Assembly (NCBI GenBank): GCA_963727775.1
Contig: CAVSHB010000001.1
Location: 672,001-736,000 of the forward strand
Direction of reading: 5' to 3'
DNA: 64,000 nucleotides
Source of the DNA: an uncultured Nitrospiraceae bacterium
GTDB taxonomy: Bacteria > Nitrospirota > Thermodesulfovibrionia > Thermodesulfovibrionales > SM23-35
The notes beneath the pieces were generated by a model. The model searched no databases. It worked only from the letters and a program-made list of their open reading frames with translations, and was not told where the DNA came from. Position numbers and translations under genes: made by a program. Positions 1 through 64,000 of this stretch are shown here, in pieces (within the stretch, counting starts at the first letter, position 1; each line of letters starts with the position of its first letter).

Positions 1-6
1 AATTAT

Positions 7-602
7 ATACCCCGCTGTCTCTGCGGGGGGGAAACCGTGAACCCCCTTTTGAAAAGGGGGTTTGGGGGATTATAATGCTGTTACAATGGAACTGGGAAAG
101 AGGCCTCATGCGGTCTATAAGATTCGATACCATTTGGTGACTGCTGTAAAGTACCGTAAGGTTTTGTTGAATGAGGAAGTTGAGAAATGTATCAGAGAGA
201 CAATGAGGGGAATTACTGAACGGTACAATATTGTAATCGATGAAATTGGATTTGATGAGGATCATATACATATCTTCTGCGGTGCTCAACCGCAATATAG
301 CCCGAGTCAGGTGCTGAACGTAATTAAGTCGATAACGGCGAAACGAGTATTCGAAGAATTTCCGAAGATGAAGAAAGTAGAATTGTGGGGTGGAGAATTC
401 TGGAGTGACGGCAAGGACATAGGAACGGTCGGGGATGCAACAAATGAAGAAGTGATTAAGCGATACATAAGGAATCAGACTTTGGATAAGTCTGAAATAG
501 AGCGGCGCACAGGTCAGCTAAAACTGTTCAAAATTTAAAGATGCCATCGCTGGTGAGAGTTTTCCGAGATACCCCGCCGTCTCTGCGGCGGGGCGGTTCA
601 TT
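7..602 (+). mobile_element. IS200/IS605-family element (tnpA only); left cleavage site may lie outside the window
   Basis: Related subterminal hairpins ATACCCCGCTGTCTCTGCGGGGGGG (7-31) and ATACCCCGCCGTCTCTGCGGCGGGG followed by CGGTTCATT (569-602) flank an HUH transposase. Confidence 0.85.
86..538 (+). CDS. tnpA: IS200/IS605 family Y1 transposase TnpA
   Basis: YHLV..KYRK, HUH motif DHIHI, FWSDG, catalytic YIRNQ; ATG at 86 preferred over TTG at 62. Confidence 0.95.
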   Translation: MELGKRPHAVYKIRYHLVTAVKYRKVLLNEEVEKCIRETMRGITERYNIVIDEIGFDEDHIHIFCGAQPQYSPSQVLNVIKSITAKRVFEEFPKMKKVELWGGEFWSDGKDIGTVGDATNEEVIKRYIRNQTLDKSEIERRTGQLKLFKI

Positions 603-741
603 CATAAAACTTCTGGGTGCCGACAAATACAGTATTTGCGCTCATTCTCGGCCCGGTAAAAATCGGGCCTCCGAGGTAAATTCTTTCTTCAAAAGAATTT
701 AAAACCGCTTAAATACTGCATCTGTCGGTAGTTTTGTGAAT
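600..741 (+). repeat. Structured intergenic repeat, copy A
   Basis: Terminal IR ATTCATAAAAC/GTTTTGTGAAT; long outer stem; core CGCTCATTCTCG-hairpin-CTCCGAGG-hairpin-CCGCT; near-identical to 60672-60786. Confidence 0.9.
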
Positions 742-749
742 AGTGCAGG

Positions 750-1868
750 TTAACGAATCGGGGTATATCCTCCGGGGACGCCGCTTTTGGAAAGTACGAT
801 CTGCCAAACCTGCTGACACCGGGACCTGAATGAACCGGCGCAGCTTAACAGATAATACTTCCACATCCGGTAAAATCGTTGATCATAAGATTTTGTTAAT
901 CTGGCCCAATTGGAATTAAAGTTCTTGAACCATGACATTGTAGTGGCGTCATAATCAAAGCCGATGTTGTGGATATCTTCTGCAACGAACAACCCTTCGA
1001 TGGCCGTGACGATCTGTTTCATCGATGGGACAAATGAATTCGGGAAGATATACTTATCGAGCCAGGGGTCGAAATTGATATTTGTGACGTCGTTTACTAT
1101 GGTATGCAGCAGGAACAGGCCGTCATTCTTCAGACAATTATGGACCTTCTCCATATAGGTTCTATAATTCTTATGTCCCACATGCTCAAACATACCGATG
1201 GACACTATATGATCGAATTTTTCGTCCAGGTCCCTGTAATCCTGAAGCCTGATTTCCACAGGCAGCCCCCTGCAAAGCTCCCTGCCGAGGGACGCCTGTT
1301 CTTTCGAGACCGTTATCCCGGTGACTTCAACCTTGCAGTTTTCAGCGGCATATTTTGCAAGGCTCCCCCAACCGCAGCCGATGTCCAGTATCCTGTCGCC
1401 CGGCTTGAGGCCCAATTTCCTGCAGATCAGTGCCAGCTTGGCTTCTTGCGCGTCATCCAGGTTTCCGGAATCCTTCCAGTAAGCGCAACTGTAGACCATC
1501 CTTTTATCGAGCATGGCCTTAAAGAGTTCGTTCCCTTTATCGTAATGTTTTTCTCCTATCTGGAAGGCCTTCGATTTTCTGCCCGGGTTGAGGATTACTT
1601 CACCGAGGACCCGAAAAAGGATGCGCCAGTTCTTTTTGATCTTGTCTTCAGGGCGGGTCGGCAGGATCTTCGCGAAAAAATCATCGAGACGCTCGCATTC
1701 CCACCATCCGTCCATATATGCTTCTCCAAGCCCTAAACTGCCTTCTCTAAGTACCCGCTTATAAAACCGCTCGTCCGTTATCCGTATATCCCAGGGCTTG
1801 TCTCCGTTGATGTTAATGCCTGCCGGGGACAGTATCCCCTGCATGATATCTTTTAATCTGGCTGCCAT
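750..1868 (-). CDS. cfa: Cyclopropane-fatty-acyl-phospholipid synthase
   Basis: GSLGLGEAYMDGWW, HYDKGN, YSCAYW, LDIGCGWG, SIGMFEHVG, YIFP, RMWKYYL. Confidence 0.95.
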   Translation of the reverse strand: MAARLKDIMQGILSPAGININGDKPWDIRITDERFYKRVLREGSLGLGEAYMDGWWECERLDDFFAKILPTRPEDKIKKNWRILFRVLGEVILNPGRKSKAFQIGEKHYDKGNELFKAMLDKRMVYSCAYWKDSGNLDDAQEAKLALICRKLGLKPGDRILDIGCGWGSLAKYAAENCKVEVTGITVSKEQASLGRELCRGLPVEIRLQDYRDLDEKFDHIVSIGMFEHVGHKNYRTYMEKVHNCLKNDGLFLLHTIVNDVTNINFDPWLDKYIFPNSFVPSMKQIVTAIEGLFVAEDIHNIGFDYDATTMSWFKNFNSNWARLTKSYDQRFYRMWKYYLLSCAGSFRSRCQQVWQIVLSKSGVPGGYTPIR

Positions 1869-2055
1869 TTTGCCTCAAACATCTTAAATACTGCTCTTTT
1901 TCGATTTTACCACTTTTGGATAAATTTTCAAGGCTGAATGGTTTTACGATTGATTTGTTTTGGTGTTTAAGCGCGGGACAGGACTGATCTATCGTTTAGC
2001 GGTGGGGCTACAATAACTCCATTTGCGAAGGAAAAACAAAAAAGATAATGAACGA

Positions 2056-3609
2056 TTACCGGTCTTTTCTGTTGTACCCGAATCTTTCTTCAAAGACAGG
2101 GGCAATGAGATTGTCGACCGGCGCGTAATCATCGCGGAGAACTACGGAGTATGTTTTCTTCATGAAGTCATTTACCATATTGTCCGGCACTACGGCGGAG
2201 GTAGCCGCACTTTCAAACTTCTCCTTAATGAAGTTCTTAAAATCCATGATGTTCATATCATCCCCGCCGGTGAAAACGATAAAAGTGCTCGTGCCCGTCT
2301 TTTCAAACCAGGGGCTTATTGAGATCAGATGAACATTATTTTCGCCGAAGACCTCTCTCAATGTCCTGATATAGGACGGCAGGAAAGTCCCCTTTTGAAA
2401 ATTGTCGATTATATTTGTCAGCAGTATACCGTGCGGGTTGAGGATATTCCTGATCTGTACTGCAAATTCTTTTGTGGTCAGATGATATGGTATCGAGAGG
2501 TCGTTGTAGGCGTCTATAAAGACGACGTCGTATTTCTCCTTGCAGTTCATCACAAACCAGCGGCCATCGGTGTTGAAAGTGCGTATCTTCGAATTCCGGG
2601 GCAGTCCGAGATATGCATAAGCGATCTTCGTTATCTCAGGGTCTATCTCAACAACATCGAGTTGCGCTTTGGGATAAAAGACCTCCATATACCTCGGGAA
2701 GGTGTATCCTCCTCCCCCGATTGTCAGGCTCCTGAAAGACGCGTCTTTTTCGAACCTCCACTTCAGCAACTCGGAATAGATTTTCTCGTATTGATATTCA
2801 ATATGCAGGGGGTTTTCCAAAGCCACGTAAGAGTGCACCAGGTTGTCCAGTATCATGGCCTCCAGCCGGGTCTTGCCGTCTTTGCTCATGGCCTTCTTCA
2901 GTTTTATCGTGTAATAGTCACTCTCCTTGTAATAATAAGTATCGGAGGTCAACTGTGGTTTAAAGGCCAGACTGTAAGTGCTTGCGATCAAAAGGGAAGG
3001 CAACAGCAGGAGCCCGAAGACAGGCTTTTTTGATCTGAAAAGCGAACCCCATATTATGGCTGTCAAGATCAAAATGCTCCCCATGACCAGAATGATATGT
3101 CTTGTCCCCATCCAGGAGATAAGGAAAAACCCCGCGGCAAAAGTCCCGAGGATTGAACCGAGCGTTGAAACCGCGTATATCTTGCCGACAACATTACCCA
3201 CCCTATCGAGATTCTTAATCGCAAGCTTTACGACAACAGGAGAGATCATCCCGAGAATACAGCTTGGAATAAAAAAAGTAATCGCCGTCATAATCAGGAT
3301 GCGGAGCATGAGGGATGTAGGGAAATGGTATCCAGCAACAATATTCGTCATCGGCGAGATCAATAGAGTGGCAGCACCTGAAACGAGCAAAAGCCATCCA
3401 AGGGTCTTTTTACCGGGGAACCTGTCCGCCAGCTTACCGCCTGAAAATGCGCCGATGCTGATCCCCGCAAGGACAACTCCGATTATACTCGTCCAAGTAT
3501 ACAAAGATACGCCGACAAACGGCGCGAGGATGCGTCCGGCAACGATCTCGATCACCAGGATGCAGAAACTCGCTATAAATGTAATGATATAAGCTGTAAT
3601 AATATTCAT
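2056..3609 (-). CDS. Fused membrane domain / spermidine synthase-like SAM-dependent transferase
   Basis: About 7 N-terminal TM helices (RILAPFVGVSLYTW), then IGGGGYT, VVEIDPE, DVVFIDAY, HLTTKEF, DDYAPV. Confidence 0.9.
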   Translation of the reverse strand: MNIITAYIITFIASFCILVIEIVAGRILAPFVGVSLYTWTSIIGVVLAGISIGAFSGGKLADRFPGKKTLGWLLLVSGAATLLISPMTNIVAGYHFPTSLMLRILIMTAITFFIPSCILGMISPVVVKLAIKNLDRVGNVVGKIYAVSTLGSILGTFAAGFFLISWMGTRHIILVMGSILILTAIIWGSLFRSKKPVFGLLLLPSLLIASTYSLAFKPQLTSDTYYYKESDYYTIKLKKAMSKDGKTRLEAMILDNLVHSYVALENPLHIEYQYEKIYSELLKWRFEKDASFRSLTIGGGGYTFPRYMEVFYPKAQLDVVEIDPEITKIAYAYLGLPRNSKIRTFNTDGRWFVMNCKEKYDVVFIDAYNDLSIPYHLTTKEFAVQIRNILNPHGILLTNIIDNFQKGTFLPSYIRTLREVFGENNVHLISISPWFEKTGTSTFIVFTGGDDMNIMDFKNFIKEKFESAATSAVVPDNMVNDFMKKTYSVVLRDDYAPVDNLIAPVFEERFGYNRKDR

Positions 3610-3689
3610 GCCCGGTCACCTCAGAAAGAGATCTTTATCGGTACATTGTATCACGATGATTTCGGAAAAATTCAAGTCCCGGTTCCCGA

Positions 3690-4123
3690 TTTTTGTTTCA
3701 GTTCTTTTACTCCTTAAACCATATCTGTCCCATGTTATAGGTTCGGCTGCGGGATGGGGAAGGACTGTTGTGCTTTTGCTGACCGGGGTATTTTCAGGAT
3801 TTCTTTCCGGTATGATGGGCGTGGGAGGGGGCACTATTATGGTCCCCGCTATGGTGCTTCTGGCGGGCTTCGGCCAGCATACCGCACAGGGGAGCTCTTT
3901 GCTCGCCATGGTCCCTGCCGGCGCAGTCGGCGCCTTGACCCATAGGCGGCTCGGAAATGTTGATACAAGCCTCCTCACCGGACTTATTCCGGGCATCCTG
4001 ATAGGGACATATCTGGGAGGGAGTCTTGCTCACGAACTTCCGGAGGGAACATTGCGCATAATATTCGCTGCTGTTCTGGTCTGGACCGGGGTCCGTTATC
4101 TTAGGACCAAATCTCCAAAATAA
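3690..4123 (+). pseudogene. Sulfite exporter TauE/SafE family, C-terminal half only
   Basis: GMMGVGGGTIMVP and HTAQGSSL repeat unit present once; N-terminal half missing, no room upstream. Confidence 0.7.
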
Positions 4124-4296
4124 AGTACTAACTGGCAGACAATTGCAACTCCTAACACTAACAATTTCGTCTTTTTAAATTACAAATCATAATGCAAGAG
4201 TGCAACTGGAAATTGATGATAATGATAATGTACGATATTATATTGCAACTTTGTTAGCAATAATTATAGTCACCGATTAAACGAAAAGGAGAAAAA

Positions 4297-4704
4297 ATGA
4301 AATTTGCAAACTTAAAATTAGAAGAGATTATGACAAGACGGGCTTTTTCCGCGAGGAAAGATATGCCGGTAAAAGACATAGCTTTTGAAATATTTTATGG
4401 GTTTTTCAGTGGAATGCCGGTAACTGACGATGATGGCAGAGTTATAGGTGTTGTGACTGAGATTGACTTGTTAAAACAGATTCGTCAGGGTAAGGATCTT
4501 GAAAAACTTAAAGCAGATGAAATAATGACGAAGGAGCCGATAACCATTGATATAAATACTCCGTTAGATGAAGTCTTAAATATCATGATCGAGAAAAACA
4601 TAATAAGAATACCGGTAACAGAGAAAGGCCATCTGGTTGGTGTCATTGCGAGGCGTGATATTTTGAGATATTACCTGCAACCGGAATTTTTTGTGCACTC
4701 ATAG
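4297..4704 (+). CDS. CBS domain protein (tandem CBS pair)
   Basis: EIMT...GMPVTD..GRVIGVVTEIDL and EIMT...RIPVTEKGHLVGVIARRDIL; AGGAG RBS. Confidence 0.92.
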   Translation: MKFANLKLEEIMTRRAFSARKDMPVKDIAFEIFYGFFSGMPVTDDDGRVIGVVTEIDLLKQIRQGKDLEKLKADEIMTKEPITIDINTPLDEVLNIMIEKNIIRIPVTEKGHLVGVIARRDILRYYLQPEFFVHS

Positions 4705-5290
4705 TCTGTAAAGTGATTTTATCTTTGGAAGCACTTTAGGAAATAACAGCTAATATGTCTGAAAACAGTCAGGGGTGACTTATTGATCCCCTTGCCATTG
4801 CAAATTTAACCCGCCTATCTTCGGTATTTCTGCCAGCTCTAAGCTGAAGAAAGGTAACTCAGAAAGGCTATGTTTAGTCCAGGGTGAGATATTTAGCCAT
4901 AAATGCTCTGCGACATCCTTCCTGAAACAGAGATTTTCACCACAACTCTTCCGGTAGCAGAGTACCTGATAACCCTCACCGCGGAGATATGTTCAGGAAT
5001 GAAGGGTTCTGATAATAAAATTATTGTCGGAGGGTAGTTTGTCATTATGGATAGCATAAGTAAAGCCCAGACTCCGCACAACCCTCTGGAAAGGCACTCG
5101 AACTGCTCAAAATGTATAATAGAGAAGATACGGTGAATCTCTTTGATATCGCTGAAATCATTTGTGAGCGGTCAAGAGCGCAGCCCGGCATCGAGGAGTT
5201 CATATCAATACCGTCACACGCCATGAGAGGACTATATCCGATCAGATAGGCACAGCCCGTTACCTTCAGAAGCTGTGCGGGCAGTCGCTG

Positions 5291-5752
5291 ATGCAAGACA
5301 GAGAGGTTTGCGCGCTCTTGGGTGGGCTCGATCTGCACATTGAGGCAACGCAGAATGCTATGGTCAAGGCCGGAATAGTGAAGGAGTGCGCCGACTGCGC
5401 GGTGGGCGGTGAAGGGACGTGTTGCGGAGTTCGCACTGGATATAAGTGCAACAGCGTTCTTCTCTTGATCAATCTGTTGCTGGGAAGAACCCTTCCTCCT
5501 GCACCAGCCGATACACACCTCTGTCACTTTCTGACAAAGCAGGGATGTGCCCTGAGGGCGCGGCACGTGATCTGTGTGAATTTCATCTGTCAAAGACTGA
5601 GGGATGTTCTTCCGCACAACTCATTGTACAGTGTGCAGGATATCGCAGGCGGCGAGATCGACACTCTGTTTGTCCTTGAGGAGTGCATAAAAAAGAAAAT
5701 AGGCGTCGCCATGTTGCTTAGGTCTCAGAAGCAATGGGATGAGAAAATGTAG
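5291..5752 (+). CDS. Cysteine-cluster protein (YkgJ/FliB-like Fe-S/Zn binding)
   Basis: CADC...CC...CHFL...GC..R...C pattern; start uncertain, may extend to about 5223 via a 1-nt indel. Confidence 0.65.
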   Translation: MQDREVCALLGGLDLHIEATQNAMVKAGIVKECADCAVGGEGTCCGVRTGYKCNSVLLLINLLLGRTLPPAPADTHLCHFLTKQGCALRARHVICVNFICQRLRDVLPHNSLYSVQDIAGGEIDTLFVLEECIKKKIGVAMLLRSQKQWDEKM

Positions 5753-5837
5753 TTGAAGGCCTCCCTCGATAACTTCCTGAAACACGCAAGGGCGATTCTT
5801 GCTATAATATTAGAAGTTTCATGTAGTAATTAACAAA

Positions 5838-7667
5838 ATGACAAGAGATCATAATCTTCGCGGAGAAACCAAACCTCCCGACAATTTAGAAAAGCTCGTT
5901 CAAGAACGCGCTGAAGAACTGAGTAAACTCAATGAATTATTGCAATCTGAAGTCACCCAGCATAAAAAAGTACAGGCTAAAATACTTCAACTTGCTTCTT
6001 TTCCCGAACTTAACCCCAATCCTATTATTGAGGTGGATATGGGATACATTGTCGATTATCTCAATCCAACAGCCAAAACTTTATTCCCCGGTATCGAAAA
6101 GACCGGAGTAAAACATCCCTTCTTGCAGGGATTGGATTCTGAATTTGCCATGCTTGTAACCAAAGAGAAGAAATCCCATGTCCGTGAAGTTACAGTTGAT
6201 AATGTTTGGTACGAGCAGTTTATTCACTATGTCTTGGAATTCAATCACATACGAATCTATGGTCGGGATATTAGTGCGCGCAAGCGGGCAGAAGAGAAGC
6301 TACGCAAAGCCCATGATGAATTGGAAACGCAGGTTCAGGAGCGAACCGCAGAGATAAGAAGAGCTAACCGCGCCTTAAGAATGCTCTATGAATGTAACCA
6401 GATTATTGTTCATGCGACAAATGAAATGGATCTTTTGCATGACATTTGCAGAACTGTTGTGGAAACTGGAGGCTATCGTATGTCATGGGTCGGTTATGCA
6501 GAACATGACAATGAGAAAAGAGTTCATCCTGTGGCACAGGCCGGTTATGAGGACGGATACCTTGAAACTTTGGATATCACTTGGGCCGATAGTGAACGAG
6601 GCCGTGGTCCGACAGGCACCGCTATCCGGACGGGAGACCCCTCGATCGGGAGAAACTTCCTGACCGATCCTAATTTTGAGCCATGGCGTGCCGAAGCGCT
6701 GAAACGCGGCTATGCATCATCCATCTGTCTTCCCCTGATTGCCGATGGTCAAATCTTTGGCGCACTTACTATGTATGCCGTTGAACCTGACGCCTTTGAT
6801 ATCAAGGAAGTCAAACTGCTGAAAGAATTGGCGGATGACATCGCCTATTCCATCTCGGCTCTCCGGTTACGATCCGAACATTCGCGTACAGATGAAGAAT
6901 TGAGAAAATATCGTGAACACCTTGAAGAAATGGTAGAACAGCGTACAGAGCAATTGAAAAAAATATCAGATGACTTAGCACGTTCCAATATCGACCTCCA
7001 ACAGTTTGCCCATGCAGTCTCACATGACCTGCAGGAACCTTTGCGAACTGTTGCAGGTTTCGTAAAGTTGTTGGAGAGACGATACAAGGGGAAACTCGAT
7101 GCAAAGGCTGATGAGTTCATCGAATATACTGTTGATGGGGCCGAAAGGATGCAGGTACTCATTAAAGATCTTTTAGAATATTCGCAAGTGGGGACAAAGG
7201 ACAAGACATTCAAACCTACAAATTGCTCGGTAGCCCTGGAGCAAGCTATATATAATCTTCATGTGAGTATAGAAGAAAGCGGTACAGAACTGACCTATGA
7301 TCTCCTGCCTACCATAATGGCTAATGCCTCACAATTAAGTAGATTATTCCAGAACTTAATCAGTAATGCTATAAAGTTCCGGAGTAAAAAGCCCCTAAAG
7401 ATTCATATTTCTGCTGAACATAGGGGAAATGAGTGGGTGTTTTCTGTTAGAGATAATGGTATAGGAATAGATCCAAAGTTTGCAAATAGGATATTTGATG
7501 TTTTCCAGCGTCTCCATACAAGAAAGGAATATCCAGGTACAGGTATTGGTCTTACAAATTGCAAGCGGATTGTGGAACATCATGGCGGCAAGATCTGGGT
7601 TGAATCAGAGCTTGGAAAAGGCTCTACATTTTACTTTACAATCCCTGATAGAGAAGCAGCTGTATAA
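5838..7667 (+). CDS. Sensor histidine kinase (PAS-like, GAF, HisKA, HATPase)
   Basis: [24 protein letters not shown]-box [30 protein letters not shown]. Confidence 0.95.
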
Positions 7668-7840
7668 ACTTTCTTATGCTATATTTCTTCCAGTAATAAA
7701 TAATTTTTCTAAACTATAAAATTCTCTCTTTGTAGGTGGAGTCGAGAAAAAAGACATGCCGAGGGGTAAAAGACGCTCGACGACATTTATAGTCTATTCC
7801 CCCAACTGATTCCCGAACAGACTTGTCACTTAAGGGCAGG

Positions 7841-8082
7841 TCAACGGATGTGAGCAGCCTTGTCAAGCACCTCTGAGCCCATTGGTTTAGACTTTTTCCT
7901 GAAGCTTTGGCTATAGTAAGAACCTTGGCGTGGATTTCAGGAGAAACACGGAGCATGAGCTTGCCGGAAGCCGCCTTAAATGGCTTGCGTCCTGTTGCTG
8001 CACAGTCAGCGATATAATGGTTAATAGCAGCCTCAAAATCAACCCTGAGTTCCTTCGTTGTTGTCCCATGAAAAGTGATACC
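7841..8082 (-). pseudogene. hicB: HicB family antitoxin remnant
   Basis: ITFHG..KELRVDFEAAINHY...SGKLMLRVSPEIH..GKSLNQWA, then frameshift to EVLDKAAHIR*; no N-terminus. Confidence 0.75.
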
Positions 8083-8146
8083 GCTGAATCCTGTCCGGTT
8101 GTGATAAAATAAACAATAAAGTGGAGCATGACAAAAAGGAGAAAAA

Positions 8147-8842
8147 ATGATGGTGCTTGGAAATAGGAATATCCTTGGACGTTTTTTATTCTGCCTGTTT
8201 TTAGCTATGGTAATGATTGCGCCGGGCAGCATTTTCGCGGAAGATTCCCTCGACAAAATAAAGGCAGACCTCCATAGCAGCGACTGGCAAGTACGGCGGG
8301 CTGCCATTGAAAAACTGGACAACCGCAGCGACGAAAAGGCCTTGAATATTTTGCTTGACGTTGCGGGCACACGGAGTGAATATTGGCCGGTCAAGATTAA
8401 GGCGATTCAATTGCTTGGAGAGGCGCGATATGTAAAGGCAGTGGAACTCTTACTGTCAATCTTTAATGATCCCTTTCTTAACTGGGAATGCCCGTCAATA
8501 AAATCTTACACGGCCATTGCACTCGGGAACTTCAAAGGCAATAAAAAGGTAGTCGAGACGCTTATTACCGGCGTGGACGACCGTGAACTTCTTATCAGAG
8601 AGGCTTCAATTCAGGCATTAGGGAAAATCGGCGATCCAAAAGCGGTACCGTATCTGGTCAGACTTCTGGGGGACCGGAGCACTGCCATCAGACTCAGTGT
8701 TATAAGAGCGCTCGAAGGGATTGGCGACCCTCAGGCGATCCCCGATATCCAACGCGTCCTGGAAAGTGAGAGTGATTCAGTAGTCAAGAGTCAGGCAGTG
8801 GCGGCATTGAACAGTTTTCATGGACAAAGCAGTAATAATTAG
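8147..8842 (+). CDS. Exported HEAT/PBS-lyase repeat protein
   Basis: Signal peptide; repeats such as IREASIQALGKIGDPKAVPYL; AGGAG RBS. Confidence 0.9.
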   Translation: MMVLGNRNILGRFLFCLFLAMVMIAPGSIFAEDSLDKIKADLHSSDWQVRRAAIEKLDNRSDEKALNILLDVAGTRSEYWPVKIKAIQLLGEARYVKAVELLLSIFNDPFLNWECPSIKSYTAIALGNFKGNKKVVETLITGVDDRELLIREASIQALGKIGDPKAVPYLVRLLGDRSTAIRLSVIRALEGIGDPQAIPDIQRVLESESDSVVKSQAVAALNSFHGQSSNN

Positions 8843-10464
8843 AGTCTGTCCATAAACTACCGTTTCCTAATTTACGAACAGAAAACTGTCCCGGCAGTGC
8901 CGGCACCTGTTCGGATTGTGGTCCTTATACTTCAAAAAGCATGCTGTCGTCATATTTTTCATGATTTCGGACGTGGATATCCCTTTATGCTCCTTTTGTG
9001 ATCTGCCTTTCGCCTGTCTTCATTGCATCTGCGTTTGCATCTTCGCAAGGAGCGCTCCTGTCATCACACGAATGTTGTAAACAATCACGTTCCAGTACAC
9101 CTTGGCATCAAATCGCGCCCTTGTCTTCCATTCGCACCGGTACAACTCAAAACCCCTTTTCAGATTCGAGATAACTGCTTCAATGCCGCTGCGCCATTTC
9201 TTCAGCCGCGTTTCCATGTTCGCGCTTCTGACGATGTTCTTAAGCGACCCTTTTATCTTATTGAAGACGATGTTGACGATCCCTTTCCCATGCGCTATCC
9301 TCGCATTGTCCTTTGAGGCATAGCCGCCGTCAGTCACCATATCACGGGGGATTATCTTATAGTTATCCTTGAGACGATCTATCACTGCCCCATAAAGTGT
9401 TGTGTCGGCAGGGTTGCCCTCCAGCACCTTGCAATCAAGTATCAGATTGCTACGGCCTGTCGCAAGGTTTATCTTATGTCCAAATTCTACTTCTCTCCTC
9501 CCCTTCACTATGATGTCCGTATGGTCTTCATAGATCGAAAATATCTTCTCTTCGTTCGGCACAGCCTCCCCAAGGATCTCATGTCGCCGGGAGATGTCAT
9601 ATACTTTCTCCGCCTTCGGCAACACGTCTTTCAGTTCTTTCCTTGCCGCCTCTGCAATTATCCAGCCTTCTATCGTTTTGGGCAGTTCTGCTGTTAATGC
9701 CCTCTCTGCCTGGTTGATGCTGCTGCGAAGCAGCTTCAGTTGTTTCTTGAATTCCTCTTCCCGTGCCTCTTTAGCTTTGGTGTTATTGATCTTGTAATGG
9801 TTCTTCTTAGCCTGTTTCTTGTAGCTCCGTACCTTGATCTCCACTCCACTGGCCTTCAGTTTTTTCAATAGTCGATCTATGGTTTTGATGCAGTCCCATA
9901 TCAATGAGTTGTTTGTCGGATAATGTATATTTGTCTCTATTACGGTCCCGTCGGTCCGTATGCTTTTGCCGTCTTCAAGCCCTTCGCCTATTGCGGTTTT
10001 ATTGATCGCTACCATCACCTTATCCAGCGCTTCTCCGCTTATCCGGGATATGTATTTCTGATACGCCTCAAAGGAAAACGGCTTCCGGTCGTCAAGTTTG
10101 ATAAATACCGCGCACATCCTGGAATCATGTTGCGCATGCTCAAGCTCACGATAGGTCAGGTTTTTCATCTCTTTGTATATCGCCGCCCTCACTATCTGTT
10201 CCACTGTCGGCATGTCCTGCCTGCCGAGACTGCTGCTTTCTTTGCCCTTGGTTATGTCATCCTTCACTATTTCGTATATCTCAGGATGCTGGTTCAGTAT
10301 CGTGTCCATTACAGCCAGTTCCGGATTCAAGGCCCACAGCTCTTTTTCAAATTGCAGTTTCAGTTCCTTCAACAGTTTCAAGGCTTCCTCCACGTTTCTT
10401 ATTTCCTCTGCAATTTTACCATTTCTCTTTTTGTTTCCTATAGTTATAATTTATGGACAGACTC
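8842..10464 (-). mobile_element. Complete IS element, ISNCY (IS5-related) type
   Basis: Perfect TIR GAGTCTGTCCATAAA (8842-8856) / TTTATGGACAGACTC (10450-10464); TAATTA duplicated at 8836-8841 and 10465-10470. Confidence 0.9.
9020..10393 (-). CDS. DDE transposase (ISNCY-like)
   Basis: IRTDGTVIETNIHYPT, EKIFSIYEDHTDII.KG...EFGHK, DGGY, WRSGIEAVISNLKR; start may be TTG 10381 behind GGAGG. Confidence 0.92.
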   Translation of the reverse strand: MEEALKLLKELKLQFEKELWALNPELAVMDTILNQHPEIYEIVKDDITKGKESSSLGRQDMPTVEQIVRAAIYKEMKNLTYRELEHAQHDSRMCAVFIKLDDRKPFSFEAYQKYISRISGEALDKVMVAINKTAIGEGLEDGKSIRTDGTVIETNIHYPTNNSLIWDCIKTIDRLLKKLKASGVEIKVRSYKKQAKKNHYKINNTKAKEAREEEFKKQLKLLRSSINQAERALTAELPKTIEGWIIAEAARKELKDVLPKAEKVYDISRRHEILGEAVPNEEKIFSIYEDHTDIIVKGRREVEFGHKINLATGRSNLILDCKVLEGNPADTTLYGAVIDRLKDNYKIIPRDMVTDGGYASKDNARIAHGKGIVNIVFNKIKGSLKNIVRSANMETRLKKWRSGIEAVISNLKRGFELYRCEWKTRARFDAKVYWNVIVYNIRVMTGALLAKMQTQMQ

Positions 10465-10546
10465 TAATTAGAGTCCGTTTATCGGGATGCTTTGACGGGC
10501 ATCAGCTCGATGTTCTTTGTCCATATTGTATGGCTGCTGAATAACG

Positions 10547-10777
10547 CTATTCAACTGCCAGAAATGTTTCGGTCCTTGTGAGCCCTTTTATTTTCCTGAC
10601 TTCCTTGAGAATCTTGTTGAAGATGTCATTCGAGTCCTTTGCCTCAAGGATTACAGCGAGATCATAGGCGCCTGTGATGATATCCGCTTGGGCCACACCT
10701 TTGGTACCGCGCAGCGTATCTCTTATATATCGTTCTTTCCCCGGCAAAACATTGGCCAGCATATATACCCTTGCCAT
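10547..10777 (-). CDS. Stand-alone Lrp/AsnC ligand-binding (RAM) domain protein
   Basis: 76 aa; ITGAYDL, IKGLTRTETF; GGAGG RBS. Confidence 0.88.
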   Translation of the reverse strand: MARVYMLANVLPGKERYIRDTLRGTKGVAQADIITGAYDLAVILEAKDSNDIFNKILKEVRKIKGLTRTETFLAVE

Positions 10778-10864
10778 AAATCTCCTCCTTTATCTTTTTG
10801 AAATCGACAAACTTTACAATGTCCATACATGCAAGTTTTTATGGGAACCCTTGCCCATGATTCA

Positions 10865-10906
10865 ATTTTAGTCCATTTTGACAGGTTGTCAATATGACGA
10901 TACAAT
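10865..10906. promoter_or_regulatory. Back-to-back sigma70-like promoters sharing a palindromic -35 region
   Basis: TTGACA-GGT-TGTCAA at 10878-10892; plus strand TTGACA-17-TACAAT (10901-10906); minus strand TTGACA-16-TAAAAT (10870-10865). Confidence 0.6.
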
Positions 10907-10912
10907 ATTTAC

Positions 10913-11000
10913 ATGAGAATTCTGCTTATAGAAGACGAGAAGGGGGTCGCAGGCTTTATAAAAAAGGCCTTGAGGAAGAGCTTTACTTGGTAGAGGTAGA
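10913..11000 (+). pseudogene. OmpR/CusR-type response regulator N-terminal remnant
   Basis: MRILLIEDEKGVAGFIKK, frameshift in an A-run, GLEEELYLVEV, then truncated at the ogg 3' end. Confidence 0.7.
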
Positions 11001-11005
11001 CCCAT

Positions 11006-11671
11006 TCATTTGAATATCTCTCCGGTTTCTTTATACCACCAAAGGAGGTCAAGGTGAGACATCGGAATACCTATTTGTCGTGAAAACTCAAGCATCTTTT
11101 TCTCTATCTGCAGATATTTTGCCTTTCCCAGGGAATGCGGGATTTCATCGATTACTCTGAACTGACTCAGGTTCCTGAGAATATGCCTGTCAAGGATTGC
11201 AAGCTTCTCTCCTAACCCCATGTTCCGTAAGAAATGGCCCGCTTCTTTATAGCCGAGACCTTTTATATTCATGACAAGCCATTCCCTGCATTCATAAGTA
11301 TCGGTAAATTTGTCGAGGAGGGGCTTGATGGAAATCCTGCCATTGGTTAAAAACAATTTTCTTGCAGCTACGATATACTCGGCTTTTTTGTTATGGAATC
11401 TCACACAGCGGAGACTTTTTCTGATCCGGTCAACAGGACCCTTTACCAGCAGTTGTTCTTCCTTCATCGTCACAATCGCGTCCCAGCAGGATTTTGCCCT
11501 GGATTGGGGAGTAAGCAGGCAGAAGGCCAACTCCCCGAAGATTTCCTCATCGCTTTTCTGAAGCCTGTTTTGTTCAAATTCCTTAAGACGGGATATGATC
11601 TCTTCCTTCTTGAGGAGGTAAATTTTTTTTAGATGAGCAAGTTTTTCTTTATTATTTATGATTATGGACAT
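11006..11671 (-). CDS. ogg: N-glycosylase/DNA lyase (8-oxoguanine DNA glycosylase, OGG2 type)
   Basis: ELAFCLLTPQS, VRFHNKKA, HhH motif IKGLGYKEAGHFLRN, AILDRHILR, LDLLWWYKETGEIFK. Confidence 0.92.
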   Translation of the reverse strand: MSIIINNKEKLAHLKKIYLLKKEEIISRLKEFEQNRLQKSDEEIFGELAFCLLTPQSRAKSCWDAIVTMKEEQLLVKGPVDRIRKSLRCVRFHNKKAEYIVAARKLFLTNGRISIKPLLDKFTDTYECREWLVMNIKGLGYKEAGHFLRNMGLGEKLAILDRHILRNLSQFRVIDEIPHSLGKAKYLQIEKKMLEFSRQIGIPMSHLDLLWWYKETGEIFK

Positions 11672-11746
11672 AGAAACATAACCGGCTTGCTGCAGGATTA
11701 TAGCCGATAGTTTAACACAAAGGCGGGATAGAGTATACTAAATGCT

Positions 11747-12847
11747 ATGACTGAGAACCTATGTGATATCAATAGCCCGTTCGAACACGGCGGGGACATC
11801 CATCTGGTTGCGGAAGAACTCGGGATACCCGACAGAAAAGTGATAGATTTCAGCGTATCGGTGAACCCGCTCGGCGTGTCAAAAAAAATTAAGGCGGAGA
11901 TCAGGAAACATCTGAAATATCTTCAAAATTATCCGGACCCGGATGCGCGGAGGTTGAGACAAAGGATCGCGCAGCTTAACGGTATAGAACCTGAATCGGT
12001 CCTATGCGGGAATGGAAGCACGGAACTTATTTATCTGACGGCTAAGACAGTAAGGCCTAAAAAAATACTTATAACGGCGCCTACATTCTCGGAATATGAA
12101 AATGCCTGCAGAAAAAATAGTGAGGCGGGTTTTACGTTTTATGAGCTGAACAAAGAAAACAATTTTGAGATCAGCCCTGATGAATTTATCCGGGCAATGT
12201 CAGTAGAGACGTCCTGTGATACGGCATTCCTTTGCAATCCCAATAATCCGACAGGGAGACTGCTGAAAAAGGAGGATGTCATAAAGATCGCGGCTGCTGC
12301 GCGGGAACGCGGCTGTTATCTCATTGTTGATGAGGCTTTTATCGATTTTACCCCTGAAGATTCAGTAATAGATCAGGTGAAGGGAAACCCCTATCTCATC
12401 GTGCTGAGAACAATGTCAAACTTCTACGCTCTGCCCGGCCTAAGAATTGGGTACGGCATCTTCCCACAGGATCTTATCGGCAGGTTAAAAGAATATAAAG
12501 AACCATGGACTGTAAACAGCCTTGCCCAGAGGGCAGCCGTGGCGGCATTGAACGACAAGGTATATAAAAATGAGACATTCAGGCTGCTGAGGGAAGAGCA
12601 AAGGTTTCTTGAGAGATCTTTCAGGAAAATGGGAATAGAGTTCTTCCGCCCGGATACTAATTTCTATCTGCTGAAAATGGACAATGCCCGTGAGCTATGC
12701 GGACATCTGAGGACGAAGGGCATTCTCATTAGAGACTGTTCGAATTTCAGAGGGCTTGACACTACATATCTAAGGGTGGCTGTGAAAGGTCATAAGGAAA
12801 ATGCGGTCCTGATAAAAATGCTTGGTTTGCTGAAAAATCGGGGTTAG
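11747..12847 (+). CDS. cobD: Threonine-phosphate decarboxylase CobD-like (class I/II aminotransferase fold); PLP lysine replaced by Asn
   Basis: HGGD, DFSVSVNPLG, YPDP, GNGSTELI, CNPNNPTG, VDEAFIDF, LPGLRIGY, IRDCSNFRGL. Confidence 0.85.
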   Translation: MTENLCDINSPFEHGGDIHLVAEELGIPDRKVIDFSVSVNPLGVSKKIKAEIRKHLKYLQNYPDPDARRLRQRIAQLNGIEPESVLCGNGSTELIYLTAKTVRPKKILITAPTFSEYENACRKNSEAGFTFYELNKENNFEISPDEFIRAMSVETSCDTAFLCNPNNPTGRLLKKEDVIKIAAAARERGCYLIVDEAFIDFTPEDSVIDQVKGNPYLIVLRTMSNFYALPGLRIGYGIFPQDLIGRLKEYKEPWTVNSLAQRAAVAALNDKVYKNETFRLLREEQRFLERSFRKMGIEFFRPDTNFYLLKMDNARELCGHLRTKGILIRDCSNFRGLDTTYLRVAVKGHKENAVLIKMLGLLKNRG

Positions 12848-12853
12848 AATACC

Positions 12854-13552
12854 ATGCTGTTCAGAGAATGGTTGAGAAGCGCTAATTTTGCAATAGAGGG
12901 CATCCTTCACGCCGCAAAGACCCAACGGCATTTAAGGTATCATTTTTTCACCGCGGCTACCGTCCTTTTTTTCAGTTATGCCCTCGGTGTCTCGCGAACC
13001 GAATTTCTTATCATCGCGCTGTCTGTGATAGCCGTGCTTTTGGCCGAAATGTTCAATACCGCTGTGGAATCGATAGTCGATATCATATCTCCGGAACATA
13101 GCGAGAAGGCGCGTATAGCAAAGGACGTGGCAGCTGGGTCGGTATTTATCACGGCTTTCGGGGTCGCGGTCATAGGCTATATAATCCTGTTCCCCTACCT
13201 GCGCGATGTGTTCTATAAGGGGCTCCATATTACAAAACACTCAAATGAGGAAATTGCCCTCATAGCGTTCATAATAGTTCTCATTCTTGTTGTTATAACC
13301 AAGGCATATTTCGGGAGAGGCCTTCCATTGCGCGGGGGCATGCCGAGCGGACACGCTGCTCTCGCATTTTCAGCCTGGGTTGCGGCAACGTTTATAACGG
13401 AAAATTTCGTTGTTTCATTACTGACTTTCATAATTGCCGTAGTCATCGCCCAAAGCAGGATAGCAATAATGGCGCACACCGTTTGGGAGGTTGTACTCGG
13501 GAGCCTCATGGGCGCATCGGTAACATTCCTGCTGTTCAGGTTATTTTCGTAG
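12854..13552 (+). CDS. Diacylglycerol/undecaprenol kinase fused to a PAP2 domain
   Basis: AEMFNTAVE..VD, AKDVAAG (DgkA-like); GGMPSGHA, QSRI...HT..EV (PAP2). Confidence 0.9.
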   Translation: MLFREWLRSANFAIEGILHAAKTQRHLRYHFFTAATVLFFSYALGVSRTEFLIIALSVIAVLLAEMFNTAVESIVDIISPEHSEKARIAKDVAAGSVFITAFGVAVIGYIILFPYLRDVFYKGLHITKHSNEEIALIAFIIVLILVVITKAYFGRGLPLRGGMPSGHAALAFSAWVAATFITENFVVSLLTFIIAVVIAQSRIAIMAHTVWEVVLGSLMGASVTFLLFRLFS

Positions 13553-13592
13553 CGTATTGCTTTCCTTTGATTACTCGATTGTGAAATAATAC

Positions 13593-14453
13593 ATGATGCA
13601 TGCGCTTTGTGACTCGATAGTAGAACTTTTCCGGAAGGCCGCGACATTATTGCCGCCGGATGTTGAGTCTGCGTTAAGGCGCGCGCACAGGAGAGAAAAA
13701 GAAGGGTCTAACGCAAAGGCGGCGCTATCAACTGTGCTGAAAAATATAAAGGCCGCAAGCGAGATGTCCCGTCCTTTGTGCCAGGACACCGGTGTGCCTA
13801 TTTTTTTCATAAGGGTTCCGGCCGGTATCAGCCATCTTAAATTAAAGGAAACAATAATAAAAGCAACGCGAATTGCGACAAAGGCGGTCCCTTTAAGGCC
13901 GAATGCGGTCGACATAGTCACGGATAAAAACTCGGGGGACAATACGGGCATCGGCTTCCCTGTCATGTATATTGAAGAAACCGCGAATAAAAGGCTTACA
14001 ATCGATCTTATGCTGAAGGGTGCGGGAAGCGAGAACATCGGACAACTTTACAAATTGCCTATCGAAGGACTGAAGGCCGAGAGAAACCTGGACGGGGTCA
14101 GGAAATGCGCGCTTGACGCCGTAAACAAGGCACAGGGGAAAGGATGTCCCCCGTATATTATAGGGATCGGGATAGGCGCTTCAAAAGACCAGGTGACGAG
14201 ACTTTCCAAAGAACAGCTTATGAGGAATCTTCAAGATGTGAATGAAGATGAAATCCTGCCAAGGTTTGAAAACAGAATTATGGATGATATTAACCGGCTC
14301 GGGATAGGTCCTCTCGGATTAAGTGGAAGGACGACTGCTATGGGGGTCAAGATCGGAGTGAATCACCGGCACCCCGCGTCTTATTTCGTGGATATCTCCA
14401 TATCCTGCTGGGCATGCAGAAGGGCAAGGCTGGTATGGCAGACCAAAAGGTGA
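13593..14453 (+). CDS. Fe-S fumarate hydratase/tartrate dehydratase alpha subunit
   Basis: PLCQDTG, LRPNAV, KGAGSEN, GCPP, GIGPLGL.G, RHPAS, CWACRR. Confidence 0.93.
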   Translation: MMHALCDSIVELFRKAATLLPPDVESALRRAHRREKEGSNAKAALSTVLKNIKAASEMSRPLCQDTGVPIFFIRVPAGISHLKLKETIIKATRIATKAVPLRPNAVDIVTDKNSGDNTGIGFPVMYIEETANKRLTIDLMLKGAGSENIGQLYKLPIEGLKAERNLDGVRKCALDAVNKAQGKGCPPYIIGIGIGASKDQVTRLSKEQLMRNLQDVNEDEILPRFENRIMDDINRLGIGPLGLSGRTTAMGVKIGVNHRHPASYFVDISISCWACRRARLVWQTKR

Positions 14454-15073
14454 AAGTCCGAAGCTCAAAGAATAAGGCTGCCAAGGCAAAGATAATAACC
14501 CTGCCGCTGACAAAGGCAGATGTTCTCAAATTAAGCGTCGGAGACATGGTCCTTATTAATGGGCGCATTATAACAGGCAGGGACAAGGCGCACAGGTTTT
14601 TGTTTAACGAGAAGTCGCCTAAAGCAGAGATACCGTTTGATCTCGAAGGTTCGATTATCTATCACTGCGGACCCATTATCAAGAATATTCCGGGAGGGTA
14701 TGAGGTTGTGGCGAGCGGTCCTACAACAAGCATGCGTGTTGAAATGTATGAAGCCGGGATAATCTCGGAATACGGGCTTGCGGGCGTTATGGGAAAAGGC
14801 GGTATGGGTGTGCAGACCATGAGCGCGCTCAAGAAATATGGTTGTGTTTACCTGAACACCATCGGCGGCGCCGCCGTCTATCTTGCCGAAAGGGTGCGAA
14901 GGGTCGTCGACGTCTGGAAGCTTGAGGAATTCGGTATGACGGAAGCGATGTGGGTATTGGAGGTAGAGAATTTCCCTGCAATAGTGACAATGGACGCGCA
15001 CGGCGAAAGTCTTCACAAAGATATAGAAGCTAAATCGGATAAAGAATTCAGAAAGCTTATTGGGGTTAAGTGA
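14435..15073 (+). CDS. Fe-S fumarate hydratase/tartrate dehydratase beta subunit
   Basis: TGRDKAH, IYHCGP, GPTTSMR, GKGGM, GGAA, GMTEA, VTMDAHG. Confidence 0.93.
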   Translation: MADQKVKVRSSKNKAAKAKIITLPLTKADVLKLSVGDMVLINGRIITGRDKAHRFLFNEKSPKAEIPFDLEGSIIYHCGPIIKNIPGGYEVVASGPTTSMRVEMYEAGIISEYGLAGVMGKGGMGVQTMSALKKYGCVYLNTIGGAAVYLAERVRRVVDVWKLEEFGMTEAMWVLEVENFPAIVTMDAHGESLHKDIEAKSDKEFRKLIGVK

Positions 15074-15296
15074 AGAATGCGGTTGACGACAGGTATACAG
15101 GCAGTAAAACCTTTACAAATCGCAATTGGGAAAATTAGAGAACTCTGTGTTATTAACGATAATGTGAAGCTTATCGGATAAGCAGTTGTCTTACAAAGGT
15201 GGCGACGTAAAGATTTTCCTGCCCATATACCTGTCAGTCATTATTTCCAAATGTCTTGTGAATAGTTCCGGGTAGAAGGAGAATAAACGCTATATA

Positions 15297-15557
15297 TTAT
15301 TTCCGAAACTGATATATGTTCTTACCCGCGTCTACCAAAAGCGGTTTGCCCTTGATCGTCAGGCCTTCATTGATAACGAGAAAGGTCTCCTTAAGCGGCA
15401 GGCTATTTCCCTCAATGGCGTTTGAATTGTATGTCATCTCTATCCCAAATTGCTCCCTCAGTTTCCGGACAGCTGTCTCCGGGAGGGGGCGATAGGAATT
15501 TAACAGGGTCAATTTCCCGTCCGGACGTTCCTGCATATCCTTAGTCAAGTATTTCAT
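15297..15557 (-). pseudogene. Fic family protein, N-terminal fragment
   Basis: LNSYRPLP...EMTYNSNAIEGNSL.LKET..VI.EGLTI.GKPL; Fic catalytic motif absent. Confidence 0.8.
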
Positions 15558-15644
15558 ATTTTAAGCTTCCTCTTAATATGGTTTATAGCATTTTATTAGT
15601 TATACCATATTAAGCTGTTAGAAATGAATCATCACCAATCATCA

Positions 15645-15815
15645 TCATCCCGCCACTGCCTTCCAGCCCCATGCGACTAATGTTATCCCCATATAACAAG
15701 CAAGGGGCCAGTAGGCGTTACCGATGAGGACGCTTGACATAAAAATTGTCAAGTCCGTTTTGTTCATACCATTGAATTTTCAGTGGCGGGGGTAAGCAGT
15801 GGTTGAGTAAAGGGT
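15645..15815 (-). pseudogene. Degraded paralogue of the 3' end of the membrane protein gene at 16438-16974
   Basis: TTAYPRH*KFNGMNKTDLTIFMSSVLIGNAYWPLACYMGITLVAWGWKAVAG* vs TTAFMRQGKYNGMSKRDWSIFAGSLILGNAYWTLACYMGITLVEWGQQAVAG*. Confidence 0.85.
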
Positions 15816-15817
15816 AA

Positions 15818-16199
15818 TCAGCCGGAAATGCTCTGAACTTTTATCAAAACCCCTGCTTTTTTTATGACATCTTTATCGAGACTCAAAAGAATAGAGTTCG
15901 TAAGTTTTGCAGTAGCAATGACGACACTGTCGCCGAGTTTTGTTTTGCATTTTCTGCGAATCTCTGCCGCCATCCGTGCAAGTTGAGTATCAAGCGGGAT
16001 AATGGTAAATTCCTGAAGGAAGCGCTTTATTTGGGTAATTTCTTCGCCGGTCAAAAGCGCAAATGACAAAAGCTCAACCTCGGTTATCACTGATATAAAA
16101 AAAATGCTTACCGGCTTCCCTCCATACAAGAAGTTGATCCACAACTTTTTTGTCATCATTGAGGTAACCGATAAGGATATTGGTATCTAAGGTGAACAC
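15818..16199 (-). pseudogene. vapC: VapC/PIN toxin, frameshifted in a homopolymer
   Basis: GTG start, FTLDTNILIGYL...KHFF, one extra base in the A8 run (16097-16104), then ISVITEVELL...KLGDSVVIATA..LLSLD. Confidence 0.85.
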
Positions 16200-16207
16200 A
16201 GGCCGTA

Positions 16208-16393
16208 TTACCTGTCCCACTCCTCACGAAGCTTCTTCTGACAGGCAACGGCGCTGATCTTCCTGTGTTTCAACAGACCTTTGGCTTGCACCCATGGATC
16301 AGAGACGTTTTGCATTAATTTTGACAGCTCTTTTGGGGAGATTTTCTTGTCCCTGACTAATTCTTCCAGATGCTCTCTCAATAAAATGCCCAT
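16208..16393 (-). CDS. Probable VapB-type antitoxin
   Basis: 61 aa directly upstream of the PIN gene; W..AKG..K....QKKLREEWDR tail typical of such antitoxins. Confidence 0.7.
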   Translation of the reverse strand: MGILLREHLEELVRDKKISPKELSKLMQNVSDPWVQAKGLLKHRKISAVACQKKLREEWDR

Positions 16394-16437
16394 AGATTAA
16401 TTATATCAGAAACAAACCCAAATGAGAAAAATCATTA

Positions 16438-16974
16438 TCACCCCGCAACCGCCTGCTGTCCCCATTCGACCAGCGTGATTCCCATATAACAGGCAAGGGT
16501 CCAGTAAGCGTTGCCGAGGATAAGACTTCCTGCAAAAATTGACCAGTCCCTTTTTGACATACCGTTATATTTCCCTTGCCGCATGAAGGCGGTGGTGACG
16601 AATGGGTCAAACTTGACGGATAAGAAAAAGAATACGATGGGTTTGCTTTTTTTCAGGACCCACGCAGTCACATGCCCTATTTTTTTAGTGCCCTTATAGG
16701 TTTTTATTTCTTTTATCGCTTCTATCCCTATCCAATCACGCTTTGACCAGTCATAGAATTTCATTATCAGAATGCACGCAACGAATGACAAGAAAGTCAT
16801 AATGGCCCCGCCTCGGAAAAATCCGAAATTGTAGATAACGAAGGGATAAAAGAAATAATCGAAAATCCAAACAGTCAAACGACTTGCAATAAGTCCAATG
16901 GACAGTTCAGCAAATCTACTGTTATAAAATAGCGGGCTTTTGAAAGAGCTGTTTTTGGTATTTTCTGCTTTCAT
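16438..16974 (-). CDS. Hypothetical membrane protein
   Basis: About 4 hydrophobic segments; YDWSKRDW.GIE, KFDPF.TT; start MKAENT just after the upstream stop. Confidence 0.75.
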   Translation of the reverse strand: MKAENTKNSSFKSPLFYNSRFAELSIGLIASRLTVWIFDYFFYPFVIYNFGFFRGGAIMTFLSFVACILIMKFYDWSKRDWIGIEAIKEIKTYKGTKKIGHVTAWVLKKSKPIVFFFLSVKFDPFVTTAFMRQGKYNGMSKRDWSIFAGSLILGNAYWTLACYMGITLVEWGQQAVAG

Positions 16975-16981
16975 TCCTATC

Positions 16982-17533
16982 TTATTTCGGTATGCATATC
17001 TCAACATACTCAAAAGGAAGATAGTCATGTATTGCTAAAGATACATTTCTCCGCGTTATCAGGAATTTGCCAAATTTTCTTATTATTATCTTGTGGAGTC
17101 CATTACCAGATACGATATGTGCCGATATTTTGTGACAGTCTCTCTCTTGGGCTTCTTTGATTAAGGCATCCCCTAATCTAAGAAAAGTAAGCCCTTCTCG
17201 ATCTTCAGGCAGTACTACGACTTTATCAATATAATACATGCCGTCATCAGGCCTCATTTCAATGTCTTCATCTTTTAGTTCTGCATAGGCACTGTTCTGA
17301 GGTATTCCTAAAATCCATCCTGCAATACTTTTTCCTTTCTTAAGAAAAATATTAATGTTGGTGGGTGTAGTCAGATTTTCTACAATTTTTTCGCGCGTGT
17401 CTTGTATTTTAATTGGAAACAAAGAATCAAGCATCAAAACTGTTTTCAGATATTCATCTTTAAAATCCCTAATAACCTCAGTTTGAAAGTCCCTTCCCGA
17501 AATCGGCATAGTGTTTGTTTGGATGCTTTTCAT
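16982..17533 (-). CDS. Hypothetical protein, GNAT-like fold
   Basis: IAGWILG, YYIDKVVVLPEDREG..LG.ALIKEA..R.C.KISAH resembles GNAT motif A/B; ATGA overlap with speD. Confidence 0.6.
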   Translation of the reverse strand: MKSIQTNTMPISGRDFQTEVIRDFKDEYLKTVLMLDSLFPIKIQDTREKIVENLTTPTNINIFLKKGKSIAGWILGIPQNSAYAELKDEDIEMRPDDGMYYIDKVVVLPEDREGLTFLRLGDALIKEAQERDCHKISAHIVSGNGLHKIIIRKFGKFLITRRNVSLAIHDYLPFEYVEICIPK

Positions 17534-17919
17534 TTTTTAGAAAAAATCCTGAACCCCCTTTTCAATCTTCTTCTTCTCATCTTCTTATGACAGACGGTTG
17601 CACCGATATATTTCACAATTCCCTTTGCCTCATTATCGCCCCCGCAACTGAAAACGTCGCATGTGACGTATGCATACTCAGGCCAGGTGTGAATCGATAT
17701 GTGCGACGCGGAAAGAAGGAGATAGCCGGTGATCCCATGAGGAGAGAACCTATAGAAATGCTTATTCAGTACTGTGATGCCGGAATCAACAATTGCCTTT
17801 GAAAGTAGCTTTCGCCAAAAGGGAAGAGAGTCCACCTGCTCTTTTGCACAGCCGAAGAACTCAAGCAGGTAGTGAACGCCATCCGGCGGACTGTTATGAA
17901 TGGCTCTTTCTTGAGCCAC
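17530..17919 (-). CDS. speD: S-adenosylmethionine decarboxylase proenzyme family (SpeD/SpeH, pyruvoyl-dependent)
   Basis: G.HYLLEFFGC, FSPHGITG, SHISIHTWPE, DVFSCG; cleavage dipeptide A-S instead of E-S. Confidence 0.85.
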   Translation of the reverse strand: MAQERAIHNSPPDGVHYLLEFFGCAKEQVDSLPFWRKLLSKAIVDSGITVLNKHFYRFSPHGITGYLLLSASHISIHTWPEYAYVTCDVFSCGGDNEAKGIVKYIGATVCHKKMRRRRLKRGFRIFSKK

Positions 17920-18176
17920 AGCTAAAACTCCCTATTGTAGTAGTGCGTTCTTAAAGAAAGTGTTTCGCTGTCATTCGGCAAAATCCCCCCTGTCGTTTGA
18001 CCCTCTTTGCCTGTCTTCAAAACATATGTAATCAGCGCTTGTCTTGTCATAAATAACCAATAGTTATCAAATGCAATATAAATACAACATATTGGTGCTA
18101 AGAGTCAATCAATTAAGCACATTTACTGGGTTTAAAGAGGCGCTTTGACAACATATAATTCCTAAGGAGAAATGGA

Positions 18177-18491
18177 ATGAATAACGCTATACGGAAGAAA
18201 TTGGGCGATAAAATCAGACAATTGAGGAAATTGCGAGAACTGACGCAAGAGCAATTAGGTGAAAAAGCAGGGATCAGTTATAAGTTCATCGGAGAGGTCG
18301 AAAGAGGCATCGTCAATCCAAGTTTGGATTCCTTAATAGGGATAGCGCGAGCCCTGAATGTCAACGTCAAAGAATTGTTCCCAAGTGAAAGTGATCTGAT
18401 CACCGAGTTTTCTTCCGAAGAACTGCAAACCATCAAGAGGGCTGTGAAGTTACTGAATAGCCGATTAAACGTAAAGAGCGTAAAATCATAG
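18177..18491 (+). CDS. XRE-family HTH transcriptional regulator
   Basis: LGDKIRQLRK..LTQEQLGEKAGIS..FIGEVERG..NPSL. Confidence 0.92.
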   Translation: MNNAIRKKLGDKIRQLRKLRELTQEQLGEKAGISYKFIGEVERGIVNPSLDSLIGIARALNVNVKELFPSESDLITEFSSEELQTIKRAVKLLNSRLNVKSVKS

Positions 18492-18619
18492 AATCGGTAG
18501 CAAGCCTGTCGGCCTTGAATATCTCTTCTTCTCCACGACCTTCCCTACGACTCTGTATTTATTTCCCTTTTTCAGCTCGATATCCGGGGATTTCGGATTC
18601 AAGGGATGAGAACCAAGCG

Positions 18620-19039
18620 TCAACCTTCAGTTACAAAACTTTCTCTTATGAGGAACTCCTTTGCTTTTGCTATCTGTATGTTCTGGAAACTGCCCACTTC
18701 AAGCAGATGTCTATCTCCTGAAATGATATAGTCGGCATGACCATCTGCGGCACAATCAAGAAAGATATTATCTGTCGGGTCGGAAGTGATCAGAGAGACC
18801 CGGCTTTTGATTTCGACAAGCTCTGCGTTCCCCCTGATATTCATAACAATGGGCCTGATCTCATTCGGCAAGAGCCCGAACTTTGTATACCCAAGCACCC
18901 TGATCAGTTCTGCCTCCATGTCTTTGCTGAGCAGCATGGAAAGCTTTCTTTCACGAATCAAATCATAGACGTCTCTCGGATATCCTTTCCAGAAGAGCGC
19001 CGCGATCGTCACATTTGTGTCAAGGACAACTCTTTTCAA
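18620..19039 (-). CDS. PIN-domain putative toxin
   Basis: RVVLDTNV, DPTDNIFLDCA..G.ADYIISGDRHLL. Confidence 0.9.
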   Translation of the reverse strand: MKRVVLDTNVTIAALFWKGYPRDVYDLIRERKLSMLLSKDMEAELIRVLGYTKFGLLPNEIRPIVMNIRGNAELVEIKSRVSLITSDPTDNIFLDCAADGHADYIISGDRHLLEVGSFQNIQIAKAKEFLIRESFVTEG

Positions 19040-19266
19040 TGAACTCCCCGCGATTCATGAATGATTCGTTCTATGTCCTGCTCAGTAAGGTCTGCAAACC
19101 CTTTCTCCTTTGCAATCATCGCAGCATAGCCGTAAATGTCCGGCTCTTCCACTGGCATCAGTAATACTTCAAACACGCTTCCGACCTCCTTTGCCGCATC
19201 TTCCGGCAATGAAAGGTGGCCGTCAGGCAAGACCTTGCCTATAAATCGTCTGGCGCTTGTTTTCAT
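19036..19266 (-). CDS. Putative antitoxin
   Basis: 76 aa, GGAGG RBS, 4-nt overlap with the PIN gene; GKVLPDGHLSLP...LTEQDIERIIHESR. Confidence 0.75.
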   Translation of the reverse strand: MKTSARRFIGKVLPDGHLSLPEDAAKEVGSVFEVLLMPVEEPDIYGYAAMIAKEKGFADLTEQDIERIIHESRGVH

Positions 19267-19423
19267 TGAAATACCTCCTTCAACATCTTACCACTTTTGA
19301 GTAATTCTAATCCCTTTTCATCTTTTCCACAACCTTCCCAGCGGCTCTAAGCTCACCTTTATTCGAGACTGAGATAAGAGACTTCCTCGATTAATATCAT
19401 GGGAGATCGGATAATGAAGAAAG

Positions 19424-20194
19424 CTATATATTATTCCCGAAACTGATATATGTTTTACCTGAGTCCTGTTTTTGTATTTCTATATTCACGTCGAACGCCT
19501 CTTTCAATAAATCCTTTGTCAATACTGTTTCCGGGCTGCCGATGTCGAGGATCCTTCCATCCTTAATCAGTATGACCTTCTCAAACTGCAAGGCAATGTT
19601 GATATCGTGGAGCGCCATGATGATCGAGATATTTTTTTTCTCTTTCAGTCCGCTGAGCAGTCGCTGTATCTCAAACTGATATTTTATGTCGAGGTTCGCC
19701 AAAGGCTCGTCGAGGAGCAGGAGCCCCGCTCCCTGGATCAGCGTCATCGCTATAAAGGCCCTTCTCCTTTCCCCGCCGCTCAGCGTTGTTATGTATGATT
19801 GTGCCTTTGGCAGAAGGCCGACCATCTCCAATGCCTCATCAGCAGTTAATTCAGGAGGTATATCGTACGGATAAAGTCCCATGGATACAAGTTCGCGGAC
19901 TCTGAAAGGCAGGTTCATATCAAGGAGCTGAGGCAGGTAACATAGTAGCTTTGCCCTGTCCTTATGCTTGTATGAATGCAACGGTTTCCCCCAGAGTTTT
20001 ATCCCGCCGGCTGTTTGCCTTAAAATACCGCCGGCTATTTTAAGGATAGTAGATTTGCCTGAACCGTTCGGTCCGAGAAGTCCGATGAATTCTCCGTCCC
20101 CGGCAGAGAATGTGAGATCATTAATGAGTTTTTTGTTCCTGTCATATTGGAACCCAACGTTGTCGAGTTCAAGAATGGTATGGGTTTCCTTCAT
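19424..20194 (-). CDS. Cobalamin/Fe-siderophore ABC transporter ATP-binding protein
   Basis: GPNGSGKST, LSGGE, LLLDEP, LHD. Confidence 0.93.
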   Translation of the reverse strand: MKETHTILELDNVGFQYDRNKKLINDLTFSAGDGEFIGLLGPNGSGKSTILKIAGGILRQTAGGIKLWGKPLHSYKHKDRAKLLCYLPQLLDMNLPFRVRELVSMGLYPYDIPPELTADEALEMVGLLPKAQSYITTLSGGERRRAFIAMTLIQGAGLLLLDEPLANLDIKYQFEIQRLLSGLKEKKNISIIMALHDINIALQFEKVILIKDGRILDIGSPETVLTKDLLKEAFDVNIEIQKQDSGKTYISFGNNI

Positions 20195-21156
20195 ATGCTC
20201 AAGACATCTCTTTTTCTTAACAGGTAAAGGAAATAGGGTGAGCCGATAATTGCCGTGATGATCCCTGACGGGATCTCCATCGGAGGCATAATGGACCTAC
20301 CGATCAGGTCGGCTATACATAAAAATGCCCCGCCGCAGACAGCGGATACCGGTATCAAAACCCTGTTGTCCGCGCCGACGAAGAACCGCACTATGTGGGG
20401 TATCAGCAGGCCTATGAAACCTATAGTGCCGCCGAGGGAGACGGACGCCGCAGTCATGAGCGCAACAGAGACGAACAGAAGCATCCGCTCCTTGTGTACT
20501 GAAAAACCGAGGCTGTGGGCGAGTTCATCCCCGAGCATCAATGCGTTCAAGGCCTTTGACCTGAATATGGAAATAGATAAGCCCGCGATGATCAGTACAA
20601 AACCATACGGTACCGATGACCAGTCTGCAATCGAGAGGTCGCCGAATATCCATAGGACAGCCCTCCTGATACCTTCATATGAAGAGACGCTAATGAGGAG
20701 CATAAGGAGCGCATAAAACAGGAAACTCAGGCCGACTCCTGCAAGCAGAAGCCGGTCGGGCAACAATTTGCCACGTTTCCAGCCAAAGGCCCCGACTATC
20801 AGACTCACAACAGACGCGCCGAAAAAGGCGGTCAAAGGTATCGTAAATTTACCGAAGAGATAGAATCCAGACAAGAGTGCAAATGCCGCAGCGAGCGCTG
20901 ATCCGCTTGAGATGCCGAGTATATAAGGGTCGGCCAATGGGTTTTTTAATATGCCCTGAAGGACAGCCCCTGAAGCGCCGAGCGCCATCCCCATAAGAAC
21001 CGCGACCATGACCCTCGGGAGTCTTATTGAAAGCAGTATTTCTTTGTCGATATCAGTCATAAGAAAAGGATTTATTACCCTGGGTCCGACTAAGAGCGCG
21101 GCCAGAAAGATGAGGACCGAGATTATGATGAGAATTGATATTTTTACCTGAGACAC
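20191..21156 (-). CDS. Cobalamin/Fe-siderophore ABC transporter permease (FecCD/BtuC)
   Basis: IRLPR, NPLADPYILGISSG, GFIGLLIPH, EIPSG. Confidence 0.93.
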   Translation of the reverse strand: MSQVKISILIIISVLIFLAALLVGPRVINPFLMTDIDKEILLSIRLPRVMVAVLMGMALGASGAVLQGILKNPLADPYILGISSGSALAAAFALLSGFYLFGKFTIPLTAFFGASVVSLIVGAFGWKRGKLLPDRLLLAGVGLSFLFYALLMLLISVSSYEGIRRAVLWIFGDLSIADWSSVPYGFVLIIAGLSISIFRSKALNALMLGDELAHSLGFSVHKERMLLFVSVALMTAASVSLGGTIGFIGLLIPHIVRFFVGADNRVLIPVSAVCGGAFLCIADLIGRSIMPPMEIPSGIITAIIGSPYFLYLLRKRDVLSI

Positions 21157-21983
21157 CCGGACATCTCCTCAATGCCTTTGACGACCCTCGGCCCGAGTCT
21201 GTAAAGGTTGTCGCTTAAAAAAAAGACTTTACCGTTCCTGACCGCCGGGATTCTCGCTATTTTTTTCAGGAGTACCTCCGACATTTCCTTTATATCCTCG
21301 TGCCCCCTACCGATGAAAATCACGTCAGGTGACTGCCGAATTATTTCCTCTATGGAATATTTCGGATAGCGCGCCCTGGCCTTTGATGCGGTATTCTCAA
21401 CACCGAGGAGATTGATTGCGTCATCTATCTCCGTGCCCGGCCCCGCAACTATCAGAGGTTCGGGCCAGATGATGAATAAGACCCTTTTTTTCAATGACTG
21501 ATTAAGCCTGGACCGTGTAGCTTTATTAACCGCGGTCTCTATCTCTCCCGCAAGGATTTCGGCTTTCTTTGTGACGCCGAGCGCTGTTCCCATTTCCCTG
21601 ATGCCCTGCGGGAGTTCTGAAAGCTTCCTCGCCCTGAATACATATGTCCTTATGTGTAATGAACGCAATCTTTCTTCAAACTCCTTCGGATTACCGTCGG
21701 TAGTCATCATAACGATATCGGGTTTCATCGATACCACGGTTTCTAAGGACGGGTTGGACATCCCGCCGACCTTTGGCTTCAGCTTTGCCTCCCGGGGGTA
21801 GTCACAAAAAGTTGTGACGCCGGTAATCTTGTCGCCGAGTCCCAGGGCAAAAAGGATTTCCGTCATATTCGGGGCTAAGGATATGATACGCTTCGGCGTC
21901 TCTGAAGAATAGACCGATGCAAATGGTAAAAAAAGGCCTGCAATTATTATAAATACCAAAAAAAACAGTCGTGATGTTTTCAT
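21144..21983 (-). CDS. Cobalamin-binding periplasmic protein (BtuF-like)
   Basis: Signal peptide; RIISLAPNMTEILFALG, VTTFCDYP, PAVRNG, RLGPR. Confidence 0.9.
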   Translation of the reverse strand: MKTSRLFFLVFIIIAGLFLPFASVYSSETPKRIISLAPNMTEILFALGLGDKITGVTTFCDYPREAKLKPKVGGMSNPSLETVVSMKPDIVMMTTDGNPKEFEERLRSLHIRTYVFRARKLSELPQGIREMGTALGVTKKAEILAGEIETAVNKATRSRLNQSLKKRVLFIIWPEPLIVAGPGTEIDDAINLLGVENTASKARARYPKYSIEEIIRQSPDVIFIGRGHEDIKEMSEVLLKKIARIPAVRNGKVFFLSDNLYRLGPRVVKGIEEMSGCLR

Positions 21984-22098
21984 TGTGAAATTTTACCTGT
22001 TTAAGCCAAAAATTGCATAAAAAACGTTCGAGTTAATAGATAAGATGTAATGTTATATAATTGTTAAGTATTATGGCTAAAGAAAATTAGGAATATAT

Positions 22099-24315
22099 AT
22101 GCGCTATTACGATGAATTGGTCAATGAACTTTCAGAGCTTTGCGGTATAGCCTCGGAGTATTGGGATATCTTCGGCAAAAGGCATGTAGCTTCTTTGGAT
22201 ACAAAAAAGGCGATACTCAGAGCAATGAGAATCAATATCGGTTCGGCTGAAGATATAGCCGGAGAGATCCATGAGCGGAAATGGAAAACCTGGAAAAGCT
22301 TCATTGATCCGGTGCATGTCATATCGGTAAGTCAGCCGTTGAGGATCCCTGTTTATATCCACGTACGGGGATCCAAACAGCCGGAACTTAAGATCTCATG
22401 GTCTGTTGTCAGCGAGAACGGGAGAAAAGATGAATACAGGCTCACCGGGGATTCCATAACCGTGTCAGAACAACAATGGATAGACGGCATAAGGTATATA
22501 AAGGTATATCTGACGGATGAGGCGCACAGGGACATAGGGTATCATGTGCTCTCTGTTGAGTGCACACACCCTGAGAGAAAGGATAAGCTCAAAAAAAAAT
22601 CAAAGATCATCGTATGCCCGGACGCCTGTTATATCCCCGCTTCATTGCAGGAACACAGGACGTGGGGGCTGTCTGTTAACCTTTATTCAATACGCTCAAG
22701 ACGGAATTGGGGGATAGGCGATTTTACCGATCTTAATAAGATTGTCAAGCTGATTGGTGAATCGAAGGGCGGTTTTGTCGGGATCAATCCATTGCACGCG
22801 GGCCCCAATACAAAACCTTTTGGCATAAGCCCCTATTCACCGATAAGCAGGCTCTATAAAAACTTCATTTATCTTGATCTGGAAAAAATACCCGAAGTGA
22901 AAGAGTCAAGCGTGATTCGTAAAATCATATCTTTCCGGAAGTTTAAAAAAGAATTGGATGAACTGAAGTCTTTGGACCTAATTGATTACGAAAAGACAGC
23001 ATCTGTAAAAGAAAAAATAGTGAGACAGGCTTTCGGGCATTTTTATAAGAAACACTATATACAGGACACGCGTAGGGCGAGGGAATTTAAGAAATATGTA
23101 TCGGCAGAAGGCGCAGACCTTGAATCTTTTGCTGTCTTCATGGCCTTAAGGGAACATATGATAGAAAAAGCCGGCTTATATTCATGGCAGGAATGGCCGG
23201 AAGAATATCAGGATATATCAGGGAAGGCGGTAGAGGCGTTCAAAAAAGCAAATGCCGGAGAGATACTTTACTACCAATATGTTCAGTGGCTTATCGACAC
23301 GCAACTGAATGAGATTTCTATGACTGCTAAAAATAAAGGGATGGACCTTGGACTTTACTTTGACCTTGCGATCGGGTCTATCGGAGGCGGAAGCGACGCC
23401 TGGAATTACAGGGACGTAATCGCAGACGGACCGGATGTCGGCGCGCCTCCTGATGATTTCAGTCCCGAGGGCCAGAAATGGGGTTTCCCGCCGCTCATTC
23501 CCGATGGCCTGAAAGAAAAAGGATATGAATTATTTATACTAACGATAAGAAAGAATATGAAATACGCGGGCGCTTTGAGAATAGACCATGCTCTCGGCAT
23601 GTTCAGGATTTTCTGGATCCCGGAGGGCATGTCTCCAAAAGACGGTGCTTATGTCCTTTATCCGTCGGAGGACCTGCTGAGAATCATCGCCCTGGAGAGT
23701 ATGCGTAACCGGACGCTGGTGATCGCAGAGGACCTTGGAACGATAGGAGAAAATGTCAGGGAGACGCTTAAGAGGTTCAGAATGCTTTCTTACAGGCTCT
23801 TTTATTTTGAGAGGAACTATCCCGACCCTTCGTTCCTTTTGCCGGAGAGATACCCTGACACGGCCTTATGCGCTGTGACGACCCACGACCTTCCGACCAT
23901 ATACGGCTATTGGAGCGGCGCCGATCTTGAGGCAAGGAGAAAGCTGGGCAAATTTCCTGACGATGTTTCGTGGATAAAACAGGTCAATGAAAGAGAAAAG
24001 GACAAGAGGCTTATCCTTACTGTCCTCAAGTCCCGGAATATTGTACCGGATGGTTTTCCTTCCGAGCCGGAGATGGTCCCGGAAATGACCCCGGAACTTT
24101 GCCTTGCAATATACCGCTATCTTGCTTTGACTCCGTGCAAACTGCTGCTTGTGAGCCTCGATGATATTATCGGTGTCATGAATCAGCAGAACATGCCGGG
24201 CACGGTTGATGTCTATCCAAACTGGATGCAGAAGACGCCGCTGACCCTGGAGGAGATCATGAAAGACAAAAGGGTTGCCGGTCTTGCAAAGGAGTTAAAG
24301 AAATATTTCAGCTAA
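22099..24315 (+). CDS. malQ: 4-alpha-glucanotransferase (GH77)
   Basis: WGIGDFTDL, SPYSP, DLAIG, GAPPD, LRIDHALG, AEDLG, TTHDLPT, NMPGT. Confidence 0.96.
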   Translation: MRYYDELVNELSELCGIASEYWDIFGKRHVASLDTKKAILRAMRINIGSAEDIAGEIHERKWKTWKSFIDPVHVISVSQPLRIPVYIHVRGSKQPELKISWSVVSENGRKDEYRLTGDSITVSEQQWIDGIRYIKVYLTDEAHRDIGYHVLSVECTHPERKDKLKKKSKIIVCPDACYIPASLQEHRTWGLSVNLYSIRSRRNWGIGDFTDLNKIVKLIGESKGGFVGINPLHAGPNTKPFGISPYSPISRLYKNFIYLDLEKIPEVKESSVIRKIISFRKFKKELDELKSLDLIDYEKTASVKEKIVRQAFGHFYKKHYIQDTRRAREFKKYVSAEGADLESFAVFMALREHMIEKAGLYSWQEWPEEYQDISGKAVEAFKKANAGEILYYQYVQWLIDTQLNEISMTAKNKGMDLGLYFDLAIGSIGGGSDAWNYRDVIADGPDVGAPPDDFSPEGQKWGFPPLIPDGLKEKGYELFILTIRKNMKYAGALRIDHALGMFRIFWIPEGMSPKDGAYVLYPSEDLLRIIALESMRNRTLVIAEDLGTIGENVRETLKRFRMLSYRLFYFERNYPDPSFLLPERYPDTALCAVTTHDLPTIYGYWSGADLEARRKLGKFPDDVSWIKQVNEREKDKRLILTVLKSRNIVPDGFPSEPEMVPEMTPELCLAIYRYLALTPCKLLLVSLDDIIGVMNQQNMPGTVDVYPNWMQKTPLTLEEIMKDKRVAGLAKELKKYFS

Positions 24316-24391
24316 TAAGAAACATGCTGCTATTTTATTTTCTCAGGGTATCGTTTAAAATCTTAGTAAATCAAATCTTCATGGAGGCATA

Positions 24392-25618
24392 ATGTCACAC
24401 CCTAAGGTTCTTGCGTTTGTCCTTGCGGGAGGCAAGGGCGAGAGACTTTTTCCTTTAACTGCATTTCGCTCAAAACCATCCGTACCTTTCGGGGGAAGGT
24501 ACAGAATAGCTGATTTTGTCCTGAGTAATCTTGTTAATTCTCATATTTATTCCATATACCTTCTTGTCCAGTACAAATCACAGTCCTTAATCGAGCATCT
24601 GAGAATGCACTGGAATCTTTCTTCCGTGGTGAAGGACCATTTTGTGACTGTCGTCCCTCCGCAGATGCATATGGGGACTGAATGGTTCCAAGGTACGGCT
24701 GACGCTGTTTTCCAGAACGTCAGCCTTATCCAGCAGCACAATCCGAAACTCGTTATTATCTTCGGGGCCGATCACATTTACAGAATGGATATCCGGCAGA
24801 TGATCGATTTCCATATCGAAAATGAAGCCTTTGTTACTGTAGCAGCAAGACCTGTGCCGGTTGAACAGGCTTCTTCTTTCGGAATTATCATGAGTGACAG
24901 TGAAAAGCGGATCGTCGGGTTCCAGGAAAAACCGAAGAAGCCCATCCCGATGCCCGATGATCCCAGCCGGGCATATGTCTCCATGGGAAATTACATATTC
25001 AACAAAGACGTTCTGATGGAGGCTCTGGGAAGGGCGCAGAAGAAGAAGCAGCACGACTTCGGGGCACATGTTATACCCGACCTGGTCGGAACGGGAAAGG
25101 TCTTTGCTTATGACTTCGGAACTAATGTCATCCCCGGGACTAAGCCGTATGAAGAGGAAGGTTACTGGAGGGATGTCGGTTCAATATCCGCTTTTTTTGA
25201 TGCACACATGGACATGCTCGGCGAATCGCCTCTCTTCGAGCTTGATAACGGTCTCTGGCCGATCCATCCATCCGGCTATGAAGGGCCTGCCACAAAAATT
25301 CTCAGGGGCGATATAAGGAACAGCATGATTGCCGAGGGGTGCCTCATCGGTAGGGCGAAGATACGAAATTCTATTATCCGGAGCGGTGTGACAATTGAGA
25401 ACGATGTCAGTGTGGAAGATTGTATAATTATGGATACTGTAAACCTTAAAAAGGGGTGCAGGCTCAAAAAGGTCATAGTGGACAAGTTTAATGTCATAAA
25501 CGAAGGGGAGGAAATCGGCTTCAGTACGGAAAAAGACAGGTTTCGCTGTCACGTGGACTCATCGGGCATTGCTATTGTCCCGCGAGGCGGCAAACTGATA
25601 AGGGCTTCGAAGAAATAG
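24392..25618 (+). CDS. glgC: Glucose-1-phosphate adenylyltransferase
   Basis: LAGGKGERL.PLT..RSKPSVPFGG.YR, WFQGTADAV, GADHIYRMD, EKP, SMGNY, YWRDVG. Confidence 0.97.
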   Translation: MSHPKVLAFVLAGGKGERLFPLTAFRSKPSVPFGGRYRIADFVLSNLVNSHIYSIYLLVQYKSQSLIEHLRMHWNLSSVVKDHFVTVVPPQMHMGTEWFQGTADAVFQNVSLIQQHNPKLVIIFGADHIYRMDIRQMIDFHIENEAFVTVAARPVPVEQASSFGIIMSDSEKRIVGFQEKPKKPIPMPDDPSRAYVSMGNYIFNKDVLMEALGRAQKKKQHDFGAHVIPDLVGTGKVFAYDFGTNVIPGTKPYEEEGYWRDVGSISAFFDAHMDMLGESPLFELDNGLWPIHPSGYEGPATKILRGDIRNSMIAEGCLIGRAKIRNSIIRSGVTIENDVSVEDCIIMDTVNLKKGCRLKKVIVDKFNVINEGEEIGFSTEKDRFRCHVDSSGIAIVPRGGKLIRASKK

Positions 25619-25681
25619 GCAATGTTGTTCCCGTGTCGGTAATCTGGTAGACTTGTAAAAATCATTTGAAGAGGAGGGAAT

Positions 25682-25999
25682 ATGGAATTTTGGGAAAAGG
25701 TGAAAAGGGACATTCAGAAGGGAATAAAAGAAGGTGTCGACATTATTAAAGCGAAAGCAGAGGAACTTACCGAGGAGGGGAAGAAAAGGCTCAAACTATT
25801 TGAGCTGAAGACAAAGGTCCAGGGAGAGATATCAAACCTCGGGGGGAAGGTCTATGACCTTAGTTCAACAGCCAAGAACCCGCTGCTTGACGGTAAGGTG
25901 AAAGCAATAGTGGGAAAAATCAAAAAACTTGAGGCGCAGATAGCAAAGATTGAGGGAAAGAAGAAAGCTTCGCGCAAGACAACAAAAAGGCGGACTTAG
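25682..25999 (+). CDS. Hypothetical coiled-coil protein
   Basis: 105 aa, GGAGG RBS, charged helical composition. Confidence 0.75.
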   Translation: MEFWEKVKRDIQKGIKEGVDIIKAKAEELTEEGKKRLKLFELKTKVQGEISNLGGKVYDLSSTAKNPLLDGKVKAIVGKIKKLEAQIAKIEGKKKASRKTTKRRT

Positions 26000-26035
26000 C
26001 GGATTAAGACCTCCTGACGCCGAAGTTTGGCCGGA

Positions 26036-26665
26036 TTATTTTTTCTTGGCGGCAAGCAACAGTTCCTTTTCAATTGCCCCTTCCCTCAGTATCTTTATTT
26101 CGTCACCTTCCACATCTACGATTGTTGAGGGAAGGCCGCCGGGTGTGGTGCCTTCGTCAATAATAAGATCAAGTTCATCATCAAAATATCTTCTGATAGT
26201 TTCCATGTCCTGAGCAGGCCCGGCACCCGATGGATTAGCGCTTGTAGCAGTAATGGGAAATCCGGCATATTCAGCGAGGCGCAGGGCGAATGAATTACCC
26301 GGCATTCTGACAGCAACCTTGCGCGTTTTAGCTGTTATAAATTCAGAGAGATTTTCTTTTGCCGGAAAGATGACGGTGAGAGGGGCGGGCCAGAACCTTT
26401 CTGTAAGTGATATCGCTGTGTTATCCATTGACGCCGCGATGACCGAAAGCAGATCCCTGTTCCCTATGATCAAAGGTATGGCCATTTTTAGAGGTCTTTG
26501 TTTTATTTTATAAAGCCTTTTTAATGAGTCTTCCATGTCAAATTTGACGCCAAGACCATAGAATGTCTCCGTCGGGTACGCGATGATCCCACCACCCTTA
26601 AGAATATCAACTGCTTTATGCAATATTTGCTTTATGTTTCGATCGGTGACCTTCATCAGTAACAT
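26036..26665 (-). CDS. tsaC: L-threonylcarbamoyladenylate synthase (TsaC/Sua5/YrdC)
   Basis: YPTETFYGL, KQRP, FWPAPLT, VAVRMP, TATSANPSG, PSTIVD, LREGAI. Confidence 0.95.
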   Translation of the reverse strand: MLLMKVTDRNIKQILHKAVDILKGGGIIAYPTETFYGLGVKFDMEDSLKRLYKIKQRPLKMAIPLIIGNRDLLSVIAASMDNTAISLTERFWPAPLTVIFPAKENLSEFITAKTRKVAVRMPGNSFALRLAEYAGFPITATSANPSGAGPAQDMETIRRYFDDELDLIIDEGTTPGGLPSTIVDVEGDEIKILREGAIEKELLLAAKKK

Positions 26666-26759
26666 CGCAAAATACTACCACAGACGCAGGGCTTTTTTCA
26701 GTCCCGCGTTGCCGAAATATATAAAAAATAAAATTTTGTCATCAAAATCAATTAATTTA

Positions 26760-26788
26760 TTGACATTTAATAGATTTTACTTTAAGAT
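26760..26788 (+). promoter_or_regulatory. Sigma70-like promoter of the lipoprotein gene
   Basis: TTGACA-17 nt-TAAGAT upstream of a GAGGAGG RBS. Confidence 0.6.
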
Positions 26789-26827
26789 TTACGGTAATTA
26801 TGAATTAAGTAAGAGAGGAGGTGTAAA

Positions 26828-27229
26828 ATGAAGAAAATAGCTTTATTAGTCCTTTCTTTATCTTTATTTCTTGTCTTCGGCTGCGCGTCAAAAGACTATG
26901 TGAAACAGCAGATTGACCCATTGATAGACAGAATCAGCAGGCTCGAAGCGAGGGTTTCAGCCATTGAGTCCAAGGTCAATGCGCTTGAAGGAAAAGTCGG
27001 CGAAATCGATGTCGCCAAGAAAGACGCACGCGAAGCTAAAGCGCTTGCTGATGATGCGATGAAGACGGCGAAGGAATGCTGCAATAAGGCGGACGCTGCC
27101 GCGAAACGTGCTGAAGACGCCGCGAAACGCGCTGAAGTTGCCGCAGCAAAAGCAGAAGCTGCCGCTGAAGCGGCTGAAAATGCTGCAAAGAAAAGCGGAA
27201 AGGCCTTCGAGTTACAGCAGAAGAAATAG
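26828..27229 (+). CDS. Alanine-zipper lipoprotein (Lpp/OprI-like)
   Basis: Lipobox VFGC, heptad coiled coil, Ala-rich repeats, C-terminal QQKK. Confidence 0.8.
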   Translation: MKKIALLVLSLSLFLVFGCASKDYVKQQIDPLIDRISRLEARVSAIESKVNALEGKVGEIDVAKKDAREAKALADDAMKTAKECCNKADAAAKRAEDAAKRAEVAAAKAEAAAEAAENAAKKSGKAFELQQKK

Positions 27230-27250
27230 TCGGAATATTTTTTTGTTATA

Positions 27251-27291
27251 GGGGCTGAAGGATGCGATATTCTTTAGCCCCTTTATTTTTT
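27251..27291. terminator. Rho-independent terminator between convergent genes
   Basis: GGGGCTGAAGGA...TTCTTTAGCCCC followed by a T-tract. Confidence 0.7.
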
Positions 27292-27311
27292 CTTAATTTT
27301 TTCCCGAACGC

Positions 27312-28490
27312 TCACTCTTTCGCAGGCAGAGTGAAGTAAACAATGGAGCCTTTTCCCGGCTCCGACTTAACCCAAATCCTTCCGCCGTGACGCTCAACAA
27401 TTTTTTTGCAAGCCGCAAGGCCTATGCCCGTACCAGGGTATTCCTCCCTGCTATGGAGACGCCTGAAACTGATGAATATCTGATCTGCAAACTTCGGCTC
27501 AATACCTATCCCATTATCTTCAATAGAAAAGACCCACTCATTTTTCATTCGTTCGGCTGAAATGTGAATCCTTGGCGTATCCTTTCCATGAAACTTAATA
27601 GCATTGCCGACCAGATTCTGAAATAATCTTATCAATTGCGAGGAGTCTGCCGTGACAATCGGCAGATTGTCATGGCTAATTACTGCGCCGTTTTCTTTGA
27701 TAGCTGCCTGAAGATTGAAAATTGCCCTGTCCAAGGCCGATAAACATTCGGTAGGTTCGAAACTTTTGCGTTTTGTCCCTATTTGTGAGTAGTCCAACAA
27801 ATCTTTAATGAGAGCCTGCATCCGTTTCGTGCCCTCAATAGCATATTCGATGAATTCATAGGCCTTTTCATCGAGTTTTCCTTTGTAGCGCTTTGCCAGG
27901 AGTTTGACAAAACCTGCGACTACCCGTAAAGGTTCCTGTAAGTCGTGTGCTGCAGAGTAAGCAAACTGCTCCAGGTCTGCATTGGAACGGAATAGCTCAT
28001 CGGACAATTCCTTCAATTTCTCTTCTGCCAGCTTTCGTTCACTGATGTCCGTGAACGTTACGACCGCACCGACGATTTTTTCGTCTTCCATAATCGGGGT
28101 GCTGGTATATTCAACATGGAAAGATGTCCCGTCCTTTCTCCAGAAAACTTCGTCGGACCCACGGTGGACCGTGCCATCCTTATACGCAGCGTAAATAGGG
28201 CATTCTTCCACAGGATAGGGGCTTCCATCCGCCTTTTTATAATGCCATGTTGAGTGGCTGTGTTTACCAATAAGCTCGTCGACTGTATAACCAAGCATTT
28301 GGGCCGCAGCCGGATTAACAAATGTGTGAGTCCCCTGAGTGTTCAAGCCGAAAATACCTTCGCCGGCTGCATTCAGAACGAGTTCATATTGATGATGCAG
28401 CTTTTTGATTAACCTCTGATTCTGCTTGCATGCAGCTTCCTTTGATTCCAGCTCCGCGACCTTCCGACGCAATTCTAACAATTCATCCAT
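27312..28490 (-). CDS. PAS-domain sensor histidine kinase
   Basis: [45 protein letters not shown]. Confidence 0.95.
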   Translation of the reverse strand: MDELLELRRKVAELESKEAACKQNQRLIKKLHHQYELVLNAAGEGIFGLNTQGTHTFVNPAAAQMLGYTVDELIGKHSHSTWHYKKADGSPYPVEECPIYAAYKDGTVHRGSDEVFWRKDGTSFHVEYTSTPIMEDEKIVGAVVTFTDISERKLAEEKLKELSDELFRSNADLEQFAYSAAHDLQEPLRVVAGFVKLLAKRYKGKLDEKAYEFIEYAIEGTKRMQALIKDLLDYSQIGTKRKSFEPTECLSALDRAIFNLQAAIKENGAVISHDNLPIVTADSSQLIRLFQNLVGNAIKFHGKDTPRIHISAERMKNEWVFSIEDNGIGIEPKFADQIFISFRRLHSREEYPGTGIGLAACKKIVERHGGRIWVKSEPGKGSIVYFTLPAKE

Positions 28491-28729
28491 CAGCTCGCTT
28501 TTTTGAAGTAGGGACAGCCACTCATATGAAGTTCCTCCTTGATTAATTCACAGGCAAAATATGCCATATACTTCCAACTTGGTTCACTCATGTGTCATAT
28601 GATAACGCGAGTTCCATATTGAGTTTATTCGAAGCAAGACAGGTGCCAGACTGTAACTTGTTAATTTATAGGGATTTAGAAAAAAGGTGCTGGAAATCCC
28701 TCCGGCAGATTTCCATATCGCTCCGGCAA

Positions 28730-28859
28730 AATGTCGTGTTTGGAGCCAGCTCAAAATAGGGTGGGTCGCTTTTTCCAGTCCCAGAGCATGTATTATTGCT
28801 CCGGGGACATCCGGTCTTGGCGGTAATTTATCCCTGGAATATACTTTGATCTCACTCAT
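28730..28859 (-). pseudogene. Cupin-like protein N-terminal remnant
   Basis: MSEIKVY...PGA..HALGLEKA, frameshift, YFELAPNTTF; start overlaps the methyltransferase stop. Confidence 0.45.
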
Positions 28860-29604
28860 GTTTGCTCTCCTTCTCTTTCCTGCCGCCGTACATCGTAAAT
28901 ATTCCATATTTATAGAAGCAGTCTACGTCCTTAAAGCCGGTTGCCTTTAATGCGTTCAATTGATATTCAAGCGTGTCAGGCTTATTGTCCTTGTTGTCTT
29001 TATATCTGATGACAATGTCATCGTAATGGACACCTTCGACGCCCAAAGCACTCTTCCTTTCGGCTATCCATTCTTTCCATACCGACATATACCACCTGTC
29101 TAAAACATCTGTCGGGGACAGTACAACATCGATATTCACAAAACAGCCGCCGGGCTTGAGATGAGAATAAATCTTTTCGAAGAGCGATCTTTTTTCATTC
29201 GTTTCCAGGTGATGTATAGCCAGTGAAGAGACCGCAAAATCGAAACTCTGGTTCAAAATATCCTTTTCCAGAAAATCCTGGAAGCTTGCGCGGACGTATA
29301 GTATATTCTCAAACTTCTTCAGCCTTTCCCTTGCATTGTTCAACATGTCTTCCGAGCCGTCGAGCAATGTGGCCGATACCGTACCGTCAACTTCGAGGAT
29401 CTGCTGCGTGATAATGCCGTCCCCGCAACCGAGGTCAAGCATTGTTCTCCGGCCCCCGTCTTTCATGAAATGATTGTAGAATGACTGAAGAATAGTGAAC
29501 AGTCTTCTCCGCTCTATAACATAAATTTCGGCGCTGTCCCTATACTCTCTGGTAAAATCGGGCTTGGCCCAGTTGGAGTCATCGAATGTGGTCATGATTT
29601 TCAC
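28852..29604 (-). CDS. Class I SAM-dependent methyltransferase
   Basis: MLDLGCGDG, LDGSEDML, VSSLAIHHL, LKPGG. Confidence 0.92.
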   Translation of the reverse strand: MKIMTTFDDSNWAKPDFTREYRDSAEIYVIERRRLFTILQSFYNHFMKDGGRRTMLDLGCGDGIITQQILEVDGTVSATLLDGSEDMLNNARERLKKFENILYVRASFQDFLEKDILNQSFDFAVSSLAIHHLETNEKRSLFEKIYSHLKPGGCFVNIDVVLSPTDVLDRWYMSVWKEWIAERKSALGVEGVHYDDIVIRYKDNKDNKPDTLEYQLNALKATGFKDVDCFYKYGIFTMYGGRKEKESKHE

Positions 29605-29707
29605 CTCCGGTTAGAATTTGTAATGATGTCGAGTATCTCATCAGTCGCTTTCACGTTGGCAATGGAGATAAGCTCTCTATGGCTATTTTTGCGGGGACAA
29701 ATATTTC

Positions 29708-30463
29708 TTAAACCACCTGTCCCCTGATCCCGATCTTTGTTTTCTTCACCGGTATATTTTTGCCCGACACTTTCACCGCCTCTTCGACCAGCCTTACCAG
29801 TCCGCCGCAGCAGGGGACTTCCATATAAGCGATTGTCACGGATTTGATATCATTTTCTCCTAATATGGCTGAGAGCTTTTCCACGTAAGCGCCAGTGTTA
29901 TCGAGCTTGGGACAGCCGATTGCCACTGTGTGGCCTTTTATAAAATCGTTATGGAACCCAGCGTACGCATAAGCGCAGCAATCTGCTGCCACGAGCAGAT
30001 CAGCTCCCTGGTAATAAATCGCCTTTACCGGCAGAAGGTGTATCTGGACAGGCCAATTCCTTAACTGGGGCTCCGATGGTTCATGTTTGAAGGCCATAAC
30101 AGATGGAGTCCTGCTGATCGATTGGGCCATACTTCCGGGACAACCGCACGCCAAAGATTTGTGCTCTTTCCCCTCATGTTTCTTTTGCGCTTCTTCCATC
30201 TTCAAGACAGCTTCCTTGCCTTGTGTTTTTAATAAATATGTCTTTGTCGCATCAATATCAAAGGGCTTCGATTCCCTTTCTTCAATCTTTAAAGCGCCTG
30301 TGGGACATTTGCCCATGCAGTCGCCGAAACCGTCACAGAAATCTTCTTTGACAAGCTTCGCCTTACCGTCCACTATCTGCAAGGCTCCCTCCGAGCAGGC
30401 GCTCGCGCAATTGCCGCAGCCATCACAGAGTTCCTCATTTATTGTTATGATTTTCCTTTTCAT
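29708..30463 (-). CDS. 4Fe-4S dicluster protein with C-terminal Cys-rich domain
   Basis: CDGCGNC...C, CDGFGDC...CP, GCPGS, WPVQ, AADC, GCPKLD, MEVPCCGG. Confidence 0.92.
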   Translation of the reverse strand: MKRKIITINEELCDGCGNCASACSEGALQIVDGKAKLVKEDFCDGFGDCMGKCPTGALKIEERESKPFDIDATKTYLLKTQGKEAVLKMEEAQKKHEGKEHKSLACGCPGSMAQSISRTPSVMAFKHEPSEPQLRNWPVQIHLLPVKAIYYQGADLLVAADCCAYAYAGFHNDFIKGHTVAIGCPKLDNTGAYVEKLSAILGENDIKSVTIAYMEVPCCGGLVRLVEEAVKVSGKNIPVKKTKIGIRGQVV

Positions 30464-30522
30464 TTTAATGCCCTCCTTTCGTGTTCTTGCTTTTAGGATA
30501 CATCGGATTCCGACAGGAGTCT

Positions 30523-30536
30523 TTGATTTAAGTCAA
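30523..30536. promoter_or_regulatory. Fnr/Crp-family (HcpR/Dnr-like) box
   Basis: TTGAT-TTAA-GTCAA, 60 nt upstream of the Fe-S gene start; one mismatch to TTGAT-N4-ATCAA. Confidence 0.65.
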
Positions 30537-30773
30537 GAGGCTGAAAAATATTTCTCCCCATCAACAACTCACAGAAATTGTTGTTTGAAAGGTGAGGTCA
30601 TCCCCTGAGAGTTTCGAATGGTTATTGATAGTGGTGTTTTGAAAACTTCACCTCCTACAAACATTGTTTTTTGAGTGGAGGAGAAAACTATCGATTTACC
30701 GCAGAAATACGCAGTTAAGGCGGAGGCTCATGGTAAGTGCCTATGCAGTTTCGCGATCCCATAAAGCGTGTGG

Positions 30774-31466
30774 TTATGTTTCGGATAATATTTCATCTTT
30801 CATCAAGATAATGCAAATAAGTATCGAAAACACTACTATCAACAAAACTAATATGCCGAAAAACCCCATTATAAATAAATCTACAAAAGGTACAAAAGCG
30901 TAATCGTAATTTCCCGTGACTTTTAAGCGAGGATTCAACATTGATAGCTTCATATCGGGATGCATTACTTGTAAATGAATAAATACATTCTCTCTAGGAT
31001 AAGCCAAAATACCAGCAAGACCATATTCGAATGCATAATGATCCCCACTACTCCACAGTTTTGAACCAGCTTCCCTGAAAGGTTCATCGGTAGTAAAGTA
31101 CCAGTTTCTTATTAGTCTATCCATACGAGTTCCGTTTTTCTTCAAAGAGTAGACTTCGATCTTCAGCTTCAAAGGTCTTTTTACACGATCCAATTCTTCG
31201 CCTCTCATTTGTGTATCTCTGTCAACAACTAAGGAAACACGGCCTTCACCTTTTCGAGAATTCCAGGTGCCGTTTGGTACTTTCCATGTATAATTTCCTT
31301 CTTTATCAATTTTTATGTTCTCAATAATGATTGGATGCGCGACCATTGCTTTAATGTGTATAAATTCTTCTAGCCGATAAGCAACAACGGCGATAACAGC
31401 CAACACTATGAGAATCAGAGAAGATAAGATGGGACTGGCTTCAAATATTTTTGTTATTTTGTTCAT
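30774..31466 (-). CDS. Hypothetical membrane protein (2 TM with soluble loop)
   Basis: 230-aa AT-rich ORF with N- and C-terminal hydrophobic helices. Confidence 0.7.
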   Translation of the reverse strand: MNKITKIFEASPILSSLILIVLAVIAVVAYRLEEFIHIKAMVAHPIIIENIKIDKEGNYTWKVPNGTWNSRKGEGRVSLVVDRDTQMRGEELDRVKRPLKLKIEVYSLKKNGTRMDRLIRNWYFTTDEPFREAGSKLWSSGDHYAFEYGLAGILAYPRENVFIHLQVMHPDMKLSMLNPRLKVTGNYDYAFVPFVDLFIMGFFGILVLLIVVFSILICIILMKDEILSET

Positions 31467-31548
31467 ATTGAACTGAACATTCCTCTATGAAGATATTTTT
31501 TATCGAATGAAGCAATGCGGCTTTTAATACTGATATGTATTGCATGCA

Positions 31549-31947
31549 CTATAGTTCCGCAAGCCCCCGACCTAAACTTCCAGAGAAAATCAAATAAAGA
31601 AAAAAAATAAGAACGGGGAGAGCAACCAATAATGCCACAACAATCACAAAATGCCACATATACAATTCTTTCTTTTCTTCTGATTCCCCCCAAAACAAAA
31701 CATGAGCCACACGCTTTGGGAAGAGCGAAATACTAAATAGGGGCAACAAGATCAAGGCCCCAACTAATAAAAATCCAATGCTGGCCGCCATTTCATTAAA
31801 TCCAAGAAGAGCAATCAAAATGACAAGCAAAACAAGAGGGATTGTGCCCAAAAATATTATAAAGCGCAACACATTGAAAAGGCTCTTATCTGTCACTCCA
31901 TACCATCCTTTCCCCTGCTTATCTATTATCAGTTGTACCACGCACAA
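31549..31947 (-). CDS. Hypothetical membrane protein
   Basis: Three hydrophobic segments; start uncertain. Confidence 0.6.
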   Translation of the reverse strand: MCVVQLIIDKQGKGWYGVTDKSLFNVLRFIIFLGTIPLVLLVILIALLGFNEMAASIGFLLVGALILLPLFSISLFPKRVAHVLFWGESEEKKELYMWHFVIVVALLVALPVLIFFLYLIFSGSLGRGLAEL

Positions 31948-32114
31948 TTATATCAGGTTTCGATCTTGCGGACTTCAGGACGCAGTGTTGCACAGATAAA
32001 CAACTCGGGATAGAAAGATGGTACAATCTTATGTGCGGAAAAAGTTACGAATTATCAGGGCCAGTAGTAAACACGCATCTTTCAGTTTTTAGTCAGTTTT
32101 GTAAGGGAGTATAA

Positions 32115-33785
32115 ATGAATAATATTTACTCGCCACACCAAAATCTGTCAACATCCAGACTGCGTACATTTGCCGCATTTTCCGTATTGCTGGCATTGCT
32201 TTGTTGCGCCCGCGAAGGTACTGGAGGAGAAAACGCCTTGCTCCAAAATAGTGATGCCCATCGTATTGATCAAAGCGCAACTGTACCCCGAGATTTTTTA
32301 TTTGACGGTGACGTTAAGGAATGGCAAGGTACAACTCCAACGTTCGCTCTCTCTAAATATCAGTCTCTCGGGCGGGAGGGAAATATCTGGATCGGACAAA
32401 CCGAACAAGGGCTCATTATCTCGGGAAAGATTCGGGGCGATAAGCCGCGCTGGCCCAAAGCGCCGGATAAAATGGCGGTGAGTGACCATGTCGAAGTCTG
32501 GCTATCGGACGCGAACGAATTGGAGCTTCCACCGATCGGGTGGGGAAATCAGTTTGGTAATGAACTACTGACAGCGGAAACAGATTGTAACCGCTTCCAA
32601 TCCGAGGACACGCGCAAGTCGAACAAAGATGCTGTCAAGGAATGCACATCTTGGTATAAAGCACAGCTCAAATACCGAAAATCCTTCAACAAGCTCTTCG
32701 TCCGCCAGTGGCAAATTGCACCCGGGTTGGCAGTAGAAACGTACTCTTCCCCTGCCTTTCTTTCTTTTGATCAGGCCATCCAAAAAAAGCTTCGTTTGCT
32801 GAAACCGTCTGGATCGCCAGACGTCAAAATACGGGAAGCTACCGGCAAGGATCATGCGTACAGTTTTGAAATAGTGATACCATGGAACGCATTCCCCCCG
32901 CTGAAACCACTGCAGCTCAAGAATATCAGAATCATGGTAGACATATTCAGCCCCGGTCCTGGAAAACGCAAGTACGGTGCCTTTTCGTCGACGTCTCCCA
33001 ACCGGAAATACGGCGTGGTTCAAACATTCAATACACTTACGCTGAAACCGAGAGACTATTACCTGACCCCGTGCAAATACGATCTTCCGAACTCTGATCC
33101 CATTATATCGCTTGATCCGTCAGTTCGATACTTATCTGCTTCCGAAGCAGCACAATTATATTTTTTACCTGCTGAGGACTTGGACCTGCGCACGCTTCTT
33201 CTTCTGGACAATGAGGTGCAGGGTTACCAGTACAATGTGGACCCGAAAAGCAATTCTCCCATCGTCCATCCCGTAAACTTTTTTACCCTGCAGATAGCTC
33301 CACAAGAACTGATATGTGGACCTCGATTGGCATACGTACAGAACGGCACGGTCTACAAATGGGAGAATTTTGTTTTTGACTCTCAGAAGTTCTTTGAAGC
33401 GAGAAAGCTCAGCGATGGTTCGATTCTCATCAAGGAGGGACCGCGGGTTTTCTTTTCCTACTATGGTTCGGGGCAATGTGGCGCTTGCCCGCGTGTGCTG
33501 CTCAATATTATTCATATCGATACACGGAATAAAATAGCGTCCAAAGCTTACGTGTATGAAGGAATGACCCAAACTCAAATCAGCGATATTGACATCCATG
33601 TTCCCGATGATTGGAAGACGGTAACAATATTTGAGGAACACGTTGATAGAGGGAATGGCGGTGAAAATCGCCCGTGGTCAAAAAGCGACTATTGTCTTGA
33701 TCTGACAGCCGGAGAATACAACGCGTGCGGGAATCAAGACCTCTCGCTACCTCCTGCTCCACGGGTTCTGGAGCCTGAAAAATGA
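32115..33785 (+). CDS. Hypothetical exported protein, possible DOMON/CBM9-like N-terminal domain
   Basis: Signal-like segment; DGDVKEW, DHVEVW, YSFEIVIPW; CGACP motif. Confidence 0.7.
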   Translation: MNNIYSPHQNLSTSRLRTFAAFSVLLALLCCAREGTGGENALLQNSDAHRIDQSATVPRDFLFDGDVKEWQGTTPTFALSKYQSLGREGNIWIGQTEQGLIISGKIRGDKPRWPKAPDKMAVSDHVEVWLSDANELELPPIGWGNQFGNELLTAETDCNRFQSEDTRKSNKDAVKECTSWYKAQLKYRKSFNKLFVRQWQIAPGLAVETYSSPAFLSFDQAIQKKLRLLKPSGSPDVKIREATGKDHAYSFEIVIPWNAFPPLKPLQLKNIRIMVDIFSPGPGKRKYGAFSSTSPNRKYGVVQTFNTLTLKPRDYYLTPCKYDLPNSDPIISLDPSVRYLSASEAAQLYFLPAEDLDLRTLLLLDNEVQGYQYNVDPKSNSPIVHPVNFFTLQIAPQELICGPRLAYVQNGTVYKWENFVFDSQKFFEARKLSDGSILIKEGPRVFFSYYGSGQCGACPRVLLNIIHIDTRNKIASKAYVYEGMTQTQISDIDIHVPDDWKTVTIFEEHVDRGNGGENRPWSKSDYCLDLTAGEYNACGNQDLSLPPAPRVLEPEK

Positions 33786-33997
33786 AAAAGAGATTATAGA
33801 AGATAACCCGCAACAACAACGGCTTTAATCATTAATTGCCATTTATACTCCACACAATTATATCACGGTCTGTAGGTGTTGGCTTCAGGAAGAAAATGAA
33901 AAACAGATTTCCACCGTTTCTTTTGGTAATTGGGATATATTATCCTCACGGAATTTTAAGAACGCCTGTCCTAAGTGGGTACCCTAAACATATTATA

Positions 33998-34666
33998 TTA
34001 TTCTGAAAATATTCTTAATTTTTCCGGATCAGTGATAACGATTGTGTTATCTTTCTCGCTGATAAGTTTTTGCTGTTTGAGAAATGCCAGTGCCCTCGAC
34101 AGGGTTTCCGGGATTGTTCCAAGAAGTGAGGCAAGCTCTTTTTTCGAATATTTGAGCCTGCAAACCATATTATTATTTTCAACGGTGCCGTTTTCTATCA
34201 GATAGCCTGCAAGCCTTGCTTTAATATCTTTCAGAGATAATTCTTCAATTTTCGCAACAAATTGTCGTAACCTTTTTGAATAACCGCTCATCATCTTCAA
34301 TGACAGTTCAGGATGTTCTTTGATGAGATTGATAATTCCTTCCCGGGAAATACGCACCAATACCGTGTCTTCGAGAGCGGCGCAGGACGCGGGATAAACC
34401 ATGGAATCGAATATGGCAGCCTCTGCCACAAGGTCTCCGGGGCTGTGGATATGTAAGGTATGCTCCTTGCCGTCGGCGGAGATTTTATATATCTTGATCT
34501 TGCCTGTGACGACGATAAAAAATGCTGAGGCGTCGCGACCCTCTGAAAATATCTCTTCTCCTTTTTGGACGGATTTCAGGGAGGCCGATGTTAAGAGCAG
34601 GCCGATTTCATTGCCGGTGAATGAATGAAACAGAAATGTATTAGAAAGGAATGTGCGAATATCCAT
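33998..34666 (-). CDS. Crp/Fnr family transcriptional regulator
   Basis: KGEEIFSEG, G.IKIYK.S.DGKE, YPAS, HTH KKELASLLGTIPETLSR; start MDIRTF at 34666. Confidence 0.95.
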   Translation of the reverse strand: MDIRTFLSNTFLFHSFTGNEIGLLLTSASLKSVQKGEEIFSEGRDASAFFIVVTGKIKIYKISADGKEHTLHIHSPGDLVAEAAIFDSMVYPASCAALEDTVLVRISREGIINLIKEHPELSLKMMSGYSKRLRQFVAKIEELSLKDIKARLAGYLIENGTVENNNMVCRLKYSKKELASLLGTIPETLSRALAFLKQQKLISEKDNTIVITDPEKLRIFSE

Positions 34667-34733
34667 ATTGATCCATTTTATATTATTTCGATTATAATCA
34701 AAAGGCAAAGGAACTTCATTAAGTACAGCTACC

Positions 34734-35375
34734 ATGAAAAATAGAAAGGTATCAATACGCCTTCGCTTTCCGGAAGAGGAGAAGCATCTTCCGTGGCTCC
34801 CCTTATTATTGGACGCTTTTGCCATCATTGACAAAGGCGTCTCCATAGCCATAAAGGAACATGAAAAGAAATTAAAAACTAAGCTTGCCTGCACAAAAGG
34901 TTGTGGATCCTGCTGTCGCACTCATAGTGATATCCCACTTTACCCATTGGAAACGGTCGGAATTTACTGGTATACCATCGAAAAGTTGGGCCAACCCCTG
35001 CGCGAAATCTTAAAAAAACAACTTATGGAACACCGGAAAGGCCACCCCTGTCCTTTTCAAGTTGACAACGCCTGCTCTATTCATCCTTTCCGTCCCATAG
35101 CGTGCAGACAGTTCAATGTCTTTGCTGCGCCGTGCGCAGAAGGCGAAGACCCATACTATACGCGAAGGGAAGATGTCCTGACCCCGATTGAAAAATACGC
35201 TCACCAGGCGATTATGGTGATGCTCCCGTTTTATGACATCACTGATGAAGCAGCTAAAAGGCATGCTGTCAAAAGCGGTTTCATACACACACAAGTCCGC
35301 GTGCTTCCTGCTTGCGATTGGAAGGCACTGGCAATTAGGATGAACGAGTTCGACCTCTCCAAACAGCAGGGATGA
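34734..35375 (+). CDS. YkgJ family cysteine-cluster protein
   Basis: CTKGCGSCC, CPFQ...CSIHPFRPIACRQF. Confidence 0.88.
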   Translation: MKNRKVSIRLRFPEEEKHLPWLPLLLDAFAIIDKGVSIAIKEHEKKLKTKLACTKGCGSCCRTHSDIPLYPLETVGIYWYTIEKLGQPLREILKKQLMEHRKGHPCPFQVDNACSIHPFRPIACRQFNVFAAPCAEGEDPYYTRREDVLTPIEKYAHQAIMVMLPFYDITDEAAKRHAVKSGFIHTQVRVLPACDWKALAIRMNEFDLSKQQG

Positions 35376-35417
35376 AAATAGAAAAAGGGACGAAAGAAAT
35401 CTAATTGCAGTTTTGGG

Positions 35418-37346
35418 TTAAATCGATATAGGATCAACGTCGACTTTGATTTTCACATCTTTTGAGGCTTTGAATGCTTTAGTAATGTTACGGGCGGCAG
35501 CATGCAGCAACCCGCGAACAGAAGATTTCAGAAGGACCTTGAATTCATTTTCTCCTTTGGTGTTTTTTGAAACGAACGGCCCAATTATTTCAACCTCGTT
35601 ATAAGTTGTTTTTATGATCCCGGACAGTTCTGTCAGCAGGTCCCTCCTGCTTGAAAATTTAATCAGTAAAAGCCTTGAAAACGGCGGATAGCAGAGCATC
35701 TTCCGACGGCCCAGTTCTTCATTAAAAAATGAAAGGTGATCATAATTTTTCAGGCATTGGAAAAGATAGTTTTGCGGCATTCTCGTCTGTATAAAGATAT
35801 CCCCCCCGGGTTCGATCGCATCTGTAATCGAAAGGATTTCCTGATATGCCTTCTCAGCAGACCTGAAATCAGGGATATTGAGCAATAGGTCTGTATTTAA
35901 GACAGCTGCCATTGAAAAACCCTTGGCAGCACCCAGTCTATGCGTCATAAGTTTTGTGCCGATGAATATCCTGTTATCATCCAAAAACATTGTCCCGACG
36001 AGCCGTTCTATCTCGGATTTTTTCTTTGCCCTGTCACTGTCAAGCCTGAGAGTTTTTATTCCCATGAGTTTCTCAAGGTCTTCCTGCACCCTCTGTGTTC
36101 CCGCTCCTATCAGTTTCAGATTATAGCCGGAACATTTGCTGCAATGCTCAGGAACCTTAGGCAGAGTGTGTCCGCAGTAATGACACTTCATCGACATGTC
36201 CTGTTTATGAAAGACCAAGGGGATCCTGCAAGCAGGACATTCTTCAACATGACTGCAGTCCATGCATTGAAGCGTCGAGTGCCCTCTTCTGTTTACGACA
36301 AACATGACCTTTTTATCGTTCCTGACATGCCTTTGCGCTGCATCGAAGACCTTCTTTGAAAGGTAAGGTCTGAGGCGGTTTTCATATCTCATGTCGATGA
36401 TTTTTACTTTAGGTTTTTTCGCGTCAACTGACGGGGCCAGTAAGGTGTATTTGCCTATTTTGCTGTTATAGGCAGACTCGATGGAGGGACATATGGATGA
36501 CAGGAGCACTGTCGCTTTTTCAATATATCCTCTCATTACTGCGACATCCCTGCCGTTATAGCAGATCCCCCCTTCCTGTTTGTATGAACCGCTGTGTTCA
36601 TGCAGTACGGCGATTAGTGCCACTCTCTTCATCGGCGCAAAAACAGCGGACCGCGTGCCGACTATAATATCGGAAACGCCGGAGGTTATCCTGTCTATCG
36701 CCTCAGACCTTTGCCCCCTGCTCAGATCGCCATGGAAAACGCAGACCCTTTCACCGAACTTCCCGGCCAAAAACGCGTAAAAATTATTGACGCCGGCGAC
36801 CTCCGGAATGAGAATGAGTACGTTTTTAGTCCCGCTAAGTATATGCGTCATAAACGAGTATTCATAGAAGACAGAGGGTGCGTGAAGAAGAAATGACCTG
36901 TATGTTTTATTTCTTATGGTTTCTATAATTTCATCTGACTTATCTTTATCATTATGAGTAATATCCCGGATATAGTCGAATCGGTTGTCCCCATGAAGTA
37001 CAGGACGGGCGGGTTTTCCCCTCCGTTTTACCTTTGTAAATGCCTCTTTGGGAAGCATATTCTTGAGGACGAGGCCATATTCGGCGAGATAGTATCCCGA
37101 CATCCATTTGAGGAGGCTCATCATCTTACTGCTCAATACAGGGGTATTACCATGAACTTCCTGAATGTCCTTTATTTTCCCGGACGGTATTCGCGTGGAT
37201 ATTCCAAAAACGACGCCCTTCGTGGTTTTGCTTCTTAAGGGCGCGCTGACAAGCATGCCCGGCCTTACGGACTCCACATATGGTTCAGGGCATCGATAGG
37301 TTAGAGGGCCGATGTTTACGGGAAAGATGACATCAAGAAAATCCAT
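35418..37346 (-). CDS. priA: Primosomal protein N' (PriA) with degenerate helicase motifs
   Basis: N-terminal 3'-binding domain, VGTRSAVFAP, SYKQ, four CxxC Zn motifs, GTQRV, PDFRSAE, YPPF, VDVDP. Confidence 0.92.
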   Translation of the reverse strand: MDFLDVIFPVNIGPLTYRCPEPYVESVRPGMLVSAPLRSKTTKGVVFGISTRIPSGKIKDIQEVHGNTPVLSSKMMSLLKWMSGYYLAEYGLVLKNMLPKEAFTKVKRRGKPARPVLHGDNRFDYIRDITHNDKDKSDEIIETIRNKTYRSFLLHAPSVFYEYSFMTHILSGTKNVLILIPEVAGVNNFYAFLAGKFGERVCVFHGDLSRGQRSEAIDRITSGVSDIIVGTRSAVFAPMKRVALIAVLHEHSGSYKQEGGICYNGRDVAVMRGYIEKATVLLSSICPSIESAYNSKIGKYTLLAPSVDAKKPKVKIIDMRYENRLRPYLSKKVFDAAQRHVRNDKKVMFVVNRRGHSTLQCMDCSHVEECPACRIPLVFHKQDMSMKCHYCGHTLPKVPEHCSKCSGYNLKLIGAGTQRVQEDLEKLMGIKTLRLDSDRAKKKSEIERLVGTMFLDDNRIFIGTKLMTHRLGAAKGFSMAAVLNTDLLLNIPDFRSAEKAYQEILSITDAIEPGGDIFIQTRMPQNYLFQCLKNYDHLSFFNEELGRRKMLCYPPFSRLLLIKFSSRRDLLTELSGIIKTTYNEVEIIGPFVSKNTKGENEFKVLLKSSVRGLLHAAARNITKAFKASKDVKIKVDVDPISI

Positions 37347-37398
37347 ATAAAATTTTATCACATTGTTCTCAATCTTATCTTTGTGTCATAATTTGGAT

Positions 37399-39111
37399 AT
37401 GCTGCTCAGAATATTGTCGCTGCTTATCATGACTGCTATAACAGTCTCATGCGCTACCTCAGAGGTAAGGGTGCGGGAGGAAAGGCCTTTGCCCCCAAAG
37501 GATTCCTACTACATGTTTATGCTCGGATACAATGCAGAAAAAGAGGGGAAGTGGGAAATTGCTGTTCAGCACTATAAGAAAGCTCTTGAGCTGGACCCTT
37601 CATCTGCTTACCTTAAAACGCAGATCAGTTATATGCTCCTCAGGAGCGGGAAGGTATCTGATGCAATATCTCTTGCCGAAGAGATCATTAAGACCGACCC
37701 GGACTATATACCGGCACTCACGCTTTTGGGCGAGCTCTACAACAGTCAGAAAAGGGCTGAACAGGCCATAAAAGTATACAGGAAAATTCTTCAGATACAG
37801 CCTGATAACCAGGATGCATCCCTGTTCCTCAGTCTTATTTATGCTTCCATGAAGGAATATGATAAAGCCATATCCATTCTCGATAATATCATTAAGTCCC
37901 ATCCTGATAATATAATGGGCATTTATTATATGGGTTCGATTTATATGGATAAGGGGGACCTTCAAAAGGCCTCGGAGTATTTTGAGAAGGTAATAACGCA
38001 GAGACCCGGCTTTGACACTGCGTATCTTAATTTGGGGCTGATCAACGAGATACAAGACAAATTGACAAAAGCTGAGGAATTTTATAATAAGGCGCTTGCC
38101 ATAAATCCCAACAATATCCAGGCCAGAGAAAGACTTGCAAAAATTTATTTCAAACAAAAAGCGACTGAAAAAGCAATCGATCAGTATAAAGAGATCAGCT
38201 CACAGGTCCCTGTAAATATTGAAGTGCATATAAATCTCGGCATGCTCTATTTTGAAGATATGCAATATGATAAGGCGATTGAGGAATTCAGGATTGTCCT
38301 TGAATCAAGGCCTAACAATACCTCGATAAGATATTACCTTGCTCTGGCGCTTGGAGAGATTGATAGAAACGAAGAGGCCATAGCGGAGTTAAAAAAGATA
38401 ATCCTGCAGGAACCAAAAAATCTGAGCGCGTTCCTTTTTTTAGGGGTCTTATACTCTAAGCTTGACCGGGAAGATGAAGCAATTTCCGTTTATGAAGAAA
38501 TACTGAGTTTCGAAAAGGAGAAAGCCGAGGTTTATCTATATCTTGCCGTAACATACCTCCACAAAAAAGACTATGGCAAGGCAGAGGCTGTATTGAAAGA
38601 CGCACTCAGCCGGTTTAAGGACAATGACGAATTGAATTTTAATCTCGCCGTAGTATTTGAAAAAACAGGCAGATTTGATGAGATGGTAAAGTATCTGGAA
38701 AAAGTGATCGAGCTCAATCCCCAGCATGCTGATGCGCTCAATTATTTAGGGTACAGTTACGCTGAAAAAGGTATTCATATCGAAGAAGCATTGTCGCTCA
38801 TTCAGAGGGCTGCCGCCCTTAAGCCTGATAACGGCTATATTATGGACAGCCTCGGATGGGTTTATTTTAAATCGGGGAAATACGATAAAGCGCTGAAGGT
38901 TTTATTGAACGCAGTCGAGATAGTAAAGGATGATCCTGTCTTATTGGAACATCTGGGGGATGTCTATAATGCTATGGGGATTAAAGATAAGGCCGGAGAA
39001 TATTGGAAAAAGGCGCTTGAGTTTCATAAGGAAAGCGATGAAGAAGGATTCAAAGAGAGAGTCGGAAAGAAAATAAAAGAACTCGGACACGGTGATAGGG
39101 AGACACGGTGA
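37399..39111 (+). CDS. TPR-repeat lipoprotein
   Basis: VSC lipobox-like site, many TPRs, ALNYLGYSYAE, DSLGWVYF, EHLGDVY; usual neighbour of ispE. Confidence 0.9.
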   Translation: MLLRILSLLIMTAITVSCATSEVRVREERPLPPKDSYYMFMLGYNAEKEGKWEIAVQHYKKALELDPSSAYLKTQISYMLLRSGKVSDAISLAEEIIKTDPDYIPALTLLGELYNSQKRAEQAIKVYRKILQIQPDNQDASLFLSLIYASMKEYDKAISILDNIIKSHPDNIMGIYYMGSIYMDKGDLQKASEYFEKVITQRPGFDTAYLNLGLINEIQDKLTKAEEFYNKALAINPNNIQARERLAKIYFKQKATEKAIDQYKEISSQVPVNIEVHINLGMLYFEDMQYDKAIEEFRIVLESRPNNTSIRYYLALALGEIDRNEEAIAELKKIILQEPKNLSAFLFLGVLYSKLDREDEAISVYEEILSFEKEKAEVYLYLAVTYLHKKDYGKAEAVLKDALSRFKDNDELNFNLAVVFEKTGRFDEMVKYLEKVIELNPQHADALNYLGYSYAEKGIHIEEALSLIQRAAALKPDNGYIMDSLGWVYFKSGKYDKALKVLLNAVEIVKDDPVLLEHLGDVYNAMGIKDKAGEYWKKALEFHKESDEEGFKERVGKKIKELGHGDRETR

Positions 39112-40025
39112 CCCTGCGAGTTTCCTCTCCGAGTCCCTGTATCCCATGGTCTCCGAATCAAGGTTTCTCCCTAAGGGCCCCTGCAAAAATTAACTGGTTT
39201 CTTCAAATCCCGGGGCAAAGAGATGACGGTTACCACGATATTATAAGCCTCATGCAGTGTGTCGACCTGTATGATGACCTCGAATTTGAACATGCTGATT
39301 CTTTAACGGTGGTGTGTAATAACCCTGATATACCATTAAGCGATAACACCGTGTTTAAAGCTGCGTCTTTGCTCAGGAAATATACTTCGTACAGCGGTGG
39401 CGCCAGAGTAGTCTTACAGAAGAATATCCCGGTTAGCGCGGGTCTCGGAGGCGGCAGCAGTGACGCGGCTTATACTCTTTTAGGTCTTAACCTGTTATGG
39501 GGACTCGGCCTAAACAAAAAAAAATTAAGCTCTATAGCTATTGAAATAGGCTCGGATGTCCCTTTTTTTTTGAACGGACCGGCTGCCTTAGTTGAGGGCA
39601 AGGGCGAAAAGGTAAAGTCATTTAAAGTAAAAGGTTCTGTCGTTTTGCTTCTCGTAAAACCCCGGGTATCAGTTTCAACTGCGTGGGCCTACGCAGCTTT
39701 CGATGACCTGTATGCCGCCGAGTTGACAAAAAAAACGATTGATATTAAACTGTTTTGTCAGGCTCTGAACAGGAAGGATTTCGCCGTTCTCGGAAATGTG
39801 CTCACAAATGACCTTGAAGAGGCGGTCACTGAAAGATATCCGGTTGTAGGGAAGATTAAGCGTCGGCTGATTGAGATGGGCGCGTTGATTTCTGCGATGA
39901 GCGGCAGCGGGCCTACCGTTTTTGGTGTTTTTGACAGCAAGAATAGGGCAGAGAAGGCTGCTGAGGCAATGTACCTTTATTTGTGCCGCGTAGTTGAGAC
40001 CCTGGCAACAGTGAATAGCAAATAA
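39108..40025 (+). CDS. ispE: 4-diphosphocytidyl-2-C-methyl-D-erythritol kinase
   Basis: APAKIN, KNIPVSAGLGGGSSDAA, GSDVPFF, NDLE, MSGSGPTVFG. Confidence 0.96.
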   Translation: MTLRVSSPSPCIPWSPNQGFSLRAPAKINWFLQIPGQRDDGYHDIISLMQCVDLYDDLEFEHADSLTVVCNNPDIPLSDNTVFKAASLLRKYTSYSGGARVVLQKNIPVSAGLGGGSSDAAYTLLGLNLLWGLGLNKKKLSSIAIEIGSDVPFFLNGPAALVEGKGEKVKSFKVKGSVVLLLVKPRVSVSTAWAYAAFDDLYAAELTKKTIDIKLFCQALNRKDFAVLGNVLTNDLEEAVTERYPVVGKIKRRLIEMGALISAMSGSGPTVFGVFDSKNRAEKAAEAMYLYLCRVVETLATVNSK

Positions 40026-40094
40026 CAGACGGTAACCAGTAGAGGGTATACAACGATTCTTAGTATATTCCCTGTTTGCTGTCTGCTGTCATGG

Positions 40095-40169
40095 TGGGGC
40101 GTCGACAAACGGCAAGTCAGGAGCCTTTGGAGCTCCCATCTGGAGGTTCGAATCCTCCCGCCCCAGCCA
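40095..40169 (+). tRNA. tRNA-Gln (TTG)
   Basis: Anticodon arm GGAGC-CTTTGGA-GCTCC, T-loop GGTTCGAATCC, 3' GCCA. Confidence 0.95.
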
Positions 40170-40229
40170 GGAAAGCTGATAGGAGAGCAAAGATATATAT
40201 ATTGAGTATCAATTTGATGAGGAGGAAAA

Positions 40230-41174
40230 ATGCCTGAGGGGATTAAACTCTTTACCGGTAGCGCGCATACTGAGCTTGCAAAAGAAATTGCCGATTATAT
40301 GGACATGCCGGTCGGGGATGCAGTCGTAACGGAATTTAGTGACGGTGAAATTGCGGTACAGATAAACGAGAATGTTAGAGGTACGGATGTGTTTGTTCTG
40401 CAACCTACCTGCATGCCGGTTAACCGTCATATTATGGAACTCCTTTTGATGGTGGATGCGCTGAAGAGGTCGTCCGCAAGGAGAATAACAGCCGTTATCC
40501 CTTACTATGGCTATGCAAGACAGGACAGGAAGGTCCAGCCGAGGGTGCCGATATCGGCAAAGCTTGTTGCGGATTTGATAACCGCGGCAGGAACAAACAG
40601 GGTACTGACGATGGACTTGCACGCGGCCCAGATTCAGGGGTTTTTCAATATCCCCGTTGACAACCTGTATGCATCGCCTGTATTGCTGGATTATGTCCTG
40701 AAAAAATATGACTTTCATAACCTTGTTATCGTATCCCCTGATGCCGGCGGTGTTGAAAGGGCGAGGTCTTTCGCAAAAAAACTCGACTGTTCCATCGCTA
40801 TAATTGATAAAAGACGCGAGGTGGCCAATATCTCACAAATAATGAATGTTATCGGTGACGTCGAAAAAAAGGACACTATTATTCTTGATGATATGGTCGA
40901 TACCGGCGGGACAACAATACAGGCCGCCGCTGCTTTAAAGGAGAAAGGAGCAAGGCGTGTTCTTGCAGCGTGTACTCATGCCGTCCTTTCAGGTAATGCA
41001 ATCGAAAAGGTGAACGGCTCTGTGTTGGAAGAGTTGATTGTTACAAACACAATATCAATGGACAGCAAAAAAGAAAAGTGTAAAAAACTCACGGTTTTGA
41101 GCATAGCGTCTCTCATTGGAGAGGCGATCAAAAGGATTCATGAAGAATCTTCAATAAGTTCGCTTTTTGCATAA
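40230..41174 (+). CDS. prs: Ribose-phosphate pyrophosphokinase
   Basis: FSDGE, YYGYARQDRK, DLHAAQIQGFF, VSPDAGGVERAR, DDMVDTGGT. Confidence 0.98.
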   Translation: MPEGIKLFTGSAHTELAKEIADYMDMPVGDAVVTEFSDGEIAVQINENVRGTDVFVLQPTCMPVNRHIMELLLMVDALKRSSARRITAVIPYYGYARQDRKVQPRVPISAKLVADLITAAGTNRVLTMDLHAAQIQGFFNIPVDNLYASPVLLDYVLKKYDFHNLVIVSPDAGGVERARSFAKKLDCSIAIIDKRREVANISQIMNVIGDVEKKDTIILDDMVDTGGTTIQAAAALKEKGARRVLAACTHAVLSGNAIEKVNGSVLEELIVTNTISMDSKKEKCKKLTVLSIASLIGEAIKRIHEESSISSLFA

Positions 41175-41184
41175 AGGAGGATAA

Positions 41185-41850
41185 ATGGAAAGGATAACCA
41201 TTAACGTTACTAAGAGAGAAGAGACCGGAAAAGGGGCAGCGCGCTCACTCCGCAGAAAGGAGATGATTCCCGCAATTCTCTATAGGGGTGGCGGATCAGT
41301 ATCGCTAAAAATTCCCAAGAAAGAACTTACTCAGTTCATCAATACGACCTCAGGTGAACAGGTTATGGTAAATCTTCAGTTCCAGGACGGCGAAAACAAG
41401 ATTGCCCTTATGAAGGAATTCCAGGTTGACCCGACAAGAAGGGAATTGATCCATGCGGATTTCTTTGAAGTTTTACTGACTGAAAAGATAAAGGTACATG
41501 TGCATATAAGCACCGTCGGAGAGCCTATCGGCGTGAAGAGGGACGCGGGTATCCTGCAGAATCTCCTCAGGGAGATTGAAATAGAATGCCTGCCGGATAA
41601 GATCCCCGGTCATGTTAAAATAGACATCTCAGGGCTGGAGATCGGTCAATCACTCCATGTAAGAGATCTGCAGCTCGGAGAAGACATAAAAGTCCTTAGC
41701 GACCCTGAAGGAGTGATAGTGAATATAATCGCGCCGTTGGTTGAAGAAGCCGCGCCTGCTGCTGAGGTTGCTGCGCCTGAGGCGGCAGAGCCCGAGGTAT
41801 TGAAGAAAGGCAAGAAGGAAGAGGAGAAAGCAGAGGAAGAGAAAAAATAG
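41185..41850 (+). CDS. rplY: 50S ribosomal protein L25 (Ctc form)
   Basis: GKGAARSLR...IPAILY, HADF, acidic tail; between prs and pth. Confidence 0.96.
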   Translation: MERITINVTKREETGKGAARSLRRKEMIPAILYRGGGSVSLKIPKKELTQFINTTSGEQVMVNLQFQDGENKIALMKEFQVDPTRRELIHADFFEVLLTEKIKVHVHISTVGEPIGVKRDAGILQNLLREIEIECLPDKIPGHVKIDISGLEIGQSLHVRDLQLGEDIKVLSDPEGVIVNIIAPLVEEAAPAAEVAAPEAAEPEVLKKGKKEEEKAEEEKK

Positions 41851-41906
41851 TTATTTGTTTTCACCTGTAGATTATTTACTGTTAACTTATAACTTTTCAA
41901 ATGATC

Positions 41907-42458
41907 ATGTGGCTTATCGCAGGCCTCGGAAATCCGGGGAGAAAATATTCCAGAACCAGACACAATGTCGGTTTCATGGCTGTAGAAGAAGTTGCCGGCA
42001 GGCATAAGATAGATTTAAAAGACAGAGACATGCATAAAATTGGAAGGGGTTCTATTGAAGGACGCGATGTCCTCCTTATAGAGCCCCTTCTTTATATGAA
42101 CAAAAGCGGCACTGTCATTCAATATTTATTCAAGAAATACACTATCCATCCTGAAAATCTTATTGTCATCCACGACGACCTTGATATGGATACTGGGAAA
42201 CTGAGAATCAGGAAAACGGGTTCGGCGGGCGGGCATAAAGGGGTCGAATCAATTATACAGAGCCTAGGTACCAGGGATTTCATACGGGTTAAGATCGGAA
42301 TTGGCAGAGAAGGAGGAATCCCGGCAGAGGAGTATGTCCTGAATAAATTCAGCAGGCAGGAAATTACAATTGTTAAAGATGCGGTGCAAAATGCAGCTGA
42401 TGCGATTTCTGTTGTCGTTTCGGCGGGAGTAGATAAGGCGATGAATAGGTTCAACTAA
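41907..42458 (+). CDS. pth: Peptidyl-tRNA hydrolase
   Basis: GLGNPG..Y..TRHNVGF, YMNKSG, HDDLD, GGHKG. Confidence 0.97.
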   Translation: MWLIAGLGNPGRKYSRTRHNVGFMAVEEVAGRHKIDLKDRDMHKIGRGSIEGRDVLLIEPLLYMNKSGTVIQYLFKKYTIHPENLIVIHDDLDMDTGKLRIRKTGSAGGHKGVESIIQSLGTRDFIRVKIGIGREGGIPAEEYVLNKFSRQEITIVKDAVQNAADAISVVVSAGVDKAMNRFN

Positions 42459-43718
42459 TTGAAAATGCGCGACATGCTTGGCAGAGAGGAACTCATTACT
42501 GTAGAAAAGGCTCTTGAGCTTCTCTGCCGATACTCACCCTTCAAAAGGCCCCCCGAGATCAGCCTGCCCATCGATAAAACATATGGGATGATTATATCGA
42601 GAGATATAATTTCACCTGAAGACCTGCCTCCGTTTGACAGGTCTTCAGTTGACGGATTTGCGGTGAACTCTGCGGACACATTCGGCGCCACAGAGGGCTT
42701 ACCGGCTTACCTCCCCGTCAGGGCTGAAATATTAATGGGAGATATGCCTGACTTTGTTCTGAGAAAAGGTGAAGTCGCCAAGATAGCGACGGGAGGGATG
42801 CTCCCGGAAGGAGCTGATTCGGTCGTAATGTTTGAACATACCCAACGGATAGATGAGACGATGATAGAGGTGTTAAAGCCTGTTTCACCGGGCGAAAATG
42901 TCATTCAAACGGGCGAAGATGCAAGCAAGAACGAGTGCGTATTGCAATGCGGACACAGATTGAGGCCGCAGGATATCGGTGCACTTGCCGGACTCGGGAT
43001 ACCCGGGATATGGGTTTACGAAAAACCGAGGGTTTCAATAATTTCTACAGGAGATGAAATAGTTTCCGCTGATGAGCCTTTAAAGCCGGGCCAGGTAAGG
43101 GACATCAATTCGTATACGCTGGCAGGTCTCATTTCAAATGCCGGTGGGGTACCCTTGAAAAAAGGGATTTTTAGTGACAGGTACGAGATCATCAAAGATG
43201 TTGCCGAGCGTTCCCTGCAAGATTCGGAAATGGTTTTGATTACAGGCGGGAGTTCAGTAGGCGCCAAAGATATGACGGCAAAAGTAATAAACGATTTGGG
43301 AAGCCCGGGTGTCTTGTTTCACGGCGTATCATTAAAACCCGGCAAACCTATGATAGGGGGCATTGCAGGTTCTGTCCCCGTATTTGGTCTTCCGGGACAT
43401 CCGGCTGCAGTCAATGTATGCTTTGAAATTTTTGTCCGGCCTGTTCTGAATATTCAGTCCGGCTCAAATGAACAAAGGTCCGATAATGGGAAAAGGATTA
43501 TTAAAGCAAGGATTACAAAAAATATTTCCTCAAGTCCCGGAAGGGAAGAACATATAGGTGTTGCCCTTGAAGAAAGAAACGGAGAAATATGGGCCATCCC
43601 TTTGTTGGGCAAATCGGGTCTTATTACAACATTGACAAGGGCAGACGGAACTGCAGTGATCCCATTGCAGAAACTCGGCATACAGGAAGGGGAAATTGTA
43701 GAAGTCAGACTGTTTTAG
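42459..43718 (+). CDS. moeA: Molybdopterin molybdotransferase MoeA
   Basis: PPFDRSSVDGFAV, IATGG, STGDE, DINS, TGGSS, KPGKP, GLPGHP. Confidence 0.96.
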   Translation: MKMRDMLGREELITVEKALELLCRYSPFKRPPEISLPIDKTYGMIISRDIISPEDLPPFDRSSVDGFAVNSADTFGATEGLPAYLPVRAEILMGDMPDFVLRKGEVAKIATGGMLPEGADSVVMFEHTQRIDETMIEVLKPVSPGENVIQTGEDASKNECVLQCGHRLRPQDIGALAGLGIPGIWVYEKPRVSIISTGDEIVSADEPLKPGQVRDINSYTLAGLISNAGGVPLKKGIFSDRYEIIKDVAERSLQDSEMVLITGGSSVGAKDMTAKVINDLGSPGVLFHGVSLKPGKPMIGGIAGSVPVFGLPGHPAAVNVCFEIFVRPVLNIQSGSNEQRSDNGKRIIKARITKNISSSPGREEHIGVALEERNGEIWAIPLLGKSGLITTLTRADGTAVIPLQKLGIQEGEIVEVRLF

Positions 43719-44728
43719 TCAGGCGCTACCACGACCTTCAATGAATCTTTTGCCCCTGTAACCAACTTAAAGCCAAGCTTAATATCTGACAACGGAACCT
43801 TATGCGTCACCATTTTTTTTACATTAATTATCCCTCTGTCGATCAGTTTTACGGCCTTCCGAAGATCATCAGTAGCAGCGCCGTATGAAAAGGTTACAGT
43901 TATTTCATCCCTCCAGAATCTCGTAGACGGGATACTTATATCAAACTCAGGCGCCGCAAAAAAAAGGATTTTTCCTTTTCTTCCAACCGAGGATATTGCA
44001 TTATCTACAGCCTTTCTTGCTGCCGCGCAGACGATTACTACATCAGCTAATCTATTATCATTTATGCTTTGCAGTTCATCCGCTGAGTATTTATTTGCAT
44101 CGATCGTATGATCTGCGCCGAACTCCATGGCTTTGCTCAGTCTGTACCCATTGATATCTGTTGCGATGACCTTGGCCTTTTTTGTCTTTGCCAGTTGGAC
44201 ATGCAAAAGCCCTGAAACACCGGAGCCGATTATCAGGACCGTTTGTCCTTCATTTAGTCCCAACTGGTCCTGCCCCGCAACCGCACATGCCAAAGGCTCG
44301 ATCATGGTGCCGTCTTCGAAAGACAATCCGGCAGGAAGAAGAAATGTCCCGTATCTGACATTCTCCTCAGGGACCCTTATGAATTCCGCAAACCCCCCTG
44401 GGTCATAGTTCCCGGTATGGAGAGATTCGCACGCGGTATAATTGCGACGAATGCAGTGATAACATTTGTAGCATGGAACATGATGGGAAACGAAGACCCT
44501 GTCCCCTTTCTTGAATCTTTTGATTTTCTTGCCGACCTCTGTAATTTCTCCTGCCATTTCATGCCCGAGAATACGCGGGGCTTTCTTAATCCTATACCAT
44601 TCCATGACATCTGTCCCGCAGATTCCGCAGGCTTTCATCTTAACGAGGATCTCTCCGTCGGATATGGAGGGAACAGAACGTTCTTCAATCCTTATGTCAT
44701 CGTTCCTGTAATAAACAGCCACTTTCAT
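43715..44728 (-). CDS. Zinc-dependent alcohol/polyol dehydrogenase (MDR)
   Basis: CGICGTD, GHE, C..C..C.......C, EPLAC, GSGVSG. Confidence 0.93.
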   Translation of the reverse strand: MKVAVYYRNDDIRIEERSVPSISDGEILVKMKACGICGTDVMEWYRIKKAPRILGHEMAGEITEVGKKIKRFKKGDRVFVSHHVPCYKCYHCIRRNYTACESLHTGNYDPGGFAEFIRVPEENVRYGTFLLPAGLSFEDGTMIEPLACAVAGQDQLGLNEGQTVLIIGSGVSGLLHVQLAKTKKAKVIATDINGYRLSKAMEFGADHTIDANKYSADELQSINDNRLADVVIVCAAARKAVDNAISSVGRKGKILFFAAPEFDISIPSTRFWRDEITVTFSYGAATDDLRKAVKLIDRGIINVKKMVTHKVPLSDIKLGFKLVTGAKDSLKVVVAPD

Positions 44729-44750
44729 AGTGTCCCTTTAACCTTTAGAT

Positions 44751-44880
44751 GGGGAGGTAATGGTATTCGAGCGGATTCTTTTGTCGATAGTCGTATTAAA
44801 TAATCCGGTTAGTAAAGAGGCAAAAGCCTCGGAGGCCGCCTGAGGCGGACGAGAATGAGCGACAATACTATTACCTCCCT
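44751..44880 (-). repeat. Structured intergenic repeat, copy D
   Basis: Outer stem GGGAGGTAATGGTATT / AATACTATTACCTCCC; reverse strand has CGCTCATTCTCG-hairpin-CCTCCGAGG...CCGCT. Confidence 0.8.
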
Positions 44881-44912
44881 GAGTTCTATATAATGATTCT
44901 ATCAAGACAATT

Positions 44913-45707
44913 CTATTTCTTTGTATATATCTCAAACGCTTCGTCGACTGAAGCGCCTTTATGGACGATTGCTCTTATTGCTTTTATCATGCCAACAGGG
45001 TTATCGCTCTGGAAAATATTTCTACCCATGTCAACGCCTGAGGCGCCTTCTTTTATGGCATTGAACGTCATCTGCAATGCTTCCTTTTCGGGTATCTTTT
45101 TGCCTCCGGCCATAACAATTGGTACGGGACATCCCTCTGCTATTTTGTGAAAATCCTCGCAATAATATGTCTTTACAAAGTGTGCTCCGATTTCCGCCGC
45201 TATCCTGCATGCCAACGCGAGATAGCGGGCATCTCTACCCATCTCTTTACCAACTGCCGTCACAGCCAGCACAGGCATGCCGTATCTCTCTGCTTCGCTT
45301 ACCAACCTGCCGAGATTTGATATTGTTCTGTCTTCATTCTTTGCTCCAACAAAAATGGACATCCCTACACCGGAAGCATTAAGTCTTATCGCTTCTTCCA
45401 TGGATGTTGTGATATCCTCATTCGACAATTCTCCAAGTATGCTCGGCCCGCCGGAAACCCTGAGACATATTGCAACGTTACTCCGTGGGTCAATAGCGTT
45501 CCTTACCATACCTCTTGTTATGAATAAACAATCTGCATAAGATACCAGAGGGGTGACCGTTTTTTTTAAGTCCTTTAACCCGGTCGTAGGTCCCTGAAAG
45601 TAGCCATGATCAACCGCGAGCATAACGGTCTTTCCCGTTCTCGGATTAATGATATTTGAAAGTCTGTTTTTGATTCCGAAATCCATAGATAAGTTCTCCT
45701 TGTTCAT
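44913..45707 (-). CDS. lsrF: LsrF / DhnA-type class I aldolase-thiolase
   Basis: MLAVDHGYFQGPTTGL, LRVSGG, AVTAVGK, VKTYY, MAGGKK, GVDMGRNIFQ. Confidence 0.9.
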   Translation of the reverse strand: MNKENLSMDFGIKNRLSNIINPRTGKTVMLAVDHGYFQGPTTGLKDLKKTVTPLVSYADCLFITRGMVRNAIDPRSNVAICLRVSGGPSILGELSNEDITTSMEEAIRLNASGVGMSIFVGAKNEDRTISNLGRLVSEAERYGMPVLAVTAVGKEMGRDARYLALACRIAAEIGAHFVKTYYCEDFHKIAEGCPVPIVMAGGKKIPEKEALQMTFNAIKEGASGVDMGRNIFQSDNPVGMIKAIRAIVHKGASVDEAFEIYTKK

Positions 45708-45784
45708 TTTTTGAAAGTATATAAAAAGATCTGTTATACTGTCAAAAGCTTTAAGTAAATTTATTTAATTTTTTTCTGAAGCTA

Positions 45785-45843
45785 TTGACAAAGTTTCGAG
45801 CATCAGTTATTATAATCTCTCTTACGTTATTGCTCTTTGAAAA
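45785..45843 (+). promoter_or_regulatory. rrn promoter and boxA
   Basis: TTGACA (45785)-17 nt-TATTAT; boxA TGCTCTTTGAAAA at 45831-45843. Confidence 0.8.
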
Positions 45844-45886
45844 ATCTAAAAAAGTGCGTAGCATACCCTGATTCAGTTTTAAGCTT

Positions 45887-47422
<1,536 letters not shown>

Positions 47423-47476
47423 ATTACGTTAGAGGGTAGCGCTACGCACTTTTTTAGCTTTTAGCAGAGAAAGCAG

Positions 47477-47553
47477 GGGCCTATAGCTCAGCTGGCTAGA
47501 GCGCACCCCTGATAAGGGTGAGGTCATTGGTTCGACTCCAATTAGGCCCACCA
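47477..47553 (+). tRNA. tRNA-Ile (GAT)
   Basis: CACCC-CTGATAA-GGGTG anticodon arm, CCA end, ITS position. Confidence 0.98.
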
Positions 47554-47576
47554 TCCAATGCAGATTTTTTTTGCGA

Positions 47577-47652
47577 GGGGGTGTAGCTCAGTTGGGAGAG
47601 CGCCTGCTTTGCAAGCAGGAGGTCATCGGTTCGATCCCGTTCACCTCCACCA
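47577..47652 (+). tRNA. tRNA-Ala (TGC)
   Basis: CCTGC-TTTGCAA-GCAGG anticodon arm, CCA end. Confidence 0.98.
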
Positions 47653-47761
47653 AGGAAGTTCCGAGTTCAATGTTCAATAATCGAAGTTGATAATGGACGT
47701 TAACACGCGGACGTTGAAGTGGAAGTTTTTAGTTCTTTGACAACAGAAGGGAATAAGTAAG

Positions 47762-50789
<3,028 letters not shown>

Positions 50790-50873
50790 CTTATTTAATT
50801 TCCCTCCTGTTGTCAAAGAGATGTTGAAATGATTGCTCTTTAAATGGTAAAATGTAAAATCGGAAATTAAAGT

Positions 50874-50992
50874 TTCCGGTGGCAATGCCGAGGGGGAAAC
50901 ACCCGTTCCCATACCGAACACGGAAGTTAAGCCCCTCAGGGCCGATGATACTATGATTGCTAAGGTTATGGGAAAGTAGGTCGCTGCCGGAT
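50874..50992 (+). rRNA. rrf: 5S rRNA
   Basis: CACCCGTTCCCATACCGAACACGGAAGTTAAG, AGTAGGTCGCTGCCGG. Confidence 0.97.
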
Positions 50993-50998
50993 TAAGAT

Positions 50999-51032
50999 AA
51001 AAAAAGGCCTGATAATAGTCAGGCCTTTTTTT
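50999..51032. terminator. Bidirectional rho-independent terminator of rrn
   Basis: A-run, GGCCTGA-loop-TCAGGCC, T-run. Confidence 0.9.
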
Positions 51033-51053
51033 ATTTTCCATTTTCGATCTTCA

Positions 51054-51284
51054 TCAGATCATGCTGCTCTCGTCGTAAAGGGGAGATGACTTTGAGTAAT
51101 AAGGGACCTTTTCTCCGGACGTAATATATTGATAGACTCCTGCCGCCACAGAGCCCGCGACAATACCTGCTGTTGCGCCTAAAAGGATGCCTTTTGACGG
51201 ATTTTTCCGGCCAACGAGCATGCCGAGTGCCGTACCTGCAGCAGCGGCTATCCCGAGCCATATCAAATAATCAGATTTCTTCAT
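51054..51284 (-). CDS. Small Gly/Ala-rich membrane protein
   Basis: 76 aa with two glycine-zipper-like segments. Confidence 0.7.
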   Translation of the reverse strand: MKKSDYLIWLGIAAAAGTALGMLVGRKNPSKGILLGATAGIVAGSVAAGVYQYITSGEKVPYYSKSSPLYDESSMI

Positions 51285-51416
51285 AGTATAATAATCTTAA
51301 TAGCATTTTATAATACCACGAACTGCCGCGTTCAGCGGAATAGTTTTATATCAGAATAATCACCTGAAAAACGATAAAATGCTGTGGTAGTACGGAATGT
51401 AATGCAGTATAATTAT

Positions 51417-52040
51417 ATGAACATGGAACATTCTCTAATAATTCAGGACTTGAAAATCCGGTATCTTCAGAAGGGTACGGGCATTCCTGTAGTATTGCTG
51501 CATGGGTTTAGTTTTTCTGCCGAGACATGGAGTGAGATAGGACTGTTCGATCTATTGTCAGCCGACCACAGCGTTTATTCATTTGATATGCCTTACGGAA
51601 GTAAGAGCAGGTCGGACAAGTTCGACGCTGAAAACAGGGATGACTACGCGGATTTTTTAAACACTATGTTGAAGACGCTTAATATAAACAGCCCAATTCT
51701 AATAGGCGCGTCTATAAGCGGAGAGGTCACGTTAAGATATTTAATGCGTGGTTATAGCGCCCGATCCGCTATCGTTATCGGACCGGCCGGGATAAAAAGT
51801 CTTGATGATCGGTTCAGTAGTATTGCCGTACCTATGCTTGCTGTTTGGGGAGATAAAGATACCATATCGCCGCCCGCTAATTCGGAAATCCTGAAAGCCC
51901 ATGTGAAGAACTCTGAAGTACGCATCATTGAGGGAGCCGGTCATGCATGTTACCTGGATGCACCAAAGAAGTTTATAGAAATTGTCAAAGATTTTCTTCA
52001 CATTCGCCGTCATTCCCGCGCAGGCGGGAATCCAATTTAA
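51417..52040 (+). CDS. Alpha/beta fold hydrolase
   Basis: LLHGF, GASISG nucleophile elbow, WGDKD, GAGHACY; start 51417 or 51423. Confidence 0.92.
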   Translation: MNMEHSLIIQDLKIRYLQKGTGIPVVLLHGFSFSAETWSEIGLFDLLSADHSVYSFDMPYGSKSRSDKFDAENRDDYADFLNTMLKTLNINSPILIGASISGEVTLRYLMRGYSARSAIVIGPAGIKSLDDRFSSIAVPMLAVWGDKDTISPPANSEILKAHVKNSEVRIIEGAGHACYLDAPKKFIEIVKDFLHIRRHSRAGGNPI

Positions 52041-52079
52041 CCCAGAATGGATGCCCGACTGAGGAACTCGGGCATGACG
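52008..52079. repeat. REP-like palindromic element (GTCATTCCCGCGCAGGCGGGAATCCA type)
   Basis: CGTCATTCCCGCGCAGGCGGGAATCCA...TGGATGCCCGACTGAGGAACTCGGGCATGACG; overlaps the hydrolase 3' end. Confidence 0.8.
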
Positions 52080-52125
52080 ATAAAGGAAAGAATCTGTGAA
52101 TACTATTATGAGACAGTAAAATATC

Positions 52126-52665
52126 TTACACTTTGAGGATGAAACTGTCTCTATGATGAAAATCGGGTTGTGGACCGGGATGGGTCAACGCCCAATAACT
52201 TATCTCGCCGTTTTTAAATTTGATGACGGCACTGACGGCAACCTTTAATGAATGATCTGCTGGGAGGATACTGCCCAAATCTATATTCAAAGATAAACGT
52301 AAAATTTCCGGATGTATCCCGATTCTGAGCGGGAGTGATGTGAATGCCGGCTCTTCCTGCATGCCTTGTCGATAGGATTTGAAGCTATAGGCGTTCCAAT
52401 GCCCACTTGGCGAGAGGTTGAATTCCCAGTATTTAGTGCGATCTTCCACAGCGAGAAAAAACTCGAAACATGTATCTTCCCAGAGTGCTTTCTTTCGAAC
52501 CGGGATATCCGCCTGCGCGGGAATTGCGATCTCCGACAACAGGCCGAGGAGTTCATAGCTGACGGCAAGCGTGCTGGAACTCCGTTCTATCTCACCTGTA
52601 ATTTTCGTAACCGGCAGAGGGCCGGCTGATGGGAACGGCTTAAGGGAAAAACTTTGTCCGTTCAT
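52126..52665 (-). CDS. DOMON-like domain protein
   Basis: LWEDTCFEFF, YWEFNLSPSGHWNAY.F..YR, SYWALTH...PDFH. Confidence 0.88.
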   Translation of the reverse strand: MNGQSFSLKPFPSAGPLPVTKITGEIERSSSTLAVSYELLGLLSEIAIPAQADIPVRKKALWEDTCFEFFLAVEDRTKYWEFNLSPSGHWNAYSFKSYRQGMQEEPAFTSLPLRIGIHPEILRLSLNIDLGSILPADHSLKVAVSAVIKFKNGEISYWALTHPGPQPDFHHRDSFILKV

Positions 52666-53759
52666 CTGGTCTCCCGGATGATTTTGTGGATGGCACTTTC
52701 CTGGGATTCGATACTCTCGGTGAGTTTGAACTGTACCAAAGCCCTGGCAAGATTTTGTTCCGGGTGCCTGATTTTAAAGTAGACATTACCTTCCATGTAA
52801 TCCGTAAAAAATCTTACCCCAAGCTCAAAAGCTATCAAGCGGATCGAGTCGTATAAATAATAAAAATCATTTTCGGTGAGGAAGTTTATGGCTGTTGAGA
52901 GATAGCTTTGCAGGATGGCCTTGCAAAGATCTGTGTCGAAATAGATTTTCTCGAATAGTTCCGTTTCTTCTCCATTGGGATTACAGCCTGAGCGGAGGCA
53001 GTCGCCGATATCATAATGGACCAGGCCGGGCTTGACTGTGTCGAGGTCAATAATGCTGACGGCCTGCCCGGTAGCTGTGTCTATTAGGATGTTGTTGACC
53101 TTCGGATCACCGTGAATCGGGCGAAGACACAGCTTGCCGTACGTTTTTGCATCCTCAAGGATATGAGCCCAGGCGTTTCGTGCCTCCACAAACTTTATGC
53201 AATAATTGACTTCCGGCGATTTGGCCGCAGCGAATTTCGCCAGGACCGAGTCGTAGCGAAGCAGGTAAAAAGGCGTAATGTGAAATCCTTTTAGTGTATC
53301 GGACAGGCTCGTGGCAGGCAGATCGCTGAGGAGTGTATGAAATATACCGAGCGCGTAACCCACTTCTTTTGCATGTGAAATATCTTTGATCGTGTCAAAA
53401 GTCTGCGAGCCTTCAATAAAGCTGATAGCGCGCCAGAAAGATCCTCCGGAGTCAAGCCAGTGGTCCCGGCCATCCTGAGTCAAAAGCACGTCCGGTATTT
53501 CCCAGCGGCGGTCTGCGCCGAGTGGGCATTTCTGTAGATGCCGACGAATATGCTCAATGCAAACGCGCATATTGAGCATGACAAGTCCCGGCTCATGAAA
53601 GACCTGTGTATTGATGCGCTGGAGGATAAAGTCTTTCTGCTCACTGTCGTCCAATGTTACCAGGAAGGTATTATTGATATTTCCGTTCCCGAATTCCCGG
53701 ATATCAATAATCAGGCCCTGTTGTTTGAATTGTTCTGCAACATCAAAAAGATTGTCCAA
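52662..53759 (-). CDS. Aminoglycoside-phosphotransferase-family kinase (N-acetylhexosamine kinase-like)
   Basis: GNGNINNT, LQRIN, HGDPKVNN, IDLDTV.PG, DIGD, RFFTDY..GN.YF. Confidence 0.9.
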   Translation of the reverse strand: MDNLFDVAEQFKQQGLIIDIREFGNGNINNTFLVTLDDSEQKDFILQRINTQVFHEPGLVMLNMRVCIEHIRRHLQKCPLGADRRWEIPDVLLTQDGRDHWLDSGGSFWRAISFIEGSQTFDTIKDISHAKEVGYALGIFHTLLSDLPATSLSDTLKGFHITPFYLLRYDSVLAKFAAAKSPEVNYCIKFVEARNAWAHILEDAKTYGKLCLRPIHGDPKVNNILIDTATGQAVSIIDLDTVKPGLVHYDIGDCLRSGCNPNGEETELFEKIYFDTDLCKAILQSYLSTAINFLTENDFYYLYDSIRLIAFELGVRFFTDYMEGNVYFKIRHPEQNLARALVQFKLTESIESQESAIHKIIRETR

Positions 53760-53904
53760 TAGATATCTCCCTCTTAATAAGTATAAACAAATTATACGAA
53801 TCGGAGCAGCCCTGTGATGGTTAGTGTGATGGTTAGATACTTGAGTTGCCGGGTTTTAGATTCTCTTGTTATACTTAAATATATCCGACTACAAACAAAT
53901 TATT

Positions 53905-54711
53905 ATGGACGAGAAAGAAAAAAAAGAAATTAAAAAGCTTGTGATAAAGACGTATGCGGCAGTCGCATCGTCAAAACAATCTTCGTGCATCCCTGTTTCG
54001 AGTTGCTGCGCTCCGGAAAATGATGCGGTAAGCCTTCTTGATGCAGGGAAGCGTCTCGGATACACTGACGAAGAGCTAAAAATAGGACTCGGCGAGGCAA
54101 ACCTCGGCCTTGGGTGCGGAAATCCGCATGCGATTGCGGATATAAAAGAAGGCGAGACAGTCCTCGACCTGGGAAGCGGCGCAGGGTTTGACGCCTTTCT
54201 ATCTTCTATGAAAACCGGACCGAATGGTCACGTAATCGGAATAGACATGACCCGGGAAATGGTTGCAAAAGCAAAGACCAACGCAGAAAAACTCGGGGTG
54301 AAGAATGTAGAATTCAGATTTGGCGAGATAGAACATCTTCCCGTAGAAGATTCTTTTATCGACGTGGTCATATCCAACTGTGTTATCAATCTTTCGCCTG
54401 ATAAGCAGGCTGTTTTCAATGAAGCGTTCAGAGTGTTAAAACCCAGGGGCAGGATTGCAATCTCGGACATCCTGAAAAAAGCCGAGTTCTCAGAGGCCAT
54501 CAGGCAGAATGAAAATGCATACAGCGGCTGAATTACCGGCTCTGTTCCCGTGGAGGAACTGCAAACCATCCTCAATAAAGCCGGGTTTATTAATATCGTT
54601 ATTGAAAATAAAGATAATAGCGATGAGATAATCAAAAGCTGGAACTTCGGCGCCGGTGTAGAAAAGATGGTCTTTTCAGCATATATCAAAGCAACAAAAC
54701 CAGTCGGGTAG
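53905..54711 (+). CDS. arsM: Arsenite methyltransferase ArsM, probable selenoprotein (UGA at 54529-54531 read as Sec)
   Basis: SSCC, LGLGCGNP, LDLGSGAGFD, DMT.EM, ISNCVINL, AYSG-UGA-ITGS followed by 59 open codons ending SAYIKATKPVG*. Confidence 0.88.
54544..54559 (+). promoter_or_regulatory. Putative bacterial SECIS hairpin
   Basis: GTTCC-CGTGGA-GGAAC; G near the start of the apical loop, about 18 nt after the UGA. Confidence 0.65.
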
Positions 54712-54823
54712 ATGTACCACCAATTGGCACGTCGAACTGTGTCCAAAAATAAATATACAATGAATACACTCATAGGTATGAGTGGCAAGAGGTTTGTTAC
54801 TAAACCGGTAGGCATGAAAATCT

Positions 54824-55861
54824 ATGAATAATACATCATCAGGAAAAGGCAAATTAATAGAAAGGCATATTAAACGTTTAAAGAAAATTCATCGGCGTCC
54901 TATATGCCTTGCAAATGGCGAGTGTGGCGGGGTAATTGGTAGATCACACACTATTTCCGAAGCAATGAGTCTCAAATCTATATCTGAGAATGATCATGTA
55001 TTGGTAAGGCAAATAAATCTTTTTGGAAAAACAGAGGATGAGCTTCTCGCTTTTAAAAATCTGAGCGTCCATGAGGCATTAGCGTTTCCCGGATTTTGTA
55101 ATCACCATGATACCACGCTGTTTAAATCTCTTGATCAATCACCATTTATAGCCACGCCTGAACAACTCTTTATGCAGGCGTATAGATGCGCGTGCAGAGA
55201 GTATTATTTCAAGGCATGTCAAATAGAAGCGTTTCCGGATGCTAATCAAATAGCAGAACTTCAGGGTCTCCGAAAAGAAGATAAATACAAGCTGTCGCCC
55301 GAGGCGGAGATTATCAAAATTGCTATGAATAGAGGTTTTGCCGATGTTGCTTATCATAAGGATAAGTTTGAAAGCCTCCTTAGCAATAATGACTTCAGGA
55401 GACTACAATCCTACATTATTTACGGGAAGTCGTCACCAGTTTTAGCTTGTGCAGGCTCTTTCGCTCCAGATTTCATTTCAAATGGCGAGTGTCTTCAAGA
55501 TTTTTCTGATTTCAAGATTAATCTGCAAAGTCTATTCGTATCGGTTATCCCCGACAAGACTGGCATATTTGTTCTATTGTCATTCTTTGACGATGACGCT
55601 TTTGCCCCTACGCGATTTATTAACGACCTCATTGTAGGAGGCAATCTTACACATAGAGTAATATGGATGTGCATGACACGAATTGAAAATTTGGCTGTTA
55701 GACCCTCATGGTGGAATGGGCTCTCAGCGTCAATACAGCAAAAGGTCACGGCAGCAGTCAACTACAATGCAGATCCATTCGATAGCAGACTCCCAACTTT
55801 TGACAGAATGCCTAACTTAGAAATTGCAGATTGGCAGGTCAGCCATCAATTCTGGACTTAA
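54824..55861 (+). CDS. Hypothetical protein (Cys/His-containing N-terminus)
   Basis: 345-aa ORF; C....C......SHTIS and FPGFCNHHD..LF motifs. Confidence 0.75.
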   Translation: MNNTSSGKGKLIERHIKRLKKIHRRPICLANGECGGVIGRSHTISEAMSLKSISENDHVLVRQINLFGKTEDELLAFKNLSVHEALAFPGFCNHHDTTLFKSLDQSPFIATPEQLFMQAYRCACREYYFKACQIEAFPDANQIAELQGLRKEDKYKLSPEAEIIKIAMNRGFADVAYHKDKFESLLSNNDFRRLQSYIIYGKSSPVLACAGSFAPDFISNGECLQDFSDFKINLQSLFVSVIPDKTGIFVLLSFFDDDAFAPTRFINDLIVGGNLTHRVIWMCMTRIENLAVRPSWWNGLSASIQQKVTAAVNYNADPFDSRLPTFDRMPNLEIADWQVSHQFWT

Positions 55862-56034
55862 ATGCCTAACACTTATAAGAAGAGCAATCAAAGGGGTCAA
55901 TTTCATTGTGACAGATTCTTCTTGATTCACATTATGAGGCTCCTTAGATAGCCTCAAATCTGATACGATATCATCATGAATCTAACTCTTTGTGATATCA
56001 TAATTTTATTGAATATGCACTGTGAGGTGAAAAA

Positions 56035-56232
56035 ATGAAAACTAAATTAAAAATGATTTACTGGAAAGGTGACAAGTTTTGGTTGGGGAAACTCCTTGCA
56101 CATCCTGAAATAATGACACAAGGTGAGACACTGGAAGAACTTGAAGAAAACATGAAAGATGCATACATGCTTATGACGATGGAGGATGTTCCGGAAAAAC
56201 ATAAAGTTAAAGAGCTCACCCTCTCGTTTTGA
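56035..56232 (+). CDS. hicB: HicB family antitoxin (short form)
   Basis: WLG.L..HP...TQGETLEELEENMKDAY. Confidence 0.88.
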   Translation: MKTKLKMIYWKGDKFWLGKLLAHPEIMTQGETLEELEENMKDAYMLMTMEDVPEKHKVKELTLSF

Positions 56233-56402
56233 AAAGAAAAGAATTGATAAAAAGAATCACATCTGCCGGCTGTCTTCTCATTAGGCACGGGCATTGTCAC
56301 GATCTTTACATAAACCACAAAACCGGTAAGAAGCAACCTGTCCCTCGCCATAATGAAATAGATGAAAACCTCGCAAGACATATAATAAAGGAATTGACAT
56401 AA
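56229..56402 (+). CDS. hicA: HicA family toxin (57 aa, missed by the ORF track)
   Basis: TTG start overlapping the hicB stop; MKRKELIKRITSAGCLLIRHGHCHDLYINHKTGKKQPVPRHNEIDENLARHIIKELT. Confidence 0.88.
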   Translation: MKRKELIKRITSAGCLLIRHGHCHDLYINHKTGKKQPVPRHNEIDENLARHIIKELT

Positions 56403-56472
56403 TCGGGTAAGGGACGGTAATTAACCGTACCTTACCACACCATCCTGCATGCGGGTCCATACGGGGCGGTTC
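56402..56472 (-). mobile_element. Group II (class C) intron 3' remnant: domains V and VI
   Basis: Reverse strand GAACCGCCCCGTATGGACCCGCATGCAGGATGGTGTGG-TAAGGTACGGTTAATTACCGTCCCTTACCCGAT; CGC triad, AY 3' end. Confidence 0.75.
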
Positions 56473-56504
56473 GCAGAAAGCCGCGAGGCCGTTTAAATGG
56501 AGTC

Positions 56505-58340
56505 TTATTTCGAAAAATAAATATCTTCTTCGACAGCGCCATGGAGCCCACGCGTATCCGTCCAGACCACATAAGGTTTGCCGTTATTAACTGTGACCCA
56601 GATATAGTCACCGAGAAACCCCGCCTGGATGGGATTATTAGCAGGCGTCAAATTAGGCATTGAAGAGGTTGTGATTCGTTTATACGTTATCTTGGGTGAA
56701 ATAGAAATGGGCTTTTTAACCGTTGCCAGTGTAATGTCGTTACATCCTGTAAATTCACAGTTACCGTAAGAACGGTCGTAGTAGACCAAAAAAAGGCTGG
56801 AGCCATCCGGCGCTATGGCGCTCCAGGACTGCCACTGTGCAGTTGGTCCGAACTTGGAGGCAGGTGTGACGTTGATGGGGTTATTCCAGTTGATGCCGCC
56901 ATCTGTCGAAAAAGTAAAGAACACGTCATTGTCACAGGGAGGTGTTGCACTCGAAGCCTGGCCATCTGCGGCATTATTCCAGTCACAGCTTCCGCCGACA
57001 CCATTGCGGAAATCCGCCCAAACAAAATAGAGGTCGCCCTTTTTATCGACGGACAAAGACCCGGTAGTATCGTCCCCTACGCGATAACCGTTTGGTGGAA
57101 GGCATTGGTCTCCGGAAGAGCAGCCGGTTACTGAACTGGGACCGAACGGTTGCTTGCTGATGTCATCGGTGATCTTGATAGGCGCTGTCCAGTTTGCTGC
57201 GAGACTGCAGTCTTTTGTTGACGGGCAGGAGACAATCAAAAACTGATTAACGCCATCGAGGGGGGTGTTCGTATTATTAAATGATACATATATCGTTCCA
57301 TCCGGGTCGACTATCGGGTCAGATCCCTGGTCCTGGTCGCACTGATTTGCATTTGCCGAACCGCTGAAAGCAGTGCAGGCCGGGCTTGCGCCGCTGATCT
57401 CTACGCCGGGCGACCATGTAGCGCCGCCATCTGTGGATTGGCTGAAATATATAGGGCTGTTAAATCCTGTGCCGTTTCCTGTGGCTGAGTTAAACCGTGT
57501 CCATGTTGCATATACGTTATTTTTTTTCGGACTGGCCGGGTTGCTGTCGGCTATGGCAAAATCTTTGTCGTTGAGGACATTAGGATCGTTGTCATTTGCT
57601 ATAACCCCGAGGGTTTCGGTGTCATAAGTCTGGAAGGGGATAGTTGAATCCGGACTATGATAAAAAGCTCCGCCTATGGGGAAGTTTGATTTGGCGACGA
57701 CAAGCGCGCTTGCGGGTGAGACAATGTCAAAGAGCAGCCCTACGATATACGCATTGCCGCCGGCGTCGAATGTAACAGTAGGGTCGCTGCACGCGTCCGC
57801 TGTATGATCATCTGCCATCAGGAATTGGTAGAAGGGCGGGATTAGGTCTCCCCACGTATTGCCGCCGTCGAAAGACCAGGCATAGCCGCATCGGTTGTAC
57901 CCGAGACGGGAATCATTTGCTCCAGCGATAAGATTCCGGGAATTTAAAGGATTGACGGCAATTACCGTCTCAGCTTGCCGACGCAGTGAGCAGTCCTGAT
58001 TTACCCGAATGTTCTTGATCCCACCTTTATTAAAGACATTTTGGCATCCTTGAGTGTGGTCAAGGGATTTAATGACGGGGAGCGATTGTTGTAAAGAAAT
58101 GCCCCCGATATCGGCTTTACTGACGGATTTTCCCGCAGTCTCAAGAAAAGTACGAAGCGGGGCCGATGAAATTAAATGTTCATGTGAAGCTCGGTGCACA
58201 GATCCCAGGTGGATACTAATAGCGCGGCGCAAAACCTGATTTTCACTTTTTATTGTATCCGCTTGACCTGCACAAAGCGCAGGAGCTGTAAAGATAAGGA
58301 CAAATAGGGAAGCCACAAACAAATAAATCTTTGCTTTCAT
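56505..58340 (-). CDS. Secreted BNR/Asp-box (sialidase-like beta-propeller) protein
   Basis: Signal peptide MKAKIYL; Asp-boxes SFDGGNTW, STDGGATW, STDGGINW; FLGDY. Confidence 0.88.
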   Translation of the reverse strand: MKAKIYLFVASLFVLIFTAPALCAGQADTIKSENQVLRRAISIHLGSVHRASHEHLISSAPLRTFLETAGKSVSKADIGGISLQQSLPVIKSLDHTQGCQNVFNKGGIKNIRVNQDCSLRRQAETVIAVNPLNSRNLIAGANDSRLGYNRCGYAWSFDGGNTWGDLIPPFYQFLMADDHTADACSDPTVTFDAGGNAYIVGLLFDIVSPASALVVAKSNFPIGGAFYHSPDSTIPFQTYDTETLGVIANDNDPNVLNDKDFAIADSNPASPKKNNVYATWTRFNSATGNGTGFNSPIYFSQSTDGGATWSPGVEISGASPACTAFSGSANANQCDQDQGSDPIVDPDGTIYVSFNNTNTPLDGVNQFLIVSCPSTKDCSLAANWTAPIKITDDISKQPFGPSSVTGCSSGDQCLPPNGYRVGDDTTGSLSVDKKGDLYFVWADFRNGVGGSCDWNNAADGQASSATPPCDNDVFFTFSTDGGINWNNPINVTPASKFGPTAQWQSWSAIAPDGSSLFLVYYDRSYGNCEFTGCNDITLATVKKPISISPKITYKRITTSSMPNLTPANNPIQAGFLGDYIWVTVNNGKPYVVWTDTRGLHGAVEEDIYFSK

Positions 58341-58478
58341 TTTATCTTCCTCCTTTATAGTCAAAATAATATCATCAAAATCAAAGTCTGCATAGCGCAA
58401 CAAAAAAGCACGCATTTTTTTTAATACGGGTTATATGTACAAACCCGGAAATATCTACTATACTTTGAATGTATTTTA

Positions 58479-60638
58479 ATGAAACTATTAGGAATGTTAG
58501 GAATGGCTTGCGATCTTGTCCATAAGACGAACAGGAAAATCTCAAACGGCAGATATTATCCTTTGGGCGCCACAGTATATGATGACGGCGTAAATTTTGC
58601 GCTTTATTCCCGGAACGCAACTGAAGTATTCCTCCTCCTTTTCGATAAAGCGGACAGCGGTCCGACAGATGTCATAAAACTTGAGAACCGTACAAAATAT
58701 ATATGGTACACATTTGTTCACGGTATAAAGTCAGGACAGTTGTATGGATATAAGGTCAGAGGAGATTTCAGGCCTGAATACGGCCTGCGCTTTAATGAAA
58801 ACAAACTTCTTATGGACCCCTATGCAAAGGCCCTGACGGGCAAGTTTATTAACAGGGATAACCTTCTCCTTGCATATAATCCCGATCATTCTGCAAAAGA
58901 CCTGACATACGACGAACGCGACAACACACTTATTGTGCCGAAGTCCATAGTCATAGATGACAAGTTTGACTGGAAGGGGGATGTGCATCCGGACATTCCT
59001 TTGGAAAAAGTATTTATTTATGAAGTCCATCTAAAAGGTTTTACTGCACACAAGTCTTCCGGCGTTACCTGTCCCGGAACTTATCTCGGTTTCATAAAAA
59101 AAATCCCTTATCTCAAAGACCTGGGAATAAACGCTGTCGAGATTTTGCCTGTTCATGAATTCTATGTCGATGATTTTCTGCTGAATAAGGGACTGACGAA
59201 TTACTGGGGCTATAACACTATAGGTTTCTTTGCGCCTGAATCATCATACAGCACGAACAGCAGTCCGGGCTGTCAGGTGAATGAGTTCAAAACGCTCGTT
59301 CGGGAACTCCATAAAGCCGGCATCGAGGTAATACTGGATGTGGTATACAACCATACCTGCGAAGGCAATGAACTCGGTCCGACAATCTGCTTTAAGGGCA
59401 TAGATAACCCTACCTATTATGCCCTTACGGGAACGCCTTCGAATCCGTACCGGTATTATATGAACTATACGGGTTGCGGCAACACGGTCAATCTTGCAAA
59501 TGCTCATGTCATAAGATTTGTAATGGACTCGCTGAGATACTGGGTGGAGCAGATGCACGTCGACGGATTCAGATTTGACCTTGCTTCAGTCCTGGGGCGC
59601 GAGGGGGGGATATTCCAAAATTCAGCAAGCTTTTTCGACGCTGTCTCGCAGGACCCTGTATTAAACAGGATAAAGCTGATTGCCGAGCCATGGGACCTCG
59701 GTACCTATCAGGTTGGGAATTTCCCCATAGACTGGTCTGAATGGAATGGAAGATTCAGAGATACCATAAGGAAATTCGGGAAAGGTGACGGCGGGCTGAT
59801 ATGCGATCTCGGATGGAGATTAACAGGCTCCGCTGATTTATATAAGGACGACGGCAGGTCTGCATATAACAGCATAAATTTTATAACCTGCCATGACGGT
59901 TTTACACTGAAAGATCTCGTCTCCTATAATTACAAGCATAATGAGGCCAATCTTGAAAACAATAACGACGGGACCAATGACAATAATTCATGGAACTGCG
60001 GGGCTGAGGGAGAGACGGACGATCCCGACATCATCAGATTGAGGAAACAGCTTGTAAAGAATTATATCTGCTGGCTACTGTTTTCCTCCGGTACCCCGAT
60101 GATACTCGGAGGCGACGAATTCTTGAGAACGCAGGAGGGCAATAACAACGCTTACTGTCAGGACAATGAGATAAGCTGGTTTAACTGGGGCGATATAAAG
60201 AAGAACTCCGATATCCGGGAATTTTTTAAAAAAGCAATTGCGTTTACCAATAAATATACCGTCCTTCAGCAAAGGAAGTTTTTTTCAGGAAAGGACATGG
60301 ACGGTGACACAATACCCGATATCTCATGGTTTGGAAAAGACCTTGATAAGCCTTCATGGGATGATTACGAACTGCGTACTCTGGCCTATTTGCTCGATCC
60401 CGATGAAGGCGCTTCGGGGTCTGACGATTATTTTCTCTTCATTATACTTAATGCTGATTTCAATCCCCGGACAGTGAAGATACCCCGGCTTCCGGGAGAA
60501 AGAAAATGGCACAGGGTAATCGACACAAGCCTTAACAGCGGCGATGATTTTCTTGATAAAGGCAGGGAGATGCTGCTTGCCCCCCAGGATTATTATCCGG
60601 CAAAGCCACGGAGCACGGTCGTCCTTCTTGGCGTTTGA
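58479..60638 (+). CDS. glgX: Glycogen debranching enzyme (isoamylase)
   Basis: YPLGAT, NYWGY, DVVYNH, VDGFRFDLA, IAEPWD, TCHDGFTL, GNNNAYCQDN. Confidence 0.97.
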   Translation: MKLLGMLGMACDLVHKTNRKISNGRYYPLGATVYDDGVNFALYSRNATEVFLLLFDKADSGPTDVIKLENRTKYIWYTFVHGIKSGQLYGYKVRGDFRPEYGLRFNENKLLMDPYAKALTGKFINRDNLLLAYNPDHSAKDLTYDERDNTLIVPKSIVIDDKFDWKGDVHPDIPLEKVFIYEVHLKGFTAHKSSGVTCPGTYLGFIKKIPYLKDLGINAVEILPVHEFYVDDFLLNKGLTNYWGYNTIGFFAPESSYSTNSSPGCQVNEFKTLVRELHKAGIEVILDVVYNHTCEGNELGPTICFKGIDNPTYYALTGTPSNPYRYYMNYTGCGNTVNLANAHVIRFVMDSLRYWVEQMHVDGFRFDLASVLGREGGIFQNSASFFDAVSQDPVLNRIKLIAEPWDLGTYQVGNFPIDWSEWNGRFRDTIRKFGKGDGGLICDLGWRLTGSADLYKDDGRSAYNSINFITCHDGFTLKDLVSYNYKHNEANLENNNDGTNDNNSWNCGAEGETDDPDIIRLRKQLVKNYICWLLFSSGTPMILGGDEFLRTQEGNNNAYCQDNEISWFNWGDIKKNSDIREFFKKAIAFTNKYTVLQQRKFFSGKDMDGDTIPDISWFGKDLDKPSWDDYELRTLAYLLDPDEGASGSDDYFLFIILNADFNPRTVKIPRLPGERKWHRVIDTSLNSGDDFLDKGREMLLAPQDYYPAKPRSTVVLLGV

Positions 60639-60671
60639 ACATTTACCCCACTTAATTCCTATAATTTGCGG

Positions 60672-60786
60672 TTGCCGACAGATACAGTATTTGCGCTCAT
60701 TCTCGGCCCAGTACGAATCGGGCCTCCGAGGTAAATTCTTTCTTCGAAAGAATTTAAAACCGCGCAAATACTGTATCTGTCGGCAA
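60672..60786 (+). repeat. Structured intergenic repeat, copy B
   Basis: Perfect outer stem TTGCCGACAGATACAGTATTTGCG / CGCAAATACTGTATCTGTCGGCAA with the same core as copy A. Confidence 0.9.
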
Positions 60787-60819
60787 TTTTATGGATAGTG
60801 ATAGCGCAGGCTAACTCAT

Positions 60820-60991
60820 ATTATTCATAAATATTTTGTTCGACCAGAGCAGATGCAGTATCAGAGCGGCTTTACAGAGTGTTCGACGCCTTAAAGCGAC
60901 GGACACTCTGTACCTCGGAGGTCCGCAAAAGCGGACCGAGAATGAGCGATGATACTGCATCTGCTCTGACTGCCAATACGTTCTGAATAAT
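60820..60991 (-). repeat. Structured intergenic repeat, copy C (inverted relative to B)
   Basis: Outer stem CAGAGCAGATGCAGTATCA / TGATACTGCATCTGCTCTG; same core on the reverse strand; ends ATTATTCA/TGAATAAT. Confidence 0.85.
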
Positions 60992-60996
60992 CTGCG

Positions 60997-61704
60997 CTAA
61001 TGTCTTTTTACCCATGCAATTGCTTTTTCGTAACAATCAAATAGCCGCTCACGCCTTTTGAATTCTGCGGAATGTATCAGTCTCCTTCCGTTTTTCTTTT
61101 CCTCCTGCATATCACTATGGAGCATCTCGTGGTACAGGATAAACTTGAGAAAAAATTTCGGGACATGTTTTCTGTCCAAACAGGTATGAATCCTTATGGT
61201 CTTTGTCTGAATGCTGTAACTGCCCAGAGTGCGCCATCTCACCGCCCAACGCGGACTCTTATTCCCCCAGGTGATTGAGGCTGTAATTCTACCCCCGAAA
61301 TATTCGTTATTAACAGAGTCAAAAAGCGCCTTCAGGTCATGATACTTCCCGATCGTACGCGCACTGATTGTTCTTGAGGGTTTCTTTCTGAGACAATGCC
61401 GGTTTTCTTTTATAAAGTTTCCGATGAGACGAGTCCTGTATTTCCTATTTATTATGAATTCGGCAATCTCTTTGATAACGTCGCCTCCGGCCCGGAGGAA
61501 CATCCAGTGGAGTCTCACAAAAACCGATTTACCTTTTGTCTTTATTGAAAGCATGCTCGTGGAATTGTCTGTAATAAACAGGGAGAGGGGTTTACCGGTC
61601 TTTGTTATAAGATAGTCCTCAAGAGTATTCCTGTCGTGCGTGATAAGCAGGCTTAACTGACCCGATGAACTCAGATTCTCATGTCTCCGGTTTATCAAGG
61701 ACAT
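60997..61704 (-). CDS. SprT-like zinc metalloprotease domain protein
   Basis: VRLHWMF, N.EYF.G, LGSY, YHEMLH (HExxH), HSAEF. Confidence 0.85.
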   Translation of the reverse strand: MSLINRRHENLSSSGQLSLLITHDRNTLEDYLITKTGKPLSLFITDNSTSMLSIKTKGKSVFVRLHWMFLRAGGDVIKEIAEFIINRKYRTRLIGNFIKENRHCLRKKPSRTISARTIGKYHDLKALFDSVNNEYFGGRITASITWGNKSPRWAVRWRTLGSYSIQTKTIRIHTCLDRKHVPKFFLKFILYHEMLHSDMQEEKKNGRRLIHSAEFKRRERLFDCYEKAIAWVKRH

Positions 61705-61942
61705 CTGCGAGAAACGGCAGAAGAAAAAAACCGCCGGGAAGTAAAAATATCGCGATTATCGGAACCACCTTGGATATATTTTTCAGGTGTATTTTTATCT
61801 TTTTTTTCTCGTCTTTTGTCCAGGATTGTTCGGTGTTTCTATACTTCAACATAAGCTCCATAAACCCTTTGATCTCAAGGACCTCTTTCATAATGAAGTC
61901 CCTGTTTTGCAGAAGTAGCCGTTTAAAGTAGTTCATTTTCAT
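61679..61942 (-). CDS. Small hypothetical protein (LETM1-like segment)
   Basis: LMLKYRN....WT..EK...P...IFLLPGG..LLP. Confidence 0.7.
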   Translation of the reverse strand: MKMNYFKRLLLQNRDFIMKEVLEIKGFMELMLKYRNTEQSWTKDEKKKIKIHLKNISKVVPIIAIFLLPGGFFLLPFLADVLDKPET

Positions 61943-62055
61943 TTGCAGCGGTCTCTATATCTTAATCTTTATATTGTAATCATGGAACAGTACTAAATAA
62001 AGAGATATTTTTGGAATTGCAGTTTTTTGGGTATTGCGGTCTGCCGGGCATATCA

Positions 62056-62104
62056 TAACCCCACCCTTCCTCCCCTTATCTTAAGGGGAGGTGAGGAGGG
62101 GTTA
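62056..62104. repeat. Palindromic REP-like hairpin
   Basis: TAACCCCACCCTTCCTCCCCTTA-TCT-TAAGGGGAGGTGAGGAGGGGTTA. Confidence 0.65.
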
Positions 62105-62187
62105 CATCTGCTACCGCGTGTATCAAAATTAAATCCTGTCGATTTGCAGGAGTTTTTCAGCACATCTTACTTCTGACCAATGAAACA

Positions 62188-62979
62188 TTAAGGTTGTTTT
62201 TCTTTAAATATCTCTTTGAAAAAGGTCTTCATTGACTCCCAGGAACGTTTGTCGGCTTTCTCGTTATAAGCCACTCCTTTAATACCGAGGCTATCCGCTT
62301 CCGGGTTGGTAAAGCTGTGTTCGGCGTTGCCGTAAATATTCACTTCCCAGTCAACTCCTGCATTGCGCATCTCATCCTGAAGTGCCTCAACCTTTTCGCG
62401 GGTCTGGAACGGATCATTTGCACCGTGCAGAACGAGCACAGATCCCTTAATATTTTTTGCGTCAGCCGGATTCGGCGTATCAAGACCGCCATGAAAACTT
62501 ACAACGCCGTTAAGACTTGCGCCGCTCCTGGCCAGCTCAAGGACGGTTGTACCTCCAAAACAGTAACCGATAGCGGCAATCCGCCCTGTATCGACGAGCT
62601 TATTTTTCCTGAGGACATCGAGTCCCGCCTTTGCGCGTGAGCGCATCAATTGCCTGTCTTTCACATAAACGCCTGACAGTTCTCCCGCTTTCTTAGGGTC
62701 CTGCGTGTTTTTCCCTTTTCCATACATATCGATTGCAAAAGCTATATACCCGAGTTTTGCCAGAGTTTCTGCGCGTTCTTCGATATGCTTGTTAAGTCCC
62801 CACCATTCGTGTACAACAACTACACCCGGGCGCTTCTCTTTGATTGAATCATCATACGCCAGGTACCCTTGGAGTAATACATCTCCGTCTTTATAATCGA
62901 TATGCTCAGTGCGCAAGGCAGCGTATGCGTTTGTAAATATCATCATGCTGATCATCACGATAAATAAACATGTTTTCAT
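62188..62979 (-). CDS. Dienelactone hydrolase family protein (exported)
   Basis: HEWWGL, GYCFGG, SFHG, HGA.DP, HSFTNP. Confidence 0.93.
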   Translation of the reverse strand: MKTCLFIVMISMMIFTNAYAALRTEHIDYKDGDVLLQGYLAYDDSIKEKRPGVVVVHEWWGLNKHIEERAETLAKLGYIAFAIDMYGKGKNTQDPKKAGELSGVYVKDRQLMRSRAKAGLDVLRKNKLVDTGRIAAIGYCFGGTTVLELARSGASLNGVVSFHGGLDTPNPADAKNIKGSVLVLHGANDPFQTREKVEALQDEMRNAGVDWEVNIYGNAEHSFTNPEADSLGIKGVAYNEKADKRSWESMKTFFKEIFKEKQP

Positions 62980-63207
62980 CTTGACCTCCTTTTCGGTTTG
63001 TTCTCAAAATTACTGGTTTGTCGTATAATAACTCTCTCTGCCATAATGCCTCCTTTGTTTTATGTGCTGTTCAATTCTGTATTAAATATTATAAAGTCTA
63101 CCTTAAATCGTATTTTCTTTTATGAAAACACCCATAAATGCTTATATTACAATAGATTACCGTGTATTTGGCTTTCAAATGTAGCCATATAATATAGCAT
63201 TTTATAG

Positions 63208-63236
63208 TTGACATAGTGGTAATCATATCCTATAAT
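63208..63236 (+). promoter_or_regulatory. Consensus sigma70 promoter of the IS1634-like transposase
   Basis: TTGACA-17 nt-TATAAT, ATG 7 nt downstream. Confidence 0.8.
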
Positions 63237-63243
63237 AGTAGCC

Positions 63244-64000
63244 ATGCCATTTAAAAAGAAGCCACGCCCCCATCTCGAAATACAGACTTCCGGCAATAAG
63301 CACTACGGCGTTATTCGCACTACCTTCCGTGAGAAGGGCGAAATCAGGCACACGACACATGGGACCATTAAGGATATGAGTCTTGAACAACTAAAGCTCA
63401 TACAGGCCGCCTTCAGGGGCAATGTGCTGGTAAAGGGTTCAGCCGACGCTCACAAAATCGCGGAATCGAAAGAGTACGGCGCTTCCTATGCGGTATTGCA
63501 GTTGGCGAAGGAATTAGAGTTGGACAAGATGATTTATTCGAGATATTCCGAGCAGTGGGTTAAAGACTGTCTTGCCATGATAATCGGCCGTTTAGTATAT
63601 AGCGGCAGCAAGCTGGCTTTATCGCACAGATGGGAGGACACGGCATTATGGGAACTCTGCGGGATAGAAGGGCCGGTTGACGTAGATAAGCATTGTTATG
63701 AGCCTATGGATCGTCTTTTACAGAGGCAGGATGCCATCCAAAGTACATTGGCGAAAAAGCATCTCCGAAACGGCGCGCTTGTGCTTTACGATATAACCAG
63801 CAGTTATTTTGAGGGCGAGTATGAAGACAGTGAGATCGTTAAATTCGGATATAACCGGGACGGCAAGCGGGGGCATGAACAGATGGTGATAGGGCTGCTT
63901 TGCAGTCCCGAGGGGTGCCCTGTGGGTGTGGAAGTTTTCCCTGGGAATACTCAGGATGCTCAAACGGTACCCGATAAAATAGCTGAGGTGCAGAAAAAAT
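63244..64000 (+). CDS. IS1634-family DDE transposase (runs off the window end; not in the ORF track)
   Basis: Open frame MPFKKKPRPHLE...GSKLA..MDRLL.RQ..I...LAKKHL..G.LVLYDITSSYFEG...GYNRDGKRG..Q..IGLLC..EGCPVGVEVFPGNTQD. Confidence 0.9.
   Translation, partial: MPFKKKPRPHLEIQTSGNKHYGVIRTTFREKGEIRHTTHGTIKDMSLEQLKLIQAAFRGNVLVKGSADAHKIAESKEYGASYAVLQLAKELELDKMIYSRYSEQWVKDCLAMIIGRLVYSGSKLALSHRWEDTALWELCGIEGPVDVDKHCYEPMDRLLQRQDAIQSTLAKKHLRNGALVLYDITSSYFEGEYEDSEIVKFGYNRDGKRGHEQMVIGLLCSPEGCPVGVEVFPGNTQDAQTVPDKIAEVQKK

Follow-up and report, generated by a model that had tools for sequence, protein, structure and literature searches.

What folded element recurs between the genes of this 64,000-nucleotide stretch (the window), how it spreads and what keeps its junction so constant were the questions raised by four intergenic repeats (copies A–D). 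An earlier note had described them as hairpins joined by an invariant junction and enclosed by long stems, and the repeat itself was confirmed: CGCTCATTCTCG occurs exactly at 639 (+), 60,694 (+), 60,937 (−) and 44,850 (−) (0.37 expected by chance with one mismatch), and CTCCGAGG, the hairpins, AAN-CCGC(T/G) and the long closing stems are present in all four copies. A fifth CGCTCATTCTCG match with one mismatch, at 23,492, is intragenic and lacks the second motif. Copies A and B are near-identical, as had been noted, with 9 of 113 core bases differing. Folding z-scores of the four copies range from −4 to −10.5 on either strand, and no intrinsic terminator (a GC hairpin followed by a T run) was found in 60,500–61,100. 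We lean towards explaining the repeat as a selected, strand-specific single-stranded DNA (ssDNA) fold that is carried by MITEs and would be read by a putative protein.

The element ends given earlier proved too short, as the elements run on to transposon termini. Copy A is the remainder of an IS1380-type MITE (601–749, + strand), the left terminal repeat of which is interrupted by an IS200/IS605-family element (1–600, + strand; tnpA at 62–538) that starts two bases before the window and lies outside the repeat family. Its folded module spans 618–730 (predicted folding strand minus), with the closing stem at 618–637/711–730 and junction motifs at 639–650, 669–676 and 705–708; the TTAA directly after its right end (750–753) doubles as the stop codon of a downstream cyclopropane-synthase-like gene. 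Copy B (60,647–60,810, + strand) is an IS1380-type MITE with a 13/16 match at the left end and a right end that, as read from the sequence, is split by four extra bases; its module occupies 60,673–60,785 (predicted folding strand minus; junction at 60,694–60,705 and 60,760–60,763). Copies B and C adjoin and share one CTAA. Copy C (60,815–60,996, − strand) is a complete 182-bp IS1380-type MITE, matching 14/16 at both ends, with a module at 60,844–60,969 (predicted folding strand plus). It is the only copy in the window with a 4-bp target duplication, CTAA at 60,811–60,814 and 60,997–61,000, the latter containing the stop codon of a SprT-like gene. Copy D (44,749–44,882, + strand; predicted folding strand plus) is a module without recognizable terminal repeats (best match 8/16); the aldolase and zinc-dehydrogenase genes on its two sides are co-directional, and its folding strand is antisense to both. 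Empty sites in relatives were found for copy D, in 27 of the 27 relatives having both flanking genes, and for copies in other genomes; none was seen for copies A–C, and two contig alignments yielded no clean empty-site joint.

The wrapping of the module was traced to IS1380 (NF033539, E = 8e-123), of which this genome holds four intact copies with ends matching those of the element. Both ends match the 16-bp IS1380 ends in 35 of the genome's 72 copies (background 4%). Identical 4-mers flank 12 of the 14 copies with YTAR on both sides (4.7 expected; 0 of 10,000 permutations), a count that left out the 21 of 35 both-end copies lacking YTAR on one or both sides. The terminal repeats and 4-bp target duplications mark many copies as MITEs, in support of the non-autonomous mobile element suggested earlier, and wrapped copies are 153–195 bp long, non-coding and polymorphic in presence among relatives. 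By its ends, its duplication and its short, multi-copy, polymorphic presence, the wrapped form (copies A–C) is a MITE. The IS and its derivatives are alike in the 16-bp ends, the YTAR target, the 4-bp duplication and an intact transposase in the same genome, but only the ends are common to both; the folded module is absent from the IS. MITEs without the core also exist. The IS1380 transposase would move the wrapped form in trans; among 30 genomes of element-rich relatives, many of them fragmented assemblies, IS1380 scored above the cut-off in only six. IS1380-type ends lie on both sides of 11 of 118 copies in other genomes; in most genomes the module occurs without them, and other lineages enclose it in unrelated ends or in no ends at all. 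MITE interiors are commonly regarded as dispensable filler; here the conserved part is the interior, and the transposon ends are interchangeable.

The family numbers about 73 copies (72–73) in this genome. Although all four copies in the window lie just 3′ of genes, three of them between convergent genes, as the earlier note had stated, this position is not general, because 19 of the 72 copies have divergent genes on their two sides. The inner module, a 20–21-bp closing stem enclosing a three-way junction (105–150 bases), is multi-copy in genomes labeled as eight phyla, where it sits within other MITE ends or none; eight non-Nitrospirota genomes hold at least 122, 56, 46, 23, 14, 11, 5 and 5 copies. 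A pattern match in genome G344 was not confirmed by the model, and three pattern matches in viral contigs, considered as evidence of phage carriage, lacked the element's structure. Rfam 15 gave no match above the gathering threshold in the window; relaxing the E-value for copies B–C and examining 20 more loci likewise turned up nothing.

The strand on which the module folds was assessed over 295 copies, related sequences among which are not independent. In the closing stem, A-C appositions (G-T on the reverse strand) outnumber G-T by 73:14 in this genome and by 101:31 in others. With DNA parameters, the reverse strand is the better folder for 271 of the 295 copies, contrary to the strand as first written. 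An A-G pair adjoins the junction in 258 of 295 copies. Among 71 distinct triloop hairpins, GNA triloops number 27, against 3 on the opposite strand, some of these counts being aGGAt loops that are possibly larger loops; the rRNA control had 0 of 14, and GNRA loops are present too (11 of 103 tetraloops). According to one study, d(GNA) mini-hairpins are unusually stable as DNA and their RNA counterparts much less so (PMC13037366). Both the G-T wobbles and the GNA triloops favor ssDNA over RNA; a three-way junction is predicted for the middle of the element on just one DNA strand, the reverse complement of that in the earlier note. In the main subfamily, rare new mismatches favor the reverse strand by just 12:6; the strand bias is mostly inherited. 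No clear link to replication direction was found (42:28, with GC skew poorly resolved). Between co-directional genes, the strand that folds is mostly not the mRNA strand (31:5 in this genome, 21:8 elsewhere); hosts may mostly tolerate the orientation that keeps it off the mRNA-like strand. These 31 of 36 pairs and the copies between divergent genes speak against the dispersed 3′-untranslated-region noncoding RNA that had been offered as one option, while selection on a folded multi-way junction, also proposed, is supported.

The stems behave differently from the junction. Stem length is 20–22 bp in all four groups, and changes in the stems fall in both arms (50), one arm (57) or neither class (19). 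Comparison of orthologous sites showed the core either inverted between its stem arms or lost; flips are clear at three of six sites, with one site (S4) ambiguous because of nested remnants and left uncounted, and both orientations were found at one orthologous site. Template switching homogenizes arms and inverts spacers, the inverted spacers reported in PMC8604942 being only 2–5 bp. Template switching during replication might keep the stem arms matched and cause the flips, and copies with an intact fold could be preferentially copied or restored, which would yield the same junction across phyla. An origin of the arms as inverted target copies was dismissed for the Thermodesulfovibrionales inner stem, as an empty site there reads stop, one base, start, without an arm; for genomes G338 and G339 the relatives (about 65–84% identity) are too distant for this origin to be judged. 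Direct repeats just outside the stem were not above control in G338, G339 or G000; an apparent slight excess was observed in the f7 group. Under the favored explanation, the fold is likely a binding site for a putative protein and likely spreads as miniature-transposon cargo. Any protein that reads the fold would represent a new enzyme or binding factor specific for ssDNA structure, spread across uncultured phyla.

Several known systems resemble the module. attC sites follow a like logic, with stems that vary, unpaired features that are conserved, a single folding strand and orientation bias (PMC5371416), and the module as modeled likewise shows a strand-specific ssDNA fold with variable stems; it differs in that the RYYYAAC/GTTRRRY box pair at the stem ends is found in 0 of 295 copies. 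One of 320 copies falls within an attC-like site. REPINs with RAYT, too, are hairpin units scattered through the genome, in which some parts are conserved, changes compensate one another and selection acts on the replicating unit (PMC3116915), but they form a REP doublet rather than an asymmetric three-way junction, and no cluster of the elements lies beside the Y1 genes examined here. In the copies viewed, no GTAG or CGTC tag was noticed at the foot of the hairpins. Another such system is ERIC.

ERIC, or IRU, is a 127-bp enterobacterial MITE and likewise a short intergenic one with a long hairpin. In Escherichia coli copies, CGCTCA adjoins a short stem and is followed by a hairpin, a bulged CTC and a partner resembling YCRCTC, the order being that of the module; this alignment was made by eye and post hoc at loci chosen with an ERIC motif. 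ERIC differs in having no third arm, another inner stem sequence and TA ends; the YTAR target does include TA, although 4 bp are duplicated here. Covariance model R1 found 0 of 7 ERIC copies with filters off and nothing in E. coli K-12. Homology of the module to ERIC is plausible, and with one strand, a fixed-length stem, a conserved junction and natural linked variants, the purpose and mover of ERIC-like interiors become testable. In genome G338, interiors are 91% identical to their nearest neighbor and stems 42%, and 39 of 39 examined copies differ in stems, without wrapper or target duplication; to our knowledge, no MITE mechanism explains this pattern of varied stems and alike interiors. 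A bolder reading, possible but doubtful, is that the module is a mobile attC-like ssDNA site for a putative recombinase or nuclease, an ERIC cousin that would itself move between phyla, using IS-derived wrappers opportunistically and being copied into, flipped in and excised from stem sockets of a fixed 20–21 bp.

The module could instead act as RNA, in the form of a k-junction-like reverse-strand transcript with a 20–21-bp RNase III-type stem that sets mRNA stability according to orientation. We consider this unlikely. The reverse strand is the better folder under RNA parameters too (259 of 295), the operon orientation bias would suit such a role, and precedents exist in orientation-dependent ERIC effects (PMC2229807) and in Correia transcripts cleaved by RNase III (PMC10969869). 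Like the k-junctions of the TPP riboswitch and DUF-3268, the module combines three helices with a 3-nt loop that precedes GA, and has its third helix on the opposite strand. A k-junction requires A1n, however, and the main form of the module has G there (GCGG in 270 of 295 copies, GCGA in 15). The tandem pairs G1b-A1n and A2b-G2n occur only in a variant subfamily, a linked three-site junction variant of 13 copies that, on our reading, has tandem G-A pairs and one A between G1b and A2b, comparable to the Arabidopsis TPP k-junction (PMC10573300). The predominantly non-mRNA folding strand, the copies between divergent genes, the site with both orientations and the excess of GNA triloops over RNA-type loops all argue against an RNA role, and the loop signatures favor DNA.

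It is improbable that the host has domesticated the fold as a DNA signal of its own, such as a site for priming, restart or a nucleoid protein on transient ssDNA, selected by the host after delivery. Copy number ranges from 0 to over 120 among genomes, a search of 149 other genomes from the class to which genome G346 belongs found no remote homologue, and in close relatives the element is absent at the same sites or has no exact match there. Such a signal would nevertheless account for orthologous cores being 89–98% identical in two genera against about 71–81% for the flanking DNA, and ssDNA priming sites do bear mini-hairpins, as PMC13037366 describes.

Very improbable, and as to the junction largely refuted, is the absence of selection. 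The elements would then be plain MITE remnants in which template switching mends the stems and gene conversion homogenizes the interiors. Although this would fit the flips, the both-arm changes, the G338 pattern and the existence of core-less MITEs, unpaired junction bases are conserved while loops in the same tract vary about fivefold more. In 30 copies found by one stem arm alone, mismatches amount to 2.2% in the junction, 11% in loops, 8–18% in linkers and 12–17% in terminal repeats, and shared variants per site to 0.08 in the junction versus 0.25–0.82 in other parts. Private mutations hit 13 of 780 junction cells, compared with 21 of the 572 cells that make up loops and linkers (p = 0.02); that they reach the junction at all makes in-place constraint only partial, and the junction once called invariant is strongly, not absolutely, conserved. 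Moreover, one junction recurs across phyla with unrelated stems, stem length is fixed and the strand asymmetry tracks the element in all gene contexts of this genome.

Candidate partners of the favored ssDNA fold were sought in its surroundings. No mobile-gene cluster was among the largest clusters of 952 neighboring open reading frames, and a mobilizer gene between close copy pairs was rejected, as the four intervals read held ordinary genes only. RAYT, IS1380 and integrase neighborhoods showed no linkage to the elements: in a survey covering about half of the Y1 matches, elements lay near Y1 or IS1380 genes at only 2 of 58 loci, namely the IS200 insertion and an element 1.6 kb from a Y1 gene. 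The genome had no match to the integron integrase model TIGR02249, and 12 integrase loci held five copies in 166 kb, with no cassette arrays seen. As to gene families that co-occur with the element, the integrase gives a hint (10 of 21 versus 0 of 10) and is a first candidate.

That the repeat is a self-cleaving ribozyme, or serves the neighboring IS200 TnpA as a REP-like substrate, though suggested by the invariant junction, the covarying stems and the tnpA abutting copy A and one other copy, is extremely improbable given the lack of Rfam matches, a TnpA that scores as IS200 and under the RAYT cut-off, and an IS200 that targets TT(A/G)AT. The partnership with TnpA raised in the earlier note therefore gives way to a young IS200 that merely landed at such a target in the left end of copy A. 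This IS200 is present in seven nearly identical copies, TT(A/G)AT precedes all six left ends inspected, and two of the seven are inserted into the element's terminal repeat.

The four copies of the repeat that the earlier note had placed in the window, A (601..749), B (60647..60810), C (60815..60996) and D (44749..44882), were all confirmed. Across the 3.43-Mb source genome (G000), the 12-mer junction motif occurs exactly 61 times, and a two-motif pattern occurs 72 times versus 2, 5 and 2 in three shuffles. A covariance model built on 45 diverse copies, the search which that note had proposed, scored 150 candidates, of which 73 matched strongly. Rfam 15 holds no matching family, and no record of the module was found in the open literature searched or in the passages covered of the MITE papers PMC3184786, PMC11602168 and PMC10969869. 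The module, a closing stem around a three-way junction with inner hairpins, is real, structured and apparently undescribed, and several different MITE wrappers carry it in a range of phyla.

The strand on which the earlier note had written the repeat is not the one that folds best. The reverse strand was the better folder in 271/295 copies with DNA parameters and 259/295 with RNA parameters, and reads stem, GAGCGG-N-TT, hairpin, CCTCG, GAG bulge, hairpin, CGAG, AAT, GAGCG, stem. When 45 sequences are aligned, pairing holds in 91% of the cells, and 564 cells have both sides changed, compared to 173 in shuffles and 113–166 with the register slid, figures that are partly circular because only sequences whose junction was exact and whose stem paired had been selected. 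Free of that choice, though counted over mutually related sequences, are the closing-stem mismatches, in which A-C exceeds G-T on the written strand by 73:14 here and 101:31 elsewhere; the excess is present in all four gene contexts of G000. Within the main subfamily this wobble bias is mostly inherited, with rare changes at 12:6. Among copies prefiltered to have 10 or more of the 14 inner pairs, the closing stem stays at least ~80% paired to pair 19–20 and reaches background by pair 22–24 in all four groups.

The loops carry a similar strand preference. Among 71 distinct triloop hairpins, again from related sequences, 27 GNA triloops lie on the folding strand versus 3 on the other; GNA accounts for 7 of 8 triloop hairpins in genome G338 and for 0 of 14 in an rRNA control. 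An excess of GNA triloops is a signature of DNA mini-hairpins (PMC13037366). Alternatively, and less probably, the module would function as RNA, with an orientation effect as for ERIC; that reading would also yield an orientation bias (PMC2229807), and GNRA loops occur too. The mRNA strand coincides with the written one in 31/36 co-directional gene pairs here and 21/29 elsewhere, so the folding strand tends not to be mRNA-like; 19 of 70 G000 copies lie between divergent genes. A predicted strand-specific ssDNA fold that a protein would read is the best account of the core, and we hold it to be slightly more probable than not.

The junction, described earlier as fixed, is strongly conserved but not absolutely so. 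In the main subfamily, 30 copies were retrieved with only a stem arm as query. Their rate of mismatch against the majority base was 2.2% for the junction, 1.8–3.3% for the stems of the inner hairpins, 6.8% for the closing stem, 11% for loops, 8–18% for linkers and 12–17% for terminal repeats. Variants shared between copies are scarce at the junction, at 0.08 per site, and private variants there are down only about two-fold (p 0.02, several from one misaligned copy), which fits selection acting mainly at copying, plus some constraint or repair in place. One subfamily alters three junction positions together (13 copies and 18 further metagenome stretches), and one of these changes replaces a reverse-strand C-G pair by T-G. 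By our own reading of the sequence, the changes create a k-junction-like tandem G-A, and the subfamily is a natural compensatory mutant useful for experiments. At loci L352, L357, L383, L421 and L515–L532 it comprises one inserted base and two substitutions.

The idea of a non-autonomous mobile element held for the wrapped form, which is a MITE with IS1380-type ends and 4-mer duplications, but the module also occurs without such a wrapper. A scan queried with the sequence flanking many copies, core not required, recovered five elements that share these ends, four intact (1650 bp) and one partial, whose product is an IS1380 transposase. Of 72 copies, 48 have a matching left end and 44 a matching right end, and in 35 both ends match (background 4%). 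Identical 4-mers flank 12 of the 14 copies with YTAR, the 4-bp IS1380 target, on both sides (4.7 expected); two of the four intact IS1380 copies have identical flanks and the other two differing YTARs on both sides. The scale fits IS1380, since a family element tabulated in PMC3281130 has ends of 16/13 bp and duplicates 5 bp. The TAA or TAG contained in YTAR would account for the stop codons on which copies A and C terminate. Delivery of copies A–C by IS1380 is well supported and very probable. Copies B and C (meeting at 60805–60820) and several other G000 pairs stand back to back with one YTAR site in common, which suggests insertion hot spots at the ends of elements.

The TnpA adjoining copy A, which the earlier note had proposed to test for nicking, was rejected as a partner: it belongs to IS200 (seven nearly identical copies), and its proximity is a target coincidence, since all six left ends inspected stand behind TT(A/G)AT and two insertions split the MITE left end. 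G000 holds 22 Y1-transposase matches in all, and at C3:334690–336923 an IS200 copy is interrupted by a ~1.6-kb insertion.

The inner module is independent of the IS1380-type wrapper. Such ends stand on both sides in just 11 of the 118 copies taken from other genomes. In genome G346 the terminal repeat is an unrelated one, its flanks are mostly TNA, and 71–73-bp versions without the core occur as well; G337, G340 and G342 have other flanks, common within each genome, and no common flanks were seen in G338, G339 and G341 copies. Wrapper-less copies (L083, L129 and G000 C2:742279; L041, L069 and L150) lie at what we take to be pyrimidine and tryptophan synthesis genes, with the same gene neighbors across genomes and different stems.

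The exact junction pattern was present in 21/24 same-family genomes and 23/251 across the phylum, only one of these outside the order. At least 125 stretches matched in a GTDB scan, and the titles among the matches listed cover many phyla. By genome title, model-confirmed copies, mostly lower bounds outside Nitrospirota, numbered at least 122 in Planctomycetota, 56 in Gemmatimonadetes, 46 in Competibacteraceae, 23 in Omnitrophota, 14 in Desulfobacterium, 11 in Deltaproteobacteria, 5 each in Parcubacteria and Latescibacterota, one in a Saccharibacteria-titled genome and zero in an Acidobacteria-titled one. The spread is patchy and looks horizontal, as the module was found in 0/149 other genomes of G346's class.

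Orthologous sites revealed turnover. Empty sites, which the earlier note had suggested seeking, were found for copy D in 27/27 relatives having both genes, and close genomes of another family have both filled and empty sites. An inner stem made from the target was rejected because at one empty site just a single base separates a stop from a start. At 3 clear sites of 6, the core has flipped between arms specific to the locus, in a pattern that runs against genus lines, and 3 or 4 G000 copies and copies in G346 have it flipped inside their wrappers; sometimes it is gone between two CGCTC repeats, leaving a bare hairpin, as also seen in G000. Interiors average 90% identity between orthologous pairs versus 75% between non-orthologous ones. 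In G338 all 39 stems differ, nearest neighbors being 91% identical in their interiors and 42% in their stems (shuffled 28%), with no duplication seen outside stems. Template switching could in principle account for arm matching and spacer inversion, as PMC8604942 indicates for much shorter inversions; it leaves the conserved unpaired junction and fixed stem length unexplained.

Likeness to attC and REPIN extends to a strand-specific folded unit; beyond that it did not qualify as either, with no attC box pairs or arrays found. ERIC is closest in architecture: E. coli copies, at loci picked via an ERIC primer motif, bear matching short motifs in the corresponding order, yet they go undetected by the model. 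The folding strand is placed similarly to that of large chromosomal integron arrays, which keep it off the lagging-strand template (PMC5371416). Among 952 neighboring ORFs, no mobile-gene family stood out in the largest clusters, and elements lay at 2/58 loci around Y1 or IS1380 genes. IS1380 was above cut-off in 6/30 genomes; most of those rich in elements, many of them fragmented assemblies, yielded none. Across 31 genomes, integron integrase was present in 10/21 carriers versus 0/10 genomes without pattern matches (Fisher p 0.012, confounded by kinship and genome size), and was not found in G000. In G346 (L615) an element lies ~40 bp from an integrase match. One of 320 copies (L608:229–420) sits within an attC-like site (CCCTAAC ... 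GTTAGAC, minus strand), one gene from an integron integrase, a possible vehicle for interphylum transfer.

Elsewhere, the window holds a complete rRNA operon with two spacer tRNAs (45887–50992), a third tRNA (40095–40166) and a minus-strand 636-aa ORF without a Pfam match (56505–58415). A purine/pyrimidine-tract palindromic hairpin repeat at 62056–62104, where a depth spike appears in the contig lay-down, is probably a second dispersed family; in some copies (L041, L044, L049 and L301) similar hairpins are inserted into the second arm.
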